A DNA stretch of 43,821 bases, from the UHGV virus genome UHGV-0374465. One strand, written 5' to 3'. This document shows positions 1 through 43,821 of this stretch, piece by piece. Below the pieces are notes generated by a model. It worked only from the letters and a program-made list of their open reading frames with translations. It made no database searches and had not been told where the DNA came from. How positions within the stretch are numbered: the first letter of the stretch is position 1; the number at the start of each line of letters is the position of its first letter. This stretch comes from a virus. A program made the translations under genes and the position numbers.

Positions 1-1880
1 CCTTTTTCAATCTTGAGCCAGTCAATTTGGCATGCGCCTACTGTTGATTGTGGCAATTGATAAATACTTAAGTCATGAGTTACCCCTGCGTTAATATGGG
101 CTTGTGTAACTGTAAAAGATAATGACCATTCGTCTGTTTTACCTTCAACTGGTATCATATTACCAACGCCAAGAGTTCCACCTTTTATATAAACACCAAA
201 AGTTTGTGTAGCTGGTTTAGTAGCTTTCATAGTTACTGTGTAAGTTTGGTTAGCCTGATAATTTTCTATATTGGAAGCTGTATATATTACATAAGCACTT
301 GTTTTAATAGGATAATTAATAGTTTTATTAGCAATATTCTCACCCAAAGGCACCTTACTCAAATAATATGGTGCGTAAAGTAAATTAGGTTGATATGGTG
401 TGGCTGTTGAGCCGTATTCAACTTTAGCGTGTCTCAAACGTAGTTTGCCAGATAGGCTGTTATTAGCGTCTTTATTTTGTAGCATTATAAACCAGCTTTC
501 AGCGTTATCACTCGTAGCAGTAATTTTAACGGTGCCAGTTAGTTTTTGCCATACACCCTTAGCAGTAGTTAATGCATTACGCGTATATAGTTCTGATGTC
601 CAGTTAGGCATTTTAATATATCTTAGGCCTATCTTGCTAGGGTCTCCAGTGAAATCATCTTCTAACATAATCTCTACACTCATGGTATATGTTTTGCCTA
701 TTAACAGGGCTGGTTGACTTTTCGCTTTGAATACTTCTAATTTATGGTTTGGATCAAGCGTGACCACTACCTCGTCACCATCATCCACAACAGATAAAGC
801 ACCAGTACCTTGCGAGAAGCTGTCAGCGTTTATATTAGCCATCAAATTCGGATTCCCACTATAGTCATAGTCACCAAAGTCAGTGCTGTTACTGTATGCT
901 TTTGCTCCCACACTTGGGGCGGTCACTGTCTCACCAAGTGGTGGCAGTAGTGACAACATTGGTTTAGACCAGTGAATAACCGTATCTAATCCCGTGATTC
1001 CATAGTTCACATTGAGCGCTTTTGTGTTAGGGTCTGTAATTTTAATTACCTTACCATATTTTTTAAAGCCTCCTACTTCTTTTGGTATATTGATAAAGTG
1101 CGTACGCAAAACTTTTGATGGATTGACAGACCATTCTTCCAGAACTAAGTTACCTGCCTCTGGTCTAGTGTCATCTTCATCAATAGCTAATACTTTAGCC
1201 TCTATTGAAAAGTTTACATCTTGACCTACTTGTAATTCTGGTAAGTTACGTCTATTCATAGATTGTATAGGTAACCACACGTATTCATCTTGTGCTGAAC
1301 CTCCATATGGGATACCCTCTCTATAATCTACGTAGACGATAGATGAACCATTGTGTTTTTCTTCTGCTAACTTAACCCCTTGATGTAAATACACATCCTT
1401 TTTCTGATATTCAGAATCTAAAATAAGGTTTCTTGATGTAGAATATACATTCGTAAAAGTGTTTGGTTCTAGTTGATGAGCCAATCCGTCAGGCACATCA
1501 AAAACCAGTGTTAGAGGTGTGTATCTTGGATCCGTTGCATCATACTCTTGTACTCCTGAAAAAATAGCATTAAAATATCTATCTGGGAAGATGTCAAAAA
1601 TCAGTTTCTTTGGTTCATCACTGTTAATGAGTAACTTCAATTGGTCTAAAGCGCTTGAAACATCTAATCCTGTATTATCTTTAATAATGAATCCGTCAAT
1701 TGAAATACTATAGTCTCCCAATCGTGTGTTTCTGAAATGTTTTCCATCTGTATTACCTACGGTGAAAAACTCGTTGTCTTTACTCATGAACGGAATATTT
1801 ACTTTGGCAATCTGAAACAAATGATTTGTTTCTTGGCCATTAAACGTGAATGTTCTTAAAAAATCATAGTTACTAGGCAT
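1..1880 (-). CDS. Evolved distal tail protein (Dit), N-terminal 626 aa. The ORF has no stop before position 1 and continues in frame at the window end (42576..43821).
   Basis: ATG at 1880 with a GGAG RBS, immediately downstream of the TMP. The N-terminus MPSNYDFLRTFTFNGQ... resembles the siphovirus Dit belt domain, followed by long beta-rich CBM-like insertions. No stop on the minus strand down to nt 1. Confidence 0.6.
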   Translation of the reverse strand, partial: MPSNYDFLRTFTFNGQETNHLFQIAKVNIPFMSKDNEFFTVGNTDGKHFRNTRLGDYSISIDGFIIKDNTGLDVSSALDQLKLLINSDEPKKLIFDIFPDRYFNAIFSGVQEYDATDPRYTPLTLVFDVPDGLAHQLEPNTFTNVYSTSRNLILDSEYQKKDVYLHQGVKLAEEKHNGSSIVYVDYREGIPYGGSAQDEYVWLPIQSMNRRNLPELQVGQDVNFSIEAKVLAIDEDDTRPEAGNLVLEEWSVNPSKVLRTHFINIPKEVGGFKKYGKVIKITDPNTKALNVNYGITGLDTVIHWSKPMLSLLPPLGETVTAPSVGAKAYSNSTDFGDYDYSGNPNLMANINADSFSQGTGALSVVDDGDEVVVTLDPNHKLEVFKAKSQPALLIGKTYTMSVEIMLEDDFTGDPSKIGLRYIKMPNWTSELYTRNALTTAKGVWQKLTGTVKITATSDNAESWFIMLQNKDANNSLSGKLRLRHAKVEYGSTATPYQPNLLYAPYYLSKVPLGENIANKTINYPIKTSAYVIYTASNIENYQANQTYTVTMKATKPATQTFGVYIKGGTLGVGNMIPVEGKTDEWSLSFTVTQAHINAGVTHDLSIYQLPQSTVGACQIDWLKIEK

Positions 1881-1957
1881 TTTCTCACTCCTCAATTCTT
1901 TATATTCTCATTATAACACAAATAAAGGTGGCTGTGAACCACCTTTATACATAAATA

Positions 1958-4900
1958 TTAAATTAACCCTAGTGCACGATTGGTATTTCTTTGTTCATTT
2001 TTGTTTATCTTCTGCAATTCACGATTTAATGACTTACCATCTATCAGAACATCAGGGTTCTTTTCTAAGAGCTTAGTTAGTATCTCATTTTGTTGTTGCA
2101 TTAGAGAAATGATAAGTTGTAGGTTAGAGTCAGAGTTAGAGTTACTTGTAGTAACCGTTGTTGAAGTACTCTGTTTATTCAACTTCTCATTGGCATATGC
2201 TAATAGTTGCATAGCTCTTGAACGTTTAAGTCCTGAGCCTGTTAATGGAATTATAACCTCTTCTTTGTTGCCTTCTCCAACTCTTGCAATGTGTTCTTTT
2301 GTGACCCTTCCACCGTATTCGTAACCAACTCCACGATAAGCATTTGTTAGTGAGCCATACGTTGCGAGTGCATACTTGATGGAGGCTAGAATGTTACTTA
2401 GTGGGTCATAGATATTACTGTTAAAGCCAGGCATTGCATATGCTCTAAAGGTTGGGTCTATCACCTGCATTAAACCTTTAGATGGTGTACCCTTCATGGC
2501 GTTTGGATCCCACAAGTTAATCGCTTTAGGGTTACCATTTGACTCTGTGCGCATTTGATTTAGTAATGCATTTAAGTTTGCAGCACTGTATTGACCAGTC
2601 ATTTTCAATGCTCTAATTGCTACATTACGCCATCTTTCTACACCACTACCTCCCACACTATCACCTGAGATTTGCGTACTTTGTGGGTCTTTCACACCGT
2701 TTAAATGCACATGATCATAGTGGTCTCCAGCTGGCCATGGTCTCCAATCATTGTGAATACCTGTACCTGATTGTCCTGAACGGTCACGAACCTTGCCATT
2801 TGTGATTACGTAACCAATCTTAGAGGCAAATTTATCAAAGGCATAGTTCGCTGCTTCTGTGTAGCGTGGTGAGCCACCTGTGACACCTGGTAGTGCAATA
2901 TCAATGGCATTGCGTTTACCATGTGAATATTGATCTCCTTCACGATACCCTGAGGTTACCATAAACCCTGGGAATTTCTTCATTACAGACTTAGCTACAT
3001 CTGCTAAATATTTATAGACGCCATTTGTTCCTATTGAGGTATCTAAGTTACCAGATGAGAACAAACCTGTAATCTTTTCCGTCAGGGCGCTTGTTGCTTT
3101 AGACAAAATACCTTTACCTACCTCTAATGGATATTTTGTTAAGCCACCTAATACGTCTAAACCACCTAGTACTTTTCTAGCTAACGCGCCAGGGTCTGAA
3201 ATGAAGTCCCACACGTCACCTACTACATTTTTCAGGGTGTTTCCTACATTACCAGCAATATTTTTCACACTGTCCCACATGTTACCAAAGAAGTTAGTAC
3301 CCTTTTTGTAACGGTACTTAGGGGCTTTTGAACCTTGGAGCTGTGCTGTTTCTTCAGCTGTCAAGACATGCGTTCCTTTTGGTGCGTTTAATACAACGTT
3401 GCGTCCTTTAGGTATGAATGCTCTACCATCTGGTGTGATAACTGTTTCTGCTCCTCGTCCATCATTAACCATCATTGGGCCATTAATTGGGTGACCACCT
3501 GCTGGTGTACCTGTCGCATATTGTGGTACGTCCCATTCTTGTAGAGGTTCTGCGCCTAGTTTTTCAAGTACCCAAGAAGCTCCTTTGATAATACCATTAA
3601 CTGGTTTTCCAATTGCTTTAAGTGCACCGTTGAATACAGATTTAAAGGCATCTGCTACTTTACTTCCTCCTGATTTAAACTTATCAGCTAACTCTCCTGG
3701 TAAGTTTTTGAACCATGTCTTCATGTTAGTTAGCCATGTACTAAACTTAATTGATATGTCAGTAATCCAACCAGTGAACGCCGCTGTTGTTCTAATGTTC
3801 CAGTCTTCAATACTTTTAATCATATCACCTAAGAATGTATTTTTCAAATTGGTTTTGATTGATTCAGATATGCGATCATACATATCTTTAATACCATTCC
3901 AAGCGCCTTCCCAATCTCCTTTGAAAATATCACTCCAAATCTTGATAGTACTAGAGATAATAATCATGGCTGTTTCGATTGTAGCCATGATGAGTCCAAG
4001 TTTTATTTTTAGTGTTTCCCATAGTATAGAAAAGGCTTCAATGATAATATCACTGTTTCGTTTTCCTGATCCACCAAAATTATCTAATGCCCCACTAATA
4101 TATGCTAAATCACCTGAGATCCGTCCTAGCCAGTCACTGAACTGTTGAAACAGTGGTAATAAATCAGGTGCGATTACTTCCTCCCAAATCTGAACTAAGT
4201 CTTTCCATGCTTGAATCATTTTATCCAAGCCGTCTTCAAGCAGTCTTATTATTACCTCTTTCACAGAATCAAAAGCCTTCATAATATTCTCTTTAGCTGT
4301 TTCTAATGCGTCTATGTCTTCTTGACTCATTCCTAACGATCGTAGTAAGGAGTATCCTTGCATTTGGGTGGCTTCATCACCAGTAAACAGTTGCCAGAAA
4401 CCTTTGATATACTGTGTTAATACTTCACCTTTCTCCTTAACCTGTGTGATGAAATCATCTAATGCCCAGATACTTTCCCAACTGAATCCCATCATATTTA
4501 AAATATGTTGGTCGCTTACGGTATCCTTACCAGCCCACATTTTACCAATCACATCTTTTAAATTTGAGATGAAGTTACTAACAAAAAAGAAAAAGTGATC
4601 TAGTGTTTCCATCGCATTAGGTAATGTATTATTAAAGAAATTCTCAATTGGTTCTGTCATCCCACCAGTGAACTCTTGTGCCCAGATGGCGATTGAATTA
4701 ATAGTACCTTTTACACCATTAGTGAAGGCTTCCCATGCTGTAGTATTAGTCATGGTGTTATTCAAATCTTCTGCGCTACCTTTTGTTTCACCAAAGGAAT
4801 CACTAGCACCAGCCATTGCTTTAATGACTTTAAGTGAGTTATCTTCACCTAGAGCAGACCATACTGTACCAGCTCTATTTAGGGCGTCATATCCACCTTC

Positions 4901-6526
4901 CATGTTCGCAAAGTCATTCATCATACCCTTAACTACTTCACCCTGCGTCGCTTTACCATTTTTCCACTCATTGAATAAGTTCCGTGTTGATTCGCTAAAC
5001 ATGTCTGCGTTTTCTTCAAAACGCCCATCTGTTAAGGATATACCCATTTCTTTGATTAAATCGTTTACTTTATCTAAATTATATGCTCCGCCATCTAAAC
5101 CAGCTTCAAGTAAACTAAATGTTTCATCTGCTGTAAATCCCATTTGACCAAACAGTTGAGAATACTCAGCCATATTATCTGCTAGCTCGTTTGATTGATT
5201 CAATCCATTTTGTGCACCAGCAGTCAGTAAGTCAAAAGCTTCTTCAGCACTGATCCCAAAGTTTTCCATCATACGTGACGCACCACGCATGGTCTCATTT
5301 ACATCTGTATCAAATGTTTTACTGAATGAAATAGCGTATTTGGTTAATTGTTTCAATCCTTCTGGCGTAACTTTTTTACCAGCTGTTTGATAGACTTGTG
5401 TAATAGCCTCTTGAGCTTCTTCCAAGCTGTCTACCATTCCGGATTTTACTAATTCATTCGCAAAATTTAGGAATTGTTTAGATTCATCTTTCGTGATTCC
5501 CATTTTACCCTGAAATCTATTTGAGGCTTCCACTACTTCATTGAACGACTCTTTCAATGCATCTGCAGCTTCAATCGCCATATCTAGTGCTTTTGTTGAT
5601 ATGGAAACAGCTAAACCTGTAGCCAATGCACTAAATTCTTTAGTAGCACTTTTGAAACCAGATTCCGCCTTATTACCTTGTTTACCAGCTTCTTCTAGTG
5701 AGTCTCCAGCTTTATCTACTTTATCATCTACATTAGAGGCTTCTCGTTTCAACTCAGATAGTGCGTTAGTCACACCGTCTAAGCGTGTATCTGTATTTTT
5801 TGCTGAACGTTTGAAGTCTTCTAATTTGGCTTGTGCTTGTGCTACTTGTGTTGATGATTCACCAAACTCTTGCGCCATTTTGTTGATTGCTTGTTTTTGT
5901 GATTCAATGGCTTGCTCTGTTAATTCTGCTTGTTTTGTTAGTCCACGTTGTTTTGCTTCAAGCTCTCCAGCTTTATCTCCAGCTTCTTTGAATGCTTTAA
6001 TTTCATCATTCATTGCTTTTTCATTGTCTTTGATTGCTGACGCGTATTTATCCACACCAGCACTAGCTAGAATGTAAGCTTGTTTCGTTGAATCAAGTTC
6101 TTTTGATAGCTTATTGTATTTAACAGTAGCCGTATTTATTTGATTTGTAACGTTAGCCACTTGTTTAGATTCTTTTCCGTAGGTTTGAATATATTCCTCT
6201 CTACGTTTTTCCAACAATTGTATTTTCTTTGCTTGTAATTCTGTGGTATCAATTAACCCTTGCTGTTTGCGTGACAGGTCTTCAGCAGAGGCACCTGCCT
6301 TATCAAAGGTTGACATAGTTGCCTTCATGCTTGACTCTGACTGTTTTAAGGCTTTATTTAATTTGTCTAATGTATTAATGGATTCATCATAGCCATCAAA
6401 ACCAATTCCAAATTTCATATTTCCTATAGGTCTATCTTGTGCCATCAAGTTCACTCCTTTTGGTTGCTTTCTTAATCTATTATAACATAAAAAGAGACAC
6501 TCTAGCGGTGTGCTAAAGTGTCTCAC
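1958..6526 (-). CDS. Tail tape measure protein (1522 aa) with a lytic transglycosylase (SLT) domain and an M23 peptidase domain
   Basis: Large coiled-coil/TM-segmented protein downstream of the chaperone pair. GLMQVIDPTFRAY... is SLT-like. HGKRNAIDIALP...DHYDHVHLNG is an M23 HxxxD...HxH motif. Confidence 0.9.
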   Translation of the reverse strand: MRHFSTPLECLFLCYNRLRKQPKGVNLMAQDRPIGNMKFGIGFDGYDESINTLDKLNKALKQSESSMKATMSTFDKAGASAEDLSRKQQGLIDTTELQAKKIQLLEKRREEYIQTYGKESKQVANVTNQINTATVKYNKLSKELDSTKQAYILASAGVDKYASAIKDNEKAMNDEIKAFKEAGDKAGELEAKQRGLTKQAELTEQAIESQKQAINKMAQEFGESSTQVAQAQAKLEDFKRSAKNTDTRLDGVTNALSELKREASNVDDKVDKAGDSLEEAGKQGNKAESGFKSATKEFSALATGLAVSISTKALDMAIEAADALKESFNEVVEASNRFQGKMGITKDESKQFLNFANELVKSGMVDSLEEAQEAITQVYQTAGKKVTPEGLKQLTKYAISFSKTFDTDVNETMRGASRMMENFGISAEEAFDLLTAGAQNGLNQSNELADNMAEYSQLFGQMGFTADETFSLLEAGLDGGAYNLDKVNDLIKEMGISLTDGRFEENADMFSESTRNLFNEWKNGKATQGEVVKGMMNDFANMEGGYDALNRAGTVWSALGEDNSLKVIKAMAGASDSFGETKGSAEDLNNTMTNTTAWEAFTNGVKGTINSIAIWAQEFTGGMTEPIENFFNNTLPNAMETLDHFFFFVSNFISNLKDVIGKMWAGKDTVSDQHILNMMGFSWESIWALDDFITQVKEKGEVLTQYIKGFWQLFTGDEATQMQGYSLLRSLGMSQEDIDALETAKENIMKAFDSVKEVIIRLLEDGLDKMIQAWKDLVQIWEEVIAPDLLPLFQQFSDWLGRISGDLAYISGALDNFGGSGKRNSDIIIEAFSILWETLKIKLGLIMATIETAMIIISSTIKIWSDIFKGDWEGAWNGIKDMYDRISESIKTNLKNTFLGDMIKSIEDWNIRTTAAFTGWITDISIKFSTWLTNMKTWFKNLPGELADKFKSGGSKVADAFKSVFNGALKAIGKPVNGIIKGASWVLEKLGAEPLQEWDVPQYATGTPAGGHPINGPMMVNDGRGAETVITPDGRAFIPKGRNVVLNAPKGTHVLTAEETAQLQGSKAPKYRYKKGTNFFGNMWDSVKNIAGNVGNTLKNVVGDVWDFISDPGALARKVLGGLDVLGGLTKYPLEVGKGILSKATSALTEKITGLFSSGNLDTSIGTNGVYKYLADVAKSVMKKFPGFMVTSGYREGDQYSHGKRNAIDIALPGVTGGSPRYTEAANYAFDKFASKIGYVITNGKVRDRSGQSGTGIHNDWRPWPAGDHYDHVHLNGVKDPQSTQISGDSVGGSGVERWRNVAIRALKMTGQYSAANLNALLNQMRTESNGNPKAINLWDPNAMKGTPSKGLMQVIDPTFRAYAMPGFNSNIYDPLSNILASIKYALATYGSLTNAYRGVGYEYGGRVTKEHIARVGEGNKEEVIIPLTGSGLKRSRAMQLLAYANEKLNKQSTSTTVTTSNSNSDSNLQLIISLMQQQNEILTKLLEKNPDVLIDGKSLNRELQKINKNEQRNTNRALGLI

Positions 6527-7126
6527 CTTTTACTTTTGCCATATCTTGTGGACTCATAAATGTACCAAAGAAATCTATTGGGTCTTGTAGTTTTTCTTTT
6601 TTAGGTTTATTGTCTTTTGTAAATAACTCCATTAGTAAATTATAGTCAGCGTTGTTAATTTCTGATAGAGACCACGCTCCAGACTCACTGGATAGAAGGT
6701 CAGTGTACAGCTTGTCCATTGCTTCTATGTGTTCCTCCCAGCTTATTTCTGAGAGGTCTTTTTCACCTTTTTTGGCTGTTCAGCCATACCGCCTCCAATA
6801 GCCTCAAATACGCCACCTAACACTGATTCTAGTTTATCAGCGTCAACTCCATCAATAATTGACTCAAATGTTACTTCTGGGTTGTCAAACACATCTGCTA
6901 CTAACATAACCATTGCGTCAATTTGCTCTAGTGGACTCATTTTATCCTCACCAGATTCTACTTTTTCCATGCGTGCTTGGAATTTCATCATTTCACGCAT
7001 AGCACGCACTTTGATTGATTTTTGTTTAAACTCTTTTGTTTTTCCATCAATTTCTAATTTTAATGTAAGCATTTCAATTCCTCCAATTTTTAAATTCTTT
7101 ACTATTTCATTATAACATAGATTCAC
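6513..7126 (-). CDS. Tail assembly chaperone G-T fusion produced by a -1 programmed frameshift
   Basis: The -1 frame after A_AAA_AAG reads directly into ORF 6513..6719 (...KKGEKDLSEISWEEHIEAMDKLYTDLL...). This is the classic G/GT arrangement upstream of a TMP. Confidence 0.6.
6743..7126 (-). CDS. Tail assembly chaperone (gpG-like)
   Basis: 127 aa acidic protein between the major tail protein and the TMP. It ends 24 nt after a slippery heptamer. Confidence 0.7.
   Translation of the reverse strand: MNLCYNEIVKNLKIGGIEMLTLKLEIDGKTKEFKQKSIKVRAMREMMKFQARMEKVESGEDKMSPLEQIDAMVMLVADVFDNPEVTFESIIDGVDADKLESVLGGVFEAIGGGMAEQPKKVKKTSQK
6767..6773 (-). promoter_or_regulatory. Slippery heptamer A_AAA_AAG (programmed -1 ribosomal frameshift site)
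   Basis: Minus strand reads cca aaa aag gtg. The X_XXY_YYZ motif lies in the zero frame near the 3' end of the chaperone gene. Confidence 0.6.
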
Positions 7127-7137
7127 TTACTTGTGCA

Positions 7138-7168
7138 AATAAAAAACCTAGTCAATTAAGACTAGGTT
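7138..7168 (-). terminator. Rho-independent terminator downstream of the major tail protein gene
   Basis: 8 bp stem aacctagt/actaggtt followed by a T-run on the minus strand. Confidence 0.6.
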
Positions 7169-7174
7169 CAGTGG

Positions 7175-7738
7175 TTACTCTGATACATTGTTAACTTTGT
7201 TGATGAATTTTTCTAGTGTTAACTTGGTAGAATCTTCCACACCACTCATGTAAGCAATACCCCGTGAGTCCGTTACAAATGAACCTTCAATTGTTTCCGT
7301 GTTTGGTTCTGTTCCACCAGATTCTGTAGTATTTAATGCCAATTCAGGGTGTGAGAAGCGTCCTTTTGTTAACCCAAGGAACATCTTCTTACCATCTGCT
7401 GTGCTTGATACAAATACTACTGATACATAAGGTGCTTCCGTATCTTGACCAACCATAGCAACGCCATCTGCGTCACGTGTGATACCCATGATTTTTTCAT
7501 ATACACCGTTCTTGTAAAGATCAAATACGTTCAATGAAGCTGTTAACTCACCAACGCCTTTAGCTGATACCCAAATAGGTACATTTGAAGCGTATACGGT
7601 TGTTTGGTCTGGTGAAATACCTGAGATATTTGCCTCAATTGTACCTCCACCTGTCTTATCAATTACTAATTGGTCTACGCCTACTCCACCTGATTTTGGT
7701 ACAGAGATAATGGCTTTCTCAAAACCTACTAATGCCAT
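7175..7738 (-). CDS. Major tail protein
   Basis: 187 aa. Positioned between the tail terminator and the chaperones. Has a strong RBS and its own terminator. Looks like TP901-1/phi13-type MTPs. Confidence 0.75.
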   Translation of the reverse strand: MALVGFEKAIISVPKSGGVGVDQLVIDKTGGGTIEANISGISPDQTTVYASNVPIWVSAKGVGELTASLNVFDLYKNGVYEKIMGITRDADGVAMVGQDTEAPYVSVVFVSSTADGKKMFLGLTKGRFSHPELALNTTESGGTEPNTETIEGSFVTDSRGIAYMSGVEDSTKLTLEKFINKVNNVSE

Positions 7739-7778
7739 ACTAAAAACTCCTTTTTATTTTTATTTTCTTACTAGGTTA

Positions 7779-7789
7779 ATTATAGCATA
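7779..7789 (-). promoter_or_regulatory. Conserved extended -10 element TATGCTATAAT (late promoter candidate) upstream of the major tail protein gene
   Basis: Minus strand reads gataatATGCTATAATtaacc. The same 11-mer occurs upstream of terL and the capsid gene. Confidence 0.4.
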
Positions 7790-7810
7790 TTATCAAGCCT
7801 TTGTGTTTGA

Positions 7811-8176
7811 TTACAAGACACGCTGTGACAACACATAGCGCTTAATAATTCTACGTCCTTCTTTCAAATCATGATCTTGTGTTTCTTCTGTATATGCACA
7901 TTGAATGCCTTGATCTCGCATAACTTTATCAAGTAAAAAGTAATACTTGTTTGATTCTTGTACATCACGCACCCACACATCTACCTGAACGCTTGTTGTT
8001 AGATAATTAGGTTGCTCTGAGGCATAATCTACATAATCACCAGATAGCTCTACAATACGTCCTAAAGGATAAGGTGGATTCACTTGCTGTTCTTCTTCAA
8101 TTTGATTGACAAACCAGTTTATTTCTGGAATAGCTTCTTCTAGTGCCTCAGCAATCATTAGCATTGGTAATTTCAT
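7811..8176 (-). CDS. Tail terminator / tail completion protein candidate
   Basis: 121 aa. Position between the gp10-like protein and the MTP. Confidence 0.45.
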   Translation of the reverse strand: MKLPMLMIAEALEEAIPEINWFVNQIEEEQQVNPPYPLGRIVELSGDYVDYASEQPNYLTTSVQVDVWVRDVQESNKYYFLLDKVMRDQGIQCAYTEETQDHDLKEGRRIIKRYVLSQRVL

Positions 8177-8547
8177 TATTTCATCCTCCTCATCATTTCA
8201 CTTTGAATAATATCAGCCACTTTGCTCTCTATATCTTTCAATGTTTTTTGTATAAAACCTTGTGGGGGTTGTTTAATCGTACCAAATTCAACAAAATGTA
8301 CTCTCCAAGAAACTTCCTTGTCAAACCCAACTTCTGAAATTGGTTTTTTTGCTGTAGGTTTGCTGTGAACCACGTGGTCTTTCATATGTGTTTTTGTATC
8401 ATAATCAATTGGTGTCCTTGTCTTCAACTGTTTTGACGCGTATTCTCCAGCTGCTTCTACAGACTTAATCATTGATTTTTCAAGTTCTTTTTCCGTTTTA
8501 CCTAGAGCTTTATAGACTGAGCTAAAATCCACATAATTCTTTTTCAT
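8176..8547 (-). CDS. HK97 gp10-family head-tail joining protein
   Basis: RVHFVEFGTIKQPP motif. RBS-supported start at 8547 (MKKNYVDF). Confidence 0.7.
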   Translation of the reverse strand: MKKNYVDFSSVYKALGKTEKELEKSMIKSVEAAGEYASKQLKTRTPIDYDTKTHMKDHVVHSKPTAKKPISEVGFDKEVSWRVHFVEFGTIKQPPQGFIQKTLKDIESKVADIIQSEMMRRMK

Positions 8548-8549
8548 AG

Positions 8550-8885
8550 TTAATCCTCCACTTGTTTGCACACTACTGTAGTGAAGTCTCTATCAAATGA
8601 ACCTTCCAGAATGTCTTCGATTCTATATTGCTTACCTTTGAACTCAATACGATTAGACTTTGAAACCAGTTGTCCTGTATCGTATCTAATAATAAAGTTT
8701 GTTGTATTAGCTAGCGTTGTTCCATAAGTATCTTGATAATCTTTAAAATACTGCTGTTTGACGGAACACCATATTTTTCTATCTGGGTTCCATGTTTCAA
8801 TCCACTCAAAGAACTCGTTTCGTGAGCGTGTCTTCACTAGCAGTGTAATCCGCTGATTCAACTTTGATGTCTTGATATTCGCCAT
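8550..8885 (-). CDS. Head closure / head-tail adaptor protein
   Basis: 111 aa. Sits between the gp6-like and gp10-like proteins. The stop overlaps the next start. Confidence 0.55.
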   Translation of the reverse strand: MANIKTSKLNQRITLLVKTRSRNEFFEWIETWNPDRKIWCSVKQQYFKDYQDTYGTTLANTTNFIIRYDTGQLVSKSNRIEFKGKQYRIEDILEGSFDRDFTTVVCKQVED

Positions 8886-9165
8886 GATTTAACCCCCTCA
8901 ATTGATGGATCATTGCTGTGATAGTAAATGGTACTTGTTGTTGTAGTGCATTTGTAGCTGGTACACGATTTTCATACCATAATGATACAAGCATGAATAT
9001 TAGAGTGTTTGTTTTTTGGTCATCTGGTAATACTGTCACTTCAATACTACCTAAAATATAGAGTTGTGCTGCCCCAAGTAACATTTCTAAGTAGGTATCA
9101 TCCTCATCATAGTCAATACGTAAATTGTTTTTAATTTGTTCTACTGTAATCATTGACTTTATCAC
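8806..9165 (-). CDS. gp6-like head-tail connector protein
   Basis: 119 aa, immediately after the capsid gene. N-terminus MITVEQIKNNLRIDYDEDD is typical of the gp6 connector family. Confidence 0.6.
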   Translation of the reverse strand: MIKSMITVEQIKNNLRIDYDEDDTYLEMLLGAAQLYILGSIEVTVLPDDQKTNTLIFMLVSLWYENRVPATNALQQQVPFTITAMIHQLRGLNHGEYQDIKVESADYTASEDTLTKRVL

Positions 9166-9230
9166 TTCCTTCTACTATAATAAAAGAGAGATGAGGCATG
9201 AGCCCCACCCCTCTTAGTGATTGTTGTATC

Positions 9231-10454
9231 TTATTCTCCTGTACCTGCTGACGCCGCTGCCGCTGTATCAAGCGTTAAGAATTTACCCGCTGCTGCGTCT
9301 ACTTTTTTAACGTCAAAACGCATAGCTGCGGCTAGAATTTCTCCATAGTGTTGATGTTCTTGCCAGCGAACAGCCATTTCATTACGGTCAAAGAATGATG
9401 TAAATCCAGCTGGATCACCCAAGAAGGCTACTTTTTTATTGGGAGCTTCTGCTCCTGCTAACAATTTATCAGACAGAACTGTTACATTCAAACCAAGTAG
9501 AGATTTACCTGATTGAGCAGTAATTGAAGGTTGTAACAGGTAACGTCCTTCATTGTCTTTCATTAAGTCTACTTCATTATAGAATGATTGAGAAACTACA
9601 AACTGTAAGTTATATGCTGGGTCAAACTCAGTGTTAATAATTGTTTTGATTTCATCCAAATTCTTAACCGTTTTAGCCGTTGCAGTTTTCAAGTTTGCAA
9701 CAATTTGAGCATTTGCTGTGTTCAATGTAATACGTTGAATATGACGTGCAATTAAAGCGCCCAAATCTTCGTCTGAATCATCTAAAGACTCACGAGAAAC
9801 TGGAATTTGTCCACGATACGTGTCAACATCATACAATACATTTTCAAATTGTGGTTTATCCAAGTCTGGATTTGCTTCAAGTTCTTCAACAGTGTGCATT
9901 ACTGCTTCTGTTGACTTCAAGATAGGGTATTTACCAGTTGGAGTGCTTACTTTCACTGTTTGAACTAGATTTCGTAGATCTACAACTGTTTCAGGTAACA
10001 TTTTTGTTTTTGTAACAATATCTTGAGGAATAATAGCACCTACATCAGTTGATTTTACACCTTCTGGAAGTGCACGCAAGTCCATCTTAGGGTTATGAGA
10101 ACGTACATAATTTAAAAATCCACGAACTTCTGTTTCTGGCTGAGAGATTTCTTTTCCATCTAACACTACTTTTTCCATATTTTCTTCTTCTCCTTCTTGC
10201 TCTAATGAGCGTTTTTCTTCATCTTTTGGTTGTTCTTCAGGTTGTTCTTCTGTTTCTGGTTCTTTTTGTTCTTCTTTTTCTTCAACTTTTGTTTCTTCAA
10301 CAACTTTATCTTCTTCAGGCTGCTCTTCAGAAGCTTTATTTTCTAACTCTTCTGCATCATGTTTCTTAATTGCGTCAACTAAACTACGTGCTTCCTCAAA
10401 TTTGCCTTCTGACAATAAATCATGTGCTTTTTTGATTTGCTCTTCACGATTCAA
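9231..10454 (-). CDS. Major capsid protein (HK97 fold) with a long Glu/Lys-rich N-terminal delta domain
   Basis: 407 aa downstream of the protease. TTG start with an AAGGAG RBS. The acidic low-complexity region spans residues ~30-95. Confidence 0.8.
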   Translation of the reverse strand: MNREEQIKKAHDLLSEGKFEEARSLVDAIKKHDAEELENKASEEQPEEDKVVEETKVEEKEEQKEPETEEQPEEQPKDEEKRSLEQEGEEENMEKVVLDGKEISQPETEVRGFLNYVRSHNPKMDLRALPEGVKSTDVGAIIPQDIVTKTKMLPETVVDLRNLVQTVKVSTPTGKYPILKSTEAVMHTVEELEANPDLDKPQFENVLYDVDTYRGQIPVSRESLDDSDEDLGALIARHIQRITLNTANAQIVANLKTATAKTVKNLDEIKTIINTEFDPAYNLQFVVSQSFYNEVDLMKDNEGRYLLQPSITAQSGKSLLGLNVTVLSDKLLAGAEAPNKKVAFLGDPAGFTSFFDRNEMAVRWQEHQHYGEILAAAMRFDVKKVDAAAGKFLTLDTAAAASAGTGE

Positions 10455-10487
10455 TCAATCTCACTCCTTCACTAGCTTTCTGTTTTA

Positions 10488-10498
10488 ATTATAGCATA
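10488..10498 (-). promoter_or_regulatory. Conserved extended -10 element TATGCTATAAT upstream of the capsid gene
   Basis: Minus strand reads atatcTATGCTATAATtaaaac, about 35 nt before the capsid TTG start. Confidence 0.4.
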
Positions 10499-10523
10499 GA
10501 TATAAGAAGTTGTGGGCTTTAAA

Positions 10524-11075
10524 TTACAAGCCCAACAGCTCCAATTCAACTTCTAAGCGTTGCTTCTCTAATTCATTAACGGCTTCTTCTAGTGAACGTG
10601 TAGCAACTCGTACATCTGTGTCATCATAGGCTGGAATTGATACTAGTGAAATTTCTAATAATGAACCTATCTTATTAATTGAACGTTTCATAATGTCTTT
10701 ACCTTTTGTCCATTTGTCTTTCTTAACTGTGAAACCAAATGAGCATTGATTCAAATCACCTCGTTTTACAAGTTCCATTGCGTCACGCCCGTTACTTGTG
10801 TCAGGAAGTACACAACGAAAATGTAAACCAATGTCATCTACATTCAGTTGCAGTGTTCCGCTTGACGTGCGTCCTAATAATTTACTAGAGTCGTGATCCA
10901 TAAAACAACGTACGTCTGTTAAATCTACACCATCTAATGCTTCTGGTGAAATTGTCTCCACAAATCCACCTAAATTACGTGATTCTTTATTGAATTTTAG
11001 TGCGTACCCTTCTACTACATTATCCTCTGTCTTCTCCAGTGTCTGTAGGGCTCTGATTTCCAAGTTCTTCTTCAT
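10524..11075 (-). CDS. Prohead protease (HK97/S78 family)
   Basis: EGYALKFN...SFGF...ISLVSIPAY motifs. The RBS-supported start at 11075 overlaps the portal 3' end by ~55 nt. Confidence 0.8.
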   Translation of the reverse strand: MKKNLEIRALQTLEKTEDNVVEGYALKFNKESRNLGGFVETISPEALDGVDLTDVRCFMDHDSSKLLGRTSSGTLQLNVDDIGLHFRCVLPDTSNGRDAMELVKRGDLNQCSFGFTVKKDKWTKGKDIMKRSINKIGSLLEISLVSIPAYDDTDVRVATRSLEEAVNELEKQRLEVELELLGL

Positions 11076-12225
11076 TAACATCCACTTCCTGTTCTGTTTT
11101 ATTTTCAGTTGTTTCTGGTGTTTGACCAAGTAGGGCATCTCCTCCTTCAATCTCAGTAAACCCAAGGTATCCACGCGCGTCATTTACAGTTAGTGCTTGT
11201 GCAAACTCAGACTTAACTCTTCCTTCTGCGATTCTACGCAATCTATCCTCTTTTGTATCTTGACGTAGTTTAGATAAATCTAACTCCAACTCTACTCCTA
11301 ATTTCAGATTTATCTCATCACAGATAGATGATTCATACATAGCAATCGTACTGGCAATATATATGTCATTCTGACCTGTGTCAGATGAGTTGACTAGTTC
11401 TTGTCCAAATCTACTTACTGGAATACCCAATACTTTGGCAATTTGCTGCGTACTAAATTTGTTAGCTTGAATCAATTTTAGTACTTCTGTATTGATTTTA
11501 CTGTCAGTGAACTCTTGCGAGTCATCTATTACGACAACCCCACCGTTGCCGTTCACTGCTTCAAAGTCATCTCTAATTTGTTTCTTAGCACTGTTGTTAA
11601 CTGTACCATTTAATAGTTTAAGAATACCTCCAGAAAAGACGCCTTTTGAAAAGAAATTATTTAGTACTTTTAACCCATTAGTTTGTAATGATATTTCGTC
11701 GTTTAATGATAAGAGTGGTGAGCGTCCTAGCCAACCATCTGTTGTGCTTAATTTGAAGTGTAAAATATCACGTGGGTCACATTTGTACATAATATTCCCA
11801 TATGGCATATTAACCTCATATCTGTATAAGCCTGTCACCAAGTCTCTGATAACATTAACCTGTTGTGTTTCTACAAACTCTAACTCTTTTACACTATCGT
11901 CATTATTTCTATGAATGAGAACATATGCGTTTCCTGTTAGAATAAGGTTTGAAACCACTGCATACATCATGGTGTAGTGGGATTGATTTTCCTTTGGTTC
12001 TTTATTTAATATGTGCAACAAACTTTCATCAATCGTTGTAGTCTCTGCAGGTTTAAATGGACTTTGAGCAATGTCTCCAGCAATGATGTTGACTCCAGTA
12101 TAAATATCTGAGTTTGTCAATGCTTTTAGGCCTGTAAAGTTGGTAGTGTAAACTGTTCCAGTATTGATATAATCAATAAATTGTTGCTCTGTTACTGGAT
12201 TTCCGTTGTTTATGAATAATCCCAT
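11020..12225 (-). CDS. Portal protein
   Basis: 401 aa. Position after terL. HK97-type portal. Confidence 0.85.
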   Translation of the reverse strand: MGLFINNGNPVTEQQFIDYINTGTVYTTNFTGLKALTNSDIYTGVNIIAGDIAQSPFKPAETTTIDESLLHILNKEPKENQSHYTMMYAVVSNLILTGNAYVLIHRNNDDSVKELEFVETQQVNVIRDLVTGLYRYEVNMPYGNIMYKCDPRDILHFKLSTTDGWLGRSPLLSLNDEISLQTNGLKVLNNFFSKGVFSGGILKLLNGTVNNSAKKQIRDDFEAVNGNGGVVVIDDSQEFTDSKINTEVLKLIQANKFSTQQIAKVLGIPVSRFGQELVNSSDTGQNDIYIASTIAMYESSICDEINLKLGVELELDLSKLRQDTKEDRLRRIAEGRVKSEFAQALTVNDARGYLGFTEIEGGDALLGQTPETTENKTEQEVDVNEEELGNQSPTDTGEDRG

Positions 12226-12235
12226 TTATTATGAC

Positions 12236-12408
12236 CTCCCTTCTCCTGAATTAGTGGCTTCATGATATAAAACAATGGTTGGTATCATGAATAGTATACC
12301 ACAGGTGAACAATCCTATGATATTTGATACTAAAAACGCTGATAAAGCGATAAATACTGCGCTAATTATATACAAAACAGCTACAATAACCGCAACAAAT
12401 TTCATGTT
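12236..12408 (-). CDS. Small membrane protein (57 aa, below the ORF-track cutoff)
   Basis: AAAGGAG RBS + ATG. Hydrophobic MKFVAVIVAVLYIISAVFIALSAFLV... Lies between the terL terminator and the portal gene. Confidence 0.4.
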
Positions 12409-12458
12409 TTCACGCTCCTTTTGCGATATTTCTAACTCTATTTTAACACAAAATATAA

Positions 12459-12486
12459 GAAAAAAGTATGCTGTTTAGGCATACTC
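12459..12486 (-). terminator. Rho-independent terminator after terL
   Basis: agtatgc-tgtttag-gcatact hairpin followed by TTTTTT on the minus strand. Confidence 0.6.
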
Positions 12487-12498
12487 TCATGTGGTGTA

Positions 12499-14274
12499 TT
12501 AGTAACCGAAACCAAACTCTCCACTATCTAGTAAATCTTGCAATGTTGGAGCGTCATAATCATGATATTGAGCGTCACTCATCGCATTTATTATGGCATC
12601 AAGTGAGTCGATTTTATTTCTGTTTATTTGCTTATCAATTGCAACGCTGTCATTGTACTCTTTAATTATAGCATTGTATGCAGCACGATTCAATAAAGGG
12701 TTATTGGTGTGCATTACTTCACCTCTACGAATTAACTCACGCAAGGCTCTTGTTGGTGAAGATAAATAGTTTATTTTCTGTGGTACTTCAATTAGCTTTT
12801 TGGGATATGTTTTACTTAAATTAATCAAAGCTTTATCCATCATAAATGGATCATAATAGATTCCAATCAGTTGTAAATCATTATAATCTATAAAGTCACG
12901 TATCCAGTCGCACATTTCTTCTGTATCAATCAAGCCATCATCCCGTTGTGATATATGAATAAGGTTCATTGACTCATACTGTCTATAAGGTATTTTATCA
13001 ATTGACTGTTTATGGTCAATACCTCCTACTGATGATACAAAACCATGTGTATCTAGTAATAGCTTGTGCTCTTCTTCTATTGGAATAATCCATGAAACCG
13101 CGGTCATGTCTGATGTTCTAGCTAAGTCAATACCAATGTATACTTTTCTACCTCTAATATCATAATTAGTAGGTGCTTTCACTGAGTCCCATTCTTCTTT
13201 GGTCACAAAGCTATCTTTAGAGGATTGCACCCAGAAATTCATTTCTTTAGTTAACCAGCCAGATAAATCCATTTTACCTTTGTACTCATCTAAAGAGTTG
13301 TTTTTGTGTTCCATCATTGAGTCCCACGCTTCTGGAATTTCAAATAATGGATTGGATTTGATCCAGTTTGTAGGATCATCCACCTCAGCAAGTGAGTCCA
13401 TTTCCCAACAAAGAGCCAAATAAGCGTCACCTTTTACTTCCTCATTTAACAACTTCTCTACAAATGGATATTCTTCTGTATGCATGGGTCCATTTAAATT
13501 TTTTGTAGTGGTTGAAATAATCATGATTAAGCCTTCAACCTGTTGTGCTTGTGAAGATTCTAATACTTGAATAATATCTGATGTTTTAGCTTCTCCATAC
13601 TCATCCAGAATACCGCATAGCACATCTAATCCATCCAATGTTTCTGCGTCACTTGACAACTGTTTCATAGTTGAAAAGTCTGATAACTCTACCCCCTCAC
13701 GTTTTGTGATTTTACTTCGTTTCTTAACCTCTGGTGATACATTACGCAGTGCATATAGATACTTTACTAGCATTCCATATACAATACCTGCTTGATCTTT
13801 TGTGTTTGCTGCTGCCACTACCTGTCTAGAAGCTTTTGGATTTTTACCAAATAGCAGCTCATATAGTGCAATCCCTGCTACGAGAATAGACTTACCATTC
13901 TTACGTGCTAATGAAATATATGCTTTTCTAAAACGTCTGGTATTGTCTTTCTTTTTTCTCCATCCATAAATCAAACCAACGATGAATTTCTGAAATGTTG
14001 CTAACTTCATTGGCTGACGTGATTTGGGGTCTGGTAACATTTCAATAAAGTTCACTACTGGCACAGCTTCTTCTGGTCTATAAATATATGGATACGATTT
14101 ATCTTCAGATTTTTTCATATCCTTTTGATGTCTTTCAATTGCTTGTTTGATTTTTTTACCAACTCTGATTTCAACCTTAATAGGTTTATAATAATCTTCT
14201 TCTACTATATATTTACGTCCTTCAATCCATCCTGTTTCAATAAGATTAATATAGTCTTGTACATAGTCTACCAT
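12499..14274 (-). CDS. terL: Terminase large subunit
   Basis: 591 aa. Walker A at LARKNGKS. Terminase_1-like nuclease C-terminus. Confidence 0.9.
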   Translation of the reverse strand: MVDYVQDYINLIETGWIEGRKYIVEEDYYKPIKVEIRVGKKIKQAIERHQKDMKKSEDKSYPYIYRPEEAVPVVNFIEMLPDPKSRQPMKLATFQKFIVGLIYGWRKKKDNTRRFRKAYISLARKNGKSILVAGIALYELLFGKNPKASRQVVAAANTKDQAGIVYGMLVKYLYALRNVSPEVKKRSKITKREGVELSDFSTMKQLSSDAETLDGLDVLCGILDEYGEAKTSDIIQVLESSQAQQVEGLIMIISTTTKNLNGPMHTEEYPFVEKLLNEEVKGDAYLALCWEMDSLAEVDDPTNWIKSNPLFEIPEAWDSMMEHKNNSLDEYKGKMDLSGWLTKEMNFWVQSSKDSFVTKEEWDSVKAPTNYDIRGRKVYIGIDLARTSDMTAVSWIIPIEEEHKLLLDTHGFVSSVGGIDHKQSIDKIPYRQYESMNLIHISQRDDGLIDTEEMCDWIRDFIDYNDLQLIGIYYDPFMMDKALINLSKTYPKKLIEVPQKINYLSSPTRALRELIRRGEVMHTNNPLLNRAAYNAIIKEYNDSVAIDKQINRNKIDSLDAIINAMSDAQYHDYDAPTLQDLLDSGEFGFGY

Positions 14275-14306
14275 TTATGTATCCTCCTTTTATGCTAGTC
14301 ACTTAT

Positions 14307-14317
14307 ATTATAGCATA
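14307..14317 (-). promoter_or_regulatory. Conserved extended -10 element TATGCTATAAT directly upstream of terL
   Basis: Minus strand reads tttttTATGCTATAATataag, 35 nt before the terL ATG and just after a terminator. Confidence 0.4.
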
Positions 14318-14350
14318 AAAAAATACCCACTAGTTAGCTAGACTAGTGGG
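14317..14350 (-). terminator. Rho-independent terminator (hairpin CCCACTAGT-tagctag-ACTAGTGGG + T-run) at the end of the inter-terS/terL element
   Basis: 9 bp GC-rich stem followed by TATTTTTTT on the minus strand. Confidence 0.65.
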
Positions 14351-14670
14351 TTCATCTACACACCACTAAAGAGTGGGTGAAGCGAGTATCTGCAGGTTTC
14401 CACGCCCTCTGTTATGTGGCTAACTGCTTTGTCGTGCTTGTCGTCAAAGAGGGTCATACTATCACGCATTCGCTAGACACTGTAGCGAGCAGTCGTTTAG
14501 GTGCGCCGTCCACTAGTTAGCTAGACTAGTGGACGGTTAGTATCTGCGAATATACACGCCCTACGTTTAGTGCATATCCACTTTAGTGTGCATGTCGTCA
14601 AGTAGGGCATACTATCACACTATCCGCCAGATACTGTGGCGAGCGGTCGTTTACGTGTGCCGTCCACGAC
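14351..14670 (-). repeat. Two duplicated ~150 bp structured units separated by a 12 bp-stem palindromic hairpin. Candidate ncRNA or packaging-site element.
   Basis: Unit A (14351-14505) and unit B (14537-14670) align with conserved blocks (agtatctgc, catactatcac, gtcgttta, gccgtccac). Two helices covary between copies. No coding capacity. Confidence 0.5.
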
Positions 14671-14789
14671 TGTTCAGTTTCCAACAGCAACCCTTTTTAC
14701 CGTGGAGTGTGGTGAACCACCATTCATTGCCACGTATGGTGCACATAATATCCTTGAATATCAGTGGGTGTCACGTGTACTAGTAAATA

Positions 14790-14818
14790 TATTATAACAC
14801 AAAATCCGACTTCTGTGT
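14790..14818 (-). promoter_or_regulatory. Candidate extended -10 promoter (TGTTATAAT) that could drive transcription of the structured element
   Basis: Minus strand reads aacacagaagtcggattttgTGtTATAAT. The -35 is weak. Confidence 0.3.
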
Positions 14819-14890
14819 TATTTAGTGTATCTAATGTTTACCCCTTATTTGCTATATACATTATACCACATCTATTTAGTTTTGTGTATT

Positions 14891-15355
14891 TTATCCCTCA
14901 AACATTTTTGCGAATGGGTCAAGTACTTCTTTTTCTTTCTCTGCTGGAAGAATAATTTTCATTCTTGAATTGATTGTTAATCCAAGGTCATTGGTTGCCG
15001 TTTTAAGCTCTTTTGAGTATGAGTTCATCGCATTTACCCATGGGTTGGCTTTACCTGTCTCAGGGTCAATAGCGCCCATCTGTGCAACCTTCTCCACTGC
15101 TTCCCCATATAGATAATTGTAGTTACAATATCTAATGACTGTATTAACGTCTAATTCAGAAATAGGTAAGTCACCTACATAAGCGCCAATGCGATCCCAT
15201 TCGTTGAATGCTTGTGGTAATAAACCTGGTGGATAAAAACTGAAGTCTAACTTTTCGTAGTTGTAAAGTACTTCTTCCTCCTTCTCACGCTCTTCTCGTT
15301 GCTGAGTGGTCAAGTTACCACTCTGAGCGTTTAATAATTTTCGTGGTCTTGCCAT
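14891..15355 (-). CDS. terS: Terminase small subunit (P27 family)
   Basis: 154 aa starting MARPRK..., upstream of terL in an HNH-cos type module. Confidence 0.75.
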   Translation of the reverse strand: MARPRKLLNAQSGNLTTQQREEREKEEEVLYNYEKLDFSFYPPGLLPQAFNEWDRIGAYVGDLPISELDVNTVIRYCNYNYLYGEAVEKVAQMGAIDPETGKANPWVNAMNSYSKELKTATNDLGLTINSRMKIILPAEKEKEVLDPFAKMFEG

Positions 15356-15361
15356 TTATTT

Positions 15362-15652
15362 TCACTCCTTAATTTCTTTTATGAATTTAATTACAATTAC
15401 TCTAGAATCATAATCAATAGTTAATTCATATTGTGCAAAATAATTTGTATCTCCTGAAACAACATCAGCTACTACCATATGATGGTGCCCTTCTTCTCCA
15501 AAAGTTTTATAGCTCTCCATAAGGTTTAATACCCCATATTCTTTACCATCAATAATAAACTCAGGAGCATATGTTTTATTTTCAATACGCTTATATTCCA
15601 CGTTTTCAATAGGTATTGATGTATATCCCTCTTCCTGATAATATAAAATCAT
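15362..15652 (-). CDS. Hypothetical protein
   Basis: 96 aa with an RBS, between the 60 aa ORF and terS. Confidence 0.5.
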   Translation of the reverse strand: MILYYQEEGYTSIPIENVEYKRIENKTYAPEFIIDGKEYGVLNLMESYKTFGEEGHHHMVVADVVSGDTNYFAQYELTIDYDSRVIVIKFIKEIKE

Positions 15653-15654
15653 GT

Positions 15655-15837
15655 TTAATCCTCCTTTGGAGCTTCTGTAATTTCAAAGTGACGATTGCGT
15701 CCGCCTAATTTTGTTTTAATATCCTTAAAGTAGCCACGCTTTTTATTATAAAAATCATCTGCTGCAAATTGTGATTTGAATTTGCGTGTCTGCCCAGTTG
15801 ATAAATCTTTTACGTACACTGGTTTTGGTGCAGGCAT
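15655..15837 (-). CDS. Hypothetical basic protein
   Basis: 60 aa, GGGAGG RBS. Confidence 0.45.
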   Translation of the reverse strand: MPAPKPVYVKDLSTGQTRKFKSQFAADDFYNKKRGYFKDIKTKLGGRNRHFEITEAPKED

Positions 15838-15894
15838 TGTATAACCTCCCTTATTTTATTTTTGAGTTAACGGCTAACTCCCTTACATAGCTTT

Positions 15895-15905
15895 ATTATA
15901 TCATA
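15895..15905 (-). promoter_or_regulatory. Extended -10 element TATGATATAAT (variant of the late motif)
   Basis: Minus strand reads tttaTATGATATAATaaagc, upstream of the 60aa-96aa-terS cluster. Confidence 0.35.
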
Positions 15906-16084
15906 TAAAAAGAACCCTGTGTAAAGAAACCAGGGTTCAATCGTGTTTACTAAGGGAACAATCGTATAAGAGAAATAACATACTATATATAGTGTGATTC
16001 CTTTATTTTCAACACAAGAAACCAGGTTTTAATCACGTTTACGAGGGGAAAATGGCATTTTTCAAAGTTCATTTTTAGAATTTC

Positions 16085-16186
16085 GTGCGAAGAAGAGGGG
16101 GCAGCGATTAATTCGTTATAAAAAGGTAGGCGGGTAAAAACATTTTGGGTCTCCCTAAAAATGTTTTTGTCTGCGCGCTTGTTGAT
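16085..16186. other. GC-rich non-coding segment downstream of HNH. Candidate cos/packaging site.
   Basis: gaagaagagggggcagcg...ggtaggcggg...gtctgcgcgcttg, unusually GC-rich for this genome. Adjacent ~35 bp direct repeats at 15923-15957 and 16015-16050. Confidence 0.25.
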
Positions 16187-16579
16187 TTAGCGCTGTTCCC
16201 TACCTCTATTTTTCCAACTGTAGTTATGTTCTTCCTTGTTATGACACTCGTAACAGATTGACTCTAAGTTATTTAAATCAAGTCTATGTTTCCATCCGTT
16301 TGGACTTCTTAATTCTATCTTATGGTGAACCATGTTAGCGTTGGTGTACTTGCCTTGTGCTAAGCATACCTCGCAGAGTGGTTGCTCCATTAGCTTGGCT
16401 TTACGTGCGTTCCTCCATTGGGTTGAATGATAGAAGTTACTGTACTTCTTGTTGTCTTCGTTGTATCTCACGTGCTTATTGTATTGGCTATTGTTGTACC
16501 CTTGATGTGCGTCACAGTAGCGCTCAGGTAGCGTGACATAGTTGCGACATGAAGCCACTGCACACTTACGTTGTGGCAT
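16187..16579 (-). CDS. HNH endonuclease (packaging-associated)
   Basis: C-x4-C ... HHKIELRSPNGW ... CYECHNKEEH. RBS-supported start at 16579 (MPQRKCAVASC). Classic HNH-TerS-TerL arrangement. Confidence 0.85.
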   Translation of the reverse strand: MPQRKCAVASCRNYVTLPERYCDAHQGYNNSQYNKHVRYNEDNKKYSNFYHSTQWRNARKAKLMEQPLCEVCLAQGKYTNANMVHHKIELRSPNGWKHRLDLNNLESICYECHNKEEHNYSWKNRGREQR

Positions 16580-16622
16580 TGTGTTACTCCTTTCTACTAT
16601 TGTATAGAAGAAAAGACTACTA

Positions 16623-16781
16623 TTATTTAGTAGTCTTTTTTGCTTTAACAACAATCTTGTCTGTTGGTTGTTCTACTTTGACTGAGTCAGGTAGCTTTGC
16701 TGGCTGATGTTTGGCACAGTATTGTGCTGGTAGCTTAACTGTTTCGTTACACCCTTCGTGATTGCAGTACATATATGGCAA
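16623..16781 (-). CDS. Small Cys-rich protein (52 aa) resembling the N-terminal zinc-ribbon motif of the HNH protein
   Basis: GGGAGGTG RBS + TTG. YCNHEGCNETVKLPAQYCAKHQ versus HNH CAVASCRNYVTLPERYCDAHQ. Confidence 0.35.
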   Translation of the reverse strand: MPYMYCNHEGCNETVKLPAQYCAKHQPAKLPDSVKVEQPTDKIVVKAKKTTK

Positions 16782-16813
16782 GTGGAACACCTCCCTTCAG
16801 TATTAAATAAGTA

Positions 16814-16981
16814 CTAGAAATTATAGTCTTGTTTCTTACGTACAATCATGTCATGACTCTTTACTATCTTAATGGCTTCTTCAAGTGTTGGTTCTTTATT
16901 GGATTTATATGCCTCTAGTTTACGATACTCGTTTAATAAGTCTGTTTTATTTAGTGCTAGTAGTTGTTTGTCTGTCTTCAT
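16814..16981 (-). CDS. Hypothetical protein (55 aa)
   Basis: GGAGG RBS + 9 nt + ATG. Confidence 0.4.
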   Translation of the reverse strand: MKTDKQLLALNKTDLLNEYRKLEAYKSNKEPTLEEAIKIVKSHDMIVRKKQDYNF

Positions 16982-17135
16982 TGTTTAAGTCCTCCAATAA
17001 ACCAGTAATATAATAAGTAACTTCTTCTAAATTATCTGTTGTAAATCCTTGTTGATTATTTTCGCTTTCATAGTATTCAACAAAATATTTGTTTTTCTCA
17101 GTGTCTAAATTAATATTGATATTGATCTTTATCAT
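16947..17135 (-). CDS. Hypothetical acidic protein
   Basis: 62 aa, AGGAGG RBS, ATGA overlap with the upstream gene. Confidence 0.5.
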   Translation of the reverse strand: MIKINININLDTEKNKYFVEYYESENNQQGFTTDNLEEVTYYITGLLEDLNNEDRQTTTSTK

Positions 17136-17320
17136 TTACGATTACCTCCTAATAACCAGCTCCATACGATAACCAGTTGTGCAATGGCAAAAGCCCAATC
17201 ACCTTGCTGGAATAATTGATATGGTAACTTCATACCTAAATATATAGCAATATACCCAAAACCAATGATAATCAAAAGACTTAATATGATTGATAAAATA
17301 GTTGTCAATATGTCTTTCAT
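17132..17320 (-). CDS. Small membrane protein. First gene of the leftward unit.
   Basis: 62 aa with two predicted TM segments. GGAGGAG RBS. Confidence 0.55.
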   Translation of the reverse strand: MKDILTTILSIILSLLIIIGFGYIAIYLGMKLPYQLFQQGDWAFAIAQLVIVWSWLLGGNRK

Positions 17321-17346
17321 CGTATCTCCTCCTTCTCTTTGTTTCT

Positions 17347-17357
17347 ATTATATCATA
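17347..17357 (-). promoter_or_regulatory. Extended -10 promoter TATGATATAAT for the leftward (late) unit
   Basis: Minus strand reads cttatcTATGATATAATagaaac, ~25 nt upstream of the first minus-strand gene. Confidence 0.4.
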
Positions 17358-17389
17358 GATAAGGGATACTGTGTTGGTTAGGTAAACCA

Positions 17390-17735
17390 GTTATCAGTGA
17401 CAAAAAGTCAGTCTAAAATCGTCATTTTGTCACTAAATAGATTGTTTTTGTCATCGTTTTGTCACTGATTTTGACACCTGAAATCGCTGTAAGCCTTGAT
17501 ATATCTACATTCTTATTTATATAATGACAAAATGACAAAATATTATATATATATTAATTAAAAAATAAAGTTACTACATTATAATGTAGTAACATAGATA
17601 TATGGGCTTAAATAAATTATTTTTTGTCATTGTGTCATTTTGATAAAACTGGTCTATTAAACGTTGATATAATAGGATTCTTTCTGTAAAAATTAGTGAC
17701 AAAATTAATGTCACTGTTTTGTCACTAATTGAACT
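17390..17735. promoter_or_regulatory. Control region with >=10 TGTCA(C/T) boxes, including five TTTTGTCACT-type sites arranged as inverted pairs flanking each divergent promoter, plus an AT-rich core
   Basis: agtgacaaaa at 17396 and ttttgtcact at 17425. ttgtcat, ttgtcac and ttgacac at 17448-17478. tgacaaaatgacaaaa at 17524. ttgtcattgtgtcat at 17624. agtgacaaaa at 17696 and ttttgtcact at 17717. Confidence 0.5.
17570..17593. repeat. Perfect 24 bp palindrome GTTACTACATTATAATGTAGTAAC centred on TATAAT
   Basis: Exact reverse-complement symmetry, inside the AT-rich core of the control region. Confidence 0.6.
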
Positions 17736-17741
17736 AAATAG

Positions 17742-17770
17742 TTGACAGTCACGTCAATACATGATAAACT
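17742..17770 (+). promoter_or_regulatory. Early promoter E0 (TTGACA-17-TAAACT)
   Basis: Canonical sigma-A spacing, 30 nt upstream of the first early gene. Confidence 0.6.
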
Positions 17771-17800
17771 TAGATCATACAACAAAAGGAGGACTAAACA

Positions 17801-18088
17801 TTGGAAGTAACATTTACTGGCACACCACACGAAATCATGCAACAATATGATCACTGGCTAAAAACACTTGACCTTGAACAAACGCTACTATATAATAGAA
17901 TCATAATCACAGGTAATAAAACAGACAAAGTACCATTACCAGAGTATAAAAAAGTAATTCAACAAATTGCAATTAATAATGGAGGAGGAATAAAAAATAT
18001 TGACAATGAAATCATGAGTTGCTACAATGTAGAAAAGAAAAGATTTAGCAATGGTTTTTATATCACAGGAATCAAAATAAAACAATAA
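17801..18088 (+). CDS. Hypothetical early protein
   Basis: 95 aa, AAGGAGG RBS, TTG start. Confidence 0.55.
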   Translation: MEVTFTGTPHEIMQQYDHWLKTLDLEQTLLYNRIIITGNKTDKVPLPEYKKVIQQIAINNGGGIKNIDNEIMSCYNVEKKRFSNGFYITGIKIKQ

Positions 18089-18094
18089 AACCAG

Positions 18095-18123
18095 TTGACA
18101 AGGGTTTCTAAGCATGCTATACT
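18095..18123 (+). promoter_or_regulatory. Early promoter E1 (TTGACA-17-TATACT) with conserved leader cttagttcataagataagaggagg
   Basis: Canonical hexamers. The leader is identical to E2. Confidence 0.65.
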
Positions 18124-18154
18124 TAGTTCATAAGATAAGAGGAGGAATAAAACA

Positions 18155-18439
18155 ATGACAAACACAGTATCAGTTTTAATCAAATCAAGCAAGAAAGAAA
18201 CTCAATATAGATACGGTAAAGAACTTATCAATATTGATCGCAGAACATTACAGCAAATTAAGGGTACAACAAGTCAAGTTTTCGTAGCCAGCGAACCTCA
18301 ACGATTGCTTAAAGACGTTAGTGAGTTCAGAGACGGTCTAACATATTCTCATACAGAAAGTATTAAAATAAACCCTCAATTTATTTGGTACGTTGATGAC
18401 ATGCCAAATATGAGAAATTATGGCAATCTTTTCAAATAA
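18155..18439 (+). CDS. Hypothetical early protein
   Basis: 94 aa, GAGGAGG RBS. Confidence 0.55.
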   Translation: MTNTVSVLIKSSKKETQYRYGKELINIDRRTLQQIKGTTSQVFVASEPQRLLKDVSEFRDGLTYSHTESIKINPQFIWYVDDMPNMRNYGNLFK

Positions 18440-18443
18440 AAAG

Positions 18444-18472
18444 TTGACACAGATCAACAAGCATGCTATACT
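18444..18472 (+). promoter_or_regulatory. Early promoter E2 (TTGACA-17-TATACT). Its 35 nt leader is identical to E1.
   Basis: agcatgctatacttagttcataagataagaggagg repeated verbatim. Confidence 0.65.
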
Positions 18473-18503
18473 TAGTTCATAAGATAAGAGGAGGAAAACA
18501 ACA

Positions 18504-18743
18504 ATGAAAACAATGACACACGAAAAATACAACGAATTACAAAAGAAAATGGACATGCTTTACAACGATTTTATTGACTTAGCAGCAGACGCTGAAGAAA
18601 GTAACGAAGGTTTTAGTAAAGTTTCAGACTGGCTAGACAACGAGATAGAAGCCATTTTAGAATGGGCTGACACAAATGATAGCACAGTTTTAGCTGAATT
18701 AGCCATTGACTACTCAAAACTGAAAGGAATGTTAGCATGTTAG
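18504..18743 (+). CDS. Hypothetical acidic protein
   Basis: 79 aa, GAGGAGG RBS. Confidence 0.5.
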   Translation: MKTMTHEKYNELQKKMDMLYNDFIDLAADAEESNEGFSKVSDWLDNEIEAILEWADTNDSTVLAELAIDYSKLKGMLAC

Positions 18744-19063
18744 CAAAATATTACACTGATATCATGAAAATACAACTTAGAGAGTTCAAGCGACTCTCTA
18801 AGTCTCATGAGAAAGCATTGGAACAATTAATGAGAATGAACGAACCAGATAATATGCAAAATCACACAACGCAACGTTACTGGCAGACACTTAACAAAAT
18901 AGAACAATCTGAAAAAGAAATGCGCAACATAATTGAAGAGCTAAACGAATTAGAAAATCGCTTTCACTGGTTAGATAACTTACATCAAGAACGCTTTCAT
19001 TTTCTCACTAAAGACGCAGAGTTATTACAGAAAATTATCAAGTTGATGAATCTTCAAAGATAG
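18737..19063 (+). CDS. Hypothetical protein
   Basis: 108 aa, overlaps the upstream gene. Confidence 0.5.
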   Translation: MLAKYYTDIMKIQLREFKRLSKSHEKALEQLMRMNEPDNMQNHTTQRYWQTLNKIEQSEKEMRNIIEELNELENRFHWLDNLHQERFHFLTKDAELLQKIIKLMNLQR

Positions 19064-19075
19064 GAGGAAACTATA

Positions 19076-19258
19076 ATGTTAACCAAACCACAAAAAATAT
19101 TATTGTCATTTCTGCACGCACTAACAACTCTTGGAGTAATATTCTTAGCATATAAACTAGGCGTGTACCTATATAGTATCTTTGGCATAATCTCACTTCT
19201 TTACTTAGCTGGCTTCATTATTCTATGGCTTGTTTGGTATCTAATATTCAATAGCTAA
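19076..19258 (+). CDS. Small membrane protein
   Basis: 60 aa, two TM helices, TAGGAGG RBS. Confidence 0.5.
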   Translation: MLTKPQKILLSFLHALTTLGVIFLAYKLGVYLYSIFGIISLLYLAGFIILWLVWYLIFNS

Positions 19259-19268
19259 ATTAGGAGGA

Positions 19269-19472
19269 ATGGAAATGAACAAAGAAGACAAAATATTAAA
19301 GACACTTACTGAATTGTTAATATTCTTTCTAGTATGTTTAGATGTAGGTGCTGTTGTACTAATTATTGACATACTACAATACTCATTAACACTAATGATT
19401 TTAATAGCAGCGCTAGTGATATCATTAAATGTATCACTAATCTCAATGGTAGTTGAAATTAGGAGGAACTAA
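19269..19472 (+). CDS. Small membrane protein
   Basis: 67 aa, hydrophobic, TAGGAGG RBS. Confidence 0.5.
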   Translation: MEMNKEDKILKTLTELLIFFLVCLDVGAVVLIIDILQYSLTLMILIAALVISLNVSLISMVVEIRRN

Positions 19473-19473
19473 A

Positions 19474-19635
19474 ATGAACACATTTATTATTCTAGCAAAA
19501 AGAAACACTCAAACCATTCAATTAAGCTACCTAGCTGAAACGATGAGAGCAGCAATTGATGAATTTCGCTTGACATATCCCAAAAAGCACTATAAAATTA
19601 TTGACTGTAAGGAAGCAACAAATTATAATAGATAG
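19474..19635 (+). CDS. Hypothetical protein (start moved to the RBS-supported ATG)
   Basis: AGGAGG + 7 nt + ATG at 19474 (MNTFIILAK). Confidence 0.45.
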   Translation: MNTFIILAKRNTQTIQLSYLAETMRAAIDEFRLTYPKKHYKIIDCKEATNYNR

Positions 19636-19646
19636 GAGGCAGTACA

Positions 19647-19859
19647 ATGTATATTGTAGAAATTATTAATCCAGAAAAAGCAGAACTATATTATAGTCCA
19701 GAAGTTTTCAGCACTCTAAAAGAAGCAGAAGAATATTTGCAGGAAGCATGTGAAGATACACTTGGTTTAGAAGGTGTAATTGTATCAGTATTACTAGAAA
19801 AGGCTGTTTTCAATAAAAGAATGATTCTTGTGTCAGCAGATATTGTGTATCACACATAG
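19647..19859 (+). CDS. Hypothetical acidic protein
   Basis: 70 aa, TAGGAGG RBS. Confidence 0.5.
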   Translation: MYIVEIINPEKAELYYSPEVFSTLKEAEEYLQEACEDTLGLEGVIVSVLLEKAVFNKRMILVSADIVYHT

Positions 19860-19926
19860 ATAGTAACAATCACACTAACAAATAGTAAGATTAGTAGTGT
19901 GATCATAACAGAGGAGGAAAACAACA

Positions 19927-20268
19927 ATGTTACAATTTAAAGAATGTCAAACATATATTTGCACAAAGTCAAATAAATCCTGGTTTACTCCAGGAGAAGA
20001 ATATCCTGTTGTTTTGGATAGTCGTGGGACAGCACTAATTATAGACAATGATGCAGATAAATGGTCTTCACGCGCATTAGCTGCTTCTAACATTGACTTT
20101 AAACTAAAAGAGACGCAACCAAAAGTAAGGATGAAAGACCTAAAATCAAACAAAGTAGAACCCATGTATACACCATGTGACGTTAATAAAATAATTATCA
20201 AAGCTTATCAAACATATAATAATGACGCACAACGATTGGCATTTATAAAAGGATATTTTGCGAAATAA
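19927..20268 (+). CDS. Hypothetical protein. Paralog of the next gene.
   Basis: Shared motif C-x-KSN-x3-F-x2-GE-x-YP ... KW with 20287..20598. Confidence 0.5.
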   Translation: MLQFKECQTYICTKSNKSWFTPGEEYPVVLDSRGTALIIDNDADKWSSRALAASNIDFKLKETQPKVRMKDLKSNKVEPMYTPCDVNKIIIKAYQTYNNDAQRLAFIKGYFAK

Positions 20269-20286
20269 AAAGGAGGAAAAAAAGAA

Positions 20287-20598
20287 ATGACAATATTAAA
20301 ACGGTACAAATGTATAAAATCAAATGATGAACAAAGATTTGCTGTGGGAGAAATATATCCATTATATAATAACGGTTATAAAAATTACGTTGTAGCGAAT
20401 AATAATGTGAAATGGTATGAAAAAGAATTTCCAATTATTAAACGAGACTATGGTATTGAATTTGAGGAGGTAAAAGAAAAAATATTTGATCTAAACAAAC
20501 TGACAACCACACAGTTGAGAGAATACGTTGATCTACTTGAAAATAAAGAGAAAGCAGAACGCGCACTAAATAAGTTCATTGAAAGGATGACTAAATAA
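20287..20598 (+). CDS. Hypothetical protein. Paralog of the previous gene.
   Basis: KRYKCIKSNDEQRFAVGEIYPL... versus FKECQTYICTKSNKSWFTPGEEYPV... Confidence 0.5.
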   Translation: MTILKRYKCIKSNDEQRFAVGEIYPLYNNGYKNYVVANNNVKWYEKEFPIIKRDYGIEFEEVKEKIFDLNKLTTTQLREYVDLLENKEKAERALNKFIERMTK

Positions 20599-20777
20599 TG
20601 TTTAAAGTATTAGTGACAAAATACAATGCTGGAGAAGGTATAGAAGTAACTGAATTTAATTACATTGATAAGTATTACTTTGAAGATGACTATGTAATTT
20701 TATATGATACTACCAATAAAGTGAAAACCTATATTCAAAAAGACCAAGTATTAGAATTTGAGGTGCATTATGAATAA
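20598..20777 (+). CDS. Hypothetical protein (59 aa)
   Basis: TAATG overlap with the upstream gene. Open frame MFKVLVTKYNAGEG... Confidence 0.35.
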   Translation: MFKVLVTKYNAGEGIEVTEFNYIDKYYFEDDYVILYDTTNKVKTYIQKDQVLEFEVHYE

Positions 20778-20952
20778 AACTAACGAACTAATCACATTAA
20801 CAAGAATTGATGAAACCAAACTATATATAAACATTAATCATATTGTGGCATTCTATCACAACAAAGCTTGGGAATATACTATTGTTATACTGTCAGACGG
20901 TACTCAATTAGATATAAAAGACTCAGTAGAATCAATTGCTAACTATTTTTAA
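20770..20952 (+). CDS. Hypothetical protein
   Basis: GAGGTG RBS. ATG at 20770 preferred over the track's TTG at 20758. Confidence 0.45.
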   Translation: MNKTNELITLTRIDETKLYININHIVAFYHNKAWEYTIVILSDGTQLDIKDSVESIANYF

Positions 20953-20958
20953 TCAAAA

Positions 20959-20990
20959 GTATAGCACAAATGAAAAGTTTGTGCTATACT
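20959..20990 (+). promoter_or_regulatory. Hairpin (10 bp stem) followed by an extended -10 element TGCTATACT and the conserved leader. Terminator/promoter composite E3.
   Basis: gtatagcacaaa-tgaaaag-tttgtgctatact. The stem overlaps the -10. Confidence 0.45.
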
Positions 20991-21023
20991 TAGTACATAT
21001 CAGATGAGGGAGGACAAAAAAGA

Positions 21024-22610
21024 ATGAATGAACTAACAAAAATAGATTATTCAGCACCACTTGAGGAATTACTACCAGTTTCAAATAAAAACTTTCCAAG
21101 TGAGGAGTTTGTGGACTTCAATTCAGAATTAGGAAGGATGTATTACGGAGGTAAAGACGGTACACAAGCCAAATTTGAGATTCAACAGGAATTATTTATT
21201 GATAAATTCAACCAGCTAGCCTATGTGTACGCTCACCCTAACTTAAACGCTCCATATGTATACAACGCAGACACGCGCATCTGGTCTGAGGTAAATCTAG
21301 GTAGTTACAAATATTCAGATTGGTACTTTGAAAATATTCTAGCGCCAAAATTTACACCACAATTCAGAAATCCAGAGTTTGGGAATGAAATTCGTAAAGA
21401 AATGAAGAAACTAGCTCCTGAGTTAGCGAATCGCTCCATGACACGTGGCGAACATGCACCATTAGGTGATAACCCCAACCCAAACATTATTGCGTTTGAA
21501 AACGGCACATACGACTTTAGAACGAATGAAATTCGTGAGACAAGATTAGAAGATTATCATACGTTACAATTGCCATATCCGTTAATTAAAACAGATGAGA
21601 CAGATGAATTACTCGCAAAACAATGGATTGATTATTTACTTAAAGACCAAGCTCAGACATTGTATGAGTATATTGGTTACATGTATTATAGAGAGTACAA
21701 ATATCAATCAATTCTATATTTATTAGGTAATGGATCAAATGGTAAATCATATGTAGGTGGATTTATCATGAACAAATTAATTGGTTTCAAAAATAGCTCA
21801 GCAGTTGGTCTAGACAGCTTAGCAGATAAGAATAATCGTTTTGATAAAGCTTCACTACACCACAAATTATTGAACTTTGAAGCGGATTCAAGTGCCAATT
21901 TTGTGAAGGGTACGGAGACATTGAAAAAGCTTTCAGGAGGTCTTGACGCTGTTCATGCTGAGAAAAAAGGCAAAGACGCTTTTAGCTTCACCAACTATGC
22001 AAAACTAATGTTCTCAATGAATGAACTACCTGCATTTAATGATCGTACAAATGGTTGGTATAGACGTATTTTGATTTTAAATTTCAACACTAATCTTGAC
22101 ACACCAGAGGCACGTCAACGCATTAATGAGTTCAATAAACAACGTGAAGAACGTGAGTCAAAAGAGCAACTTGGTAAATTTGCCTGGTTCTGTATTCAAC
22201 AATTCAAAAAGATTTTAGACACAGGTGCAAATGGTGAAAACCCATTCACAGAAACAGAAGACATGATTGAATTTAAGAAAGCATATATTGAATCCAACGA
22301 CCCATCTAAAGAGTTCTTGAGTGAAGTACCTGTGATTGTGGAAGATGAGGAAGGCAGTGTTAACCTAACCCTATTGAAGAATATCTTTAATGTGTACACA
22401 AAAGAAAACAATATCAATAAGTCAATGAACTGGCGAACGATGAAAGAATTACTACTGAAGCAAGGATTTGAAGAAAAACGTACAAGTAAAGCTCGTATAT
22501 TAACTGGTCTCAAAATTGCACGTAATGGAGACAACGAGTCAATTAAACCATATTTAATGAACGCGTTAGCAGGAACAGAGTATGTAAACATTTTCAATGA
22601 TATACAATAG
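21024..22610 (+). CDS. DNA primase/helicase (P4/D5-type, C-terminal SF3 NTPase)
   Basis: 528 aa. Walker A LLGNGSNGKS. Overall resembles the phage/plasmid primase P4 C-terminal domain and D5-like proteins. Confidence 0.7.
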   Translation: MNELTKIDYSAPLEELLPVSNKNFPSEEFVDFNSELGRMYYGGKDGTQAKFEIQQELFIDKFNQLAYVYAHPNLNAPYVYNADTRIWSEVNLGSYKYSDWYFENILAPKFTPQFRNPEFGNEIRKEMKKLAPELANRSMTRGEHAPLGDNPNPNIIAFENGTYDFRTNEIRETRLEDYHTLQLPYPLIKTDETDELLAKQWIDYLLKDQAQTLYEYIGYMYYREYKYQSILYLLGNGSNGKSYVGGFIMNKLIGFKNSSAVGLDSLADKNNRFDKASLHHKLLNFEADSSANFVKGTETLKKLSGGLDAVHAEKKGKDAFSFTNYAKLMFSMNELPAFNDRTNGWYRRILILNFNTNLDTPEARQRINEFNKQREERESKEQLGKFAWFCIQQFKKILDTGANGENPFTETEDMIEFKKAYIESNDPSKEFLSEVPVIVEDEEGSVNLTLLKNIFNVYTKENNINKSMNWRTMKELLLKQGFEEKRTSKARILTGLKIARNGDNESIKPYLMNALAGTEYVNIFNDIQ

Positions 22611-22621
22611 GAGGAATAATA

Positions 22622-22825
22622 ATGAGTTTAAAATCAGAGATTTTTGATTATATTGATATGCGTTTGGAGTATGTTAATAGAAAAATAGATAGATTTGAAC
22701 AATTTGATAATACGAGATCTAAAAGCTCACTTATAGAACAGGCTATGAATATAGCCATTAAGGATGAGTTGTTAATACTCAAAAACGACTTATACTATAC
22801 AATGCCATGGGAGGAAGAGGAATGA
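22622..22825 (+). CDS. Hypothetical protein
   Basis: 67 aa, TAGGAGG RBS. Confidence 0.45.
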   Translation: MSLKSEIFDYIDMRLEYVNRKIDRFEQFDNTRSKSSLIEQAMNIAIKDELLILKNDLYYTMPWEEEE

Positions 22826-23046
22826 ACAAATATTATGTATACACAGTAAATAGTGATACACCATTTGTGGTCAGAACAAAAGATGATCTACAAGAAGAAT
22901 ATTGGAATACTGTTGTAAAAACAAAAGGTCAAGGTGTATGGCGTTTTGAGTATGAGGGTGAAGAAAAACCAGGCAGAACACCAACCAAGTATGATAGTGT
23001 GTTCAGAGTAGAGCACATTGTATCTATTGTAAAAATAATTGAATAA
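22822..23046 (+). CDS. Hypothetical protein
   Basis: RBS-supported ATG at 22822 (MNKYYVYTV). Confidence 0.45.
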   Translation: MNKYYVYTVNSDTPFVVRTKDDLQEEYWNTVVKTKGQGVWRFEYEGEEKPGRTPTKYDSVFRVEHIVSIVKIIE

Positions 23047-23061
23047 TTTTAAACTTTACCC

Positions 23062-23090
23062 TTGACTTATTGTTGAGGGTATTGTATTAT
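23062..23090 (+). promoter_or_regulatory. Early promoter E8 (TTGACT-17-TATTAT)
   Basis: Canonical spacing upstream of 23117. Confidence 0.5.
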
Positions 23091-23116
23091 ATAAATATAG
23101 AGAGGGAGGAATTGAA

Positions 23117-23311
23117 ATGACATATCAAGAATTAATTGAACACAAGAACACATTGCAGGGTAAAATAAATGAGATAAATAAAACAATAGAGTATTTTAAA
23201 AGCATTGGAGTAAACAACTTTATAGACACATTAGATGATACTCGTGAACGTTTAACTCAGTTAGTAGACATTATTGACACAGAACTATATAAAAAGGAGG
23301 AATTAAAATGA
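23117..23311 (+). CDS. Hypothetical protein
   Basis: 64 aa, GGGAGG RBS. Confidence 0.45.
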   Translation: MTYQELIEHKNTLQGKINEINKTIEYFKSIGVNNFIDTLDDTRERLTQLVDIIDTELYKKEELK

Positions 23312-23400
23312 CATTTATGATGATTGGGTTATTATTTATTGGAGCAGTAATTTACGGAGCTGGAGTACTTATCCACTGGTTAGAGGAGGGAGAATATTAA
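23308..23400 (+). CDS. Hydrophobic micro-protein (30 aa, single TM)
   Basis: AAGGAGG RBS + ATGA overlap. MTFMMIGLLFIGAVIYGAGVLIHWLEEGEY. Confidence 0.3.
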   Translation: MTFMMIGLLFIGAVIYGAGVLIHWLEEGEY

Positions 23401-23401
23401 G

Positions 23402-23617
23402 ATGGATAAATTGAATTACACAAAAGACCTAACAACAGAAACTGACGAGCAAGTGTGTGTTGGAACGTATGATAATGATATTAATATTTACATTAGGTTA
23501 ATAGATGATGAAGAAGATTGTGCCATTGTGACACTAACACTTAAAGAGGCACAACGTGTGAAGCGCTACTTAGAAGACGCTATCACAACGAATATTATTA
23601 ATTGGGAGGAAGAATAA
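23402..23617 (+). CDS. Hypothetical acidic protein
   Basis: 71 aa. Confidence 0.45.
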   Translation: MDKLNYTKDLTTETDEQVCVGTYDNDINIYIRLIDDEEDCAIVTLTLKEAQRVKRYLEDAITTNIINWEEE

Positions 23618-23850
23618 TGTTAACATTAAAAGAATGGGATGATATTGCGTCAGAATTAGAACCGCAAGTAATGTCAAATTACGGCGAGAAGGAGCAAACA
23701 TATCTATGGGCACTATATGGTGGGCTATTGCAACACATGAAAGATTCAGGCATGACAATTGATGAAGTATTATTAATTTGTGAAGAGAAAGCAACAGGTA
23801 AAAAGAGAGAGGATTGCGTGAGAAGTCATGAAAGAAAATCAGTTCAGTAA
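23617..23850 (+). CDS. Hypothetical protein
   Basis: TAATG coupling. GGGAGG RBS. Start at 23617 (MLTLKEW). Confidence 0.45.
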   Translation: MLTLKEWDDIASELEPQVMSNYGEKEQTYLWALYGGLLQHMKDSGMTIDEVLLICEEKATGKKREDCVRSHERKSVQ

Positions 23851-24178
23851 ACAAGTTGTCAAACATTTGAAAGACAAAGGTGCATTAGTGAACGTTAATA
23901 CTGCAAACATGTTTGATAAAGTGGGTAGAAGTGATGTAGAATGTTGTTACAAAGGTTATTGGATTAGTTTAGAATTGAAAGTGGGTAGCTACCAGCCAGA
24001 TCCGTTACAAATTAGTTACTTACAAAAGGTAAGAGAAGCTGGAGGATTTGGATTAATTTTGCGTGACAATATTCATGAGCTCATGGTTTTATTGCATTGT
24101 ATTGATAATTGTGTTGAAAGACAATATAAACAACCAGACTTGCCAGAAATTAAAGTGGAGGAGATTGAGTATGATTGA
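23828..24178 (+). CDS. VRR-NUC domain nuclease (PD-(D/E)xK)
   Basis: GRSDVECCYKGYWISLELKVGSYQPDPLQISYLQKVREAGGFGLILRD fits the VRR-NUC D...E.K...Q core. Typical partner of phage SNF2 helicases. Confidence 0.6.
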   Translation: MKENQFSKQVVKHLKDKGALVNVNTANMFDKVGRSDVECCYKGYWISLELKVGSYQPDPLQISYLQKVREAGGFGLILRDNIHELMVLLHCIDNCVERQYKQPDLPEIKVEEIEYD

Positions 24179-24356
24179 ACTACGAGACTTTTTAAATTGT
24201 GTAGATATTGATGAGGTTGTTATTGAAATAAATAGAAATGGTTTTTACGGAAAAGAACTTTATCAATATTATTATTTAAGTGAGATTAATACAATGAAAA
24301 TCTCAGAACTTTATGTGAACCCAAATAATATGATAACGGCGGTGATTCAATTTTGA
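24171..24356 (+). CDS. Hypothetical protein (61 aa)
   Basis: GGAGGAG RBS + ATG at 24171. Preferred over the track's 24063 start. Confidence 0.4.
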   Translation: MIELRDFLNCVDIDEVVIEINRNGFYGKELYQYYYLSEINTMKISELYVNPNNMITAVIQF

Positions 24357-24744
24357 TTAAAAACTATTTAATTACGTATGAAAAGAAGACATATGATGGA
24401 CGGTATCTTGAGACAACTACTCACCAAATACGAATCCCAGCACTAACACTTTTTGACGCTGTAGACTACGCACACAATACGCTAGAACTAGAAGGAATCA
24501 AGGAGGTGCGGTTAGTATGAGTTGGATCATGAAAGCTAAAATATTAAATATACAACAGGCGTCAGTATACGCAGCAAATGAAGAGTATATGAAGTTAGTA
24601 AATATATGTTATAAATGGGAGGTGATTAAATATGATTAAGCTATTCTACTACTATATAAGGTTGAAAATGAAATACCATTATAATATTACGCAAAATATG
24701 GAGATGTGGGATAAATTATTTGAGTTGAAAAAGGAGTTAGCTAA

Positions 24745-26028
24745 ATGGTTATGAATCTATTTGATTATCAAAAAGAGGCTATTGAAAATTTTGAGACTAA
24801 GCCGCTCAATTTATCAGATGTTGGAACTGGGAAGTCATATATGAGTATTGGATCATATATAAAAAGTGGGTGTAATAAATTACTAGTAATTTGCCTAGCT
24901 CCTAAAGTGTTAGATTTTATGGAAGATGGAAAAGCATTTGGTTTAGACATTACACCTCTTAATAAAGGCACTAAAAAGAATAGAGAACTATTATCAGAAT
25001 CAAATCATGTAGCAATCAGTTTTGAGAGTAGTTGGCGCTTGACTGAGTTGTTAAAATGGGTAGACAAAGACACGTTTATTATCATTGATGAGTCCCACAA
25101 AGTAGGTGTATCTAAATCAAAAGTTACAAAGTTTGTCATGCAACTAAGTAAGAAAGCCAAACACACGTATTTATGCACAGCAACACCTGTCAGCAATGGT
25201 AAACTTGAGAACTGGTACTCACAATTATATATAGCAAACGTCTTTAGAAAGCCTAAGAAAGAGTTTGAACAGCTATTTGTGATTAAACAAATGAGACAAA
25301 TGGGATCAATGCGTTTCATGGATGTGGTTGGCTATCAAAATGAACAGCTACTTCAACAAATGATAGACAATGCTAGTGTAAACTATAAACGTGATAAAGG
25401 CTATCTTCCGCAAGATTATGTTTATAAAACTAAGAAGCCTACGTATTATAATAAGTTGAAAAAGAATAGAATTTACAAAGATGACTTTGATCACATTGTT
25501 GAATTAGATAACGCTAGTAATCTATTTAACAGACTCAGACAAGTCAGCCATGGTTTTCTAGAAGGGGTACTAAAACCAGTATCCAAAGAACCTTTTGAAC
25601 GTTTAGATGCAATTCTTGAAACGCATAATAATGAACGTGTGGTGATATTCTATAATTACAAAGCAGAGTATTTAATGCTAAGAATGTTACTAGACAAACT
25701 AAAAAGACCATACGGTGTGTATAACGGAAGTATGAAGGAATTAGATAACTTCAAACGAAATGAAAATGGAGTAGTATTAGCACAATACAAGTCAGCCTCA
25801 ACAGGTATAAATGACTTTGTGATTAGTAATGTGATGATCTTCAATAGTTTACCTTTAAGTTCAACAGAATACTTACAGGCAAAAGGTAGAATAGATAGAC
25901 ATAAGCAAACTAAAACTCCATTATATTATACAATCGTTCCAGATACACCAATTGAGAAAAAGATCTTTGAGACAATTAAAAATGGTAAAGACTTCACAAC
26001 TGAGATGATTGAGGAGAGTGTGAAATAA
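24745..26028 (+). CDS. SNF2/DEAD-like superfamily 2 helicase
   Basis: Walker A DVGTGKS, motif II DESH, motif VI QAKGRIDRHKQ. Confidence 0.8.
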   Translation: MVMNLFDYQKEAIENFETKPLNLSDVGTGKSYMSIGSYIKSGCNKLLVICLAPKVLDFMEDGKAFGLDITPLNKGTKKNRELLSESNHVAISFESSWRLTELLKWVDKDTFIIIDESHKVGVSKSKVTKFVMQLSKKAKHTYLCTATPVSNGKLENWYSQLYIANVFRKPKKEFEQLFVIKQMRQMGSMRFMDVVGYQNEQLLQQMIDNASVNYKRDKGYLPQDYVYKTKKPTYYNKLKKNRIYKDDFDHIVELDNASNLFNRLRQVSHGFLEGVLKPVSKEPFERLDAILETHNNERVVIFYNYKAEYLMLRMLLDKLKRPYGVYNGSMKELDNFKRNENGVVLAQYKSASTGINDFVISNVMIFNSLPLSSTEYLQAKGRIDRHKQTKTPLYYTIVPDTPIEKKIFETIKNGKDFTTEMIEESVK

Positions 26029-26048
26029 AAATAAATGTGCCAAACTAG

Positions 26049-26077
26049 TTGACACCCCTTAAATGGGGTGTTATACT
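26049..26077 (+). promoter_or_regulatory. Early promoter E4 (TTGACA-17-TATACT) with a 7 bp hairpin ACACCCC-ttaaat-GGGGTGT in the spacer
   Basis: Canonical hexamers. The hairpin sits 20 nt after the helicase stop, so it may double as a terminator. Confidence 0.6.
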
Positions 26078-26105
26078 TAGTACATAGATAAAAGGAGGAA
26101 GTAAG

Positions 26106-26849
26106 ATGAAACAACTAAGACTAAAGAAAAATGGTAAAGCACCACTAGTTGCTGGAGCGTTTGATGGAGAATCAGAAGATTTGATTCAAAAATGGATTAA
26201 AGAGGGAGGTAATATCGGAATTCTTACTGGAACAAAAAGTGGAATCATAGTGGTTGACTTAGACCGTCATGGTGATTCAGATGGGGTTGACTCATTAAAG
26301 AATCTACTTGAAGCATATGATATTGAGTTACCAATAACTAAAGTAGTTAAGACACCCAATAACGGATATCATTATTATTTTAAGTTGCCTTCAAAATATT
26401 ATGATATTCAACTGAAACAGAATGTAAATGGTTATGAAGGTATTGATTTTCAGAGTAGCGGTCGTTTCGTTGTAGTACCACCCAGTCAAATTGATGGTAG
26501 ACCATATGAGGTAATTCGTGACGTTGCTGAGTTACCAGAGTTACCAGAGAAGTTACTTGAGATTTTAGTGGATAAAACGATTACTAAGAAAAACAAGAAG
26601 CGAGAAAGAAAATGGACGGCAACCCTATTAGGTGATATAATTGCAGGTAGTGGTGAAGGCGGAAGAAATATCTGGCTAACCACTCAAATTGGTAAATTAT
26701 TTGCTACAGGACTGAACCATGATGAGGTGCGTGTATGGTCTCTATACGTTAATCAGATTGGCTGCAATCCACCATTATCAGAGGATGAAGTACTGCAAAC
26801 ATATGAGAGCGTTCGTAAGCGCGAAATAAGAAGAATGGAGAATAACTGA
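26106..26849 (+). CDS. Bifunctional primase-polymerase (PrimPol N-terminal domain + PriCT-like C-terminus)
   Basis: VVDLDRH (DxD), GYHYYF, VVVPPS motifs. Confidence 0.7.
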   Translation: MKQLRLKKNGKAPLVAGAFDGESEDLIQKWIKEGGNIGILTGTKSGIIVVDLDRHGDSDGVDSLKNLLEAYDIELPITKVVKTPNNGYHYYFKLPSKYYDIQLKQNVNGYEGIDFQSSGRFVVVPPSQIDGRPYEVIRDVAELPELPEKLLEILVDKTITKKNKKRERKWTATLLGDIIAGSGEGGRNIWLTTQIGKLFATGLNHDEVRVWSLYVNQIGCNPPLSEDEVLQTYESVRKREIRRMENN

Positions 26850-27589
26850 TGTATAAATTATATAATGGTGAAGCACTAGAAATTATGGATAAATTAATTA
26901 GTGAAGGTGTTAAAGTTGACTGTATTATCACAGACCCACCTTATGGTAGTTTAAATAAGAAAATTTTCAAATGGGATAACATTATTCCTTTTGATGAAAT
27001 GTGGGATAGAATTGATAAGTTAAAAAGAAACGACAGCACACCAGTATTATTGTTTGGCAAGCAACCTTTTTCTAGCTTTTTAAACATGAGCAATATTAAC
27101 GAATTTAGATTTGAGATTATTTGGGAAAAACAACAAGGTATAGATTTTATGAGCGCAAAAAGAAAGCCTCTTACAAACCATGAAAATATATCTGTGTTTT
27201 ATAAAAAACAAACCAATTATAACCCAATTATGGATAAAGGGACACCGTATGTTAGAAAAGGAGAATACTCATCAAGTGATATTAGTGGGGCAGGAAACTT
27301 AAAGGGTACTGCGCGTGATACCAATAATGAGGGATTTCGTTATCCAAAAACCGTACGTCTATATAGTTCGCCTAGTGGAAAACAAAGAGTACATCCTACT
27401 CAGAAGCCAATTGAGTTACTAGAATGGCTAGTGAAAAGTTATAGCAATGAAGGTGATACAATACTTGACTTCACAATGGGTAGTGGTTCAACAGGGGTTG
27501 CATGTAAAAACACAAATAGAAATTTCATTGGTATTGAATTAGATGAAACCTACTATAATATTGCTAAAGAAAGAATGGAGGACAAATAA
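26849..27589 (+). CDS. DNA methyltransferase (beta-class N6A/N4C; DPPY before FxGxG)
   Basis: IITDPPYGS ... ILDFTMGSGSTGVAC. No adjacent restriction endonuclease. Confidence 0.8.
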   Translation: MYKLYNGEALEIMDKLISEGVKVDCIITDPPYGSLNKKIFKWDNIIPFDEMWDRIDKLKRNDSTPVLLFGKQPFSSFLNMSNINEFRFEIIWEKQQGIDFMSAKRKPLTNHENISVFYKKQTNYNPIMDKGTPYVRKGEYSSSDISGAGNLKGTARDTNNEGFRYPKTVRLYSSPSGKQRVHPTQKPIELLEWLVKSYSNEGDTILDFTMGSGSTGVACKNTNRNFIGIELDETYYNIAKERMEDK

Positions 27590-27799
27590 ATGAATTATGA
27601 TGAATTAATCACTAAACTAGATCAACTGCTACCACCAAAGAATCAGAAGCTTAAGGTGTCTGACAAATATTTCTACTATTGTTATGGTTATTTAACCTCG
27701 TTGGATAGTTTTAATATTATTTCAAAAGAGGATTACGTAAACGCCCACAGGTACGTAACTATGAGTATGAATGATAATAAATATAAGGAGGAAGAATAA
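27590..27799 (+). CDS. Hypothetical protein
   Basis: 69 aa, coupled to the MTase stop. Confidence 0.45.
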   Translation: MNYDELITKLDQLLPPKNQKLKVSDKYFYYCYGYLTSLDSFNIISKEDYVNAHRYVTMSMNDNKYKEEE

Positions 27800-27999
27800 T
27801 GGATAAGCGATTATTTAACACAGAGTTTAAAAATGGATATTGTGTGACAGTATTCAGTCAATCAAGATTTGAGTTACAATACTATGTAGAAGTTTTCCAT
27901 GTTAATGAGCCGCAAGATAATCATAGAGTTGAGTTTCATACCGCGCGCGAGGTTTTTGGATATTTATCAGATATTCAAAATTATAAACAAAAAGACTAG
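27799..27999 (+). CDS. Hypothetical protein
   Basis: 66 aa, GGAGG RBS. Confidence 0.45.
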   Translation: MDKRLFNTEFKNGYCVTVFSQSRFELQYYVEVFHVNEPQDNHRVEFHTAREVFGYLSDIQNYKQKD

Positions 28000-28020
28000 T
28001 CAATTGACTAGTCTTAACGA
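27997..28020. repeat. Perfect 24 bp palindrome AAGACTAGTCAATTGACTAGTCTT
   Basis: Exact symmetry, overlaps a stop codon. The ACTAGT hexamer is also the core of the terS-terL hairpins. Confidence 0.6.
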
Positions 28021-28065
28021 GAGGAGGGAGGAGGAATCCCTATAATTAATTATAGCATAAAATAA

Positions 28066-28094
28066 AAGTTTTGTGTTGACATTGAAACAATATT
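28066..28094 (+). promoter_or_regulatory. Early promoter E9 (TTGACA-17-TAAGAT)
   Basis: Canonical spacing upstream of 28137. Confidence 0.5.
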
Positions 28095-28136
28095 ATGTTA
28101 AGATTGAGATAGTTAAACGAGAAAGGATTTGATAAA

Positions 28137-28448
28137 ATGTTTAATGAATCTGAAGAACTACAGAATACACTTGATAAAATAATACAGGGTTCACGTATTA
28201 CAGGCAGTGTATTTGAACCTGAAGAATTAAAAAATACAAAACGCTACAAAACCAGCTCAGGTAAACAACTCTTTGACGTGCTAGAAGATGATTTACTAAC
28301 TTATGAAGAATTACGTGGTTTCTACAAAGCGAACATTTACAAATATACACACAGATATAAACAAAAAAACGGCATTGAAGATTTGAAAAAAGTAAAGGTC
28401 TATGTAGATCAACTAATAAAACTGGAGGAAAAACAAGATGAGATTTGA
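28137..28448 (+). CDS. DUF3310-like phage protein
   Basis: YKANIYKYTHRYKQKNGIEDLKKVKVYVDQLI resembles the DUF3310 signature GNiiKY..R..KkG..DLeKa..Yl..Li. Confidence 0.5.
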   Translation: MFNESEELQNTLDKIIQGSRITGSVFEPEELKNTKRYKTSSGKQLFDVLEDDLLTYEELRGFYKANIYKYTHRYKQKNGIEDLKKVKVYVDQLIKLEEKQDEI

Positions 28449-28908
28449 ACCATTAAACGAGCCGTATGATATGTACGCCATAACAGATGAGGGTCATGTG
28501 TTTCATTTAGATAAAGAACGATATGAACGTGAATTAATGGATCCAAAAAATGGAAAGATGTATGTAGTACTGGAAGGCTCACATAAGAAGTCACGTAAGT
28601 TCTACGTCTCTCAATTAGTAGCAGACATGTTTGTTAGAAATGAGCATAATTTAGGTTATTTATATTTTAAAGATGGTAACGTACAAAATAGTCACTATAC
28701 AAATATTGGTTACGCCATTAATCCAAAAGAAGGGGTACAACGTGTGGCACGTCCTTTCAGAAAGAAAGTAGAGGCAAAACGACATGCCTTGATTGTTGCA
28801 ATAGGTCAAGCATGTGATTACAAAGATTTTAAAGAAGCCAATAGATTAGGTAGAGAATTGTGGGAGTTGGAGGGCGCGTCATATGATAACAGAAACCATG
28901 AGTTTTGA
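28438..28908 (+). CDS. HNH_3/NUMOD-like homing-endonuclease-related protein, probably catalytically degenerate
   Basis: YAITDEGHVFHL ... KFYVSQLVADMFVRNEHNLGYLYFKDGNVQNSHYTN parallels YeVS.G.V.S ... vHRLVA.aF ... HkDGNk.NN but has F in place of the catalytic H. Confidence 0.45.
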   Translation: MRFEPLNEPYDMYAITDEGHVFHLDKERYERELMDPKNGKMYVVLEGSHKKSRKFYVSQLVADMFVRNEHNLGYLYFKDGNVQNSHYTNIGYAINPKEGVQRVARPFRKKVEAKRHALIVAIGQACDYKDFKEANRLGRELWELEGASYDNRNHEF

Positions 28909-29644
28909 TATTCACTATACAGGAAGTAAAGGAAACTGTGCTTCTATCTATTATGATAACTTAGGATTCTTAATTGATATAGGGAAGCCATATAAATACA
29001 TTGAACCTTATTTATTTAACAAGCAATTCATTATAATCACACATAAGCACCAAGATCACCTTGTATATACAACATATAAAAAGATTAGAGAAAATTTTCC
29101 ACATATTCAAATATTGGGTAATCAGGAAGTACAAGATAACTTAAAGAAACGTAACTTACCACTGTTAGACCTTATATTCAAAGATGACTTCCAATTCCAA
29201 ATTGGTGAAGTTAAGTTCACCACAATTCAGAATTATCATGGAGCTGGAGAAGAGTATACAGAAACACATGGTTTCATTATGGAGACACATAACCAAAATA
29301 CTTTGTTTGCCACTGATTTAAGTACAATGACAGACTATGAAAAGTATCTTTTGGAAAACGACTTAACGATTGATAACCTATTACTTGAAGCTAACTATGA
29401 CCCTAAAGTTATTGAATTTTACGAATCTACAAAACAGCACACTGGGTATGATGTGTTTAGTAATGGTAGTTACCGTCACTTAAGTACAACAGAACGAGAG
29501 TTATTTGTTGACAAATTTGGTAAAGATGATATGATTAATGTAGAACTACACCAGTCAGAAACATATCGTACTTTTGATGGGTTAATTAGACGATCAAAAG
29601 GAAAAATTACAAAAAAAGATGTTGACAACTGGCTGGTAAGATGA
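28883..29644 (+). CDS. Metallo-beta-lactamase-fold hydrolase
   Basis: IITHKHQDHL (HxHxDH motif). Confidence 0.65.
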   Translation: MITETMSFDIHYTGSKGNCASIYYDNLGFLIDIGKPYKYIEPYLFNKQFIIITHKHQDHLVYTTYKKIRENFPHIQILGNQEVQDNLKKRNLPLLDLIFKDDFQFQIGEVKFTTIQNYHGAGEEYTETHGFIMETHNQNTLFATDLSTMTDYEKYLLENDLTIDNLLLEANYDPKVIEFYESTKQHTGYDVFSNGSYRHLSTTERELFVDKFGKDDMINVELHQSETYRTFDGLIRRSKGKITKKDVDNWLVR

Positions 29645-29679
29645 TAAGATTAAAACATAAAGACAGAGGAGGAAGCAAA

Positions 29680-29853
29680 ATGAAATTAGAGATAACATGG
29701 AGAGAATCACAGGAAGTATTATCAGCAATAAATGCCTGGGTATCAAAATATGGGTCTGACAATATGTCAGAGGAAATGAAAGAACTTACAGAAAAATGTC
29801 TTGCATTTGACAAGCAAATCTTAGATAACTTTGGAGTGGAGGAAGAAAAATGA
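29680..29853 (+). CDS. Hypothetical protein (57 aa)
   Basis: GAGGAGG RBS + ATG at 29680. Confidence 0.4.
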   Translation: MKLEITWRESQEVLSAINAWVSKYGSDNMSEEMKELTEKCLAFDKQILDNFGVEEEK

Positions 29854-30077
29854 CTTATCAATATGGAGATCTAGTAAAATTTACAAACAACTATGGAATG
29901 CACGCAGCACAAGGCGACGAAGGAACTGTACAACACGTAGACAAGTTTGGAAACATTCTTGTCTTAGTTGAAACAGGAGACTTCGCAGCACGCTTTGAGG
30001 AAGTACGTGACGAAGATATTGAACTGATTGATCGCTTGAGTGATGAAGATTTGGATTTGTTGAAGGAGGAACTGTGA
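29850..30077 (+). CDS. Hypothetical acidic protein
   Basis: 75 aa, ATGA coupling. Confidence 0.45.
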   Translation: MTYQYGDLVKFTNNYGMHAAQGDEGTVQHVDKFGNILVLVETGDFAARFEEVRDEDIELIDRLSDEDLDLLKEEL

Positions 30078-30079
30078 GA

Positions 30080-30247
30080 ATGAACTATAAAACACTTTTG
30101 AAATTAGATTACTCATATACTGAAAACCAGTTGTTTGATTTAATTGAGAAGTATAAGTGGTTATTAAAAATAAATTATACGATTGATGAAATTTTTGCAG
30201 TAGAGTATAAACGCCTTCAAATGGAGGATGAAAAACATGGCCTTTGA
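30080..30247 (+). CDS. Hypothetical protein (55 aa)
   Basis: GGAGG RBS. Overlaps the next gene. Confidence 0.3.
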   Translation: MNYKTLLKLDYSYTENQLFDLIEKYKWLLKINYTIDEIFAVEYKRLQMEDEKHGL

Positions 30248-31043
30248 GTTATCAATTCAATCTACAGGTAAACATGAAATACAATTCATTGGCTACGAAA
30301 AAACACTTGATGATGTTAGGAGATTAGCTGAACGTATGAAAGAGCAAGAAGTGAACGAGGAAAACATTATTGAAAACAAAAAACTTCTTGCTGAAATTCG
30401 TAAGGAAATTAAAAAATTAGACTCAGAACGTCTAGCTGTTAAGCGTGAAATTATGACACCCTATGACGAACTCAATGAGAAAATAAAAGTATTGAAAGAA
30501 GTACTGGGTGAAGGTGAGGGTCATATAAATGCTCAAATTAAAGAGATTACCGCTCGTGAGCAGGAACAACGTAAGTTACAAATCAAGGACTTATTTAAGA
30601 AGTATCAAAAGTCATATAACGCTCCACAATGGCTTACTTTTGATAAGTTCATTGCCAAAAACCCAACACTAATTACTAATAAGTCAACTAGTGCTAAGAA
30701 GATACGTGAAGCGGTGGTTTCTTATTTTGAAGCATTTAAACAAGACTATTCTAAGTTAAAAGAGACTTATCCTGACAAAGATGATCGTTCTGCCATTCTG
30801 ATTGCCTACTCTAAAAACGGTCATAATATGCAAGAAGCTATCATTGACTATGCTAATATGATTGCTGAGAAAGAACGTCTTGAAAAAGAACAGGCTAGAG
30901 TGAAAGAAACCAGAGTGCCTGACATTGTCATACTCACTGGAAACGAGCAAAAACAGGAGGCTCCTAAACCAGTTGAATATGTAACAATTAAAGTTAAGAA
31001 AGAAGATTTGAGGAAACTTAAAATTGAGTATGAGGTACTATAA
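30237..31043 (+). CDS. Coiled-coil protein, possibly DUF1351-type
   Basis: 268 aa, Lys/Glu-rich heptad regions. RBS-supported ATG at 30237. Confidence 0.5.
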   Translation: MAFELSIQSTGKHEIQFIGYEKTLDDVRRLAERMKEQEVNEENIIENKKLLAEIRKEIKKLDSERLAVKREIMTPYDELNEKIKVLKEVLGEGEGHINAQIKEITAREQEQRKLQIKDLFKKYQKSYNAPQWLTFDKFIAKNPTLITNKSTSAKKIREAVVSYFEAFKQDYSKLKETYPDKDDRSAILIAYSKNGHNMQEAIIDYANMIAEKERLEKEQARVKETRVPDIVILTGNEQKQEAPKPVEYVTIKVKKEDLRKLKIEYEVL

Positions 31044-31124
31044 TAAGCTACACAAGTAAGGGAATATGTGCTATAATAGATTTTGTAAGAGAGAAAATAA
31101 AACAAATTAATTGGAGGAATTAAG

Positions 31125-31817
31125 ATGTCAGAATTGAAAAAAGTAATTATCGTTAGCGCAGAGGAAGATGATATTAGCGTGAAATTACAGGTAGCCAGTG
31201 AAGATTATAGCGCTATCTATGAAGCTGCAGTATTTAAACAAACATATGATAAAGACTCTAAAACATGGAACGACTTCACAGATGAAGATACAAAAGGCAA
31301 AGAACGACTTGAAAAAGCATTAGAACTTTTAGGTGGCTCTTTTTACAACTTGGAAGATAAAGAGTTAGAAATGTATGTAGACGAAGAAACAGGCAAAGCA
31401 TATTTTGAAGAAGGAACATCATTCAAAAAGATTGAGAAACCACTGGTTTCACTAAAACGGTTGAAGCAAGTTCCCATTGTAGAAATCAAAGATAGTGCTA
31501 AAGGGCGTGCGGTAGTTGTAGAGCATGATGGTAAATACTACTCATTTAATTTCAATTCAGGAGTATATATCGATAAATTGAACAAATTTATTCCTAATCA
31601 AGCGAAACTTGCCAAAGCCAAAGCACGCTTCAATGAGTTGTTTGAAGATGTAAATGTAACATGGGATACTGCAGAAATGGCGATTGGAATGGTTGTGGAT
31701 TGCACTGTTAATAAAAATATGCTGGATCCAAAATCCCCATATGGATGGTTGGAGGCACAACCACTTGATCCTGATGACCAGAAAGAGGTTGTAACAGAAG
31801 AGGAGTTACCATTCTAA
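31125..31817 (+). CDS. Hypothetical acidic protein (possible recombination/SSAP-associated; unassigned)
   Basis: 230 aa. Position next to the DUF1351-like gene in the replication/recombination block. Confidence 0.5.
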   Translation: MSELKKVIIVSAEEDDISVKLQVASEDYSAIYEAAVFKQTYDKDSKTWNDFTDEDTKGKERLEKALELLGGSFYNLEDKELEMYVDEETGKAYFEEGTSFKKIEKPLVSLKRLKQVPIVEIKDSAKGRAVVVEHDGKYYSFNFNSGVYIDKLNKFIPNQAKLAKAKARFNELFEDVNVTWDTAEMAIGMVVDCTVNKNMLDPKSPYGWLEAQPLDPDDQKEVVTEEELPF

Positions 31818-31847
31818 AATAAATGTAAAAGAGGTTAGCCAAAACGG

Positions 31848-31876
31848 TTGACTTCTTTTTTTATCCATGCTATACT
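31848..31876 (+). promoter_or_regulatory. Early promoter E5 (TTGACT-17-TATACT) with conserved leader. A T-run-containing imperfect hairpin lies upstream.
   Basis: gaggttagccaaaacggttgacttcttttttt, then ccatgcTATACTtaattcataa. Confidence 0.55.
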
Positions 31877-31906
31877 TAATTCATAATTTAATAGGAGGTA
31901 ATTAAA

Positions 31907-32236
31907 ATGAATAACAATACAATTATCATTCACGTACCATCAGAAGATTTAAAGGAGGGTAATCTTTGGGATAAAATTTACGACATGTTTGCACAAGAAT
32001 TAATAAGATTAAATATGGAACATGCAGCAGAGTTTAATGCAAGAGTAGGTTTTACAAACGATCCAATCCGCAAAGCAACTAACCGTATGATGATAACTAG
32101 ACTAGTTAAGTCTATGAGTGGTTATAAGGTTGAGATAAAGCATGAAGACGTTGAAACGGGTATAACTACTCTTGCTGTATCAATCCATACAACGACTGAT
32201 CCTTTAACACACTACCAATGGGGTGATGGAGAATGA
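31907..32236 (+). CDS. Hypothetical protein
   Basis: 109 aa, TAGGAGG RBS. Confidence 0.45.
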   Translation: MNNNTIIIHVPSEDLKEGNLWDKIYDMFAQELIRLNMEHAAEFNARVGFTNDPIRKATNRMMITRLVKSMSGYKVEIKHEDVETGITTLAVSIHTTTDPLTHYQWGDGE

Positions 32237-32442
32237 AGATTGGAAACGTGGTTGAATTAAAAAGAGATAATCTAAACGGAATTGGCATTAAAGGTGAGAA
32301 AGGTGTGGTACTGTACAAGCTTTACGAACCAGTTGACGGATGTGAACTAATGGTTAAGTTATACAGTGGTTCAACAGAAGCCTTCATAGAACAAGATTTA
32401 AAATTATCAGTTAAAAACATTGACAAAGTTAACTTCACATAG
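32233..32442 (+). CDS. Hypothetical protein
   Basis: 69 aa, ATGA coupling. Confidence 0.45.
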   Translation: MKIGNVVELKRDNLNGIGIKGEKGVVLYKLYEPVDGCELMVKLYSGSTEAFIEQDLKLSVKNIDKVNFT

Positions 32443-32448
32443 TAAACT
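32420..32448 (+). promoter_or_regulatory. Early promoter E6 (TTGACA-17-TAAACT) embedded in the 3' end of the preceding gene
   Basis: Canonical spacing. Followed by the leader cttaattcataagataaagagagg. Confidence 0.5.
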
Positions 32449-32479
32449 TAATTCATAAGATAAAGAGAGGAAGATTAAA

Positions 32480-32812
32480 ATGACTAAACAAAATCCAGTA
32501 TTAGAAACATTGAAGAAAATGAACACACCACAACAGGAGGAAAAAGAAATGACTAACGAAGAATTACAACATGAAATATATAAAGAACAGTTACGCCAAT
32601 TAAAAGAATTGAAGGAAGATAGTAAAAAACCAAGTTTGACTGTTTATTTATTGCTAGCACTCTTCTTAGGAGGAATTGGTGCCCATGATTTCTATGTTGG
32701 AAAACCAGTGCAAGGACTCATTAAACTAGCATTCTGTTGGACAGGTATTCCTACAATTGTTTCACTATTCAATATTATTGGTGCGTTGATGAACAAACAA
32801 AACTTTAAATAA
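32480..32812 (+). CDS. TM2 domain-containing membrane protein
   Basis: LFLGGIGAHDFYVGKPVQGLIKL matches the TM2 signature G..G.H.FY.G....G..kL. Confidence 0.6.
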   Translation: MTKQNPVLETLKKMNTPQQEEKEMTNEELQHEIYKEQLRQLKELKEDSKKPSLTVYLLLALFLGGIGAHDFYVGKPVQGLIKLAFCWTGIPTIVSLFNIIGALMNKQNFK

Positions 32813-32828
32813 TAGGAGGAAGATTAAA

Positions 32829-33035
32829 ATGATGTTAGTAGACAACTTAATTTTAACAGTGAAAGATGAAGATGGTGTAATTATCAACAGACATTTTAAT
32901 GAGGTGTATATAAAGATTGATCCAACTCAAATGATGATTGCAAACAAGAAGAAAACGATTGCCGTTTATAAGTTAGATGATATCTTGTATATGCAAACAC
33001 AAGGACATCCACGTCATTTCAAATGTTTCAGATGA
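32829..33035 (+). CDS. Hypothetical protein
   Basis: 68 aa, TAGGAGG RBS. Confidence 0.4.
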   Translation: MMLVDNLILTVKDEDGVIINRHFNEVYIKIDPTQMMIANKKKTIAVYKLDDILYMQTQGHPRHFKCFR

Positions 33036-33075
33036 GACACACAATAGAAAGCTTCATAGAATTTCTACTTTGTAC

Positions 33076-33104
33076 TTGTGTATTAGCAATTGACGTGATA
33101 TACT
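33076..33104 (+). promoter_or_regulatory. Early promoter E10 (TTGTGT-17-TGaTATACT, extended -10)
   Basis: Upstream of the polymerase gene. Confidence 0.4.
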
Positions 33105-33137
33105 ATATTATATTCAAACGAGAGAGGAAGTAACTAG

Positions 33138-35417
33138 ATGAAAAACATTGCAGAATTTAAAGGTGCTGAAAAACTGGCATCTAAACTGTTAGAAATATTC
33201 GCAGCACTTGCTGGAAATGGGAAAAGTTTTGATCCAATAGTAGAAGGAGTTCACCAAGTTGTAGTGATTAAAGCAGAGGAACGTTTATCTGCTAAAGGTA
33301 AAGAAATGAAAGAAATTAAAGTACGCAGCACAAATGATGGACGTGACGCTACTTTTTATATTATGAAGTTTCGTAAAAAAGACTGGAAAACTTGGGAAAA
33401 TATTGAAGTAGGTCAACAACTGATGATTACTCTGAAATACAATAATGGTTTTCCAAATGTAGCCATTAATCAAAAAGGAGCAGTTATTGATAATTTACCT
33501 GAGAAACCACACGGGGCACTAACACATCAAACAATCTATATTTATGATATTGAAGTATTTAAAAAAGATAATTTATTTGTTTTCAGAGATTACTTCACTA
33601 AAGAATGGACAGTTATTCATAATGATTTAGACGCGTTACGTAAGTTCTATCTTGCGAATAGAGATTCATTGTTTGTTGGTTATAATTCACACTCATATGA
33701 TTCCAATGTCATGCGTGCCTATTTACAAGGTAAAAACCCATTTCATGTGTCAAAAGCGATCATTGAAAGTGATGACAGAGCGTTAGCATATAAAATGTTT
33801 GATACTAAGAAAACACCACTGTTTGGAATGGATTTATATCAAGACAATAGAGGTTTTAGTTTGAAAGAACATAGCGCTTTCATGGGTATTAATATTAAAG
33901 AAACTGAGGTAGACTTTGATTTAGATAGAGAACTAACAGAAGAAGAACAAGTCTTGAATGAGTTGTACTGTAAAAATGATGTGTTAGCTACGGAAAAACG
34001 TTTTGAACAAAATATAGGCATGTTAGTAGCTAAGGCTGCAATTGCACTATATTTTGATTTAGATAAAATGGCACTGTCAATGACTAACGCAAATTTAACA
34101 GCTGAACTATTGGGGGCTGAAAAGACACCTGATAGAGGTGATGAGTTAGATAAGTATGAACTACCAGAAGGATTTAAAATTGAATCAGAGACCATCCGTC
34201 AGGCGTTTATGACAGATGAATTTGAAGCTAATGATAAAGGACATGCTAGTATTTCATTAGATGTACCACGTAGAGACGTAACAGAGGTTTTAGGGGTAGG
34301 TGGGATACACGGTGCTAAGGAGTCATTTATTCATGTAGGTAACTTCCATGCACGTGACGTAGGTTCTCTATATCCAAACACAATGGTATTGTTTGACTAC
34401 TTATCAAGAAACATTCCAGAAGATAAACGGCATATCTATCAAATGTTATTAGATGAACGCATGGAAGCCAAGTATTCTAATAAAGAATTTACTGAAATTA
34501 AAGGCGTTCAAATTCCAACAAAGTTGCTAATTAATGGTTATAAACTACCTTTAAACACGAAATATGGTGCAATGGGAGCTGAGTTTAATAAACTATATGA
34601 TCCACGCATGAGATTATTAGTGTGTATCACTGGACAGATGGCAATGTGGGACTTACTAGAAAAGATTGAAGACCATGCTACTATTATTCAATCAAACACA
34701 GACGCACACTACTATATTCCATTCAGTGAAGAAGATGAAAAAGCTATTGATGAGATTGCAAATGATTGGATGAAACGAACAGGATACACCTTAGATGATG
34801 ATCCATTTAAAGCTATTTTCCAGAAGGACGTTAATAATTATTTAGCTGTTACATCAGACGGTAAAGTGAAGTTTAAGGGTGCCATAGGACTAACTAATGG
34901 TTTGAAAGTATCTAAAGCAATTGTGTCAAATGCTTTTATTAACTACGTGGTTGCTGGTAAAGATTATAAAGATTTTATCAATGAATGTGACGAACTACGT
35001 CAATTCCAAATGATTACTAAAACTGGCTGGACATTTGATGATACTATTGTACGTGATAGTGAAGGTAATGAAATGAAAGCACAAAAAGTAAACCGCACAT
35101 TTGCAATAAAAGACCCTAATAAAGCTGTTGAAATATTCAAGGTGAAACGTGGAGCTGTAATTGAAGAGGAAGGCACAACTATTGTTGGTGATGATTCTTA
35201 TACTAAAGGTTTACCTAATGCACCTGAGTATTATGCCATTGACAATGACGCAATTGGTGAAGGATGGATAACTATTGATGATATTGATAAAGAATACTAT
35301 ATAAACCAGGTGGAAGATTTACTTGTAATGTGGTTTGGTACAAATTGGAAAGAGCGTATTGAGCAGGCGCATAGCCAGATAGATGAATTTCCAGAAGTTA
35401 AAAATTATATTGACTAA
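33138..35417 (+). CDS. Family B DNA polymerase with a 3'-5' exonuclease domain
   Basis: Exo I YDIEV, Exo II YNSHSYDSNVM, Exo III YCKNDV. Pol motif A DVGSLYPNTM, motif B KLPLNTKYG, and a QSNTDAHY motif-C-like segment. Confidence 0.8.
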   Translation: MKNIAEFKGAEKLASKLLEIFAALAGNGKSFDPIVEGVHQVVVIKAEERLSAKGKEMKEIKVRSTNDGRDATFYIMKFRKKDWKTWENIEVGQQLMITLKYNNGFPNVAINQKGAVIDNLPEKPHGALTHQTIYIYDIEVFKKDNLFVFRDYFTKEWTVIHNDLDALRKFYLANRDSLFVGYNSHSYDSNVMRAYLQGKNPFHVSKAIIESDDRALAYKMFDTKKTPLFGMDLYQDNRGFSLKEHSAFMGINIKETEVDFDLDRELTEEEQVLNELYCKNDVLATEKRFEQNIGMLVAKAAIALYFDLDKMALSMTNANLTAELLGAEKTPDRGDELDKYELPEGFKIESETIRQAFMTDEFEANDKGHASISLDVPRRDVTEVLGVGGIHGAKESFIHVGNFHARDVGSLYPNTMVLFDYLSRNIPEDKRHIYQMLLDERMEAKYSNKEFTEIKGVQIPTKLLINGYKLPLNTKYGAMGAEFNKLYDPRMRLLVCITGQMAMWDLLEKIEDHATIIQSNTDAHYYIPFSEEDEKAIDEIANDWMKRTGYTLDDDPFKAIFQKDVNNYLAVTSDGKVKFKGAIGLTNGLKVSKAIVSNAFINYVVAGKDYKDFINECDELRQFQMITKTGWTFDDTIVRDSEGNEMKAQKVNRTFAIKDPNKAVEIFKVKRGAVIEEEGTTIVGDDSYTKGLPNAPEYYAIDNDAIGEGWITIDDIDKEYYINQVEDLLVMWFGTNWKERIEQAHSQIDEFPEVKNYID

Positions 35418-35421
35418 ACAC

Positions 35422-35450
35422 TTGACACCTCTTAACTGAGGTGTTATACT
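35422..35450 (+). promoter_or_regulatory. Early promoter E7 (TTGACA-17-TATACT) with a 7 bp hairpin ACACCTC-ttaact-GAGGTGT in the spacer
   Basis: Same architecture as E4. 5 nt after the polymerase stop. Confidence 0.6.
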
Positions 35451-35485
35451 TAATTCATAAAGTAATAGGAGGAAAATAAAATAAT

Positions 35486-36208
35486 ATGAGATACGTAGGA
35501 AGTAAAAACAGATTAAGCAAAGAGTTAGCGCCAATCATTCAAAGTTACATTACAGATGATACAAACGCATATATTGAACCATTTGTAGGAGGTGCTAACA
35601 TGATTGACAAAATAAAACATCATACTAAAATAGGTAGTGATTTACACAAGGAGTTAATTGCATTACTAAATAAAGCAAAATATGATGTAAACAGTATACC
35701 TGATATAATAAGCCTAGAATATCATAACGCAGTTAAAAATAATAGGGCTAGCTACCCTGATTGGGAGGTAGGATTGATAGGTTTCTGTAGCTGTTTTGGA
35801 GCAGACTTCATGAAAGGTTATGCTAGAAATAAAAAAGGTGATAATAGCGGAGAGTGGTCAGCTGGGGCTATTAAAAATTTAAAAAAACAATCTGCACTCT
35901 TTAAAGACATTACCTTTGAATGTAAGTCATTTACTGATTATGACTCTAATGGTTATGAAAATTGTGTATTTTATTTAGATCCACCGTATAGAGAGGTACA
36001 TGGGTATTCAACTGGTAAATTTTCATATGAAGAATTTGATAAGTGGGCTATTGAACTAGCTAAAAACAACACAGTACTAATTAGCGAATATGAAATGCCA
36101 GAAGAATATTTTGAATGTATCTGGAGTAAAGAGGTTAAAGTAGGTATTAGTAGACAGGGAGATATAAAAAATAATAAACGAGTTGAAAAATTATTCAAAG
36201 TACGTTAA
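35486..36208 (+). CDS. Dam-like N6-adenine DNA methyltransferase (D12 class)
   Basis: MRYVGSKNRL..., motif I EPFVGGANM, motif IV LDPPY. Confidence 0.75.
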   Translation: MRYVGSKNRLSKELAPIIQSYITDDTNAYIEPFVGGANMIDKIKHHTKIGSDLHKELIALLNKAKYDVNSIPDIISLEYHNAVKNNRASYPDWEVGLIGFCSCFGADFMKGYARNKKGDNSGEWSAGAIKNLKKQSALFKDITFECKSFTDYDSNGYENCVFYLDPPYREVHGYSTGKFSYEEFDKWAIELAKNNTVLISEYEMPEEYFECIWSKEVKVGISRQGDIKNNKRVEKLFKVR

Positions 36209-36222
36209 GAGGAGGAAATAAA

Positions 36223-36444
36223 ATGATTAAAATTTATACTAAAAACAACTGCATGCCTTGTAAAACGACTAAGAACTGGTTCAAAGGAAAAGGACATACA
36301 TTTACTGAGGTTAACGTTGATGACAACTTAGAAGGGTTAAATGAATTACTTACTATGAATCTAAAAACACTACCTGTGGTGTTTTTAGATGGTGAGTTTG
36401 TGAGTATGGGGTTTGCACCAAACAAATGGGAAGAATTTAAGTAG
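36223..36444 (+). CDS. Glutaredoxin-like protein (NrdH family)
   Basis: 73 aa, CMPC active-site motif, thioredoxin-fold pattern. Confidence 0.7.
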   Translation: MIKIYTKNNCMPCKTTKNWFKGKGHTFTEVNVDDNLEGLNELLTMNLKTLPVVFLDGEFVSMGFAPNKWEEFK

Positions 36445-36456
36445 GGAGGAAGATTA

Positions 36457-37152
36457 GTGTTGATTACATTAGCTGGAGTAATTGGGGTAGGTAAGTCCTC
36501 AATGACACAATTATTAAGTGAGTTACTGGAGACTAAAGCAGTATATGAACCAGTTGAGGACAATCCTCTACTGGAAAAGTTCTACGCAGACAAGAAAAAG
36601 TATGGTTTTCTATTTCAAATTGACATGTTATCCAAGCGTTTTGAACTTATTCAGGAAGCTATGAGTGTTAAAAATGGAATTCTTGATCGTTCAATTTATG
36701 AGGATTCTATCTTTTTAAAGCAGTTATATGATGAAGGTGCTGTGAACAAGCTAGAGTTAGATGTTTATACGAAACTGTTAAATCGTATGTTAAAAGAACT
36801 AGAACCATTACCTAAGAAATCGCCTGATTTGATGATTGTTTTAAATTGTAGTTTTGATGAAGAGATTAAACGCATTAATAAACGAGCAAGAGATTTTGAA
36901 AAGGTTGAAGAAGGTACTGAACTATATGAATACTTCAGAGACCATCACGCTAATTATCAAGAGTGGATGAATAAAGATTTAGGCTTCCCTAAATTAATTA
37001 TAGATGTAACATCTCTTGACTATGTTAATAATCAAGAACATCGTATGAAAGTATTAATGATGATTCTAGATAAATTATTCCATGTAGGAGCAATTAGTGG
37101 TGATGAACACACCTATTTCTCTCAAAAACTGTGTCTCTCACGAGCATTCTAA
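36457..37152 (+). CDS. Deoxynucleoside kinase
   Basis: P-loop GVIGVGKSS and a DRSIYEDS (ERS-like) motif. GTG start. Confidence 0.75.
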   Translation: MLITLAGVIGVGKSSMTQLLSELLETKAVYEPVEDNPLLEKFYADKKKYGFLFQIDMLSKRFELIQEAMSVKNGILDRSIYEDSIFLKQLYDEGAVNKLELDVYTKLLNRMLKELEPLPKKSPDLMIVLNCSFDEEIKRINKRARDFEKVEEGTELYEYFRDHHANYQEWMNKDLGFPKLIIDVTSLDYVNNQEHRMKVLMMILDKLFHVGAISGDEHTYFSQKLCLSRAF

Positions 37153-37164
37153 GCACTTTAAATT
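37128..37164 (+). repeat. Direct repeat copy 1 flanking the lysis cassette (24 bp perfect core TGTGTCTCTCACGAGCATTCTAAG + TTTAAATT)
   Basis: Lies in the last codons of the kinase gene. Copy 2 is at 38919..38955. Confidence 0.7.
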
Positions 37165-37200
37165 AATCAAACAATGTAATTACCCAATTAAATACAAAAG

Positions 37201-37228
37201 AAAACCACTGGATTAACCAGTGGTTTTT
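37201..37228. terminator. Bidirectional rho-independent terminator between the convergent early and late units
   Basis: AAAACCACTGG-atta-ACCAGTGGTTTTT, with an A-tract and a T-tract on either side. Confidence 0.7.
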
Positions 37229-37229
37229 A

Positions 37230-38255
37230 TTATAAACTCAAATAGATTGAGTCAATTCGTACATCGTTTACTGCGCCTTCACCATTAGATTTATTAGCTC
37301 TACGTAAAATCACATCTACTTTTTTACCTTTGAACTGATTCTTATTGACTGTTACATCAAAACCAAGTTCTTGCCCACCTTGATAGCCATATGCTTTCTT
37401 CACATCTGGGCGTTTAATGCCTCGAGATTGTACACGTGTCAATTCTTTATTTGTTCCATGTTGCATGAAGATGACATAAGCATATGTTCCAATTGGGCCT
37501 TGTGGTTTATCAGGAACCAACCAGCCAGCCACACGAATTTGGTCTTTACCATGACCATTAAAGTAGTCTAGTTTACCCCAGGCATTACCTTGATGTTTTG
37601 CTGGGCTTGCAGATACTGCCTTATCATGTTGGCTAGGTGTTGAAGGTGTTACGTTTGCTCCACTTGGAGGTGTTTGTCCACTTGTAGATGGCGCTTTGCC
37701 GTCTGGTTTCAAACTAGGGTTATTATAATACTTAAGAACGTTTTTAATCACATAGTCCTTCATTGCATTAGTTACATTAGCTGGCTGAGCTTGTGTTGAG
37801 TTGAAACCAGTGTGAATAATCAATGAACGTTTAGGACATTGTGTGGCTGAAAACTCATGATGTAAACGTACAGTGTTGCGGTTAACAGGTAATCCATAAT
37901 ATTTCAAATCTTGAGCAATCTGCCAGAATGTGTTTTCTTCTGCTTGCAAGAAGTCTTTTAACGGTGTTTGATCGTTACCACACACTTCGTAACCAATATA
38001 GTTTGTATTACCATCGCTGTTTGCCGTATGCCAAGCAGCATTATAGGTATCTTCAGTACGCCAAATTGTATTCTTATCAATGTAGTAATGAGCAAATCCA
38101 GCAGCTAACTGATTATTGTTCATTGCGGCTAAACGATTAGCTTCTTGTTTAGCTGTTGAGTTACCCCATGTATTATGAAATACTACACCTTTCACTGCGC
38201 CTGGTCTACGTCCAGCCACACCACGTGTAACTGTTTTGTTGATGATTTCCACCAT
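37230..38255 (-). CDS. Endolysin: N-acetylmuramoyl-L-alanine amidase (Amidase_2/PGRP) with a C-terminal cell-wall-binding domain
   Basis: GVVFHNTWGNSTAKQEANRLAAM...CPKRS amidase_2 core. Pro/Ser/Thr linker, then a C-terminal domain. Confidence 0.85.
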   Translation of the reverse strand: MVEIINKTVTRGVAGRRPGAVKGVVFHNTWGNSTAKQEANRLAAMNNNQLAAGFAHYYIDKNTIWRTEDTYNAAWHTANSDGNTNYIGYEVCGNDQTPLKDFLQAEENTFWQIAQDLKYYGLPVNRNTVRLHHEFSATQCPKRSLIIHTGFNSTQAQPANVTNAMKDYVIKNVLKYYNNPSLKPDGKAPSTSGQTPPSGANVTPSTPSQHDKAVSASPAKHQGNAWGKLDYFNGHGKDQIRVAGWLVPDKPQGPIGTYAYVIFMQHGTNKELTRVQSRGIKRPDVKKAYGYQGGQELGFDVTVNKNQFKGKKVDVILRRANKSNGEGAVNDVRIDSIYLSL

Positions 38256-38271
38256 GTTATCACTCTCTTTC

Positions 38272-38553
38272 TTATTTCTTTGGTTCTGTATAGTTTAATG
38301 CTTTTTCACTATCTGTAATACCTTTAGTTGTTGGGTCTGGAATCATGTTTAATGCATTAATTACCGTTAATCCTAAAACATAAGGATTGCTTACCGCTCT
38401 GACTAATACATCCAATAATGTATCAAAGGATGTAATATCCTCAAACTTCAAACCAAAGTAAGCTAGGATAGGTACTGCTAATGCGCCAATAAAACGCAAG
38501 ATAAATGTTAGGTTGTCTTTGCTAAAACGAACTTTCCAGTTGATTTTTTTCAT
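38272..38553 (-). CDS. Holin (phiLC3/Phage_holin_1 family)
   Basis: MKKINWKVRFSKDNLTFILRFIGALAVPILAYFGL... Adjacent to the endolysin. Confidence 0.8.
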   Translation of the reverse strand: MKKINWKVRFSKDNLTFILRFIGALAVPILAYFGLKFEDITSFDTLLDVLVRAVSNPYVLGLTVINALNMIPDPTTKGITDSEKALNYTEPKK

Positions 38554-38565
38554 TCTACATCACTC

Positions 38566-38844
38566 CTATTTCATAAATAAGGATAAACCAATACTAACTA
38601 GTGCTCCAATAACTGCGCCAACAGTTGTACGTGTTAACCATGTATAGCTGTTTTTGAGGTCAGCTAATGCCTCTCTATTCTGCATGGACATGCTGTAAGC
38701 CTTATCTGCTTTCTCAGATTGGCGTTCTAAGCGGCTTCCATACTCTTTTAAGTCAGCTTTAATCTCAGGTATATCATCAAGTTTAACCTCAATTCTTGCT
38801 AACTGTTCCTTTAATGACACAAACTCCTTATCGTTTAAGTTCAT
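38566..38844 (-). CDS. XhlA-like protein (coiled-coil N-terminus, C-terminal TM)
   Basis: 92 aa, upstream of the holin. Confidence 0.6.
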   Translation of the reverse strand: MNLNDKEFVSLKEQLARIEVKLDDIPEIKADLKEYGSRLERQSEKADKAYSMSMQNREALADLKNSYTWLTRTTVGAVIGALVSIGLSLFMK

Positions 38845-38918
38845 AGCAAAACACTCCTATTCATTTATCACCTCGTTTCCTAGGTCTGTAATCATTATAA
38901 CATCTATATAAGCGAAAT

Positions 38919-38955
38919 AGTGTGTCTCTCACGAGCATTCTAAGGCGTTTAAATT
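38919..38955 (+). repeat. Direct repeat copy 2 flanking the lysis cassette
   Basis: agTGTGTCTCTCACGAGCATTCTAAGgcgTTTAAATT. Perfect 24 bp core match to 37130-37153. Confidence 0.7.
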
Positions 38956-38994
38956 TTATTAGGTGGGTTATTATGCGTTTAAGAGCAAATAAAT

Positions 38995-39020
38995 AGCCCT
39001 CAAAAAGAGGGTTATTTTTG
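38995..39020. terminator. Hairpin AGCCCTC-aaaaa-GAGGGTT followed by ATTTTTG. A possible terminator overlapping the stop of the 89 aa gene.
   Basis: 7 bp stem (one G-U wobble), T-run on the plus strand, T-rich on the minus strand. Confidence 0.4.
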
Positions 39021-39281
39021 ATTTATAATATTAGTAAGCTCCTCAACACGTTTAGTTAAATCTTCTACTTGTTGTTTCAGGTCATCCTCGTTAGTTGTAT
39101 CCTTAACTTCCTGCCATTCACTCACGATAGATTGTAAAAATTGATCCATTTCAGGTGGTGAGTTATGATACACTTCTGTAAGACACTGGTTGAATAATTC
39201 TTTAATATATCCAGTAAGTGGTTCATCATTTTCTAGACATCTATTAATATACTCCTGTTTAAATACTTCTCTAATATCCAT
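39012..39281 (-). CDS. Hypothetical acidic coiled-coil protein (89 aa)
   Basis: AGGAGG RBS + ATG at 39281 (MDIREVFKQEY). Preferred over the track's start at 39326. Confidence 0.45.
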   Translation of the reverse strand: MDIREVFKQEYINRCLENDEPLTGYIKELFNQCLTEVYHNSPPEMDQFLQSIVSEWQEVKDTTNEDDLKQQVEDLTKRVEELTNIINQK

Positions 39282-39291
39282 TTTAAACCTC

Positions 39292-41127
39292 CTAAATATT
39301 TCCAGCAATAAAATTACATTGCACATTTAACCACGAACCAGGGTTAACATCAACTATGGTATATGAAGAACCGTTCCAACCACCCATGTTATACATATAC
39401 ATTCTACCATTATTATTTATTTGTAATACATATCTAGTGACCCCACTCCCAGGTACTACAAAACGTACTGTACCAGAAGGTCTATATCCAACAGGTAGTG
39501 TTCCCATATATAGTGGTTCGTGACCAACATTGGCTGGTACTTTATTCTTGTTTTTAAAAGCACCATACAATTGTACTGTTCTCATATATCGTTCCGCTGA
39601 CGGTTCTTGACCTACTGAATATGGTTCAAAGTCTGGTCCATATTCAGTAATCTCTTTTTTTGGTAAGGTCATCAAATCTTGATATCCTAGATGAACCATT
39701 CCAAATTGACTATGGTGTTCTTTATTATATATATCTATTCCTGTAGCTCCAAATGTGGAACTTGCAGCTACTAAACCATCTGCGCCATTTTGTACTGATT
39801 CAATATTTACACCGTTCCATGTTTGACGACCGCTAGCTAAGAATGCCCCTGTTTCAGTATCATTGATATTGTACTGTGTTTCCACGATTCCACGTTGAAT
39901 GGTGGTATTACCTGTCAAAGTGGCGTCTGTGCCAACTGGTTCTGTAAAGGTGTTATTGAACTCACCACCATTTATAATACTACCATTGATCTCAGCACCA
40001 CTAATTTCACCACCCTCAATTACACTACCTGTAAGGTGTGAACCTTGAATCGTTTTACCAATGATCGTTTCAGCAATTACAGAACTTTCAAATGGTATTT
40101 CAACCCACGTACCACCTTTAGCTTCATACACACCAGTTACTTTGCCAGAAACCACTTTATACCAGATGTCACCTTCATTGAAGTCTGTTGGCTCTGTTTC
40201 ACCAGTGAACAGTTGTCCATCTGCCCCATCTTCACCTTGTCTAGCTACTGTGTAGGACTCAGCTTTTGTACCATTAGTGTAATTCAATGTGACACGTGTC
40301 CATAGGTATTGACCTCCGCTTATAGAAGGGATAGTGCTAGTCCATCCAGTAGACGGAGGTGTTGTTGAGTTAGTTGACTTATTATACTCAATGAGTGTAG
40401 TAGAAATTCCTACACCGTTAGTACCATTAGAGCCGTTTGCTCCTTGTCTAGCTACTGTATAGCCTTGTTCAGTAGTGTTATCAGTGTATGTCCATGTGGT
40501 GCGTGTCCATAGGTACTGACCTGGTGGAACAGTAGGTACTGTTGTAGCCCATCCACTGGTAGGTCTAATTGTACCACTCGTATTAACAGCATATTCAATT
40601 ACAGTGGTTTTAATACCTACCCCATCTTTACCAGCTATACCATCATTACCTTTAACACCATCTTGTCCCATTCTAGCTACTGAGTAACCTGTTTCAGAAC
40701 TTGAATCAGTGTACGTCCACACCGTTTTAGTCCATAGATACTGACCTGCTGGAACAGTTGGTACTTGAGATTGCCACCCTGTAGCTGGAGGTATACTTGC
40801 ATTAGTATGACCAGCGTATGTGATACTGGTTGATTGTAGACCCACCCCATCTTTACCAGCTATTCCATCCTTACCAGAGTCGCCTTTTGTACGTTGCCAT
40901 TCATATTTACTAGGGTCTGTTGAATCTATCATTTCAAAATCTGTATAGTAACCAGTATAGGCCCTGTTCGTTGCGTCTGTCGTACTAAAATCTACTCCAC
41001 CATCTGCACTATTAGAATAGGCAATGTGTACATAACTGGTTTTACCGTCATCACCCTTTTCACCCTTCATACCAACCTCTTCTGGGTCATAGTTTGGTAA
41101 TATATAATCTGATTTGATTGTTGCCAT
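39292..41127 (-). CDS. Receptor-binding protein / tail fibre with collagen-like G-X-Y stretches and three tandem ~75 aa repeats
   Basis: GDSGKDGIAGKDGVGL, GNDGIAGKDGVGI, GANGSNGTNGVGI. Repeat units contain TGWxSxVPTVPxGQYLWTxTxWTYTD. Confidence 0.7.
   Translation of the reverse strand: MATIKSDYILPNYDPEEVGMKGEKGDDGKTSYVHIAYSNSADGGVDFSTTDATNRAYTGYYTDFEMIDSTDPSKYEWQRTKGDSGKDGIAGKDGVGLQSTSITYAGHTNASIPPATGWQSQVPTVPAGQYLWTKTVWTYTDSSSETGYSVARMGQDGVKGNDGIAGKDGVGIKTTVIEYAVNTSGTIRPTSGWATTVPTVPPGQYLWTRTTWTYTDNTTEQGYTVARQGANGSNGTNGVGISTTLIEYNKSTNSTTPPSTGWTSTIPSISGGQYLWTRVTLNYTNGTKAESYTVARQGEDGADGQLFTGETEPTDFNEGDIWYKVVSGKVTGVYEAKGGTWVEIPFESSVIAETIIGKTIQGSHLTGSVIEGGEISGAEINGSIINGGEFNNTFTEPVGTDATLTGNTTIQRGIVETQYNINDTETGAFLASGRQTWNGVNIESVQNGADGLVAASSTFGATGIDIYNKEHHSQFGMVHLGYQDLMTLPKKEITEYGPDFEPYSVGQEPSAERYMRTVQLYGAFKNKNKVPANVGHEPLYMGTLPVGYRPSGTVRFVVPGSGVTRYVLQINNNGRMYMYNMGGWNGSSYTIVDVNPGSWLNVQCNFIAGNI
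40270..40930 (-). repeat. Intragenic tandem DNA repeats (3 x ~225 bp) within the RBP gene
   Basis: Recurring gtgcgtgtccataggtaYtgacct... blocks on the plus strand. They encode the three protein repeats. Confidence 0.6.
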
Positions 41128-41139
41128 TTATGTTCCTCC

Positions 41140-42564
41140 TCAATAATTTAAAGTTACTTCATATTTGAATTGTGACTCATTATCAGATGTCACAGTAATT
41201 ACCCTACCTGTTTTGGTAAAGTTTGCGTCTAGTGTACCATCTGACTTATACCTGGACCATGTGAAATTACTTTCGTTAAAACTACTAGTAACATCTCTAC
41301 CAGCCCACTTTATTTTGGCACTAAGTGTGATTGTAGTGTTTCCATCTTGTGTTTTACCTCCAATAAACAACGGTGAAGAGGCTTCAATAAATATTTCATA
41401 AGGTATCTTAGAATTCAGGTCATTTTTCAAATCATTTGCCAAATCCAGTAATTCTTTTGATAATCCTGAATCAATAATTTTGAAATCAGACAGTTCAACA
41501 TTAAGAGTGTTTGTTGTATAATGATATTCTATTTTTTGACACCTACTAGATAGAAATAATTCTTCGTATTCATCCACAATGTTTAACGTATCCCCTAGAT
41601 TAATAGGAACATCAATGTTTGCAATATCAACTTCATACTCTGTAATAGGACTACTGTATTTTTTTAATTCTGAAATACCATCATTTAATAAGCTTTGTTT
41701 ATCTGTTGAGGTATAGGTTTTGTATCTAACTATAAAATTAGCTTGTGTATTTGTTCTTGACCAGTGATGAGCATTTTCTAAATCGATCAACATGCCGTCA
41801 TTCTGGCGGAGTATAAACCTTCCATCTGGATCAGTCCATTTATACCCTTTTAAATCTACTGGCTTGTCACTACCTTCTGGAGTACCACCTTTTATAATCA
41901 ATGCGTTGTGTAAATCATAAATATTTTCTTTAGTTATTATTGAGTTTATATCCTTATTAACGTATAATTTAATATTATTATCACGCCCTCGTTTTTTTAA
42001 AATGTTTATTTTACGTTGTATTAAATTATTACCATTAAACTCAAACGAAAATTCTAACTCAGCATTGTCAAACTGCGTTGCTACTGATAATATACGCTCT
42101 AAGCACGTAGCTTCGCCTTCCCACTCTAATGTGCGTGTTAAATTTGGTATTTCATTGATACCAATTACCCAGCCACTGTCATATACAAAACGTTCTATAT
42201 ATGCTTGTATTGTATATGGTTGCGTCGCTTTATACTCACTAACTGTTTCATTTATTAAATCAATAGAGGCACTTTCACATTCAATGGTACGTGTATTCAT
42301 TAATGGATTGTGTTCTACTGACATAATGGTTTGCCAAATATAATTGTTTTGAGGGTCAAGATATAACACATAATCACCTACAGAAACCAGTTTTTTGATT
42401 AGTGCACTATCTGTTTTTTTAAACCCTAATGTTAACGTTAAGTTTCTTGATGCAGTAGACAACACATTAGTGTCTACTGCATCAATCACGCTCACAGGTG
42501 TACTTCCATGTGTACTAACAATTGTTTTAAGTTTAAACTTCCTATCAGTTATATAAAAATCCAT
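41140..42564 (-). CDS. Tail-associated protein / baseplate hub (Tal, prophage-tail endopeptidase-like N-domain)
   Basis: 474 aa directly after the Dit and before the RBP. N-terminus MDFYITDRKFKLKTIVSTHG... is typical of the Tal gp27-like domain. Confidence 0.55.
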   Translation of the reverse strand: MDFYITDRKFKLKTIVSTHGSTPVSVIDAVDTNVLSTASRNLTLTLGFKKTDSALIKKLVSVGDYVLYLDPQNNYIWQTIMSVEHNPLMNTRTIECESASIDLINETVSEYKATQPYTIQAYIERFVYDSGWVIGINEIPNLTRTLEWEGEATCLERILSVATQFDNAELEFSFEFNGNNLIQRKINILKKRGRDNNIKLYVNKDINSIITKENIYDLHNALIIKGGTPEGSDKPVDLKGYKWTDPDGRFILRQNDGMLIDLENAHHWSRTNTQANFIVRYKTYTSTDKQSLLNDGISELKKYSSPITEYEVDIANIDVPINLGDTLNIVDEYEELFLSSRCQKIEYHYTTNTLNVELSDFKIIDSGLSKELLDLANDLKNDLNSKIPYEIFIEASSPLFIGGKTQDGNTTITLSAKIKWAGRDVTSSFNESNFTWSRYKSDGTLDANFTKTGRVITVTSDNESQFKYEVTLNY

Positions 42565-42575
42565 AGTAAATCCTC

Positions 42576-43821
42576 CTACAAATAACTTTCTTCAACAACA
42601 CAAATAACTTCCGCAGGGTTTGCCCAACTTGAAACAATAGGTTGTATAGTTGTTTCTCCTAAATCTAATCTAAATTTCTCCCATTGGTTACCAACCACGT
42701 TAAGCTCATTGTTTATAACCCCATTTACTAGAATTTGTCTAGACTTAACATCTATTTCAATTATATCTCCATCTTGGAAATAATTTCTAATATTTTGAAC
42801 TACAGGGGTACTTATCCAACGGAATTGAGTATCAGTAACAAATGGACGTATATAATTTGAGTTTTCATAACGTTCAGTCCAAACGCCCCAATACTTGATT
42901 GGTGTAGTGTCCTCTTCGTCCAAGTTATAATCAAATACAACTTGTTTGTCTATTACAACAGTATTGTTATTGGTTATACCTTTTACTTGAACAAGTCTCC
43001 ATTTTAAAGATTTCTTATAACGATACATGTTTATTTCAAAGAAATCTTTTGTAAATTCTTTACGTGACACCGTTATTGATTTCAATAGTTTACCTTTATA
43101 CCAGCACTCCATAACCATGTTGGTGTTCGTTGTAGCTGAATCCCTTAGTACAAAACCTAGATAATTTTCAACATTATCATCTGAAATAACATACTCTATA
43201 CGTCCTCTGTGTTTCTGACCTGGTGTATAGAATCTAAAGCGATTGTGTGTGCTAAATTCTCCGTTTCTATTACCTGTTGAATCCAATGGAATAGCGTGTC
43301 TTAATGTAGGGCCATGCCACACATCTTTTGTTTCTCCTGGTCTCCAAACAGGTAGCGCACTATCAACATCTAAGTCCATATTCCAAGACCCTTGTATGAT
43401 ATTTGGAGTATTGTGATTGTTTGACATATATGGATAGCTTGAACCAATAGGGGCATTCACTTCCATATTTGTTGGTAACTGACTACCATAAAAGCTCCAC
43501 GAAACCACTTGTTGACTGACCACGTTTGTTACATTATCCACTTCCTCAGGATTTCCAAACTGTAAAACGGAGCCATCATCTTTAGCTAACGCAACTAGAC
43601 CATTTTCACCTTGTGTTGTGAAGATGAAACGAGGTGTTGTTTTGTAAGTACCATTGTTTTTTACTTTCAGTAAATCTGAAATGCCAGTCGTTGAGGGTTC
43701 ATAAGTAATCACCTGATAGTAGCTTGGGTCATATGTCCAATGATAATCTTTTGGATTATTTGACGGAGCTGGTGCGATTCCTTCATATTTGTAGTATGGA
43801 ATATTAGGAGTTCTAGTATCT
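42576..43821 (-). CDS. Evolved Dit, C-terminal 414 aa. Continuation of the ORF starting at 1880 across the window junction.
   Basis: No stop between 43821 and the track's GTG at 43712. The frame matches the 2-nt remainder at positions 2-1 (gg + a gives GGA). Confidence 0.55.
   Translation of the reverse strand, partial: DTRTPNIPYYKYEGIAPAPSNNPKDYHWTYDPSYYQVITYEPSTTGISDLLKVKNNGTYKTTPRFIFTTQGENGLVALAKDDGSVLQFGNPEEVDNVTNVVSQQVVSWSFYGSQLPTNMEVNAPIGSSYPYMSNNHNTPNIIQGSWNMDLDVDSALPVWRPGETKDVWHGPTLRHAIPLDSTGNRNGEFSTHNRFRFYTPGQKHRGRIEYVISDDNVENYLGFVLRDSATTNTNMVMECWYKGKLLKSITVSRKEFTKDFFEINMYRYKKSLKWRLVQVKGITNNNTVVIDKQVVFDYNLDEEDTTPIKYWGVWTERYENSNYIRPFVTDTQFRWISTPVVQNIRNYFQDGDIIEIDVKSRQILVNGVINNELNVVGNQWEKFRLDLGETTIQPIVSSWANPAEVICVVEESYL

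Follow-up and report, generated by a model that had tools for sequence, protein, structure and literature searches.

A distal tail protein gene split by the record ends of a metagenomic, probably virulent Enterococcus siphophage genome

The viral sequence UHGV-0374465, a stretch of 43,821 nucleotides that was analysed as a whole and is hereafter called the window, is in all likelihood a complete genome, which metagenomic assembly closed into a circle and which was cut open at an arbitrary point within the gene for the distal tail protein (Dit). The phage is most probably a virulent siphophage infecting Enterococcus, from the IME-EFm1/KEN21 (Efemunavirus-like) group. The host is probably E. faecium. 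With the window an established phage group gains a further member; the split in the Dit gene is an artefact of a kind common in assembly, and the protein concerned is of a familiar type. The arbitrary record start divides the phage's largest adhesion protein in two, and without re-circularisation annotation would overlook it or report a pair of fragments. The relevant features are collected in Table 1.

Table 1. Features of the window, with coordinates, strand and basis of assignment.
Feature	Coordinates	Strand	Basis or content
Dit gene, 5' part	1..1880	-	codons 1-626 and GG of codon 627
Tandem CBM22/CBM4-like cassette, aa 321-626	1..920	-	AF2, Foldseek, PHROGs; continues over the junction
141 bp found at both ends of k141_15346, marking the break point of that assembler	370..510	.	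first 141 bases of locus L013 = last 141 of locus L028 = window 370-510
First inserted module, ~aa 146-320, CBM1-like position	921..1445	-	AF2 strands; present in 717-aa EF36P1-type Dits
Dit N-terminal belt (ring-forming) domain, ~aa 1-145	1446..1880	-	PF05709 Sipho_tail
Tape measure protein (TMP), 1495 aa, directly upstream of Dit	1958..6445	-	PHROG 167, 3.7e-210; Pfam PhageMin_Tail and SLT on identical contigs
Packaging module	12499..16579	-	HNH endonuclease 16187-16579, cos, small ORFs, TerS 14891-15355, TerL 12499-14274
Predicted cos site	16078..16126	-	9-nt overhang CGCTGCCCC at 16098-16106, flanks CCTTTTTATAACGAATTAAT and CTCTTCTTCGCACGAAATTC
Lysis cassette	37230..38844	-	XhlA-like 38566-38844, holin 38272-38553, Amidase_2 endolysin 37230-38255
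Virion structural protein / tail fibre-like candidate RBP, 611 aa	39292..41127	-	PHROGs 30133, 19556, 6468 'tail fiber protein; host specificity'
Tal / minor tail protein, 474 aa, directly downstream of Dit	41140..42564	-	PHROGs 9478, 588, 19445 'tail tip protein Tal'; homologues with PF06605 Prophage_tail
Dit gene, 3' part	42576..43821	-	last base of codon 627, codons 628-1041, TAG stop
Putative galectin-like Dit domain, C-terminal part (aa 963-1041), and stop codon	42576..42815	-	weak PF22768; PHROG 202 alignment runs to profile end
J-1-type CBM2 set in putative galectin-like domain, aa 732-962	42816..43508	-	PF21869, Foldseek 5LY8
Cassette end, aa 627-644	43770..43821	-	extent from cassette-less homologues

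No overlap of at least 10 nt exists between the two ends of the window, which means that any such overlap had already been trimmed and that closure needed proof from other contigs. This was found in ENA contig ERZ27264770:k141_15346 of 43,962 bp (43,821 + 141), which carries an exact 141-bp terminal repeat, the signature of a circular assembly by MEGAHIT at k=141. Four loci of this contig cover 43,821 of the 43,821 window positions exactly, and the contig is the same circle as the window, rotated by 369 nt. Neither GC skew nor AT skew changes sign between the two window ends. The sequence-only reading had proposed a complete, circularly permuted genome; the repeat and the full coverage bear out completeness, while 'circularly permuted' describes the sequence record only, as an arbitrary rotation of a circular assembly, and most likely does not hold for the virion, on account of cos.

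Mapped to the window, the two termini of the IME-EFm1 record fall at positions 16097 and 16107. For that phage 9-nt 3' cohesive ends were determined experimentally, and comparison with its published termini gives identity at 20 of 20 positions in each flank and at 8 of 9 in the overhang, where one base differs (PMC4445525). The cos motif recurs, conserved, in 10 related loci that lie on 9 different contigs. In the window the predicted 9-nt overhang reads GGGGCAGCG on the plus strand and CGCTGCCCC on the minus strand. The adjacent packaging genes were identified by Pfam HNH, Terminase_4 and TerL_ATPase/TerL_nuclease on identical contigs and by PHROGs 83 and 9. Since an intact IME-EFm1-type cos stands next to HNH-TerS-TerL, the virion DNA most likely has fixed cohesive ends at cos and is not headful-permuted, the cos itself being assigned by homology to IME-EFm1. 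HK97-type cos phages reportedly have an HNH endonuclease gene beside TerS and TerL (Kala et al. 2014), and the arrangement here, HNH by TerS (Terminase_4) and TerL (TerL_ATPase/TerL_nuclease), is that of HK97-type packaging. The short 3' overhang of the relative IME-EFm1 is another feature of that type, although it is 9 nt here, as predicted, against 10 nt in HK97. The chromosome would most likely be linear, with the terminase and the adjacent HNH protein cutting cos at 16098-16106 to leave 9-nt 3' ends, a cleavage that we infer for this phage, and the assembly circle would stem from concatemers or from cos ends that had annealed or been ligated, with no headful permutation involved.

A virion genome that is truly circularly permuted and terminally redundant (headful, pac-type) would equally produce a circular assembly, and a circle with a k-mer overlap is indeed the typical output of headful phages, yet circular assemblies arise from cos phages too, by way of annealed ends or concatemers. 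The intact copy of an experimentally mapped cos in the window and the HNH endonuclease adjoining TerS/TerL make headful packaging improbable. Seven linear contigs from this or near-identical phages, which start or stop about 120 bp or less from cos (window 15979-16138), also argue against it; since they break 10-120 bp from cos and not exactly at it, they are suggestive only as termini, and we rejected them as exact ones. Fixed cohesive ends are thus preferred, and the best restart point for the record is cos, at ~16.1 kb.

The window is collinear with the genomes of the E. faecium phages IME-EFm1 (genus Efemunavirus), vB_Efm8_KEN21, EF36P1, KEN18/20 and Aramis/dArtagnan, which have the same modules and, at 42-44 kb, a matching size. 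At the nucleotide level most of its genes are 65-97% identical to KEN21 and 69-95% identical to IME-EFm1, and the IME-EFm1/KEN21 group has the same cos region and a Dit of ~1040 aa, which in IME-EFm1 is annotated by RefSeq as 'distal tail protein Dit'. The window phage is identical to no cultured phage: in the Dit cassette region its identity to KEN21 and IME-EFm1 falls to ~75-80%, its TMP is longer than that of KEN21, and it differs from the group by a dNK gene and by a D12 methyltransferase located on the opposite side of DNA polymerase. Its gene content comprises packaging, head, tail, lysis and replication functions, two methyltransferases, dNK and glutaredoxin; Rfam and tRNA scans gave no matches. 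The circle could in principle be a plasmid-prophage or an excised temperate element instead of a virulent phage genome, a reading favoured by circular topology and by the presence of the tandem Dit cassette in the temperate-type phage 4995_1 as well. It is very unlikely, as the called genes include no integrase, repressor, partition or plasmid-replication gene and the nearest relatives are lytic sewage isolates; it was rejected for the lack of integrase and partition genes.

In the window the Dit gene stands between those of TMP and Tal, all on the minus strand. The order TMP, Dit, Tal, RBP, lysis that was first read from the sequence was recovered by PHROG and Pfam as TMP-Dit-Tal-RBP-like-XhlA/holin/endolysin. 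The 611-aa candidate RBP itself gave no Pfam match.

Translation of Dit starts at a minus-strand ATG at 1880 with a GAGGAG ribosome-binding site ahead of it, and codons 1-626 and a leftover gg fill the open frame down to base 1. When the ends are joined computationally, codon 627 becomes GG/A (Gly627), its a being supplied by base 43821, and beyond it the frame stays open until a TAG with its final base at 42576, which gives a product of 1041 aa. Both this join through GGA and the contiguity of the window ends had been claimed before; re-reading agrees, and the re-joined sequence has a single 1041-aa frame with no stop at the junction. The remaining two minus frames at the junction are stop-rich, with longest open runs of ~40-50 codons. 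Because phases match by chance with a probability of 1/3, the joined ORF alone is weak evidence and it is comparative evidence that decides. Two contigs from other samples, ERZ27264781:k141_3427 and ERZ28649517 scaffold_76, pass gap-free through the junction over 23,126 bp, at 100% and 99.45% identity (128 mismatches) respectively; as 100%-identical contigs may share reads or site with the source of the window, only scaffold_76 and the cultured phages are clearly independent. KEN21, IME-EFm1, 4995_1 and VRE9_3 each gave one BLAST HSP over gene nt 1880/1881. At the protein level, a database entry (P0001) is 100% identical to the joined product over 1041 aa, and there are ~100 full-length homologues at 50-91% identity. 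The junction lies in the motif WLKIEKG/DTRTPNIPYYKYEG (slash at the junction), which aligns without gaps in 68 of 71 homologues, the other three being without the whole module. That the in-frame join is a coincidence or a misassembly, with ends from different molecules or sequence missing between them, has a negligible probability: the one-in-three phase match and the lack of terminal overlap within the window leave room for it, but it is refuted by three metagenomic contigs (three samples) and four GenBank phages that cross the junction gap-free, by the identical 1041-aa protein, by the conserved motif and by the exact full-window coverage of k141_15346.

The joined product is indeed an evolved Dit, as the sequence-only reading had it: Pfam Sipho_tail and Dit-like_CBM2 are both present, and PHROG 202 ('distal tail protein Dit') aligns with residues 4-1040 (E 2e-89) and reaches profile position 522/523. 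Its N-terminus had been taken for a Dit belt domain, in agreement with PHROG 202 and with PF05709 Sipho_tail at residues 29-118 (1.6e-10; 41.7 bits, cutoff 24.2). The sole match in a PDB sequence search was weak (SPP1 gp19.1, 2X8K, residues 7-146, E 0.11), so structure prediction was needed. The full-length AF2 model has a pTM of 0.35 and a pLDDT below 50 at residues 1-210, so that for the belt fold we rely on profiles; this model was used for CBM2 only, and aa 321-626 were predicted again separately.

CBM2 is recognised by PF21869 Dit-like_CBM2 at residues 732-962 (4.6e-19; 69 bits, cutoff 27), and by Foldseek it matches 5LY8 (E 7e-14, TM 0.85, rmsd 3.1 A). A galectin-like domain may surround it, to judge by AF2 strands at 678-715 and 980-1036, of only moderate pLDDT, a weak match to the PF22768 SPP1_Dit C-terminal domain (21.6 bits, under the cutoff of 25) and the reach of the PHROG 202 alignment. 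Within the first inserted module a beta-sandwich is predicted at aa 210-311 (AF2 strands, pLDDT 65-79); by analogy with the Efquatrovirus CBM1 (PMC13517437) this module may be a CBM. The separate prediction for aa 321-626 reached a pLDDT of 86, and its best Foldseek match is the CBM22-1/CBM22-2 tandem of 4XUP (6e-7), followed by 5E7T_B, Tuc2009 BppA, and 1GUI, a CBM4. PHROGs 9884/10054/33923 match residues 327-662. The extent of this tandem cassette follows from natural variants: 717-aa homologues of the EF36P1 type are without exactly aa 321-644 (window 43770..43821 and 1..920). Other length variants have ~280 additional aa after residue ~490. BLASTP of Dit against itself detected no internal repeat, so the cassette halves are alike in fold only. 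Structure prediction, the check suggested along with the first reading, returned both 5LY8 for CBM2 and the 4XUP tandem for aa 321-626, and the additional sequence is of CBM type as proposed; the true insertions amount to ~730 aa, the ~900 aa read at first having included the ordinary, here putative, galectin-like domain. PF21869, the Foldseek matches to 5LY8 and 4XUP, and the cassette-plus and cassette-minus variants together define CBM insertion into a Dit scaffold, that is an evolved Dit of the J-1 type.

In the virion, six belt domains would assemble into a ring at the tip of the tail, between TMP and Tal. The remainder of Dit would present four lectin-like beta-sandwich modules, namely the first insertion, the tandem CBM22-like pair and CBM2, so that a hexamer may display up to 24 modules. 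By analogy with J-1 (cited in PMC13517437) and with the SHEF study (PMC11269942), from which sugar binding is deduced, these modules most likely bind cell-wall polysaccharide for host adsorption, and the enterococcal polysaccharide antigen would be the obvious receptor candidate.

In Lactobacillus casei phage J-1 the evolved Dit, whose CBM2 has the structure PDB 5LY8 (Dieterle et al. 2017), is built of a belt and a galectin-like domain with inserted carbohydrate-binding modules; the Dit described here has a belt and inserted modules too, and probably the galectin-like domain. The CBM2 of J-1 resembles the one here, which matches PF21869, at 20% identity. J-1 Dit has two CBMs, whereas the Dit described here has the tandem pair in addition and is ~1.5x longer. 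Among the Dits of Efquatrovirus, here those of phage Abitsa and of IME-EF3, the latter with an additional CBM3, both CBM1 and CBM2 occur, and in some Dits one more CBM is inserted at CBM1's C-terminal loop (PMC13517437); the IME-EF3 'tail component' has 32% identity to the first half of the cassette. Efquatrovirus is a different genus, however, and the extra insertion here is a two-domain cassette, with three domains in ~1330-aa homologues. The window adds another heavily decorated Dit among E. faecium phages.

The cassette is common to enterococcal siphoviruses, myoviruses and podoviruses. In the 138-kb myovirus VRE9_3 a tail protein of 2096 aa shows 88% identity to the stretch for residues 475-633 (479 nt); in 4995_1, a temperate siphophage, a BppU baseplate protein shows 80% nucleotide identity to the cassette in full; and related copies are found in podoviruses (phiSHEF14). 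One tentative reading is that the cassette may serve Enterococcus phages at large as a host-range module and have been exchanged among them recently. Should strain specificity (e.g. for EPA variants) be set by the cassette and not by the downstream fibre-like protein, its exchange could give enterococcal phages of three morphotypes new targets. Such sharing, which has already been described in outline, bears on host-range engineering for phage therapy against VRE. The tandem 'CBM22' domain of SHEF13_41, SHEF14_15 and SHEF16_178 (PMC11269942), which also has 4XUP as its best structural match, is the same module as here, but in the SHEF phages it belongs to podovirus or myovirus tail proteins and here it lies inside a siphovirus Dit. 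Over 95-98% of the cassette, identity is 44% to phiSHEF14 and 40% to phiSHEF13.

After computational re-joining of the window ends, the minus-strand frame opening with an ATG at 1880 (GAGGAG ahead), which reaches base 1 after 626 codons and two bases (GG), continues into the frame entering from 43821, which begins with one base (A) and stays open down to a TAG ending at 42576. The joined ORF has 1041 codons, with the codon of Gly627 at the seam, bearing out the continuous frame and GGA codon proposed by a sequence-only reading. Frame translation of the joined ends showed the remaining two frames to be stop-rich over the seam, and no terminal overlap of at least 10 nt was found between the ends. 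Since the prior for two ends matching in phase is one in three, independent evidence for the join was sought.

A search of 5.8 billion proteins identified about 100 full-length homologues of this Dit (distal tail protein) at 50-91% identity, as well as one protein, P0001, with complete identity across the full 1041 residues. Two ENA contigs, each from a separate sample, encode P0001. Over a 23,126-bp stretch that includes the seam, ERZ27264781:k141_3427 (43,321 bp) shows 100% identity to the circularised window and ERZ28649517 scaffold_76 (39,432 bp) shows 99.45% (128 mismatches, 0 gaps). A third contig, ERZ27264770:k141_15346, measures 43,962 bp, which is 43,821 + 141; four loci from it together match every window position exactly and its first and last 141 bp are the same sequence, window 370-510. 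In MEGAHIT graphs, a circular path is recognised by a terminal repeat as long as the final k-mer. The repeat and exact cover thus identify the window as the k141_15346 circle, rotated by 369 nt and with the repeat removed. Four cultured phages (KEN21, IME-EFm1, 4995_1 and VRE9_3) each give one HSP through gene nt 1880/1881, and the seam motif WLKIEKG/DTRTPNIPYYKYEG (seam at the slash) is ungapped in 68 of the 71 aligned homologues, the other three lacking the whole module. The ends are contiguous and the genome complete, as had been proposed, and a gene split in this way is a normal result of opening a circular contig into a linear record.

The closest relatives, 42-44 kb in size, are lytic siphophages of E. 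faecium; among them, KEN21 (vB_Efm8_KEN21) and IME-EFm1 (genus Efemunavirus) are collinear with the window round the entire circle. Gene content is complete (see table), conforms to the anticipated order TMP (tape measure protein), Dit, Tal, RBP, lysis, and no integrase was found among the window genes. The phage is a further member of a known group and its Dit a known kind of protein.

Features of the window and corresponding positions in related loci (L-numbers)
Feature	Window	Related locus	Remarks
Packaging/head genes			HNH, TerS, TerL, portal, protease, capsid, connectors
Tail genes			Major tail protein, tail assembly chaperone pair, TMP, Dit, Tal (minor tail protein), 611-aa fibre-like protein
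Lysis genes			XhlA, holin, Amidase_2 endolysin
Replication genes			Opposite strand; D5-like primase, SNF2 helicase, Prim-Pol, 759-aa polymerase
Accessory genes			Two DNA methyltransferases, glutaredoxin, dNK
TMP gene centre	3654-5814		No KEN21 match
Phage_TAC_19 protein (109-127 aa) and adjacent 68-aa ORF	6513-7126		Upstream of TMP
TerS-TerL interval	14275-14890		616 bp; no ORF of at least 60 aa on coding strand
Intact cos site	16078-16126		Overhang 16098-16106; matches IME-EFm1 termini inferred from read frequency
Divergent strand and GC/AT skew switch (~17.5 kb)	17400-17800		AT-rich, cumulative GC-skew minimum; candidate early-promoter/origin region
Second DNA methyltransferase, replication module	26849-27589		N6_N4_Mtase, 5.3e-33
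D12 methyltransferase/DNA polymerase region	33138-36208	L003 (KEN21) 34164-37201	
Deoxynucleoside kinase gene	36457-37152		Pfam dNK, 3.4e-39
Convergent strand and GC/AT skew switch (~37.2 kb)	about 37150-37230		Candidate terminator region
Homing endonuclease between TMP and Dit genes		L016, L022 14832-15359	175 aa, NUMOD4/HNH_3; absent from window

For IME-EFm1, 9-nt 3' protruding cohesive ends (GGGTCAGCG) between terminal sequences ATTAATTCGTTATAAAAAGG and CTCTTCTTCGCACGAAATTC were inferred by read-frequency analysis, with wet-lab confirmation (mega-primer PCR, run-off sequencing, adaptor ligation) on sister phage IME-EF4 (PMC4445525). Placed on the window, the IME-EFm1 record has its ends at 16097 and 16107, with exactly 9 nt between them, and the window minus strand here reads CCTTTTTATAACGAATTAAT-CGCTGCCCC-CTCTTCTTCGCACGAAATTC, matching IME-EFm1 at 20/20 positions in both flanks and 8/9 in the overhang. 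The same 49-mer occurs in 10 related loci on 9 distinct contigs. Its position, with the HNH endonuclease gene on one side and TerS/TerL on the other, is the one seen in HK97-type cos phages. In seven linear contigs, which come from different samples and represent identical or near-identical phages, a contig end falls within the surrounding 160 bp (15979-16138), and k141_3427 lacks about 500 bp nearby (roughly 15991-16490, with the upper limit estimated from its size); both would fit reduced coverage at physical ends. Cos match, gene setting and contig breaks together indicate that virion DNA most likely takes the form of one unique linear molecule with cohesive ends; the assembly circle would then derive from end annealing or ligation, or from concatemers. 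The description as circularly permuted thus holds for the record but most likely not for the virion, and cos would be the natural coordinate origin. In relatives the TerS-TerL slot is occupied by a homing endonuclease of HNH_3/NUMOD type (L005) or by a D12 methyltransferase (L016, L021, L022); it resembles either a hot spot for insertions or conserved non-coding sequence.

Pfam places Sipho_tail at Dit residues 29-118, Dit-like_CBM2 at 732-962 (69 bits) and, below threshold, the SPP1_Dit C-terminal domain at 971-1020; PHROG 202 (distal tail protein Dit) covers 4-1040, nearly its full profile, and the hits at 327-662 are to other PHROGs with no assigned function. Module limits, DNA boundaries included, follow from natural length variants: EF36P1-type homologues of 704 and 717 aa lack aa 321-657 and 321-644 respectively, and ~1330-aa homologues carry ~280 additional residues after position ~490. 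The full-length AF2 model is confident at 340-500, 510-630 and 730-960 but not at the N-terminus, its best PDB match being CBM2 of the phage J-1 evolved Dit (5LY8; E 7e-14, TM 0.85, rmsd 3.1 A). Modelled on its own, the segment aa 321-626 (pLDDT 86) best matches the Xyn10C CBM22-1/CBM22-2 tandem (4XUP), followed by the Tuc2009 BppA module and CBM4 domains. The order is therefore belt, first insertion (aa 146-320, which by position would be CBM1-like), tandem CBM22-like cassette (aa 321-644), and a putative galectin-like domain interrupted by CBM2, the window breaking in the last strand of the cassette's second domain. The joined protein is thus a Dit with CBM-type insertions, as the sequence-only reading proposed, although the insertions total about 730 aa rather than ~900.

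Evolved Dits were defined in Lactobacillus phage J-1 and are known from Enterococcus Efquatrovirus, some of them having a third CBM inserted where CBM1 ends (PMC13517437). The cassette corresponds to the module described as 'CBM22' in SHEF13, SHEF14 and SHEF16 (PMC11269942), with 44% identity to phiSHEF14 and 40% to phiSHEF13. It occurs in 113 phage records, nearly all Enterococcus, in Dits, a BppU baseplate protein (4995_1), a GDPD-domain protein (Planchet), podovirus tail proteins and, in the myovirus VRE9_3, a tail protein of 2096 aa (88% identical at nucleotide level over 479 nt). This spread across varied tail proteins and phages marks it as a mobile, putatively adhesive module, and its exchange between morphotypes is of modest remaining interest.

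TMP has 1495 aa, versus 1271-1272 aa in KEN21 and L012, implying a different tail length; in IME-EFm1 it is annotated as two CDS. GIY-YIG endonucleases are scattered through the tail gene region of other relatives. The Phage_TAC_19 protein and adjacent ORF look like the usual tail-assembly-chaperone pair, often joined by programmed frameshift. Relative to the DNA polymerase gene, the D12 adenine methyltransferase gene is downstream in the window but upstream in KEN21 and L033, a local module transposition. KEN21 and IME-EFm1 show no DNA match to the dNK gene, but several metagenomic relatives have one. Where the window has N6_N4_Mtase, an HNH_3 endonuclease is found in relatives such as L033.

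Follow-up and report, generated by a model that had tools for sequence, protein, structure and literature searches.

Probable extended −10 promoters of the late-gene blocks of an Enterococcus faecium siphophage, and two candidate small RNAs behind the same type of promoter

The leftward arm of this phage genome carries an 11-mer, TATG(C/A)TATAAT, in front of several late genes, and a further copy lies inside the early region. Which RNA polymerase would read these copies, at what stage of infection, and what would the copy in the early region do? The window (the whole stretch of DNA analysed, 43,821 nucleotides) spans one complete phage genome in circularly permuted form, that of a lytic cos-type siphophage from the IME-EFm1/IME-EFm5/SSBHU group. 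The recurrence of the 11-mer given in the preliminary description is borne out, with six exact copies, every one on the minus strand, where dinucleotide shuffles give 0.19 on average and 2 at most. Five lie exactly where they had been placed (17347, 15895, 14307, 10488 and 7779), and the sixth has to be moved from 28039–28049 to 28049–28059. The TATAATTAATTATA palindrome near this sixth copy occupies 28041–28054 and is not conserved among the relatives.

The restriction to C or A is arbitrary, the 11-mer being a subset of TRTGnTATAAT, the extended −10 of Gram-positive sigma-A promoters. This wider pattern, referred to here as class L, has 12 sites in the window against 0.83 expected, 11 of them on the minus strand; those gained are at 1910 (Dit), 6479 (tape measure), 7109 (tail chaperone), 14791 and 14860 (both without an ORF) and 31067 (plus strand). 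Nine of the twelve stand 5′ of genes (Dit, tape measure, chaperone, major tail, capsid, terL, two small ORFs and an SSB-like gene of the early arm), sense-oriented and with 26–57 nt from the end of the −10 to the Shine-Dalgarno (SD) sequence and start codon; the genes downstream of the 11-mers are those named earlier. The other three, namely the sixth copy and a tandem pair between terS and terL, have no downstream ORF. The T/A-rich flanks also hold, often as the T-run of an intrinsic terminator upstream, and four copies are located directly 3′ of predicted intrinsic terminators. The 11-mer is a known kind of signal, a host-type extended −10 promoter core starting each late-gene block; the motif is real and useful because the same promoter type also appears to launch two small RNAs, both previously undescribed. 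The coordinates are collected in Table 1.

Table 1. Promoters and associated features in the window.
Feature	Position	Strand	−35 position	−10 region	Context
Class-L promoter	17347–17373	−	AACACA, 17-bp spacer	TATGATATAAT	First of the leftward arm; followed by 62-aa ORF from 17320; orthologous copies in all relatives
Class-L promoter	15895–15921	−	TACACA	TATGATATAAT	First after cos; before 60-aa ORF, 96-aa ORF and terS; −35 box within upstream hairpin, then T-run
Class-L promoter	14860–14886	−	TACACA	TGTGGTATAAT	Directly 3′ of terS stop codon; no downstream ORF
Class-L promoter, second of tandem	14791–14817	−	AACACA	TGTGTTATAAT	No downstream ORF
Class-L extended −10	14307–14317	−	AACTAG, hence C alone retained	TATGCTATAAT	Immediately 3′ of terminator 14325–14351; before terL (start 14274)
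Class-L promoter	10488–10514	−	CCCACA	TATGCTATAAT	Before major capsid gene 10454–9231, which stops at terminator 9184–9215 (monocistronic cassette)
Class-L promoter	7779–7805	−	AACACA	TATGCTATAAT	Before major tail gene 7738–7175, which stops at terminator 7144–7169 (monocistronic cassette)
Class-L promoter	7109–7135	−	TGCACA	TATGTTATAAT	3′ of terminator 7144–7169; before tail assembly chaperone genes (start 7072)
Class-L extended −10	6479–6489	−	CGCTAG	TATGTTATAAT	Directly 3′ of terminator 6494–6524; before tape measure gene (start ~6448)
Class-L promoter	1910–1936	−	TTCACA	TGTGTTATAAT	Before Dit (start 1880; ORF runs on across window junction); terminator 1922–1948 has the −35 box as its loop
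Class-L promoter, sixth copy	28049–28075	−	AACACA	TATGCTATAAT	Conserved in 34 loci
Class-L promoter, sole early-strand one	31051–31077	+	TACACA	TGTGCTATAAT	Before ORF 31125–31817; kept before the same gene in six genomes
Weaker variant	12440–12451	−		TTGTGTTAAAAT	3′ of terminator 12462–12488; before 58-aa ORF and portal gene
One-mismatch variant	38894–38904	−		GATGTTATAAT	Before holin/lysis cassette (start 38844)
Early-class promoters	17742, 18000, 18095, 18444, 19570, 26049, 28076, 29622, 32420, 35422 (span 17742–35450)	+	TTGACA	TAnnnT after N17	
SSB-like protein gene	31125–31817	+			230 aa; invariant C-terminal DLPF
Candidate ~55-nt sRNA	27987–28043	−			5′ hairpin AGGGA-UUCCUCC-UCCCU (28025–28041), single-stranded CCUCUCG, terminator hairpin 27992–28015 + U5
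Candidate structured non-coding RNA	14318–14853	−			Between terS and terL; tandem class-L promoters 14860 and 14791

Conservation upstream of the same genes, which had been proposed as a check on the motif, is observed in six related phages: the sites occupy orthologous positions within divergent spacers, with 10–13 TRTGnTATAAT per genome in the E. faecium-group phages and 7 in phiSHEF5. The early arm is the mirror image of class L, using promoters of the form TTGACA – 17 – (TGn) imperfect −10. TTGACA-N17-TAnnnT occurs 11 times in the window against 1.1 expected, always on the plus strand, and the −10 hexamers of these early-class promoters are TATACT, TAAACT, TAAGAT, TACAAT or TAAAAT. Over seven genomes, this pattern is found 80 times on the early strand versus once on the late strand, and class L 44 times on the late strand versus six times on the early strand, all six preceding the same gene.

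The 11-mers had been said to have no good −35. This is correct for TTG, present at none of the 12 window sites, but 12 nt upstream of TRTG most sites share a CACA (C at 12/12 sites, then A, C and A at 10/12 each). CACA-N12-TRTGnTATAAT is present in 10 copies in the window, where 0.01 would be expected, and the site profile has a second information peak located at the −35 position; at the same offset upstream of control TATAAT sequences lacking the TG, CACA occurs in 3 of 380. The full class-L element in this phage lineage is (A/T)ACACA – 12 nt – TRTGnTATAAT, with the canonical 17-bp spacer and with ACACA at the −35 position in the absence of the TTG normally read by sigma region 4. Among 79 sites from seven complete genomes, the third base of the −35 position is C in 69, and CACA is present in 50 and TTG in 4. 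The box is dispensable at the family level, since in phiSHEF5, which represents a related genus, only two of seven sites have CACA and the extended −10 and gene positions are retained.

In its −10 region class L matches the host sigma-A extended −10 perfectly; promoters of this type elsewhere work without a −35 (PMC3950348). Host sigma-A RNA polymerase would read these sites as extended −10 promoters, with starts predicted about 6–8 nt 3′ of each TATAAT. For the conserved, sense-oriented copies of the leftward arm, internal late promoters, as originally suggested, is the best reading. They would partition the late arm, often by compact terminator-then-promoter modules, a division that makes the capsid and major tail genes insulated single-gene cassettes. 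Class L would also drive the two non-coding RNAs and an abundant replication protein of the early arm. The latter is probably a tandem OB-fold single-stranded-DNA-binding protein, the fold matches being only suggestive at their low TM-score; it is not a transcription factor.

A difference in timing between the classes may follow from the fact that the TTGACA class needs the contact of sigma region 4 with TTGACA and class L does not. An early phage protein disabling this contact, envisaged by likeness to P23-45 gp39 or T4 AsiA, would turn the polymerase away from early and host promoters and towards class L. No transcript data for this phage group turned up in the literature searched, which makes start sites, timing and sigma usage a matter of inference. 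A perfect extended −10 should, against lateness, fire with unmodified host polymerase from injection on; sequence alone offers no reason for these promoters being "late", and for the copy before the SSB-like gene "strong or abundant" fits at least as well. Taken together, we consider it probable that class L is a conserved, host-read extended −10 class, which may serve an early/late switch; the RNA started at the sixth copy may damp early translation.

Class L might instead encode strength and not timing. In this somewhat unlikely account the sites are sigma-A promoters of great strength and constitutive activity that serve bulk products (capsid, tail tube, SSB, sRNAs) without help from a phage factor; terminator-promoter modules would set the stoichiometry, and the early/late split would only mirror which genes need bulk expression. 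The perfect host consensus of the core, the promoter on the early arm, the monocistronic capsid and major tail cassettes and the lack of any regulator in the Pfam/PHROGs protein searches all agree with it, but three things are left unexplained: that low-copy products (terL, tape measure, Dit, small ORFs) rely on this class too, the scarcity of TTGACA on the late strand (1/81) and of TTG in class L (4/79) across the seven genomes, and the C-A-C-A conservation. Simple −35 independence does not account for the strictness of this conservation either, and the conserved ACACA does leave room for a factor. In a specific form of the activator dependence suggested earlier, a phage early protein could bind ACACA at −35/−30 and recruit or remodel sigma-A polymerase, class L being otherwise inactive. 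The G of the −35 element is the base normally read by sigma region 4.2, and it is here that class L has its C; this, the fixed 12-nt distance of the box and the resemblance of a host −10 with a foreign box in the −35 place to T4 middle promoters speak for such an activator. We nevertheless regard it as unlikely: the TRTGnTATAAT core should suffice without a −35, the window sites 6479 and 14307 lack the box, phiSHEF5 keeps the promoters largely without it, and no candidate DNA-binding protein was found among the phage proteins searched.

That the 11-mers are not promoters at all, but a recombination, packaging, replication or homing-endonuclease signal, is highly improbable. These genomes do contain several HNH or homing endonuclease genes, and the repeats lie at module boundaries, which are sites of mosaic exchange; against this, the motif matches the sigma-A extended −10 consensus exactly, it always points in the direction of the genes (the single plus-strand copy included), it lies a short, fixed distance from either an SD with start codon or a self-terminated structured RNA, and cos is elsewhere (16098–16106).

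Pfam and PHROGs searches over about 53 phage proteins returned no sigma factor, HTH, RinA/ArpU/Alt-type or MotA/AsiA-type protein, and profile searches found no gp39-, AsiA- or MotA-like protein among the phage proteins; small RNA polymerase binders are usually invisible to such searches. T4 middle promoters combine a MotA box with a sigma70 −10 and are used through AsiA/MotA sigma appropriation. Class L likewise keeps the host −10 and has the −35 swapped for another conserved box at a fixed distance, but this box is unrelated to the MotA box, and with its full extended consensus the −10 should need no activation. In the RinA/ArpU/LtrC/Alt systems of Gram-positive temperate phages, the activator gene lies beside terS. 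These systems similarly control packaging, morphogenesis and lysis genes in Firmicute phages (PMC3753634) and have a regulated late promoter 5′ of terS (PMC3152322); here, in contrast, about a dozen promoters are dispersed, and no such activator gene was detected near terS. Experiments on the Staphylococcus Kayvirus transcriptome yielded TRTGn-TATANT as the sigma-A extension plus −10 (PMC7698491). This core is identical to that of class L but is paired with a TTGACW −35 in early promoters, where class L has the ACACA box, no TTG and a late-arm location. Kayvirus and SPO1-type late promoters also form a distinct class without a canonical −35; they depend on a phage sigma gene, with a non-sigma-A −10 (TGTTATATTA in Kayvirus; PMC7698491), unlike the sigma-A consensus of class L. 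There is also a likeness in layout to Thermus phage P23-45, in which host sigma-A polymerase reads both −10/−35-class early and host promoters and extended −10 middle/late promoters without a −35, and a small phage protein displaces sigma region 4, sparing the latter (PMC3950348). The same split into an early −10/−35 class and a later extended −10 class is here read from the genome only, in a phage with a Firmicute host and a conserved ACACA box. The additional activity of gp39 as an antiterminator at intrinsic terminators (PMC3351154) is relevant because class L sits in terminator-promoter modules.

The sixth copy had been proposed to generate an antisense transcript against early genes. A long antisense transcript is rejected, as the RNA would stop at the intrinsic terminator 27992–28015 + U5; what is predicted is a discrete RNA of about 55 nt in the intergenic spacer, overlapping only the last ~13 nt of ORF 27799–27999. 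Its fold has z scores of −3.2 to −6.8. Among the relatives, the 5′ stem has five different sequences, all with a UCCUCC (anti-SD) loop, the terminator helix has compensatory changes in 5 of 10 pairs, and the arrangement of promoter, hairpin and terminator is conserved in 18 distinct variants. The complement of the sRNA fits early translation initiation regions better than late ones in all seven genomes (p = 7e-5 to 2e-2), and the 16S anti-SD, used as a comparison, has no such bias. This RNA would pair through its UUCCUCC loop with the GGAGGAA-type SD sites typical of early genes, with damped early translation as the expected consequence. Acting against early genes may therefore be right in spirit, though by a trans effect on translation, given the conserved structure and a loop favouring early ribosome-binding sites. 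The targeting is generic: the best predicted duplex barely beats shuffled sRNA (4% of shuffles), and there is no own-versus-foreign specificity between the variants and early ribosome-binding sites.

No Rfam family matches this RNA. CU-rich anti-SD sRNAs (Rfam RF02278, a toxic sRNA of Betaproteobacteria) are similar in being short, terminated and complementary to ribosome-binding sites through CCUCC-type motifs in a loop and a single-stranded stretch; membership was rejected, the score of 19.3 bits falling short of the gathering score (50), and the candidate differs in being phage-encoded, ~55 nt long and behind a late-class promoter, with predicted targets. The C-rich loop sRNAs of Firmicutes, such as RsaE/RoxS, share this likeness.

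The sixth copy could also work in cis, which we judge rather unlikely. Either the sRNA, perfectly complementary to the early-sense spacer over 32+ nt, would pair with read-through early polycistronic mRNA and lead to an RNase III cut between ORF 27799–27999 and ORF 28137, or polymerase at the sixth copy would occlude the abutting early promoter (28076–28104). The two −35 elements do stand back to back, AACACA at 28070–28075 (minus, class L) and TTGACA at 28076–28081 (plus, early), and GTCAACAC, which covers both, is common to the window, EhiS_268 and phiSHEF5; its constancy in IMG/VR loci is not independent because it formed part of the retrieval pattern. A purely cis role, on the other hand, needs no covarying hairpin stem with an invariant UCCUCC loop, and the complementarity to many early ribosome-binding sites significantly exceeds that to late ones. 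Action in cis would not preclude action in trans.

The second candidate RNA lies in the terS–terL spacer, the minus strand of which (14318–14853) has no ORF of at least 40 aa. It consists of two tandem units of ~154 nt (about 14539–14667 and 14385–14513), each followed by a hairpin, CCACTAGTCTAGCTAACTAGTGG; the second hairpin (14325–14351) plus T7 is the terminator. Rfam gave no match at E<=1. Relatives carry single-copy homologues, and the consensus fold has 28 pairs, 8 of them compensatory, with 98.3% of cells paired; 8 compensatory pairs were reached in 1 of 500 shuffles, and slid controls gave 0–1.

Six copies of TATG(C/A)TATAAT, all on the minus strand, were reported in the preliminary description, and this count holds: dinucleotide-preserving shuffles give 0.19 expected copies and a maximum of two. 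Five of the six were correctly placed; the sixth lies ten bases from the position first assigned to it. The restriction of the central base to C or A proved arbitrary, as the window has 12 TRTGnTATAAT sites, 11 of which are on the minus strand, versus 0.83 expected. An extended -10 element was defined by a TATAAT-type -10 hexamer with a TG one base upstream, inside TRTG for Gram-positives; all 12 sites have a perfect TATAAT and all 12 have TRTG (TATG in eight, TGTG in four). Nine are in sense orientation, 26-57 nt before a Shine-Dalgarno (SD) sequence and start codon, and the remaining three precede structured RNAs with terminators. Intrinsic terminators are predicted directly 5' of the sites at 14307, 7109, 6479 and 1910, and the T-rich flanks pointed out earlier are frequently the T-run of such an upstream terminator. 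The capsid and major tail genes, each with its own promoter and each closed by a predicted intrinsic terminator, would thus be insulated promoter-gene-terminator cassettes. Sequence context favours the original reading of the sites as internal late promoters.

Features of the genome, the promoter sites and the genes behind them
Feature	Position	Strand	Context
Late genes	17357 down to 1 and 43821 down to 37230	-	
Early and replication genes	17800 to 37152	+	
cos site	16098-16106		basis: flanking IME-EFm1 terminal 20-mers
Sixth copy of the motif	28049-28059	-	candidate sRNA at 27987-28043
Added site	1910	-	5' of Dit (start 1880)
Added site	6479	-	5' of tape measure gene (start about 6448)
Added site	7109	-	5' of tail chaperone gene (start 7072)
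Added sites, tandem	14860, 14791	-	3' of terS
Added site	31067	+	5' of ORF 31125
One-mismatch variant	12440-12451		5' of portal block
One-mismatch variant	38894-38904		5' of lysis cassette
62-aa ORF	17320	-	behind a sense-orientation site
60-aa ORF	15837	-	behind a sense-orientation site
terL	14274	-	behind a sense-orientation site
Capsid gene	10454	-	behind a sense-orientation site
Major tail gene	7738	-	behind a sense-orientation site

Alignment of the 12 sites reveals a further element exactly 12 nt 5' of TRTG, with C in 12, A in ten, C in ten and A in ten of the sequences. This CACA occupies positions 3-6 of the -35 hexamer at a canonical spacer of 17 bp, in hexamers reading AACACA, TACACA, CCCACA, TGCACA and TTCACA; none of the 12 sites has TTG there. 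The earlier remark that the sites have no good -35 is correct as far as the canonical TTG is concerned, but it overlooked a conserved, non-canonical element. CACA-N12-TRTGnTATAAT occurs ten times, against 0.01 expected, and in a control of TATAAT words lacking the TG, CACA is at the same offset in only 3 of 380 (seven genomes). Promoters with the TRTGnTATAAT core, whose full form in this lineage is (A/T)ACACA-N12-TRTGnTATAAT, are called class L here. Terminator hairpins do not account for the box, because an upstream hairpin overlaps it at only three of the ten sites that have it. A palindromic operator formed by CACA and TRTG was also rejected: eight of the 12 sites have TATG, not TGTG, and a spacing of 1.5 helical turns would separate the half-sites.

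In its late region the window shows 86-94% identity to lytic Enterococcus faecium siphophages, among them SSBHU, IME-EFm1, IME-EFm5 and the KEN phages. IME-EFm1, IME-EFm5 and phages of the KEN group are under development against vancomycin-resistant E. faecium. The window is a complete, circularly permuted cos genome, opened inside the Dit gene, since the Dit/tail ORF reads unbroken over the window ends (1-1880 joined to 42576-43821, minus strand, 1041 amino acids) and the published terminal 20-mers of IME-EFm1, whose genome termini were determined by experiment (PMC4445525), are found verbatim, exactly bordering the 9 nt of the cos site. The latter has an HNH endonuclease gene (16187-16654) on one side and, on the other, the class-L promoter at 15895. 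The 'GTG start at 43712' listed among the ORFs is artefactual. Several HNH endonuclease genes are dispersed over the genome, which also encodes two DNA methyltransferases, of the N6_N4_Mtase and D12/Dam classes (26849-27589 and 35486-36208, plus strand).

Persistence of the motif in related phages was borne out: TRTGnTATAAT is found at orthologous intergenic positions, with divergent spacers and flanks, 10-13 times in each relative of the E. faecium group and seven times in phiSHEF5. Among 79 sites from seven complete genomes, C is at position 3 of the -35 hexamer in 69, CACA is present in 50 and TTG in four. The complete-genome figure of 50/79 replaces a CACA count of 69/99, which was discarded because the IMG/VR loci had been retrieved with a pattern containing CAACAC, and hence the box, inflating it. 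In phiSHEF5 (genus Efquatrovirus) only two of the seven sites have CACA; judged by sequence, the extended -10 is thus family-wide and ACACA lineage-specific. The core is the same TRTGn-TATANT as that of the sigma-A promoters of a Staphylococcus phage, derived there from mapped starts (PMC7698491). The class-L motif is a known kind of promoter with a lineage-specific twist, and the two candidate RNAs described below are its more novel by-products.

A different class, TTGACA-N17-TAnnnT, serves the early genes. It occurs 11 times in the window versus 1.1 expected, always on the plus strand, with ten copies in the early arm. The -10 hexamers are TATACT, TAAACT, TAAGAT, TACAAT and TAAAAT, and a perfect TATAAT is present in no perfect-TTGACA promoter of the window; three further plus-strand candidates combine five of six -35 bases with TATAAT. 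Counted over seven complete genomes, the window's and those of six relatives, the early strand has 80 such promoters and the late strand one; TGn is found in 55 of the 80 and TRTG in seven. For class L the split is the reverse, 44 on the late strand versus six on the early strand, and all six are the promoter of one and the same gene. The cassette CATAAGATAAGAGGAGG repeats within about 6 nt 3' of early promoters (18129-18145, 18478-18494, 35456-35472 and others, plus strand), with five copies at no more than one mismatch versus 0.02 expected; given this position, many early mRNAs would share an extended SD and have very short leaders of about 10 nt. Two early promoters (26049-26077 and 35422-35450, plus strand) have hairpin-forming spacers, TTGACACCCCTTAAATGGGGTGTTATACT and TTGACACCTCTTAACTGAGGTGTTATACT; the -35 supplies one arm of the stem and the TG of the -10 element the other.

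Class L was compared with several known systems. Kayvirus and SPO1 late promoters combine a non-sigma-A -10 with a phage sigma gene, whereas the -10 here is TATAAT and no sigma factor, HTH regulator or RinA/ArpU/Alt- or MotA/AsiA-type protein was found among about 53 proteins searched with Pfam and PHROGs; Sigma70_r2 and Sigma70_r4 matched none of the proteins scanned. RinA/ArpU/LtrC/Alt systems have an activator gene by terS and a single regulated late promoter, unlike the approximately 12 dispersed promoters of this genome, and domains of these types were not found in the small ORFs 5' of terS. With T4 MotA/AsiA promoters class L shares a conserved box that stands in for the -35, at constant spacing from a -10 of the host type, but ACACA is unrelated to the MotA box and MotA/AsiA homologues were not found here.

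Thermus phage P23-45 is the best documented counterpart of this promoter architecture. In that system the -10/-35 class comprises the host and early promoters and the extended -10 class the middle and late ones, all served by host sigma-A, a split like the one predicted here; when gp39, a small phage protein, dislodges sigma region 4, only extended -10 promoters are spared (PMC3950348). For this reason we favour a reading in which host sigma-A RNA polymerase would transcribe class L, starting about 6-8 nt 3' of the -10, the two classes being told apart via the contact of sigma region 4 with TTG. A gp39-type switch involves a small phage protein that binds the beta-flap and sigma region 4; no such homologue is recognisable here, and more than 25 early proteins are without any family assignment. 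The phage activator suggested in the preliminary description is possible, though not needed. The literature searched yielded no transcriptome for this group of phages.

The sixth copy of the motif was initially suggested as a possible source of an antisense transcript against early genes. No ORF lies downstream of it; about 7 nt 3' of its -10 is UAUAGGGAUUCCUCCUCCCUCCUCUCGUUAAG, which leads into a 10-bp hairpin (27992-28015) with U5 behind it, pointing instead to a short, structured and terminated candidate sRNA of about 55 nt. The TATAATTAATTATA palindrome described at this site does exist, at 28041-28054, but is probably incidental, since it is not conserved in relatives. Retrieval of the locus from IMG/VR yielded 34 loci with 18 distinct RNA variants, and every variant tested has the same fold, with z scores from -3.2 to -6.8. 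The stem of the 5' hairpin varies by lineage (AGGGA/UCCCU, AGGGUA/UACCCU, AAGGUG/CACCUU, GGAAGU/ACUUCC and AGGGGG/CUCCCU), and its loop of 7-9 nt retains UCCUCC or UUCCUC in all lineages. Compensatory changes are present in five of the ten pairs of the terminator helix; the 5' hairpin was assessed by per-sequence folds in place of a formal pair count, because loops of 7 and 8 nt stayed out of register in the MAFFT alignment. A search of Rfam assigned the sRNA to no family, the best match being RF02278 (the CU-rich anti-SD 'toxic sRNA'), which scores 19.3 bits where the gathering threshold is 50.

Stretches of 9 nt or more that are perfectly complementary to a phage's own sRNA lie almost exclusively on early-strand ribosome-binding sites (RBSs), as do 13 of the 14 in the window, leaving out the sRNA locus itself. 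In each of the seven genomes, the longest sRNA match is greater for early than for late translation start regions (p from 7e-5 to 2e-2 by Mann-Whitney test), a bias not found for complementarity to the 16S anti-SD. Preferred early-gene sites are of the AGGAGGAA type, often as close as about 10 nt to the predicted 5' end and inside the CATAAGATAAGAGGAGG cassette. Co-variation of each phage's sRNA with that phage's early RBS word was rejected, the own-versus-foreign matrix being without specificity, as was a specific target chosen by duplex energy, where the best value is only marginal (-27.8 versus -23.4 +/- 2.8 kcal/mol for shuffled sRNA). For these two reasons we propose as a reasoned hypothesis, not as a result, that the sRNA may act in trans on early mRNAs as an anti-SD RNA. 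It is also possible that the sRNA pairs in cis with read-through early mRNA. A plus-strand early promoter, with its TTGACA at 28076-28081, directly adjoins the -35 box of the sixth copy (28070-28075), and the site might possibly interfere with it.

The other candidate RNA (14318-14853, minus strand) occupies the gap between terS and terL (14275-14890), which contains no credible ORF. Behind the tandem class-L promoters are two units of about 154 nt on the minus strand, each ended by the hairpin CCACTAGTCTAGCTAACTAGTGG; the second of these hairpins, with T7, forms a terminator directly 5' of the terL promoter. The unit is duplicated in tandem here and single-copy at the same place in relatives. 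The consensus structure of 15 distinct copies has 28 pairs, with 98.3% of cells paired and double changes in eight pairs, versus 4.0 +/- 1.2 in shuffles, one in 500 of which reaches eight; in slid controls, 29-45% of cells are paired and double changes number 0-1. Rfam returned nothing for this RNA at E<=1, and for the whole window no match at the gathering threshold; tRNAs were also not found. In the IMG/VR contig L044, an insertion interrupts the unit.

ORF 31125-31817 (plus strand) is the only early-arm gene behind a class-L promoter, which is always present there. Its 230-residue product belongs to a family confined to these phages, without a Pfam domain. Tandem OB-fold proteins, with low TM-scores, are the sole matches to its AlphaFold model (pLDDT 82.8), and the C-terminus of the family has an invariant, SSB-like DLPF after an acidic linker. 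A self-activating late regulator was considered and rejected, as tandem OB fold and DLPF tail point to an SSB; from the model, the product is more likely a novel phage SSB.

These elements can be joined in a single scheme, which as a whole we regard as improbable. A putative early protein would shift host sigma-A RNA polymerase from TTGACA to ACACA-N12-TRTGnTATAAT promoters; the sRNA driven by class L would globally shut translation of early mRNAs that share a GGAGGAA-type SD near their 5' ends; and class L would also yield the terS-terL RNA, possibly related to packaging. If true, this would be a two-layer early-to-late switch in a lytic Enterococcus phage, arising from a single promoter class. 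Should the proposed sRNA function hold, the phage would be a rare instance among virulent Gram-positive phages of timing controlled through an anti-SD RNA acting in trans. The outcome of the analysis is a predicted genome-wide promoter and terminator map, with two sharply distinct promoter classes usable as parts for phage engineering. The conserved ACACA box may signal a new means of redirecting sigma-A RNA polymerase, and of the two conserved phage RNAs not in Rfam, one has a plausible role in early-translation shutdown.

Nine of the 12 TTTGTCAY words of the window are grouped, in both orientations, at 17397-17725, in an iteron- or operator-like arrangement on either side of an AT-rich stretch (about 17540-17570) within the control region where early and late genes diverge. 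The group could be a replication origin or a set of regulator binding sites. It was looked for and is absent in Bp29 and phiSHEF5; in SSBHU and EF36P3 the words are clustered likewise, with nine copies in 400 nt. Shortly 5' of the primase gene at 21024, a perfect palindrome (20958-20990) contains two divergent TGTGCTATACT extended -10-like elements, with TAGCAC at each -35 position.

Follow-up and report, generated by a model that had tools for sequence, protein, structure and literature searches.

Why are the terS and terL genes of an Enterococcus phage, which normally adjoin each other, separated by several hundred base pairs of DNA? The window, the whole 43,821-nucleotide stretch analyzed here (virus genome UHGV-0374465), belongs to a siphophage of Enterococcus faecium whose kin include IME-EFm1, IME-EFm5, and KEN21. 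The 12-kb region around the terS–terL gap is 89–93% identical to SSBHU, KEN21, and IME-EFm5 over 73–82% of its length. A BLAST search with the 616-bp gap returned 37 phage records, all from Enterococcus phages and most from E. faecium siphophages akin to IME-EFm1, IME-EFm5, dArtagnan, and the KEN phages. The genes at this locus lie on the minus strand, and the gap and its neighbors are as follows.

11020-12225, minus strand: portal gene
12499-14274, minus strand: TerL, with ATPase and nuclease domains (domain match)
14275-14890: terS–terL gap, 616 bp
14891-15355, minus strand: TerS, Terminase_4, P27-type (domain match)
16187-16654: HNH endonuclease

The premise of a preliminary description of this DNA, that terS and terL are normally adjacent, is borne out by distant relatives. 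In most of 22 IMG/VR loci with TerL identities of 30–45% (mostly 36–37%), a terS-sized ORF abuts or overlaps terL, and in a few a short additional ORF lies between the two. In the 17 close relatives (78–99% identity), terS and terL are separated by a gap of 320–860 nt or an inserted ORF is present. GenBank records for KEN18, KEN21, and EF36P1 annotate spurious small proteins across the gap, and other records leave the region blank. The GC content across 14300–14800 of the window is 0.45–0.50, as compared to 0.28–0.39 in the flanking genes. A raised GC content is typical of structured RNA within AT-rich genomes.

The gap contains no ORF longer than 65 aa, and none of its small ORFs has a convincing match to a PHROG family (best E = 0.089). 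A protein-coding gene or its decayed remnant was rejected on these grounds, and the same searches uphold the earlier claim that the gap lacks coding capacity. The gaps of relatives differ by 1-nt indels, and their variation tracks base pairs rather than codons. Known RNA classes were also sought. No tRNA or tmRNA was found. The Rfam search proposed with the preliminary description, run with Rfam 15 on the window, the gap, and the loci of 12 relatives, matched no family: there was no match at the gathering threshold in the whole window, only two chance-level matches (E = 6–8) under permissive conditions (E ≤ 10) at 14200–14950, and nothing at E ≤ 0.1 in the 12 relatives. The literature searched contains no description of this element.

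The gap does contain a repeat. Positions 14385–14453 and 14539–14607 match at 71%, and positions 14468–14513 and 14622–14667 match at 85%, both at a spacing of 154 nt. Two identical copies of a 23-nt hairpin core, CCACTAGTTAGCTAGACTAGTGG, lie at 14327 and 14510, and perfect hairpins are present at 14325–14334/14342–14351 (10 bp) and 14506–14517/14525–14536 (12 bp). A covariance model of the repeated unit, built from relatives, detects exactly two copies in the 43.8-kb window, with the third-best match at 11 bits.

14537-14644, minus strand: unit B, a predicted ~108-nt RNA domain (covariance model, 122 bits)
14383-14490, minus strand: unit A (covariance model, 114 bits), 99% identical to the single unit of IME-EFm1

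The repeats and the covariance model agree with the original observation of two homologous units accompanied by ACTAGT hairpins.

Each unit appears to be a ~108-nt RNA domain of three hairpins, encoded on the minus strand in the sense of terS and terL. Hairpin Ha is CGCCA-CAGUAUC-UGGCG in unit B and has the stem CGCUA/UAGCG in unit A. Hairpin P3, with the stem AGUGUG/CACACU in unit B and GCGUG/CACG in unit A, closes a 26-nt loop with invariant GAUAGUAUGA, CCCUAC, and UUGACGAC. An AAAG linker joins hairpin P3 to hairpin S1, which has 12 bp in unit B and two 4-bp segments separated by an internal loop in unit A. The loops of P3 and S1 are complementary to each other, with CCCUAC/GUAGGG in unit B and CCCUCU/AGAGGG in unit A. 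The unit ends in the tail GCAGAUAC, whose GAUAC can pair with GUAUC in the loop of Ha. The preliminary description had reported two helices that keep pairing between the two copies. Both sets of sequences are present, but GCCCTAC of unit B lies at 14558–14564 rather than 14568–14574. Helix 2 is the stem of hairpin Ha and part of a larger fold. The complementarity called helix 1 is real, but it represents pairing potential between the loops of two hairpins rather than a simple helix.

An alignment of 31 units was used to examine this fold. The proposed partners pair in 91.9% of cells, as compared to 84.2% after shuffling and 19–56% when the partners are slid. Fifteen pairs show double changes, RNAalifold recovers Ha, P3, and S1 unaided, and 54 alignment columns never vary, even though the units diverge by as much as ~25% elsewhere. 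A scan of all column pairs returns many spurious compensatory pairs and is swamped by the split between the A and B lineages. Because this split inflates the counts, covariation was recounted within the 18 type-B units alone. In this set, 6 of the 12 pairs of S1 show double changes and Ha keeps one double change. Hairpin P3 and the loop–loop pairing are invariant within type B, and their support consists of one A/B split plus wobble variants; for the pairing of the tail with the Ha loop, it consists of wobble variants. The S1 helix is strongly supported by covariation and the Ha helix moderately so. Judged from these patterns, the unit fold is under selection. The covariation test that had been proposed for the two original helices came out moderately in favor of helix 2 (Ha), and for helix 1 it gave the single A/B split plus wobble variants. 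The two copies in the window are two alleles, so the compensatory differences between them reflect one allelic split, and A-versus-B compensation is weak evidence alone, since the same pattern is found in numerous unrelated pairs of columns.

Which strand carries the structure is not distinguished by folding energy, which beats shuffled sequences on both strands (z = -4.3 and -6.4), or by RNAalifold, which scores the two strands equally. The G–U variants differ between strands: over the unit, the terminator, and the hairpin preceding the terL Shine–Dalgarno sequence, ~20 pair columns carry forms that can pair only on the minus strand, whereas ~4 favor the plus strand. The minus strand is indicated by this G–U/A–C asymmetry, by the U-tract of the terminator, and by the conservation of the extended -10 promoters. 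The predicted signals and the remaining parts of the gap are listed here in the direction of transcription.

14860-14888, minus strand: predicted promoter P1, with TACACA, a 17-nt spacer, and the TG-extended -10 TGGTATAAT at 14860-14868 (promoter scan and pattern search)
14794-14821, minus strand: hairpin AUAACACAGAA/UUUUGUGUUAU between P1 and P2 (inverted repeat), its 3' arm overlapping the -10 region of P2
14791-14799, minus strand: predicted promoter P2, extended -10 TGTTATAAT (pattern search)
14727-14785, minus strand: RNA 5' domain, shared with phiSHEF2-type E. faecalis phages
14746-14763, minus strand: hairpin Y, UGAUAU-UCAAGG-AUAUUA, within the 5' domain
14654-14723, minus strand: middle modules (from sequence), recombined differently in relatives
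14691-14721, minus strand: middle module, GUGG...CCAC hairpin followed by GUAAAAAGGG
14670-14687, minus strand: middle module, hairpin CUGUU-GGAAACUG-AACAG
14654-14668, minus strand: middle module, hairpin CGUG-GACGGCA-CACG followed by UAAACGAC
14506-14536, minus strand: internal hairpin 2, a 12-bp stem with loop CUAGCUA and no U-tract (inverted repeat)
14359-14379, minus strand: optional hairpin CACCCACU-CUUU-AGUGGUGUG between unit A and the terminator, partly repeating the terminator arms
14318-14351, minus strand: predicted intrinsic terminator ACCCACUAGU-CUAGCUA-ACUAGUGGGU followed by AUUUUUUU (terminator scan)
14311-14320 with 14288-14297, minus strand: pre-Shine–Dalgarno hairpin UUUUAUGCUA/UAGCAUAAAA (inverted repeat)
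14307-14315, minus strand: predicted terL promoter P3, TGCTATAAT (pattern search)
14283-14287, minus strand: terL Shine–Dalgarno sequence GGAGG

Three sites in the gap are, as consensus matches, sigma-A extended -10 promoters, the pattern being TGnTATAAT and often TRTGnTATAAT. In the window, the extended -10 of P1 lies 23 nt past the terS stop codon. When relatives were scanned with TGnTATA[AC]T, a sense extended -10 was found just past terS in 16 of 16 gaps, 22–24 nt after the stop codon in 15 of 15 E. faecium-type gaps and 8 nt after it in phiSHEF2. A P2-type -10 lies ~92 nt past the terS stop codon in 8 of the 16. An extended -10 is located ~40 nt before terL in 15 of them, and the sixteenth, LG62, ends at the end of the record. 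The antisense strand of the same 16 gaps yielded no extended -10. The motif ACACAAAA..TTTTGTG of the P1–P2 hairpin region is also found in relatives. Downstream, hairpin Y is enclosed by a pairing, read by eye, between CACGUG (14772–14777) and UACGUG (14731–14736); its phiSHEF2 counterpart, UGAUGU-UCAAGG-ACAUUA, carries one compensatory change. The 5' domain is the only piece of the gap also shared with the phiSHEF2-type E. faecalis phages, at query positions 453–528 in the BLAST search. In other phages, the last middle-module slot holds different hairpins, followed by UAAAA.

The stem-loop at 14351–14325 on the minus strand has the makeup of an intrinsic terminator, with a 10-bp stem that includes five GC pairs, a loop of 7 nt, and a U7 tail, whereas internal hairpin 2, without a U-tract, does not. 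It scores as a predicted terminator on the minus strand only and is one of only two terminators found within 12300–16800. In an alignment of 21 sequences, two of its stem pairs show compensatory changes, with U–G intermediates on the minus strand only, and the loop is nearly invariant; covariation moderately supports the stem. The optional hairpin upstream is limited to the window, EFm1, Aramis, KEN21, L022, L028, and L030, and in KEN21 it and the terminator change together, C to U. On the other side, the pre-Shine–Dalgarno hairpin would pair the terminator U-tract with sequence just before the terL ribosome-binding site, and its variation is confined to wobble pairs, in 14 cells, apart from 3 cells with a mismatch. 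The promoter and terminator scans place the extended -10 TGTTATAAT, the terminator, and the terL promoter TGCTATAAT where the preliminary description had put them. Its central claim is supported: the element is structured, lacks coding capacity, reads as minus-strand RNA, and lies between a predicted promoter and a predicted rho-independent terminator. The structural genes hold, on the minus strand, at least four instances of a terminator followed immediately by T(R)TGnTATAAT (1948–1910, 6524–6479, 7169–7109, and 14351–14307), a recurrence that suggests that transcription of this phage is punctuated into separate units.

The preliminary description also asked whether homologous phages carry the element. 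Of the 17 close TerL relatives, 16 carry the unit, in every case on the same strand as terL. L156 lacks the unit and keeps the terminator. The covariance model found no unit in distant TerL relatives. The 3' end of the unit lies ~80 nt before the terL ATG in close loci without an extra hairpin or inserted gene, and 6–10 nt before the terminator stem in most phages. Across 29 relative loci, the covariance model finds the unit in 28 and none in phiSHEF2; two full copies occur only in KEN21, and one IMG/VR contig has a partial second copy. Pattern scans added ~16 units from IMG/VR and three from metagenomes, the latter all in phage-like contexts. An exact-pattern scan of 185,579 bacterial and archaeal genomes returned only chance matches, and a search of plasmids for the unit returned none. 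A mobile non-autonomous element (a MITE or an IS200/605-type hairpin) or a host-derived sequence was rejected because copies are confined to this locus.

Most relatives carry a single unit, so the duplication, previously taken as part of the element, is not a feature of the family. The unit is type A in EFm1, SSBHU, BUCT630, EF36P1, LG62, and EhiS268 and type B in Aramis, dArtagnan, EFm5, 9184, DELF1, S_9, and KEN18. The window and KEN21 have both, B then A in the direction of transcription. In the window, the part of the gap nearest terL matches IME-EFm1 at 99% identity, and the remainder resembles EFm5 and dArtagnan. The two segments meet at a GTGG microhomology, where the 3' arm of a terminator hairpin joins the hairpin that normally precedes a unit, and this position accounts for the loss of the U-tract from internal hairpin 2. 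The junction recurs in KEN21, where one pair of the hairpin is mismatched; in the window, a C-to-T change restores this pair. The tandem looks like the product of recombination between alleles, not of ancestral duplication. Elsewhere in the gap, small hairpin modules form a mosaic whose combinations differ between phages. Phages of the phiSHEF2 type keep the framing of promoter, modules, terminator, promoter, and terL, though with modules that are unrelated apart from the 5' domain. The gap of some relatives holds inserted HNH or small ORFs, and in EF36P1, L023/L147, and DELF1 another gene lies between the unit–terminator pair and terL. Unit type is not associated with the N-terminal type of TerL, as A and B occur with each. 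A search of the phage genome for targets complementary to the conserved single-stranded stretches returned only self-matches and chance matches with one mismatch.

These data allow us to propose how the element might work. The reading that we favor, to which we give about an even chance, is that the gap is a separate non-coding transcription unit that also provides the 3' end of terS transcripts and is insulated from terL by a terminator–promoter cassette. Host RNA polymerase would start at one or two extended -10 promoters just past the terS stop codon, and transcripts of the terS operon probably also run into the gap, because there is no terminator after terS. The RNA, with a predicted length of ~0.46 kb from P2 or ~0.53 kb from P1, would fold as a chain of small structured modules and end at the ACUAGU hairpin and its U-tract. 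Its best-conserved module would be the ~108-nt domain in which the loops of hairpins 2 and 3 are complementary. terL would then be transcribed anew from its own promoter directly past the terminator; with a terminator and a fresh promoter in this arrangement, the element would uncouple terS from terL. The sequence comparisons show the anatomy, conservation, base-pair covariation, strand, and position of the element and that it has neither coding nor cos function; from them we infer working promoters and a working terminator at the predicted sites and an RNA that acts as a free, stable molecule.

The main rival, possible but rather doubtful, is a cis-acting leader of terL and the late genes, in which read-through of the terminator would be controlled by the folded domain, alone or together with a bound protein or small molecule, in the manner of a riboswitch, an attenuator, or a processive antitermination RNA. 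Promoter, structured domain, terminator, ribosome-binding site, and gene follow one another in the classic Firmicute layout, and candidate structured RNAs upstream of large-terminase genes are, by the description given in one survey, catalogued in viral metagenomes (PMC10690425). In each of the 16 close loci with a unit, the unit is next to the terminator and terL, although in several relatives an extra hairpin or inserted gene separates it from terL; a cis-regulator would look like this too, and the short distance from the terminator stem in most phages also fits a leader. However, the other gene between the unit–terminator pair and terL in some relatives, the terminator without a unit in L156, and the upstream unit of the tandem, which precedes a hairpin without a U-tract, all argue against such a coupling. 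The pre-Shine–Dalgarno hairpin requires a read-through RNA, and its largely wobble-limited variation suggests that read-through transcripts exist and matter; yet read-through is not needed for terL expression if the conserved extended -10 between the terminator and terL serves as a promoter. In a subset of phages, the extra hairpin that repeats the terminator arms, and that co-changes with the terminator in KEN21, permits a 1:2/2:3/3:4 attenuator. Against this, inspection by eye found no conserved sequence in the unit able to pair with the 5' arm of the terminator. A partial match of S1 to a terminator arm, AGUGG/CCACU, is present in some type-B units and fails in EFm5, L016, and L094; this match was dropped because it is not conserved.

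The structures could instead be mainly by-products of a recombination-prone spacer visited by homing-endonuclease genes, with functionless units and no role for the gap other than to end terS and restart terL transcription. The mosaic of interchangeable modules, 320–860 nt in length, the HNH and small-ORF insertions, and the absence of the unit from L156 and phiSHEF2-type phages would all fit. We nevertheless judge this unlikely, as the unit retains its invariant columns amid divergence of up to ~25%, its helices survive at least six independent double changes in S1 in addition to changes in Ha, and it is kept in nearly all close relatives despite rampant shuffling around it. Less probable still is a site that acts as DNA, whether cos or pac, a sequence recognized by TerS, an origin of replication, or palindromes to which a phage regulator would bind as operators. 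The center of the terminator palindrome, ACTAGT-CTAGCTA-ACTAGT, is nearly invariant and lies ~20–46 bp upstream of the terL -10, a position compatible with an activator. However, the palindrome is found nowhere else in the genome (the other paired ACTAGT, at 27995–28012, is a different hairpin), and stem variants that are G–U compatible on one strand only are a signature of RNA rather than of a DNA palindrome. The packaging site itself maps elsewhere. [quoted passage not shown] One 20-mer flanking the IME-EFm1 terminus matches the window exactly at 16107–16126, and the other flank corresponds to 16079–16097, where it meets the end of the IME-EFm1 record. These matches place cos, by homology, at 16098–16106, with the HNH gene on one side and on the other two small ORFs upstream of terS, and ~1.2 kb from the element, and they refute the suggestion that the element is the cos or TerS-binding site with the palindromes as nicking sites.

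A role in trans, as a new class of phage RNA, seems improbable to us, whether as a packaging cofactor or regulator acting through loop multimers or as a decoy for host defense. If the packaging version were true, the loops would pair between molecules and the multimer would serve the TerS/TerL/portal machine, extending a pRNA-like principle to a cos siphovirus. If the decoy version were true, the RNA would neutralize a host RNA-binding defense or nuclease, and the A/B specificities and shuffled modules would reflect an arms race. Antitoxin RNAs of the ToxI type are tandem repeats of ~34–45 nt beside an endoribonuclease toxin gene. A type III toxin–antitoxin antitoxin RNA was rejected for the element, whose units are 108–154 nt, mostly in one copy, and have terS and terL as neighbors.

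A whole clade of E. faecium phages that are therapeutic candidates apparently places a conserved structured RNA with predicted promoters between two genes that are almost always adjacent or overlapping. If functional, it would represent an RNA family not described before, one whose unusual fold relies on hairpin loops complementary to each other, and would join the short list of phage non-coding RNAs. The element may reveal how these phages adjust their TerS:TerL ratio, control the timing of packaging, or oppose functions of the host.

Among known systems are the PR'–tR' unit of phage lambda, the source of 6S RNA, and similar short terminated transcripts that precede phage late genes: just ahead of the morphogenesis genes, a non-coding RNA runs from a promoter that looks constitutive to a strong intrinsic terminator. 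The element resembles the lambda unit in having a predicted promoter, non-coding RNA, and terminator just ahead of such genes. It differs in having its own promoter past the terminator, an RNA that would be 2–3 times longer, and covarying domains, and no Q-like factor or qut-like site was identified for it. The put RNA of HK022, ~70 nt with two stem-loops directly past its promoter, acts in processive antitermination. The element would likewise give an RNA encoded in cis and rich in stem-loops, with a promoter before it and a terminator after it within a phage operon, but its unit lies 250–400 nt downstream of the promoter and adjoins the terminator. Firmicute attenuation leaders (riboswitches, T-boxes, and protein-binding leaders) are similar in that a folded domain, here ~100 nt with a candidate loop–loop contact, precedes a terminator, a ribosome-binding site, and a gene. 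In contrast to them, the element has no Rfam match at a meaningful score, no conserved antiterminator pairing was found in it, and a predicted promoter precedes the gene.

The pRNA of phi29 is a phage-encoded structured RNA that functions in DNA packaging and has two complementary, co-varying loops. The unit is comparable in size, within 100–170 nt, and in its complementary loops that co-vary between relatives, with a link to packaging by position alone. The Rfam pRNA model was part of the library scanned, and no match to it was reported. The phage that carries the unit is not a protein-primed podovirus but a siphovirus with a cos site and genes for TerS, TerL, and HNH; in this respect, the element departs from a phi29-type pRNA, which belongs to protein-primed phi29-like phages without TerS. 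Closest in position are the candidates of a 2023 computational survey, which, as described there, are uncharacterized structured RNAs found consistently upstream of terL in IMG/VR, beside a psiM2_ORF9-type terminase (PMC10690425). They share with the element a structured RNA upstream of terL and differ, in that description, by the terminase next to which they are reported. With these candidates compared by description only, the unit appears to be a new RNA family within the phage intergenic structured RNAs, carried by a narrow clade of phages.

The terS–terL gap appears to be an insertion and recombination hotspot. Extra genes are inserted in the gap of some relatives, namely L014 (DELF1), L151, L010 (EF36P1), L147, L156 and L158; the insert is an HNH endonuclease gene that overlaps the start of terL, an 86-aa ORF that has a terminator of its own, or a 339-aa ORF. 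The record of L008 (Aramis, LR990833.1) contains a tandem duplication of 61 bp at ~2440-2560 of the locus, and the duplicated stretch covers the terL ribosome-binding site, the promoter and half of the terminator. This duplication may be genuine, or it may be an assembly artefact. L156 (positions 1445-2081) lacks the ~108-nt RNA domain termed the unit but retains the ACTAGT terminator, the predicted intrinsic terminator of the gap. A hairpin motif, in which GUGG...CCAC leads into GUUAAA or GUAAA, is present there four times; this motif is also found three times in the gap of the window (14691-14721, 14654-14668 and 14500-14513). GenBank records of KEN18 (L005), KEN21 (L006) and EF36P1 annotate several "hypothetical proteins" of 29-130 aa across the non-coding gap. 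These annotations overlap RNA helices that covary, and the proteins are likely to be spurious.

A recurrent cassette, in which a terminator hairpin is directly followed by T(R)TGnTATAAT, was found across the structural genes:

1910-1948, minus strand, terminator-promoter cassette
6479-6524, minus strand, terminator-promoter cassette
7109-7169, minus strand, terminator-promoter cassette
14307-14351, minus strand, terminator-promoter cassette

The window contains 18 occurrences of TGNTATAAT versus 4.7 expected, with 13 of the 18 on the minus strand. An extended -10 promoter also lies within ~27990-28060:

28049-28057, minus strand, extended -10 promoter TGCTATAAT

This promoter is followed by a CU-rich, anti-Shine-Dalgarno-like stretch, CCUCCUCCCUCCUCUC, and then by a hairpin, AAGACUAGUC-AAUU-GACUAGUCUU, with U's. 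The minus strand of ~27990-28060 could encode a small RNA of ~55-60 nt, antisense in the space that separates plus-strand genes. The other possibility is that the hairpin simply serves the plus-strand gene as a two-way terminator.

Upstream of terS, exact homology with the mapped virion DNA ends of IME-EFm1, a close relative, places the cohesive-end site (cos) of the UHGV-0374465 phage at 16098-16106. An HNH gene lies on one side of cos, and two small ORFs lie on the other:

16098-16106, cos, with flanks 16079-16097 and 16107-16126
15362-15652, minus strand, 96-aa ORF between cos and terS
15655-15837, minus strand, 60-aa ORF between cos and terS

Neither ORF has a match in Pfam. The 60-aa ORF is conserved in several relatives, where it is the first gene. 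The predicted 9-nt cos overhang is GGGGCAGCG in the window versus GGGTCAGCG in IME-EFm1.

Follow-up and report, generated by a model that had tools for sequence, protein, structure and literature searches.

Genome context of the divergent gap

The 43.8-kb stretch of DNA analysed here (the window) comes from a siphophage of Enterococcus faecium whose relatives include IME-EFm5, IME-EFm1 and KEN20. BLAST searches with the region matched 127 phage-genome records, nearly all of them Enterococcus phages, with the E. faecium siphophages KEN20/KEN18, SSBHU, GEC_Ef_S_9, KEN22, IME-EFm5 and IME-EFm1 being nearest, and the E. faecalis Efquatrovirus phages being more distant kin. The region is a non-coding gap of 480 bp (17321-17800) separating two divergent gene blocks, of which the leftward block consists of five small genes and an HNH gene, while the rightward one comprises early and replication genes, about 45 in all. 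The leftward block had been described in the first-pass annotation of this DNA as a structural/late unit, a description which needs a qualifier, as the first 1.2 kb leftward from the gap hold the small genes and the HNH gene, followed by the cos site (16098-16106), with terS located beyond cos. The two ends of the IME-EFm1 genome map to window positions 16097 and 16107, leaving the 9-nt sequence GGGGCAGCG, which has a single mismatch compared with the experimentally determined 3′ cohesive end GGGTCAGCG. The distance from the gap to cos (1.4 kb) is that to the physical end of the virion DNA, and the structural genes can therefore be reached from the gap only across cos; the same distance led us to reject a cos or pac site as a reading of the gap itself. 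The cumulative GC skew of the window has its minimum at 17-18 kb, which agrees with an origin there but coincides with the switch in transcription direction and is therefore not independent evidence for it. An Rfam scan of positions 15500-18500 gave no match.

Repeat array, AT-rich core and promoter-like sites

The motif TGTCA[CT] is present in 11 copies on both strands between 17397 and 17725, in agreement with the at least ten boxes counted originally, and the gap holds six degenerate GTCA cores beyond these 11 boxes. Alignment of the repeats (referred to below as iterons, Table 1) gave the 10-bp consensus TTTTGTCAYT with an invariant TGTCA core. The exact sequence TTTTGTCACT occurs six times in the window, with 5/6 copies inside the gap and the sole copy outside it at 20612-20621. 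All five of the near-identical boxes listed in the first-pass annotation are present, with one of them shifted by a single base (17695-17704, given as 17696-17705). Enrichment of the motif, on which that annotation had let its case depend, was found for the heptamer TGACAAA (about 78-fold in the gap compared with the rest of the window), and the probability of such clustering inside a given 331-bp span is 1.5e-10 for 5/6 exact copies and 3e-14 for 8/14 copies with one mismatch allowed. The iterons form two sets of opposite polarity, two or more of them lying to either side of the AT-only core, and a single dyad centre at about 17581, which is also the centre of the palindrome, is common to an outer pair (17457-76/17685-704) and an inner pair (17523-53/17609-39) of repeats.

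Table 1. Features of the divergent gap and the two proposed replication genes (window coordinates)
Feature	Position	Strand	Description
Leftward extended -10 element	17347-17355	-	TGATATAAT; lies shortly before the RBS and start of gene 17132-17320(-)
Iteron L1	17396-17405	-	AGTGACAAAA (= TTTTGTCACT on the minus strand)
Iteron L2	17425-17434	+	TTTTGTCACT
Iteron L3	17446-17455	+	TTTTGTCATC
Iteron L4	17457-17466	+	TTTTGTCACT
Putative internal promoter	17496-17525	+	TTGATA-18-TATAAT, 11/12 matches
Tandem iterons L5, L6	17523-17540	-	AATGACAAAATGACAAAA; abut the AT-rich core, A-tract towards the core
AT-only core, proposed DNA unwinding element	17537-17569	.	33 bp
Perfect 24-bp palindrome	17570-17593	.	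GTTACTACATTATAATGTAGTAAC; adjoins the AT run, at the dyad centre of the array
Tandem iterons R1, R2	17622-17639	+	TTTTGTCATTGTGTCATT; mirror of L5/L6 across the core
Rightward extended -10 element inside the gap	17665-17673	+	TGATATAAT; lacks a good -35
Iteron R3	17695-17704	-	AGTGACAAAA
Iteron R4	17706-17715	+	TAATGTCACT
Iteron R5	17717-17726	+	TTTTGTCACT; extra tandem copy here in relative L017
Rightward early promoter	17742-17770	+	TTGACA-17-TAAACT, TG-extended
SF3 (D5-like) self-loading helicase, 528 aa	21024-22610	+	Proposed initiator
Prim-Pol + PriCT_1 primase	26106-26849	+	Pfam; would pair with the helicase like pri with rep in SaPIs

The AT-rich centre and the perfect palindrome noted from the sequence were both confirmed. 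The AT-only core is the longest run of A/T in the window (the second longest being 19 bp), and the 60 bp at 17513-17572 form the least stable duplex of that length (-56.4, against a window mean of -74.4 with a standard deviation of 4.5), four standard deviations from the mean. On the minus strand the palindrome is followed by TTTATTTTTT, giving a terminator-like hairpin with a T-run, and it is possible that it serves as a terminator on that strand. The corresponding site in relatives has either sequence variants or a different palindrome, without clean compensatory changes, and a conserved RNA hairpin was rejected on this basis.

At least four promoter-like sites are located in the gap or at its edges. 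The two outward promoters identified previously, with TTGACA at 17742-17747 and the leftward TGATATAAT element, are both present: the early promoter precedes the first early gene (17801) by 31 bp and its TTGACA-17-TAnAnT arrangement is kept in all relatives, while the leftward element is kept in every E. faecium-type relative examined. An 11-mer including TGATATAAT has inverted copies at 17345-17355 and 17665-17675, and the second of these includes the rightward extended -10 element, which is conserved in A1-type relatives and had no promoter score in a promoter scan of the gap. The putative internal promoter is conserved in A-type relatives, would transcribe into the AT-rich core, and overlaps iterons L5/L6 with its -10/start region. 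Overlap between boxes and promoters is limited to this internal site and to degenerate cores in the spacer of the early promoter; the start of L1 is 20 bp outside the leftward -35 position, and 15 bp separate the end of R5 from the TTGACA of the early promoter.

A candidate initiator among the early genes

None of about 45 ORFs searched against Pfam and PHROG at permissive thresholds matched an HTH, repressor, Cro or integrase family, in line with the initial statements that no repressor or integrase and no cI/Cro-like gene is encoded, and matches to Phage_rep_O, DnaB or loader families were likewise absent from the scanned ORFs. The first early protein has no detectable family. Its homologue in phage Bp29 is labelled as an XRE family regulator, a label without Pfam support on a protein having only 29% N-terminal similarity to that of the window, and we rejected the first early gene as the source of the binding protein, since its presence does not track the repeat class (see below).

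The gene located 3.3 kb downstream of the gap encodes an SF3 helicase with the Pfam domains D5_N and DUF5906, homologues of which are labelled as P4 family primases by their sources. The protein matches the replication protein PriRep5 of SaPI5 (PDB 7OLA/7OM0) by sequence (phmmer, E 3.7e-10), and the same two structures are the top Foldseek matches of its predicted fold (E 5e-15, 400-444 columns), these matches including PriRep5 chains in which the C-terminal domain was built (403-444 columns), at an identity to PriRep5 of only about 15-25%. In the full-length AF2 model the C-terminus consists of helices at residues 448-461 and 470-479 and a beta hairpin at 483-498 (pLDDT 65-88), and residues 438-498 or thereabouts are predicted from this one model to form a winged helix; the C-terminal domain folded alone with AlphaFold reached a pLDDT of 40.7, and this model was unusable. 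The helicase product is the one protein among the approximately 45 scanned ORFs with a plausible sequence-specific DNA-binding domain. The binding factor, left without a name in the first-pass annotation, now has a specific candidate, the C-terminal domain of this helicase, which is likely to be the reader of the iterons given its predicted fold and its variation among relatives.

Related phages carry different repeats in the same gap

The comparison drew on the corresponding gap of 13 phages in GenBank and of some 60 loci from IMG/VR or metagenomes, and left out two contigs (L074 and L075, helicases 57-58% identical) that stop short of the gap. All gathered relatives have a gap of 400-600 bp between the same divergent blocks with conserved outward promoters, and in each of them an AT-rich centre is flanked on both sides by short repeats in both orientations. 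The repeat sequence is lineage-specific, and its copy number varies among relatives. The window type is TGTCAY, with variants rich in TGTCAT or AGACAT/CGTCAY; the gap of IME-EFm1 has GTACACAAAA or GGTAC; the gaps of E. faecalis phages have GTTCTY, GTAACRCTT, GTTATGCTT or GTTCCACTT; and one metagenome relative has AACTACACTAA. Among seven related gaps of the window's own type the boxes are 98.0% conserved versus 87.9% for the spacers, a value not reached by any of 5000 random placements.

Co-variation of the repeats with the helicase C-terminus

The repeat classes were compared with the helicase sequences in about 45 loci, representing five helicase C-terminal classes and five repeat classes. 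Loci with C-terminal class 1, which is that of the window, have 8-13 copies of TGTCAY and at most one of GTTCTY (none in all but one locus), with the exception of one locus (L041) that has only two TGTCAY in its gap. The 14 loci of class 3 have 8-12 GTTCTY with at most two TGTCAY (0 in 13/14) and at most one GTAACRCTT (0 in 13/14), and class 4 goes with 11-15 GTAACRCTT and no GTTCTY. Class 2 is accompanied by 13 GTACAC-type boxes and class 5 by 13 RCACTT boxes, while a further variant of the C-terminal domain goes with GTTATGCTT.

Classes 3 and 4 represent a natural domain swap, as their helicases are 96-99% identical over residues 1-430 and 56-57% identical over the last 95 residues or so. 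Among ORFs clustered within some 9 kb of the helicase gene in either direction, those separating class 3 from class 4 without exception were all reverse-strand shadow ORFs over the C-terminal segment of the helicase. This segment is 3-5 kb away from the gap, and its association with the repeats is therefore not a matter of simple physical linkage. Phages with GTCA-core boxes all have a helicase of the window class, at 96-98% identity, and IME-EFm1, which has different repeats, encodes a helicase only 29% identical to that of the window from a gene adjoining the gap.

At the level of classes, the repeats track the C-terminal domain of the helicase, in a correlation which is not one-to-one at fine scale and for which the number of independent events is small (some five or six classes, with a single clean swap). 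Class 1 serves several flavours of gap (TGTCAC-rich, TGTCAT-rich and degenerate AGACAT/CGTCAY), and a subset of the class 3 E. faecalis phages has a second repeat family, TGTCTACACTTTT, which the helicase does not explain. In three E. faecalis phages the extra repeat family goes with a unique first early gene of 181 aa (phrog_26045). A one-to-one assignment of GTCTACAC to helicase class 3 failed, since only three class 3 loci carry it; GTTCTY is the repeat common to all class 3 gaps, and GTCTACAC is an additional family linked to the 181-aa gene.

A probable replication origin of SaPI type

We propose that the gap is probably a phage replication origin of the SaPI type, set within a divergent promoter gap. 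This reading, for which all of the evidence is comparative, is supported by the layout of iterons, AT-rich core and iterons with the least stable DNA at its centre, as well as by the presence of a SaPI-Rep-type SF3 helicase and the co-variation of the repeat class with the C-terminal domain of that helicase. An operator system and a replication origin had both been put forward for this region in the first-pass annotation, and the layout, the duplex stability, the helicase and the co-variation all favour the origin over the operators. In the proposed mechanism, the predicted winged-helix C-terminal domain of the helicase would bind the iterons and the AT-only core would melt, after which helicase hexamers could load to either side of it with no need of a separate loader. 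Primers would then be made by the Prim-Pol primase and extended in both directions by the phage DNA polymerase (33138-35417). Host RNA polymerase would read the two outward promoters, and the two internal promoter-like sites may either aid opening of the origin or be silenced by binding of the helicase.

The replication origins of SaPIs and their Rep helicases were reportedly described by Ubeda et al. in 2007. As initiators, SaPI Reps recognise the iterons through a C-terminal winged helix, open the AT-rich centre of the ori and are self-loading, and the rules for a SaPI ori comprise six to twelve iterons of 5-6 bp placed to either side of that AT-rich centre (two or more per side, in opposite directions), the ori being located immediately downstream of rep and the iteron sequence matching the Rep variant (Qiao et al. 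2022, PMC9371898). The window shares the placement of iterons on both sides of an AT-rich centre, at least two per side and in opposite directions, and its 11 copies fall within the SaPI range. It also shares the D5-like SF3 helicase and a Prim-Pol partner, the helicase having a C-terminus that may form a winged helix as in the SaPI Reps, and within the group of related phages the iteron sequence goes with the C-terminal variant of the helicase, as a correlation. The position of the array is different, since the SaPI ori is directly 3′ of rep and the window array is 3.3 kb upstream of the helicase gene, with no iteron cluster seen after that gene in the window. Further differences are the 10-bp consensus of the window iterons (with an invariant core of 5-6 bp) compared with the 5-6 bp of SaPIs, and the central perfect palindrome and internal promoter-like sites, which are features of the window and not of SaPIs. 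Finally, the window represents a lytic cos phage, whereas SaPIs are satellites.

Alternative explanations for the repeat array

The origin could in addition double as an early/late switch, with the helicase on the iterons controlling transcription in a lytic phage that has no repressor, although we give this extension only an outside chance. The iterons lie against both outward promoters and over the internal promoter, and their occupation could halt or redirect transcription, tying the expression of late genes to the start of replication. A second factor would then act at the palindrome and at the additional repeat families of relatives, and the gap would form an "origin cassette" exchanged by recombination between phages, independently of the helicase.

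Alternatively, the gap may be an origin whose iterons bind a small early protein or the Prim-Pol/PriCT primase, with recruitment of the helicase as a subsequent step. The co-occurrence of TGTCTACACTTTT with the unique 181-aa gene in the E. faecalis subset suggests that other specificities may act in these gaps, and the tolerance of helicase class 1 for quite different box flavours also fits a separate reader. We nevertheless regard a separate reader as unlikely, since the main repeat classes are tracked by no other protein, and in SaPIs, Reps belonging to this family make direct contact with the iterons through the C-terminal winged helix (PMC9371898).

A purely transcriptional switch, in which the boxes are operators for an early protein of unrecognised fold and the gap has no origin function, appears improbable. 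The number of promoter-like sites, the position of L5/L6 over the -10/start region of the internal site, the degenerate GTCA cores inside the early-promoter spacer, and the many small early proteins without known function would all suit such a switch. In a cI/Cro-like switch, a repressor gene is found beside the operators and the operators cover the -35/-10 elements; neither arrangement is seen in the window, where no HTH, repressor or Cro-like family was detected in the approximately 45 ORFs (the XRE label in Bp29 being unsupported), and where the best boxes are outside the -35/-10 hexamers of both outward promoters. The symmetric operator system suggested originally is likewise not supported, there being no repressor family in the scanned ORFs and the strong boxes being located 15-20 bp outside the outward -35 positions. 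Furthermore, the first early gene does not track the repeat class, and the sole coding sequence which follows the repeats without exception between classes 3 and 4 is the helicase C-terminus. Operators alone would also leave the extreme A/T core unexplained.

Phage origins and promoters often use host factors, and the boxes could be sites for a host protein (a global regulator or a DnaA-like protein) recruited by the phage, as the first-pass annotation had allowed. This is very improbable, because the E. faecium phages differ among themselves (TGTCAY or GTACACAAAA), as do the E. faecalis phages (GTTCTY, GTAACRCTT or GTTCCACTT), and such unrelated boxes in phages of the same host cannot be accounted for by a fixed host specificity. 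The gap box also bears no resemblance to the DnaA box TTATCCACA. Lastly, short repeats are common in AT-rich DNA such as this region (26-28% GC), but chance clustering of low-complexity repeats without function is refuted by the clustering statistics and enrichment, by the conservation of boxes above spacers, and by the recurrence of the architecture with different boxes in about 45 relatives.

Comparison with other phage origins

The SaPI-type origin proposed for the window also shares elements with several known systems. The P4 alpha protein is a fused D5/P4-type primase-helicase that recognises short repeats in the ori by its C-terminal winged helix, and P4 needs a second cluster of such repeats (crr) 4.5 kb away; in the window the helicase and primase are encoded by separate genes, and only the stray exact copy at 20612-20621 was seen in place of a crr-like second cluster. 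The lambda ori combines O-protein iterons, an AT-rich region and a palindrome, with a possible role for nearby transcription, and the order of repeats, AT-rich segment and palindrome is that seen in the window. However, the lambda ori is located inside the O gene, has one-sided direct repeats and uses O/P and the host DnaB, whereas the window array is intergenic and scans of the window detected no O-like initiator or DnaB loader of the lambda type. Lactococcus phage c2 resembles the window phage in being a lytic siphophage with cos ends, a Gram-positive host and a gap between divergent units, and its origin is located between the divergent early and late promoters, with the early promoter inside the minimal ori. 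The c2 origin is not known to require an SF3 helicase or an iteron/AT-core/iteron layout.

A close counterpart is the origin proposed independently and in silico for the Efquatrovirus Abitsa (Viruses, August 2026), with a PriRep5-homologous helicase and seven iterons of 10 bp that surround an AT-rich region close to a terminus (PMC13517437). Abitsa and the window have the phage lineage and genome layout, a PriRep5-homologous helicase and the GC-skew argument in common, and the Abitsa paper contains no analysis of co-variation (PMC13517437). Abitsa infects E. faecalis, whereas the window phage belongs to E. faecium. The window origin probably differs from the Abitsa kind in its iteron and in its helicase class, the helicase comparison covering Efquatrovirus-type E. 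faecalis phages such as LM99 (about 31-32% identical to that of the window). The feature is real but fairly ordinary, most likely being an origin of a type already known from staphylococcal pathogenicity islands (SaPIs).

The gap and helicase domain provide a concrete candidate origin with its cognate initiator domain for Enterococcus phages that are being developed against vancomycin-resistant enterococci (VRE). The repeat classes, at least five or six, with their C-terminal variants, including one clean swap, also constitute a data set on changes in winged-helix specificity, and may account for co-replication or mutual exclusion among close relatives. The analysis additionally corrects the annotation of several database records, in which spurious small ORFs were called within the gap.

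Apparent exchange of the intergenic gap, and its repeat elements, among related phages

The genes flanking the gap in the related Enterococcus phage KEN20 are 98% identical to those of the window, but the KEN20 gap itself is of a different variant, with only ~75% identity to the window gap over 71% of the length. This indicates that the central part of the gap has apparently been exchanged by recombination, independently of both the flanks and the helicase. Most related gaps, whether from E. faecium or from E. faecalis phages, contain 1–2 copies of a conserved element that resembles a stem-loop (CCTTACTCTCCCAAGGG), in many cases with AATCGCTGTATC in front of it, and gaps of the window type have kept only AATCGCTGTAAGCCTTG of this element; CTTACTCTC was absent from the whole window. 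Three E. faecalis relatives (L050, L055 and L064) also carry, in addition to their GTTCTY iterons, a repeat family with 7–8 copies of TTGTCTACACTTTT. These repeats were found only in phages with a 181-aa first early gene product (phrog_26045, function unknown), and this protein and TTGTCTACACTTTT may represent a second pair of DNA-binding protein and site.

Read leftward on the minus strand, the palindrome in the middle of the window gap has a stem of 10 bp and a loop of 4 nt, after which comes TTTATTTTTT, and this arrangement makes its sequence terminator-like. Phages dArtagnan and BUCT630 have an unrelated palindrome in the equivalent position, which is likewise followed by a T-run on the minus strand. 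No leftward promoter was identified upstream of the window palindrome. Both arms of the palindrome are built on an ACTACA/TGTAGT core, as are the iterons (AACTACACTAA / TGTAGT) of the related locus L079, where the C-terminal domain of the helicase is 63% identical.

Across the whole window the 8-mer ACTGGTYT occurs 19 times versus 3.7 expected, a count reached in no shuffle, and in relatives it often adjoins the early promoter (TTGACACTGGTTTCT, AAACCAGTTGACA); comparison of its contexts within the window gave no larger consensus. A sixth exact copy of TTTTGTCACT is located ~400 bp upstream of the helicase gene, and may be due to chance or function as a remote auxiliary site.

Coordinates of repeats and other sequence elements in the window and in related loci
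Feature	Sequence	Coordinates	Strand	Remark
Probable cos site	window	16098-16106
ACTGGTYT	window	17384-17391	-	example
ACTGGTYT	window	17648-17655	+	example
ACTGGTYT	window	18088-18095	-	example
AATCGCTGTAAGCCTTG	window	17481-17497
TTTATTTTTT	window	17560-17569	-
Palindrome	window	17570-17593
Sixth TTTTGTCACT copy	window	20612-20621	-	isolated, within ORF 20598-20777
Gap, different variant	L001 (KEN20)	6322-6833
CCTTACTCTCCCAAGGG	L012			related gap
CCTTACTCTCCCAAGGG	L077	6500-6540		related gap
CCTTACTCTCCCAAGGG	L079	9270-9300		related gap
Iterons	L079	9200-9520
TTGTCTACACTTTT family	L050	1190-1650		E. faecalis relative
TTGTCTACACTTTT family	L055			E. faecalis relative
TTGTCTACACTTTT family	L064			E. 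faecalis relative

Annotation of related records and the probable cos site

The records of KEN20 (L001), KEN22 (L004), KEN21 (L009) and IME-EFm5 (L010) have ORFs of 31–60 aa annotated within the non-coding gap. Product names without support also occur in these GenBank records on the neighbouring small early genes: the first early protein, of 95 aa, is called 'HNH endonuclease', and the names 'gamma-glutamyl kinase' and 'antibiotic ABC transporter ATP-binding protein' are likewise used. A Pfam search with the 759-aa protein encoded at 33138-35417 of the window, annotated as DNA polymerase in relatives, gave no significant match.

Both ends of the IME-EFm1 record could be mapped onto the window, at positions 16097 and 16107, with GGGGCAGCG between them. 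In all but one position this matches the 9-nt 3′ cohesive end established by experiment, GGGTCAGCG, and the flanks are identical; this is the probable cos site.

Follow-up and report, generated by a model that had tools for sequence, protein, structure and literature searches.

We conclude that compact cassettes, each combining a promoter with a ribosome-binding site, probably split the early/replication arm of a virulent Enterococcus faecium siphophage into about ten short transcription units. The window analysed here, a stretch of 43,821 nt (~43.8 kb), corresponds to this phage and carries ~12 consensus sigma-A promoters on the + strand of the arm (17.7-37.2 kb), which is closed by an ordinary terminator at ~37200-37226. 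What we observed was the sequence anatomy, its statistics, conservation and covariation, and indels flanked by cassettes; from these we infer promoter activity and early timing.

The family promoters have a perfect or near-perfect -35, a 17-nt spacer and a TGn-extended -10, and lie in the correct orientation 55-65 nt 5' of a Shine-Dalgarno (SD) sequence and start codon. The pattern TTGACW-16..18-TANAHT has 12 occurrences on the + strand, 11 of which fall in the early arm, and a single one on the - strand, a count by which the family is confined to the early strand. The cassettes are conserved among ~25 relatives. An earlier note had proposed a family of early sigma-A promoters, and in silico this was borne out by hexamers, spacer, orientation, strand restriction and relatives alike; all sites listed there are present in the sequence. 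Absent from that list were the terminator of cassette E6 (31827-31859), a 15-bp hairpin with an extended -10 (20957-20991) and a family member at 29622. In a transcription start site map of E. faecium, tgnTAtaaT was found at 98% of host promoters and a canonical -35 at only ~4%, those of the most highly expressed genes (PMC7724050), which places the phage cassettes in the strongest host promoter class.

Conservation extends past the hexamers. The motif TAWACTTARTWCATA (<=1 mismatch) has 9 matches in the window vs 0.23 expected, a number reached in 0/100 shuffles, and 8 of the 9 fall within 17765-35459 of the + strand; a downstream leader had been said to be shared by seven promoters, and the sharing holds with a count of eight. 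This 'conserved leader' consists of TA (-6/-5) and CATAA (-1 to +4), followed by the SD. In a logo built on sites chosen by the two hexamers only, the additional conservation fell on ATG (-17 to -15), TA (-6/-5), CATAA (-1 to +4) and the SD, and +5 to +10 were poorly conserved. An A stands exactly 7 nt after the -10 in 10/10 canonical members, and transcription is predicted to start at this A of CATAA. The same extended motif, rare in bacterial genomes, was found in sipho-, podo- and myophages of Enterococcus that are unrelated to this phage, as well as in the switch promoters of Streptococcus prophages, all with different gene sets.

The leader had been put forward as a candidate site at which an early regulator binds. 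On such a reading, the segment 3' of the -10 would be the target of a dedicated regulator that shuts off the whole promoter class at the early-to-late transition, which we regard as improbable; that the regulator would be an early DNA- or RNA-binding protein, or a phage protein altering how RNA polymerase reads the discriminator, is just as improbable. Conservation does reach beyond the hexamers and the motif keeps to the early strand, but what is conserved (-6/-5, -1 to +4 and the SD) coincides exactly with core promoter, start site and ribosome-binding site, and no candidate regulator was identified. As the motif is common to unrelated Enterococcus and Streptococcus phages, the latter temperate, it is unlikely that a regulator peculiar to this phage binds here. 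The T7 A1 and SPO1 early promoters may be comparable phage early promoters. The layout of N25, a strong early promoter of coliphage T5, from -12 to +2, TATAATAGATTCAT (PMC7472727), likewise shows conservation past the hexamers into the discriminator and start region, with identical geometry (-10 at -12 to -7, TTC at -3 to -1, A(+1)T(+2); TATAAT-AGATTC-AT in N25 vs TATACT-TAGTTC-ATAA here), although host and sigma factor differ and N25 lacks an embedded hairpin. This short resemblance may reflect convergent optimisation. T5 does offer a precedent for control acting at this region, since its gp026 alters RNA polymerase binding to N25 -12/+2, but not -12/-6 (PMC7472727). Core promoter, start site and ribosome-binding site nonetheless remain the better description of the leader.

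All the cassettes described below lie on the + strand. E0 (17742-17803) has its -35 TTGACA at 17742-17747, -10 TAAACT at 17765-17770, predicted +1 A at 17777, SD AAGGAGG and a TTG start at 17801; of the early promoters it lies furthest to the left, at the margin of the divergent intergenic region. E1 (18095-18157; -35 18095-18100, TGc-TATACT 18118-18123, predicted +1 A 18130, then SD, ATG 18155) and E2 (18444-18506; -35 18444-18449, -10 18467-18472, predicted +1 18479, ATG 18504) are without significant hairpins. The long run that they were said to share is real, and measures 38 identical nt (18110-18147 = 18459-18496), not 35. Because E1 and E2, besides sharing this run, flank a dispensable ORF (18155-18439), which looks like a recent duplication or insertion, the similarity of cassettes might be ascribed to recent-duplication ancestry or to A/T-rich composition, with no function. 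This reading is extremely improbable and, on the sequence evidence, appears already largely refuted. The excess of matches over shuffles speaks against it, as does the search in related phages that the earlier note had suggested, in which the leader was kept in 159 distinct contexts across ~25 relatives, besides the unrelated phage families. The -10 moreover keeps its critical T1, A2 and T6 as positions 3-5 drift, and cassettes are not homogenised within genomes: no ongoing gene conversion among them was detectable, paralogue similarity being 0.682 within vs 0.682 between genomes, a difference whose observed value was reached in 230/500 permutations.

Two further cassettes begin inside genes. 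E8 (32420-32482; -10 TAAACT 32443-32448, predicted +1 32455, ATG 32480) overlaps the end of gene 32233-32442, and in relatives its -10 changes at positions 3-5 only. The 29622 member (29622-29682; -35 29622-29627, -10 TAAGAT 29645-29650, predicted +1 A 29657, SD GAGGAGG, ATG 29680) has its -35 inside the 3' end of an MBL-hydrolase gene (stop codon 29642-29644); relatives carry TATACT-TAGTTCATAAGATAA at this position. Both are without a hairpin, and in both the upstream stop codon (TAG in E8) forms the last 3 nt of the promoter spacer, so the statement that each promoter lies just after the upstream stop fails for these two, whose -35 and spacer fall within the upstream gene. A promoter placed earlier at 28066 exists at a different position: E5 (28076-28139) has TTGACA at 28076-28081, a TG-extended -10 TAAGAT at 28099-28104 and ATG at 28137, and is without the TA..CATAA motif. 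A separate perfect palindrome (27992-28015) lies 5' of it. The weakest candidate is an extended -10 element 5' of the DNA polymerase gene (33096-33140; TGATATACT, with a weak -35 TTGTGT), which is also without the TA..CATAA motif and does not clearly belong to the family.

In the remaining cassettes a stem-loop occupies the promoter itself. E6 (31827-31909; -35 TTGACT 31848-31853, -10 31871-31876, predicted +1 31883, ATG 31907) holds a canonical intrinsic terminator, AAAAGAGGUUAGCC-AAAAC-GGUUGACUUCUUUU (~31827-31859), with a 13-14-bp stem, a 5-nt loop, 7 U and an upstream A-tract; the -35 lies within the terminator 3' arm and the U-tract is the promoter spacer, so that, unlike ordinary intrinsic terminators, its nucleotides are shared with a promoter. 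E3 (23057-23119; ATG 23117) also fits the definition of an intrinsic terminator, with a 10-bp stem including two wobble pairs (23057-23081), a 5-nt loop and a U-rich tail; its -35 TTGACT (23062-23067) is in the 5' arm and its -10 TATTAT (23085-23090) follows the tail. This hairpin had been described as overlapping the -10, but it overlaps the -35, fills the spacer and ends 3 nt 5' of the -10. The spacer-filling hairpins with 7-nt arms in E4 and E7 are present as claimed. E4 (26049-26108; -35 26049-26054, -10 26072-26077, predicted +1 26084, ATG 26106), 5' of the primase-polymerase gene, contains ACACCCC-TTAAAT-GGGGTGT at 26052-26071, extendable to 26050-26073. E7 (35422-35488; -35 35422-35427, -10 35445-35450, predicted +1 35457, ATG 35486 of a D12 methyltransferase), 5 nt 3' of the DNA polymerase stop codon, contains ACACCTC-TTAACT-GAGGTGT at 35425-35444, and in relatives its cassette precedes at least 6 different genes. 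The primase-type element (20957-21026; primase ATG 21024) is without a -35: the 3' arm of its hairpin (20957-20991) is a TRTG-extended -10 (TGTGCTATACT; -10 20985-20990), followed by TAGTACATA, and the loop occurs in both orientations among relatives. The stem thus contains the -35 (E6, E3), fills the spacer (E4, E7) or includes the -10 (primase element).

These hairpins are significant in ~5 of 12 cassettes, with z-scores of -3.7 to -4.6 for E3, E4, E6, E7 and the primase element and +1.1 (E1) to -1.5 for E1, E2, E8 and 29622. In an unbiased 40-nt scan of the arm, of which 7% is intergenic, 7/13 of the most stable local folds were intergenic (six by the scoring itself, the seventh being the 27992-28015 palindrome, which runs across a stop codon), and 5 of these 7 overlap family promoters; the most stable of all is the primase hairpin, a 15-bp perfect duplex of -19.7 kcal/mol. 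Stems are kept in relatives through compensatory and G.U changes and loops vary. For the E6-type stem, 97% of cells are paired vs 30-68% in slid controls, with compensatory changes at 4 pairs; 3 pairs are mostly G.U or U.G, wobble pairs that fit sense-strand RNA. The E4/E7 stem is 98.7% paired (UA:9/CG:8 at one pair, CG/AU at another) around a free loop, covariation that stems from few independent events. At the site orthologous to E3, relatives have a different, E6-type terminator, the same in position and unrelated in sequence. Cassettes in coding 3' ends (E8, 29622 and a KEN21-type primpol promoter) are without a hairpin, which indicates that the hairpin goes with gene ends and not with promoter function.

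The idea of terminator-promoter composites is therefore supported, and more generally than first claimed, by the textbook terminator of E6, the significance of the hairpins and the compensatory and G.U changes in their stems; we infer that the hairpins terminate or attenuate upstream transcripts. We found no transcript 5' or 3' ends of this phage or its relatives in the literature searched. Unlike intrinsic terminators, the E4, E7 and primase hairpins are without a canonical U-tract (tails UAUACUUA and AGUACAUA), so efficient intrinsic termination there is doubtful, and 'attenuator, 3'-end stabiliser or processing site' would fit them as well as 'terminator'. Phage early mRNAs are known to be processed by RNase III, and the primase hairpin is a 15-bp perfect duplex. 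The hairpins might act in RNA processing or stability, as targets of RNase III or RNase Y or as blocks to 3' exonucleases, which we consider possible but unlikely; similarly unlikely is that cleavage turns long read-through transcripts into stable units, in the manner of the early mRNAs of T7 and SP82. E6 and E3, however, bear canonical U-rich tails, a stem of 7-10 bp makes a short substrate for RNase III, and a full promoter after each hairpin makes the next gene expressible without processing.

The E4/E7 palindromes (ACACCYC-N6-GRGGTGT) could alternatively be double-stranded DNA operators for a dimeric phage or host regulator, a reading with little probability, and it is no more probable that binding between -35 and -10 switches the primpol and post-polymerase operons on or off. 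They are perfect DNA palindromes with conserved half-sites and a variable centre, and the switch promoters of Streptococcus prophages that share the core motif have a spacer palindrome, ATGATTTTAAATCAT, that looks like a real operator and recurs just downstream, adjoining Cro/CI genes. Yet the window has two copies only, 9 kb apart, with no second operator nearby, and these differ symmetrically (CCCC/GGGG vs CCTC/GAGG); with a third variant, CCCA/TGGG, one protein would need to accept all three. One variant (TTGACG) pairs only as G.U, the corresponding place in other cassettes holds hairpins of unrelated sequence, whose wobble pairs function in sense RNA only, and the hairpin is absent where the promoter is inside a coding region.

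The cassettes also mark places where genes come and go. In Aramis, IME-EFm5 and L097, the E1 upstream flank is joined via a single cassette to the E2 gene, one of four cassette-flanked small-ORF indels (the other three being independent), and L115 has tandem duplicates of a cassette and a 62-aa ORF. A single cassette class stands 5' of many genes, and different classes stand before one and the same gene. The indels flanked by two cassettes point to inter-cassette recombination; no enrichment of recombination at cassettes was shown in this phage group, where homology breakpoints lie at almost every gene boundary.

Short repeated per-gene expression signals associated with mosaic gene gain and loss include lambdoid morons and the start-associated sequences (SAS) and stoperators of mycobacteriophages. 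SAS and stoperators are sites tied to translation or to a repressor and do not amount to complete promoters, whereas the phage cassettes imply no repressor. Movement of morons through their own regulatory sequences is not thought to occur (PMC2839356). Judged by analogy, the closest known system is that of the promoter-early stem-loops (PeSLs) of the T4-type myoviruses RB49/phi1, PST and nt-1 (Arbiol et al. 2010, PMC2839356; Comeau et al. 2014, PMC4122927). PeSLs likewise combine an upstream stop in A/T-rich DNA, strong sigma-70-type -35 and -10 boxes, a stem-loop mostly between the boxes or overlapping one, with G-T pairs, an SD and an ATG; each genome has many of them, all on its early strand, next to small ORFs without known function, and two of them delimit indels, replacements and duplications, where the 'empty' genome keeps one chimeric cassette. 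The two systems are not homologous in sequence, however, and here the host is Gram-positive (Enterococcus sigma-A), the phage a 43-kb siphovirus instead of a 170-250-kb myovirus, only ~5 of 12 cassettes have a significant hairpin, and stems are A/U or mixed in sequence and not polyG/polyC. Recombination specificity is not demonstrable where nearly every gene boundary is mosaic, and PeSLs have been shown to act as promoters and terminators and to form mini-circles, whereas promoter and terminator function is predicted for the present cassettes.

In summary, the cassette would be a near-consensus host sigma-A promoter (TTGACA, 17 nt, TGn-TATACT) whose discriminator and start region are optimised (-6/-5 TA, -1 C, +1 to +4 AUAA; cf. 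the segment TAGTTCATAA), followed by a 20-25-nt A-rich leader, a strong SD and a start codon. RNA polymerase makes few base-specific contacts in the spacer and hexamer flanks, and the phage appears to use this room for a stem-loop that ends, attenuates or 3'-stabilises the upstream transcript; so embedded, the stem-loop would insulate successive units and reset expression at no cost in intergenic DNA. Because it is repeated, the 50-60-nt cassette may double as a homologous recombination site, through which small ORFs and homing-endonuclease genes would be acquired, lost, duplicated or exchanged along with the expression signals that belong to them. The cassettes match the PeSL promoter-terminator type known from T4-like phages, which makes the finding a tidy and largely ordinary one.

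The early arm of the window, which holds the early and replication genes on the + strand, carries a family of compact cassettes in which a sigma-A-type promoter is followed by a ribosome-binding site and a start codon, and several of which also contain a hairpin. All 81 records matching the 43,821-nt window are Enterococcus phages, and its early arm is ~89% identical (over ~70-75%) to virulent E. faecium siphophages, the near relatives being vB_Efm8_KEN21, Aramis, IME-EFm1 and IME-EFm5. The + strand genes (17801-37152) are small ORFs and replication functions, with Pfam matches to a D5-type primase, SNF2/DEAD helicase, Prim-Pol, MBL hydrolase, D12 methyltransferase, glutaredoxin and deoxynucleoside kinase; the DNA polymerase gene was named from the annotation of the relatives and not from Pfam. 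The - strand encodes structural and lysis genes, and GC skew flips at the borders between the early and late arms.

An earlier note had read these promoters as a family of dual-function elements, each ending one transcript and starting the next, and our analysis confirms that observation overall, with small corrections. Every promoter site it listed is present. With at most one mismatch, TAWACTTARTWCATA has nine matches where 0.23 would be expected; eight lie on the + strand, within 17765-35459. A window scan for TTGACW-16..18-TANAHT gave 12 + strand sites, of which 11 are in the early arm, and one on the - strand. Ten sites have TTGAC(A/T) and TA..(C/A)T with exactly 17 nt between them, a number of these scoring 11/12 against the sigma-A hexamers, and each site lies 55-65 nt 5' of an SD sequence and start codon on the same strand. 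Among family sites chosen by their hexamers alone, 67-81% have ATG at -17 to -15, that is, a TGn extended -10 as is typical for Firmicutes, giving the cassette core TTGACA-17-TGnTATACT-TAGTTCATAAGATAAGAGGAGG. Anatomy, statistics and comparative evidence thus support the promoter family as well as the dual function, both being more general than proposed, and we infer that the cassettes serve as promoters and that those with a hairpin may also act as terminators or attenuators. No mapping of TSSs or transcript ends for this phage group was found in the literature searched.

The corrections concern individual sites. The promoter placed at 28066 is present, with its -35 beginning at 28076; the two neighbouring cassettes E1 and E2 share a run of 38 identical nt rather than 35; and the hairpin of the E3 cassette overlaps the -35, not the -10. 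The statement that each promoter lies just after the stop of the upstream gene fails for 32420, which sits inside the 3' end of that gene. In this promoter and in a further family member at 29622, absent from the earlier list, the upstream stop codon is the last triplet of the spacer. The gene after 29622 likely starts at ATG 29680, behind a strong SD (GAGGAGG), and encodes a 57-aa product. The longest ORF (29641-29853) begins at ATG 29641, upstream of the -10 of this promoter, and gene callers that choose the longest ORF would misplace the start.

The proposal that the conserved transcribed leader is the binding site of an early regulator was the weakest part of the earlier reading. A conservation logo of 172 non-redundant contexts from the window and ~25 relatives, with sites picked by the two hexamers only, showed extra conservation at four places: ATG at -17 to -15 (the extended -10), TA at -6/-5, CATAA at -1 to +4, and the SD, with conservation weak from +5 to +10. 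All ten canonical members in the window have an A exactly 7 nt past the -10, followed by UA(A/G), and transcription is predicted to start at the A of CATAA; the discriminator and start region of the cassette is TAGTTCATAA. The T5 N25 promoter has the same geometry, its non-template strand from -12 to +2 being TATAATAGATTCAT (PMC7472727) and that of the window cassettes TATACTTAGTTCAT.

The distribution of the motif bears on the same question. The leader is kept in relatives: a search with the 48 nt that run from the extended -10 to the ATG gave matches of 80-96% identity in 148 phage records, 140 of them Enterococcus phages. These include E. faecalis siphophages that have almost no other DNA in common with the window, as well as EFRM31 and Ef6.2 with their small genomes and EFP01 with 155 kb. 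In IMG/VR, at least 120 stretches carry the exact pattern TTGACW-N17-TAWACTTARTWCATAA. Among 101 newly fetched loci with this pattern, 67 are <5% alignable to the window, and three groups could be identified, namely two groups of Streptococcus temperate phages (one beside Cro/CI genes) and the Enterococcus podophage Ef6.3. That the motif is a general feature of host promoters was rejected: there are just 86 matches in 185,579 species genomes (596 Gb), none of the 86 in a species-representative Enterococcus genome, and only 14 of 80 bacterial matches are followed by an SD and start codon, although the viral collection is redundant and any fold-enrichment of phages over bacteria is therefore approximate only. 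Since the motif is common to unrelated Lactobacillales phages, the segment behaves like a core promoter and start region typical of these phages, and not like a site for a private regulator.

In the TSS map of E. faecium, tgnTAtaaT is found at 98% of promoters, and a canonical -35 at only ~4%, those of the most highly expressed genes (PMC7724050). With their -35 and extended -10, the cassettes therefore have everything that marks the strongest promoters of the host type. Firmicutes promoters are tied to pools of ATP or GTP by their +1 nucleotide, and a conserved A at this position would leave phage transcription unaffected by GTP depletion.

Folding each intergenic region revealed more promoter-hairpin composites than the earlier note had recognised, and the hairpins are placed on the promoter elements in several ways. 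In the E6 cassette (31827-31859), a predicted intrinsic terminator of textbook form, AAAAGAGGUUAGCC-AAAAC-GGUUGACUUCUUUU, is followed by U-rich sequence; the -35 TTGACT lies within its 3' arm and the U-tract is the promoter spacer. In E3 (23057-23081), the -35 lies within the 5' arm and the tail is U-rich. Both have the layout of an intrinsic terminator (stable stem containing G+C, 3-8-nt loop, U-tract directly after it). In the E4 and E7 cassettes a 7-bp stem (9 bp including U-A and G.U) fills the spacer; of its seven pairs, three are supplied by the promoter itself (ACA in the -35, TGT in the extended -10), while the four inner ones are rich in G+C within a genome of 33% G+C, and just four of the eight nt after the stem are U. 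An element at the primase gene (20957-20991) has a 15-bp hairpin whose 3' arm is a TRTG-extended -10, without a -35, and its U-tract is on the antisense side, with none on the sense strand. Since none of the hairpins in E4, E7 and the primase element has a proper U-tract, full termination at these three is on a par in likelihood with attenuation, processing or protection of the 3' end.

These five hairpins have z-scores of -3.7 to -4.6, against +1.1 to -1.5 for the cassettes E1, E2, E8 and 29622. An unbiased sliding RNAfold scan of the arm, used in place of an inverted-repeat search with a short maximum distance that gave mostly A/T palindromes, placed seven of the 13 most stable 40-nt folds in intergenic DNA, which makes up just 7% of the arm; the seven comprise six scored as intergenic and a palindrome at 27992-28015 that spans a stop codon. 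Five of the seven are E3, E4, E6, E7 and the primase element. The 27992-28015 palindrome itself is perfect (AAGACTAGTCAATTGACTAGTCTT, z -4.5) and covers the stop codon (27997-27999) of gene 27799..27999; its T-tract is on the - strand side only, which means that it would end antisense transcripts and not sense ones. A candidate hairpin in E1 and E2, CAG-TTGACA-CTGGTTT with the -35 in the loop, was discarded, as the pairing is lost across upstream flanks and the z-scores are +1.1 and -0.6.

Comparison among relatives indicates that the stems are maintained as structures. Across 24 distinct sequences of the E6-type stem, 97.1% of cells in 13 pairs are paired, compared with 30-68% with a slid partner, and four pairs show compensatory changes. 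Three pairs, for the most part U.G, G.U or A-U/G.U, would be mismatched on the opposite strand, and this points to RNA of the sense strand. For the E4/E7-type stem (17 distinct sequences), 98.7% of cells are paired and two pairs are compensated; one pair is UA in nine sequences and CG in eight, another CG in 16 and AU in one, and there is one G.U variant. Its loop varies freely (TTAACT, TTAATT, TTAAAT, TCAATT, GTAACT, AATTAA, AATTAT). No half-compensated intermediates of this stem were seen in an IMG/VR scan able to find them.

A palindrome in a promoter spacer might instead be a repressor operator, and we considered this for E4 and E7. The two copies lie 9 kb apart, neither with a second site beside it, no further copy was found in the window, and their half-sites differ symmetrically within the genome (CCCC/GGGG at E4 and CCTC/GAGG at E7). 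Moreover, in one relative (L065) both stem variants occur at both loci, which together with their co-occurrence in the window argues against a single sequence-specific dimeric protein. We therefore rejected the operator reading for these spacers. It likely does apply, unlike at the window hairpins, to six Streptococcus prophage-like loci that share the same core promoter: there the spacer holds a 15-bp palindrome, ATGATTTTAAATCAT, that is repeated just downstream, and the locus tested (L120) matches DNA of the Cro/CI region of Streptococcus phage Javan246.

What the hairpins do track is the end of the upstream gene. They are absent where the promoter lies within a coding 3' end, as in E8, 29622 and the KEN21-type primpol promoter in the helicase gene, and at the E3 position relatives carry an unrelated E6-type stem. 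This pattern fits a terminator, an attenuator or a 3'-end element.

Two loops were also found inverted. The loop of the primase hairpin (20972-20976) occurs in both orientations among four relatives (AAATGAAAAGTTT vs AAACTTTTCATTT), and one E4-type spacer (L074) has its loop inverted (TTAATT vs AATTAA). Inverted loops are the signature of small hairpin-mediated inversions, which means that these palindromes have been active as DNA in the course of evolution.

The arrangement matches that of the promoter-early stem-loops (PeSLs) of T4-type myoviruses, which flank ORFans, mediate indels and have experimentally shown promoter and terminator activities (PMC2839356, PMC4122927); reporter fusions and inverse PCR were used for PeSLs, and recombination mini-circles were demonstrated (PMC2839356). 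E3, E4, E6, E7 and the primase element each fit the definition of a PeSL (PMC2839356), a short intergenic unit with the stop of the upstream gene, a promoter of sigma-70 type that contains or overlaps a stem-loop, and then an SD and start codon ATG. Cassettes are likewise numerous on the early strand, with ~12 in the window and four to seven high-scoring ones per relative, and cassette-bounded indels of ORFans are represented by four independent cases and one tandem duplication. The window, however, is an Enterococcus siphophage and not a T4-type genome with a hyperplastic region, and its cassette sequence is unrelated; the family is thus an analogue of PeSLs rather than a homologue, differing from them in its Gram-positive host, its small siphovirus genome and the presence of a hairpin in some copies only. 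The literature searched contained no description or mapping of this cassette family in Enterococcus phages, which is not proof of its absence, and papers on related phages gave generic promoter and terminator predictions only.

One class of cassette can stand before many different genes. Behind the E7 cassette after the polymerase gene comes a methyltransferase, a glutaredoxin or an unknown ORF, or else one of a number of HNH-endonuclease-like ORFs. Conversely, one gene may stand behind cassettes of differing class: primpol follows either a hairpin or a hairpin-less cassette, and in IME-EFm1 the orthologue of gene 18155 follows an E6-type terminator-promoter. In four independent cases detected by a BLAST-based search (a k-mer search with overly strict thresholds detected none), a small ORF lies between two cassettes in one genome, whereas other genomes have just one cassette in its place, with the DNA that precedes the first cassette on one side and the gene that follows the second on the other. 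The window provides one such case, E1-[18155..18439]-E2, compared with Aramis, IME-EFm5 and L097. In an E. faecalis-phage-like contig (L115, 8232-8800), three cassettes ~263 nt apart follow the primase gene, two of them heading tandem paralogous 62-aa ORFs that may be related to window gene 18504..18743, the resemblance being N-terminal only. From these genome comparisons cassettes have demonstrably been used as crossover sites, and a preference for them over other boundaries is not demonstrable: an enrichment of homology breakpoints at cassettes gave no specific signal, because nearly all gene boundaries of the arm break in some relative. Concerted evolution or gene conversion of cassettes was also rejected as a general process, with paralogue identity 0.682 both within and between genomes and the observed difference reached in 230 of 500 permutations.

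In many relatives, including IMG/VR sequences, ORFs starting M(E/K)E(I/V)WKDI.GYEG lie directly 3' of E6-, E4- and E7-type cassettes, at positions equivalent to window 31907, 26106 and 35486. The gene equivalent to 31907 is annotated as an HNH endonuclease in KEN21 and Aramis, and free-standing endonuclease genes seem to insert right behind cassettes, borrowing their promoter.

A second, unrelated hairpin-promoter group was observed in eleven loci of metagenomic viral contigs, which share a TTGACAC-N12-GTGTTATACTTA promoter with a covarying spacer hairpin (ACACCCT..AGGGTGT, ACACTTC..GGAGTGT with U.G, or ACACTCCC-GCAA-GGGAGTGT). At several of them a short hairpin and T-tract follow, suggesting a very short transcript. 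Neither the window nor the four loci of this group that were searched contained a tRNA or a known RNA family (no Rfam match in the four loci).

Elsewhere in the window, the late and lysis genes (- strand, 1958-17320 and 37230-43712) are essentially without a strong sigma-A consensus promoter, with one weak match at 8324, and their transcription probably depends on another signal or on a phage factor. Between late and early genes, the divergent region of 480 nt contains nine of the 12 window copies of TTTGTCAY, in both orientations and clustered at 17397-17725, as well as a perfect 12+12 palindrome (17570-17593) and a hairpin (17694-17716); the repeats resemble iterons or regulator sites, and this may be an origin or switch region. 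At the convergent junction between the end of the early arm (37152) and the - strand endolysin gene lies a canonical predicted terminator (~37200-37226, AAAACCACUGG-AUUAA-CCAGUGGUUUU, -17.2 kcal/mol), which is likely bidirectional. Two strong hairpins also occur in coding regions, at 18775-18803 in gene 18737..19063 (12 bp, -15.7 kcal/mol; terminator-like when read on the - strand) and at 36359-36390 in the glutaredoxin gene (14 bp, -15.2 kcal/mol).

The hairpins that overlap a -35, spacer or -10 are convenient natural substrates for the study of interference between termination and initiation. A bolder idea, to which we give little credence, is that the overlap is a functional coupling in which released RNA polymerase is handed to the promoter, with TA..CATAA as a phage core element for a polymerase-binding factor, as for T5 gp026. 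The TA..CATAA element (-6 to +4) is common in unrelated Enterococcus and Streptococcus phages and hardly present in bacterial genomes. On this idea, termination would be linked to re-initiation, and the polymerase-binding factor could control the whole promoter class.

The finding is mainly of use to phage annotation, to engineering and to work on termination and initiation where the two overlap. The cassette pattern can help to annotate early genes of Lactobacillales phages, and offers a ready-made, predicted strong expression signal for engineering in Enterococcus and Streptococcus. For Enterococcus phages that are therapeutic candidates, the cassettes give a testable transcription map. More broadly, they take the PeSL concept, of repeated promoter-terminator cassettes that insulate genes and serve as recombination linkers, beyond the T4-like myoviruses that infect Gram-negative bacteria and into a small siphophage with a Gram-positive host.

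Follow-up and report, generated by a model that had tools for sequence, protein, structure and literature searches.

The lysis cassette of UHGV-0374465, a virus of which a stretch of 43,821 nucleotides was analysed (the window), lies between two direct copies of a non-coding element, and comparison with related genomes identifies these copies as paralogues that border the lysis cassette of Efquatrovirus-like Enterococcus siphoviruses. With moderate confidence, we regard the element as a duplicated regulatory cassette, associated with terminators, whose conserved sequence may also anchor homologous recombination. No description of the element was found in the literature.

The repeat and the element that contains it

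The 24-mer TGTGTCTCTCACGAGCATTCTAAG has exactly two exact matches in the window, both on the + strand, at 37130-37153 (copy 1) and 38921-38944 (copy 2), and each is followed directly by nnnTTTAAATT. The original prediction had reported this direct repeat and its trailing motif, and had considered a chance match very unlikely; both statements are borne out, as no other match with up to three mismatches was found on either strand of the window, and none in 100 shuffled sequences, none being expected by chance. Exact identity between the copies in the window is limited to these 24 bp, but similarity extends further than had been predicted, over ~72 nt that are collinear without indels, and each copy ends in a terminator. 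Alignment identifies the 24-mer as the left, best-conserved end of a paralogous non-coding element of ~95 nt, in which it is followed by three variable nucleotides, an AT-rich spacer of fixed length and an intrinsic terminator (predicted for both copies, in the window and in MSF2); the spacers of copies 1 and 2 are ~57% identical. Within the 24-mer itself, only the 17-mer CTCACGAGCATTCTAAG (37137-37153 in copy 1 and 38928-38944 in copy 2), which we call the core, is truly conserved. The 24/24 identity of the copies, although correct for the window, is lineage-specific: other phages differ at one to six positions, and the copy-2 24-mer is present in four of 21 distinct copy-1 sequences. A profile search with nhmmer found exactly two copies of the element per complete genome (three in phage 9184) and no hidden extra copies.

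Copy 1 begins inside the deoxynucleoside kinase gene (36457..37152, + strand; Pfam dNK, E=3.4e-39), the last gene of the early unit, of which the final seven codons and the TAA stop fall within the repeat, as had been predicted. The dNK homologues of L020 (267 aa) and L029 (250 aa) have longer and different C-termini. The copy 1 spacer or ‘box’ (37154..37200, + strand), collinear with that of copy 2 and covered by an nhmmer match at 37126-37194, consists in order of the three variable nucleotides, TTTAAATT, the GTAATTACC box, TTAAAT and an A-tract. It leads into terminator 1 (37201..37227), a predicted bidirectional intrinsic terminator with an 11-bp stem and five GC pairs that is common to the convergent early and lysis units; the terminator scan and folds here agree with the earlier call. 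Next, on the - strand, come the endolysin (37230..38255; Amidase_2 and a C-terminal binding domain), the holin (38272..38553; Phage_holin_1) and an XhlA-like protein (38566..38844; PF10779, E=9e-14), identities that were likewise anticipated and that Pfam confirms. Upstream of xhlA on the same strand are the extended -10 element TGTTATAAT of a predicted lysis promoter (38894..38902) and a conserved stretch at about -13 to -33 (38903..38920), followed by copy 2, its spacer (38945..38990, + strand) and the predicted terminator 2 (38991..39017, from the terminator scan), which would end the tail operon on the - strand. Copy 2 was correctly placed between the xhlA start (38844) and a small ORF (39012..39326, - strand; 89-104 aa) that has no Pfam match, is present, absent or replaced among relatives, and is the variable gene nearest to the block on its right side.

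Some apparent features of the region were discarded. Small ORFs running through the element on either strand have stops and no RBS, and are disrupted by a 1-nt indel in L015; nor is the ATG kept in Efquatroviruses. The 21 nt upstream of copy 1 are 57% identical to the copy-2 promoter region up to the -10 element, but this is probably coincidence because the stretch encodes the C-terminal segment of dNK, which is weakly similar to the longer homologues. Extremes of GC skew only mark the divergent and convergent points of transcription units.

Distribution among phages

All 27 distinct relatives and all six Efquatroviruses have copy 2. Copy 1 is found in most relatives and has been lost in three lineages. 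The core is single-copy in DELF1, EhiS_268 and EF36P1-3, a situation that the original prediction had taken to count against module exchange; in EF36P1-3, which are viable phages, the copy 1 core is deleted, and copy 1 is dispensable. Copy 1 is also found in the distant Efquatroviruses, around a different lysis cassette, and the two-copy architecture is kept across the whole phage group. Phage 9184 has a third, partial copy, located at the 3' end of an ATPase-GNAT cassette that has been inserted in this phage. Chimeric-looking copies also occur, namely a copy 2 with the copy-1 ‘cac’ spacer in L016, L019 and L033, and the copy 2 of MF-DL. In unrelated 72-kb phages, the element lies ~40 kb from the lysis genes, in a non-coding region where the relevant strand carries no gene. 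The 17-mer core has no match in any Enterococcus species genome and seven scattered matches in unrelated phyla; a host or prophage origin was rejected because the core is absent from Enterococcus genomes.

Homology breaks and module exchange

Copies 1 and 2 form the outer ends of a conserved block of ~1.9 kb. On the left, homology breaks at the edge of copy 1 (37093-37124), beyond which at least four different contexts, with four different cargo genes, are found; on the right, it breaks at terminator 2 (39001-39017) in 11 of 15 phages, making this a mosaic joint. The cassettes of L020 and Aramis are 95-96% identical and their right flanks are unrelated, whereas L025 (82%) shares the right flank, a phylogenetic incongruence across terminator 2. 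It is the flanks that are exchanged, accessory early genes on the left and tail-fibre genes on the right, whereas the xhlA-holin block is never replaced among the 27 close relatives. The endolysin is swapped at intragenic points (37646 and 38252/38267) and not at the repeats; its catalytic domain (about 37646-38252) has been exchanged in LG62, KEN18, Aramis, L020 and L018. In the sister clade, Efquatrovirus proper, homologous elements surround a different cassette (XhlA ~39%, holin ~31%, lysin with no detectable match), and its lysis genes have diverged more than the flanking Pol, Tal and Grx genes. In DELF1, xhlA is 91% and the 24-mer fully identical, with holin and lysin at only 72%.

The original proposal, that the repeats delimit a lysis cassette exchanged as a module, is therefore partly supported by these comparisons: the outer ends of the block are joints and Efquatroviruses carry a different cassette between their elements, but close relatives keep xhlA-holin, swap what lies outside it and exchange the endolysin within the gene. 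Apparent boundaries running from repeat to repeat in megablast alignments of DELF1, Bp29 and EhiS_268 are an artefact, because the single copy in each of these phages aligns to both copies in the window. In a laboratory recombinant of Aramis and dArtagnan, the crossover spans the tail module into the lysis module (PMC11210271). We suggest that homologous recombination between co-infecting phages would resolve at the edges of the elements because these are conserved islands between highly variable modules. Such events would replace the accessory early genes that precede copy 1 as well as the tail-fibre or RBP genes beyond copy 2, with occasional exchange between copy 1 and copy 2 themselves.

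Selection on the core and the spacer

Diversity at the copy 2 core is 0.009, as against 0.19-0.21 at the third codon positions of xhlA and holin; this is ~20-fold below the level of adjacent synonymous sites (~0.20) and also below that of first and second codon positions. No other non-coding sequence found in the region studied is as strongly conserved as the core, and purifying selection on it is stronger than on the surrounding non-coding DNA. Constraint extends without interruption from the -10 element through the whole of the core (38894-38944), with values of 0.06-0.09 (0.086 for the extended -10 element and 0.074 for the stretch between it and the 24-mer) falling to 0.009 in the core itself. 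Beyond the core, toward terminator 2, diversity jumps to neutral levels (0.44, 0.22 and 0.34). The copy 2 spacer, with a diversity of 0.215 (0.444 in its first three nucleotides), evolves at a near-neutral rate but keeps its length, with no indels in 27 phages and none across clades. The ATTCTAAG part of the core is invariant across two clades, between which the spacers are only ~58% identical.

At copy 1, diversity is 0.064 in the core, 0.389 in the first seven nucleotides of the 24-mer and 0.274 at third codon positions. Those seven nucleotides evolve neutrally, and the core is 7-fold more relaxed than that of copy 2 but still ~4-fold below neutral. Judged from copy 2, where the constraint runs on into the lysis promoter, purifying selection on the 17-mer is far stronger than a passive patch of homology would need. 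Homogenisation of the two copies within genomes was not significant in a permutation test in either clade (p=0.23 and p=0.56); an overall value of p=0.0005 reflects clade structure only, and ongoing homogenisation was rejected.

A proposed control region for the predicted lysis promoter

The predicted lysis promoter has an extended -10 element, TGnTATAAT/TATACT, that is kept at all copy-2 loci of both clades, and it has no -35 element at the proper spacing. Other late promoters of the phage have the form CACA-N14-TGnTATAAT; at the lysis promoter, no CACA -35-like box occurs at the N14 spacing. The distance from the 24-mer to TATAAT at copy 2 is 21 nt in all phages, Efquatroviruses included, except L015 (20 nt), and within the intervening stretch CACACTATTTC is kept even in Efquatroviruses (comparison with MSF2). 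Counting from the -10 element, the copy 2 core would occupy about -57 to -41, with its centre near -49. Downstream of copy 1, none of the four contexts has a conserved -10 element, and there is no fixed promoter spacing.

From this arrangement we infer for the core a role like that of a control site at the lysis promoter, and for copy 2 that of the upstream control region of this promoter. Terminator 2 would halt transcripts of the tail operon and, ~90 bp further on, the -35-less extended -10 promoter would restart transcription into xhlA-holin-endolysin. The core most likely serves as the recognition site of a sequence-specific factor, a phage or a host protein, and this candidate factor would set the timing or the level of lysis-gene transcription. 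Copy 1 would then be a promoter-less paralogue attached to the terminator that serves both the early and the lysis unit, under weaker constraint and open to loss. Among 49 small or unassigned ORFs, searches of Pfam and PHROGs revealed no HTH, sigma or ArpU-type regulator.

Several observations fit a pure promoter model poorly. A centre near -49 is not what is expected of a textbook activator site; the constraint on the copy 1 core, where no conserved -10 element lies downstream, is not explained by the promoter model alone; the element of the 72-kb phages is far from their lysis genes; and the fixed length of an otherwise neutral spacer is left unaccounted for. Other identities were considered for the element. 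A minus-strand promoter using TAGAAT in the core or CATAAT in the spacer was rejected, there being no consistent -35 or TG, and the promoter scan calls none. A comparison by eye with known motifs likewise rejected mimicry of a sigma-54 promoter (-24/-12), a CcpA cre site, a LexA box, an SPO1 late promoter or a CRISPR repeat, of which invariant positions are missing.

Alternative explanations

It could be supposed that the repeats move the cassette themselves. Homologous recombination between copy 1 and copy 2 would excise a mini-circle, such as are documented in T4-type phages (PMC2839356), that carries one element and the lysis cassette; the circle would re-integrate by a single, Campbell-type crossover into the element at the early/late junction of another phage, so that the repeats would be both footprint and vehicle of lysis-module exchange. 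We consider this PeSL-like mobility rather unlikely. Integration of a circle does yield direct repeats flanking an insert, and it would accommodate the different cassette of the Efquatroviruses, the greater divergence of their lysis genes than of Pol, Tal and Grx, the chimeric copies, the partial copy at the ATPase-GNAT insert of 9184 and the mixed identities of DELF1. However, the conservation of xhlA-holin in 27 close relatives and the intragenic lysin swaps are not what it predicts, and the unrelated 72-kb phages are the only ones to show an ‘empty’ single-element junction with lysis genes elsewhere. A 24 bp identity next to a ~57% identical spacer is also a poor substrate for recombination, copies from the same genome are no more alike than copies from different genomes of a clade (the permutation test above), and the model does not call for strong selection on the core. 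Exchange by a dedicated recombinase acting on att, attC or dif-like sites, as the original prediction had allowed, is close to refuted. The sharp left edge of homology at the 24-mer, preceded by at least four unrelated genes, and the insertion in 9184 could be read in this way, but no integrase, resolvase or transposase was found in the Pfam scan of the 49 small or unassigned ORFs or in the annotation of Aramis, nor a tyrosine/serine recombinase or transposase domain in any ORF examined, and site-specific recombination would thus be left without an enzyme. Moreover, the 24-mer shows neither dyad symmetry nor an inverted-repeat core, the absence of the core from all Enterococcus genomes means that there is no attB or dif counterpart in them, and the joint on the copy 2 side falls at the terminator, at a distance of 55-70 nt from the 24-mer, rather than within the core.

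At the other extreme, the element might be a relic without function, left over from a terminator region that was duplicated locally long ago, its 24-mer retained by chance or renewed by recent gene conversion. The variability and dispensability of copy 1, the neutral spacer and the restriction of 24/24 identity to few lineages would suit a relic; we nonetheless have small confidence in this explanation, given the 20-fold depression of diversity at the copy 2 core, to below that of first and second codon positions, the invariance of ATTCTAAG between clades with such dissimilar spacers and the group-wide retention of two copies. A function that uses both copies can also be imagined, with the pair acting jointly as a lysis timer, and to this we give little credence. 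Either a factor bound to both cores would loop out and silence the 1.8-kb lysis cassette, or copy-1 RNA at the 3' ends of early messages would act in trans as an antisense on late transcripts entering the cassette through copy 2; in both versions, a direct repeat across oppositely transcribed units would be a regulatory device and selection would maintain the identity of the copies. In a related reading at the RNA level, the 3' UTR of the early mRNA (copy 1, + strand) would pair with the late transcripts that run past terminator 2 into the lysis cassette (copy 2, - strand), to which it is complementary, and subsequent RNase III cleavage would delay the lysis genes while early RNA is abundant. 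The geometry is suitable, since copy 1 is transcribed from early promoters to an end at terminator 1, copy 2 has the tail-operon terminator on one side and xhlA on the other, and the 24-nt perfect complementarity in the window would suffice; 9184, heks and MSF2 each share motifs between their own two copies. Such control at the RNA level is, however, very improbable. The copy 2 core is invariant even in phages without copy 1 (DELF1, EhiS_268 and EF36P), transcripts from the conserved promoter would begin downstream of the core and escape, the copies differ at one to six of 24 positions in most phages, and their within-genome co-variation is not significant. Nor is there a conserved RNA structure or an Rfam family: at a permissive E-value, Rfam gave sub-threshold noise only in the window region and nothing in the non-coding region of the 72-kb phages, and single-sequence folds contained no conserved helix in the non-terminator part of the element. 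With RNAalifold, applied to 46 and to 15 diverse copies, no helix common to the copies emerged outside the terminators on either strand, with a sensitivity that was limited in the set of 15, where the terminators themselves were missed because of register shifts.

Relevance to phage therapy

The IME-EFm1/EFm5, Aramis, KEN and Efquatrovirus siphoviruses are among the main candidates for therapy against vancomycin-resistant enterococci, and the host range of such phages is being widened by recombination (‘training’). Conserved borders of the lysis cassette, across which tail-fibre and accessory genes are naturally exchanged, would offer defined landing sites for engineering and help to foresee the recombinants that arise in phage cocktails. 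No regulator of lysis timing is currently annotated for these phages; the 17-nt core on the predicted lysis promoter would provide a testable handle on lysis timing in a lytic phage of this Gram-positive type.

Comparison with known systems

In the par locus of the Enterococcus faecalis plasmid pAD1 (RNA I / RNA II), convergent units share a bidirectional terminator and contain the direct repeats DRa and DRb. As with the element, direct repeats in convergent units give RNAs that are complementary at the repeats, but those of par are tens of bases apart within a single small locus and their RNA pairing has been shown experimentally, whereas the copies described here are 1.8 kb apart and the evidence is against obligatory pairing. 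A second parallel is with the conserved ‘linker’ or boundary sequences between modules of lambdoid phages, familiar from the modular theory of Susskind and Botstein and from comparisons of the HK620/HK97 type. These too are short conserved sequences at module boundaries where mosaic joints cluster; they are usually read as chance microhomologies or survivors of selection, whereas the element consists of paralogous repeats within a single genome, with a strongly selected core.

With respect to the lysis promoter, the closest counterparts are upstream activator or operator sites such as those of the RinA, ArpU and LtrC families of late activators in Gram-positive phages (see also PMC3753634). 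Such sites are sequence-specific and, like the core, just upstream of a -35-less promoter for morphogenesis or lysis genes. The present phage has no family member detectable with Pfam or PHROGs, and its core is duplicated at a promoter-less position and found only at the lysis cassette, not at the packaging/head operon.

In T4-type phages, the shuffling of modules is mediated by promoter-early stem-loops (PeSLs), cassettes in which a terminator and a promoter are combined (Arbiol et al. 2010, PMC2839356; Comeau et al. 2014, PMC4122927). Both PeSLs and the element are short conserved non-coding cassettes in direct orientation, with a stem-loop terminator and promoter sequences; both adjoin non-essential variable genes and coincide with junctions of insertion, deletion or replacement, and both would be exchanged by homologous recombination with no dedicated recombinase. 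The element, however, has two copies per genome rather than dozens and brackets an essential lysis cassette rather than ORFans. Only its copy 2 adjoins a promoter, a late -35-less extended -10 promoter instead of a strong early one of the sigma-70 type, and it has a strongly selected 17-nt core, with which PeSLs have not been described. Host and phage type also differ, the element being that of a Gram-positive siphovirus. The idea of regulatory cassettes that double as recombination joints, developed for T4-like myoviruses with Gram-negative hosts, may apply to a group of Gram-positive siphoviruses as well. As regards the many dispersed copies next to non-essential genes that are typical of PeSLs, the early-promoter cassettes that the same phage has elsewhere (repeats D1-D5) are a better fit than the element.

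Anatomy and context of the repeated element

The window is the complete, or nearly complete, genome of a lytic siphovirus of Enterococcus faecium; it belongs with IME-EFm1, IME-EFm5, KEN21 and Aramis, and KEN21 is its top match (98%). Early genes lie on the + strand (~17.7 to 37.2 kb) and late genes on the – strand, the lysis cassette last. As originally predicted, the 24-mer TGTGTCTCTCACGAGCATTCTAAG occurs on the + strand at 37130-37153 (copy 1, c1) and 38921-38944 (copy 2, c2), with nnnTTTAAATT directly 3' of both; no third match was found on either strand of the window with up to three mismatches, and a chance origin is unlikely, since 100 shuffles gave no matches. The predicted gene layout is also correct. 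c1 overlaps the final codons and TAA stop of the deoxynucleoside kinase (dNK) gene (36457..37152), and thus lies where the early and late units meet; c2 lies between a small ORF (39012..39326) and the xhlA start (38844). Between them are a bidirectional terminator (terminator 1, 37201-37227) and, on the – strand, the genes for endolysin (Amidase_2), holin (Phage_holin_1) and XhlA.

The similarity extends beyond the 24-mer. In ten GenBank relatives and 24 IMG/VR loci, the c1 and c2 loci are collinear without indels over ~72 nt, each then reaching an intrinsic terminator. The order is the 24-mer, three variable nucleotides, TTTAAAT, ~12 nt, a GGTGATTA-like box, TTTAAA, an A-tract and the hairpin. 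A profile search with element copies returned exactly two per complete genome (37126-37194 and 38916-38986 in the window; likewise in Aramis), with an additional weak third match in phage 9184.

The left edge of the element is sharp, at the 24-mer, and at least four unrelated contexts occur upstream of c1: a 231-aa dNK with its stop codon inside the 17-nt core of the repeat (37137-37153 at c1, 38928-38944 at c2); a 39-aa dNK remnant (KEN21, KEN18, IME-EFm1), the rest of that gene having been lost by deletion across an ATTAGTGnTGA microhomology; an NMN-transporter gene after a longer, 267-aa dNK (L011, L018, L020); and an alpha-amylase-domain gene (LG62). The window's dNK reads 22 nt into the element (...CLSRAF*) before ending, whereas longer homologues do not. 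The whole interval from the glutaredoxin-like gene to c1 (36457-37152) is a hypervariable slot, found at about 2058-2177 in contigs L004, L007 and L002, 2040-2080 in L008, 2059-3258 in L006 and 471-2015 in L020. Its cargo is the 231-aa dNK, the 267-aa dNK with the NMN transporter, or the alpha-amylase-domain protein; alternatively, the dNK gene is deleted, by two independent microhomology events (ATTAGTGnTGA; GATTAC).

Distribution

c2 was found in all relatives examined. c1 is missing in DELF1 and EhiS_268, and in EF36P1-3 the GATTAC deletion took the dNK gene and the c1 core, leaving the distal spacer and terminator; viable phages can thus do without the c1 core. The classic E. faecalis Efquatroviruses (MSF2, IME196, AUEF3, heks, EFap02, MF-DL) have both copies at the same positions and in the same orientation, so that the two-copy bracketing is ancestral to the whole group, although XhlA identity to the window is only 38-39% and shared sequence is limited to ...ATTCTAAG, the terminators and parts of the spacer.

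The 17-mer has seven scattered matches in unrelated phyla and none in any Enterococcus species genome, which rules out an origin as a host repeat or att site. A perfect 28-nt match to the element is present in L029, a contig of a 72-kb phage, and a diverged version in EH802P2, its relative from E. hirae. In these two, the element stands ~40 kb away from the phage's own xhlA, in a long non-coding stretch, preceded by an HNH gene and followed by iteron-like repeats. In these E. hirae-type Enterococcus phages, the non-coding region (~2 kb; L029 4362-5240, L035 4270-5400) also contains AAAAATGAGAAAATTTTTTC as direct repeats, together with four iteron-like repeats (CCCCAGAtTTTT / ACATAAAAC), and this combination suggests that it may be a replication origin. 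The 72-kb phages and Phi_Eg_SY1, an E. gallinarum phage, have xhlA without the element being found beside it. In Phi_Eg_SY1 (L066 1501-2343), xhlA and the holin gene directly abut a convergent glutaredoxin gene, and neither terminator nor element lies upstream of xhlA; no endolysin gene intervenes in this interval, so that the endolysin must be encoded elsewhere.

Conservation and the lysis promoter

Across the 27 distinct c2 loci, π (nucleotide diversity) is 0.009 in the 17-mer core, 0.063 in the first 7 nt of the 24-mer, 0.074 in the stretch down to the –10 element and 0.086 in TGnTATAAT itself; it is 0.444 in the 3 nt after the core, 0.215 in the spacer and 0.343 in the terminator. Third codon positions of xhlA and holin give 0.19-0.21, and first and second positions 0.03. 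The constrained block at c2 is therefore unbroken from 38894 to 38944, with a sudden stop where the core ends on its 3' side. At c1 (21 distinct loci), π is 0.064 in the core, ~4-fold below neutral diversity (third positions of the endolysin binding domain, 0.274), 0.389 in the first 7 nt of the 24-mer, 0.143 in the spacer and 0.159 in the terminator. This pattern identifies the 17-mer as the functional unit, under extreme constraint at c2 and moderate constraint at c1; the full 24/24 identity, seen in four of the 21 c1 variants, is a lineage-specific extension. The neutral spacer has kept its length across clades.

On the – strand, 21 nt after c2, a TATAAT preceded by TGn forms an extended –10 element (38894-38902). 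The TG and the hexamer are kept in all c2 loci of both clades, n being T, G or C, and so is the spacing to c2 (a 1-nt exception is L015); no conserved –10 element was found downstream of c1 in any context. Most other late promoters of the window, on the – strand at 17355, 15903, 14868, 14799, 10496, 7787, 7117 and 1918 (and 14315, 6487), read CACA-N14-TGnTATAAT, a partial –35 with an extended –10. They often stand right behind a terminator, with the hairpin immediately 5' at 14315, 7117, 6487 and 1918, so that the late region forms a chain of terminator–promoter units. The lysis promoter has ~90 nt (spacer and core) inserted between terminator and –10 element, and has no –35 at a usable distance, because its CACA is 4 nt too far upstream. 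If transcription starts ~7 nt after the –10, the core would lie at –57 to –41 and the 24-mer at –57 to –34.

Module borders and recombination

Homology breaks between the window and 15 relatives fall at four kinds of site: the left edge of c1 (37093-37124; 37179 in EF36P2); terminator 2 to the right of c2 (39001-39017, in 11 of the 15 phages); within the endolysin gene (37646 and 38252/38267), a catalytic-domain swap; and around the Dam methylase gene (35485/36205). The original prediction took the lysis genes to be the exchanged module; among close relatives they are instead the stable part, the xhlA–holin block being replaced in none. The closest cassettes (L020, 95.9%; Aramis, 95.4%) have right flanks unrelated to the window's, whereas the more distant L025 (82%) has the same right flank, an incongruence that only recombination at or close to terminator 2 can explain. 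In a laboratory hybrid of Aramis and dArtagnan, the swapped segment starts in the tail module and reaches into that for lysis (PMC11210271).

Possible traces of exchange between copies were also seen. The 'cac' spacer typical of c1 occurs in the c2 copies of L016, L019 and L033, the c2 spacer of MF-DL is of mixed clade type, and all three copies in 9184 have a private 'catccaaa' motif. The third of these makes up the 3' end of a cassette of ~1.3 kb that is inserted in the DNA polymerase gene and has its own promoter, an ABC-like ATPase and a GNAT. This cassette (L003 233-1526; promoter TTGACT-N17-TATAGT) breaks the polymerase gene ~80 codons before its end, leaving the C-terminus fused in frame with the GNAT acetyltransferase ORF; SSBHU, EF36P2 and IME196 have HNH endonuclease genes at this spot. 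A permutation test revealed no general excess of c1–c2 similarity within the same genome in either clade (p = 0.23 and 0.56). The two paralogous spacers of the Efquatroviruses resemble each other (81% identity) more than they resemble the spacers at the corresponding positions in the E. faecium clade (only ~60%), which fits either slow homogenization or independent duplications. Comparison of the two clades shows greater divergence in the lysis genes (XhlA 39%, holin 31%, lysin undetectable) than in Pol (67%), Tal (52%) or Grx (46%), compatible both with cassette replacement and with fast evolution of small lysis proteins.

Interpretation and alternatives

The best-supported reading, in which our confidence is roughly evenly balanced, is that of a duplicated, terminator-associated regulatory cassette. 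c2 would insulate the lysis genes against the tail operon, its 17-nt core being a putative recognition site that belongs to an extended lysis promoter lacking a –35; c1 would be a promoter-less paralogue at the terminator shared by the early and lysis units. Homologous recombination at c1 and c2, conserved islands between variable modules and hence candidate joints, would link one and the same lysis block to differing accessory and tail-fibre modules. The original idea of cassette exchange is thus partly right, the repeats being module borders and, probably, sites of recombination; it was partly wrong in that the sequence is kept primarily for a cis-regulatory reason, and no site-specific system was found.

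Site-specific recombination itself we consider very improbable. The 49 small or unassigned ORFs that were searched gave neither a recognizable integrase, resolvase or transposase nor a sigma factor or HTH regulator, and the curated Aramis annotation has none of these classes either. Mobility as mini-circles, like that of the promoter-early stem-loop (PeSL) cassettes of T4-type phages (PMC2839356, PMC4122927), is unlikely but the least so of the rivals. On the preferred regulatory-cassette reading, too, the element would work like PeSLs, yet it fails their copy number, their promoter in each copy and their ORFan context. The window's early promoter cassettes fit the PeSL idea better: 40-70 nt of promoter, leader and RBS (TTGACA-N17-TGyTATACTTAnTTCATAA...AGGAGG) repeated seven to eight times within 17740-35482, at 17740, 18093, 18442, 20982, 26026, 31846, 32418 and 35399. 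One of them is upstream of the Dam methylase gene (35486-36208), itself a cassette that relatives either have or lack, with homology breaking at 35485 and 36205. That the element is a functionless relic is improbable. Slightly less probable still is control by a trans-acting antisense RNA. Rfam gave no match for the element. Consensus folds computed from 46 copies, and separately from 15 diverse ones, showed no helix outside the terminators on either strand; the 15-copy fold had limited power, as it also missed the terminators through register shifts. The literature does not describe the element, noting only mosaicism and domain shuffling in receptor-binding (RBP) and lysis proteins.

Other repeats and promoter-like sites

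The 23-nt palindromic hairpin CCACTAGTTAGCTAGACTAGTGG is present in two exact copies (14327-14349 and 14510-14532, 183 nt apart). Both lie between the genes for small and large terminase, in an intergenic region of unusual length, and the hairpin may be tied to terminators or cos; the Aramis x dArtagnan hybrid K38.2 is reported to have a recombinant patch in this intergenic region (PMC11210271). Late-type promoter-like sites also lie antisense within the early region, on the – strand at 28057 and 20966, one of them in a 550-nt stretch without a long ORF (27590-28136), where an antisense or non-coding transcript may therefore arise. The 611-aa tail-fibre gene (39292-41127), only parts of which are homologous in relatives, contains internal direct repeats of ~207-225 nt (40217-40875) that correspond to repeated protein segments.
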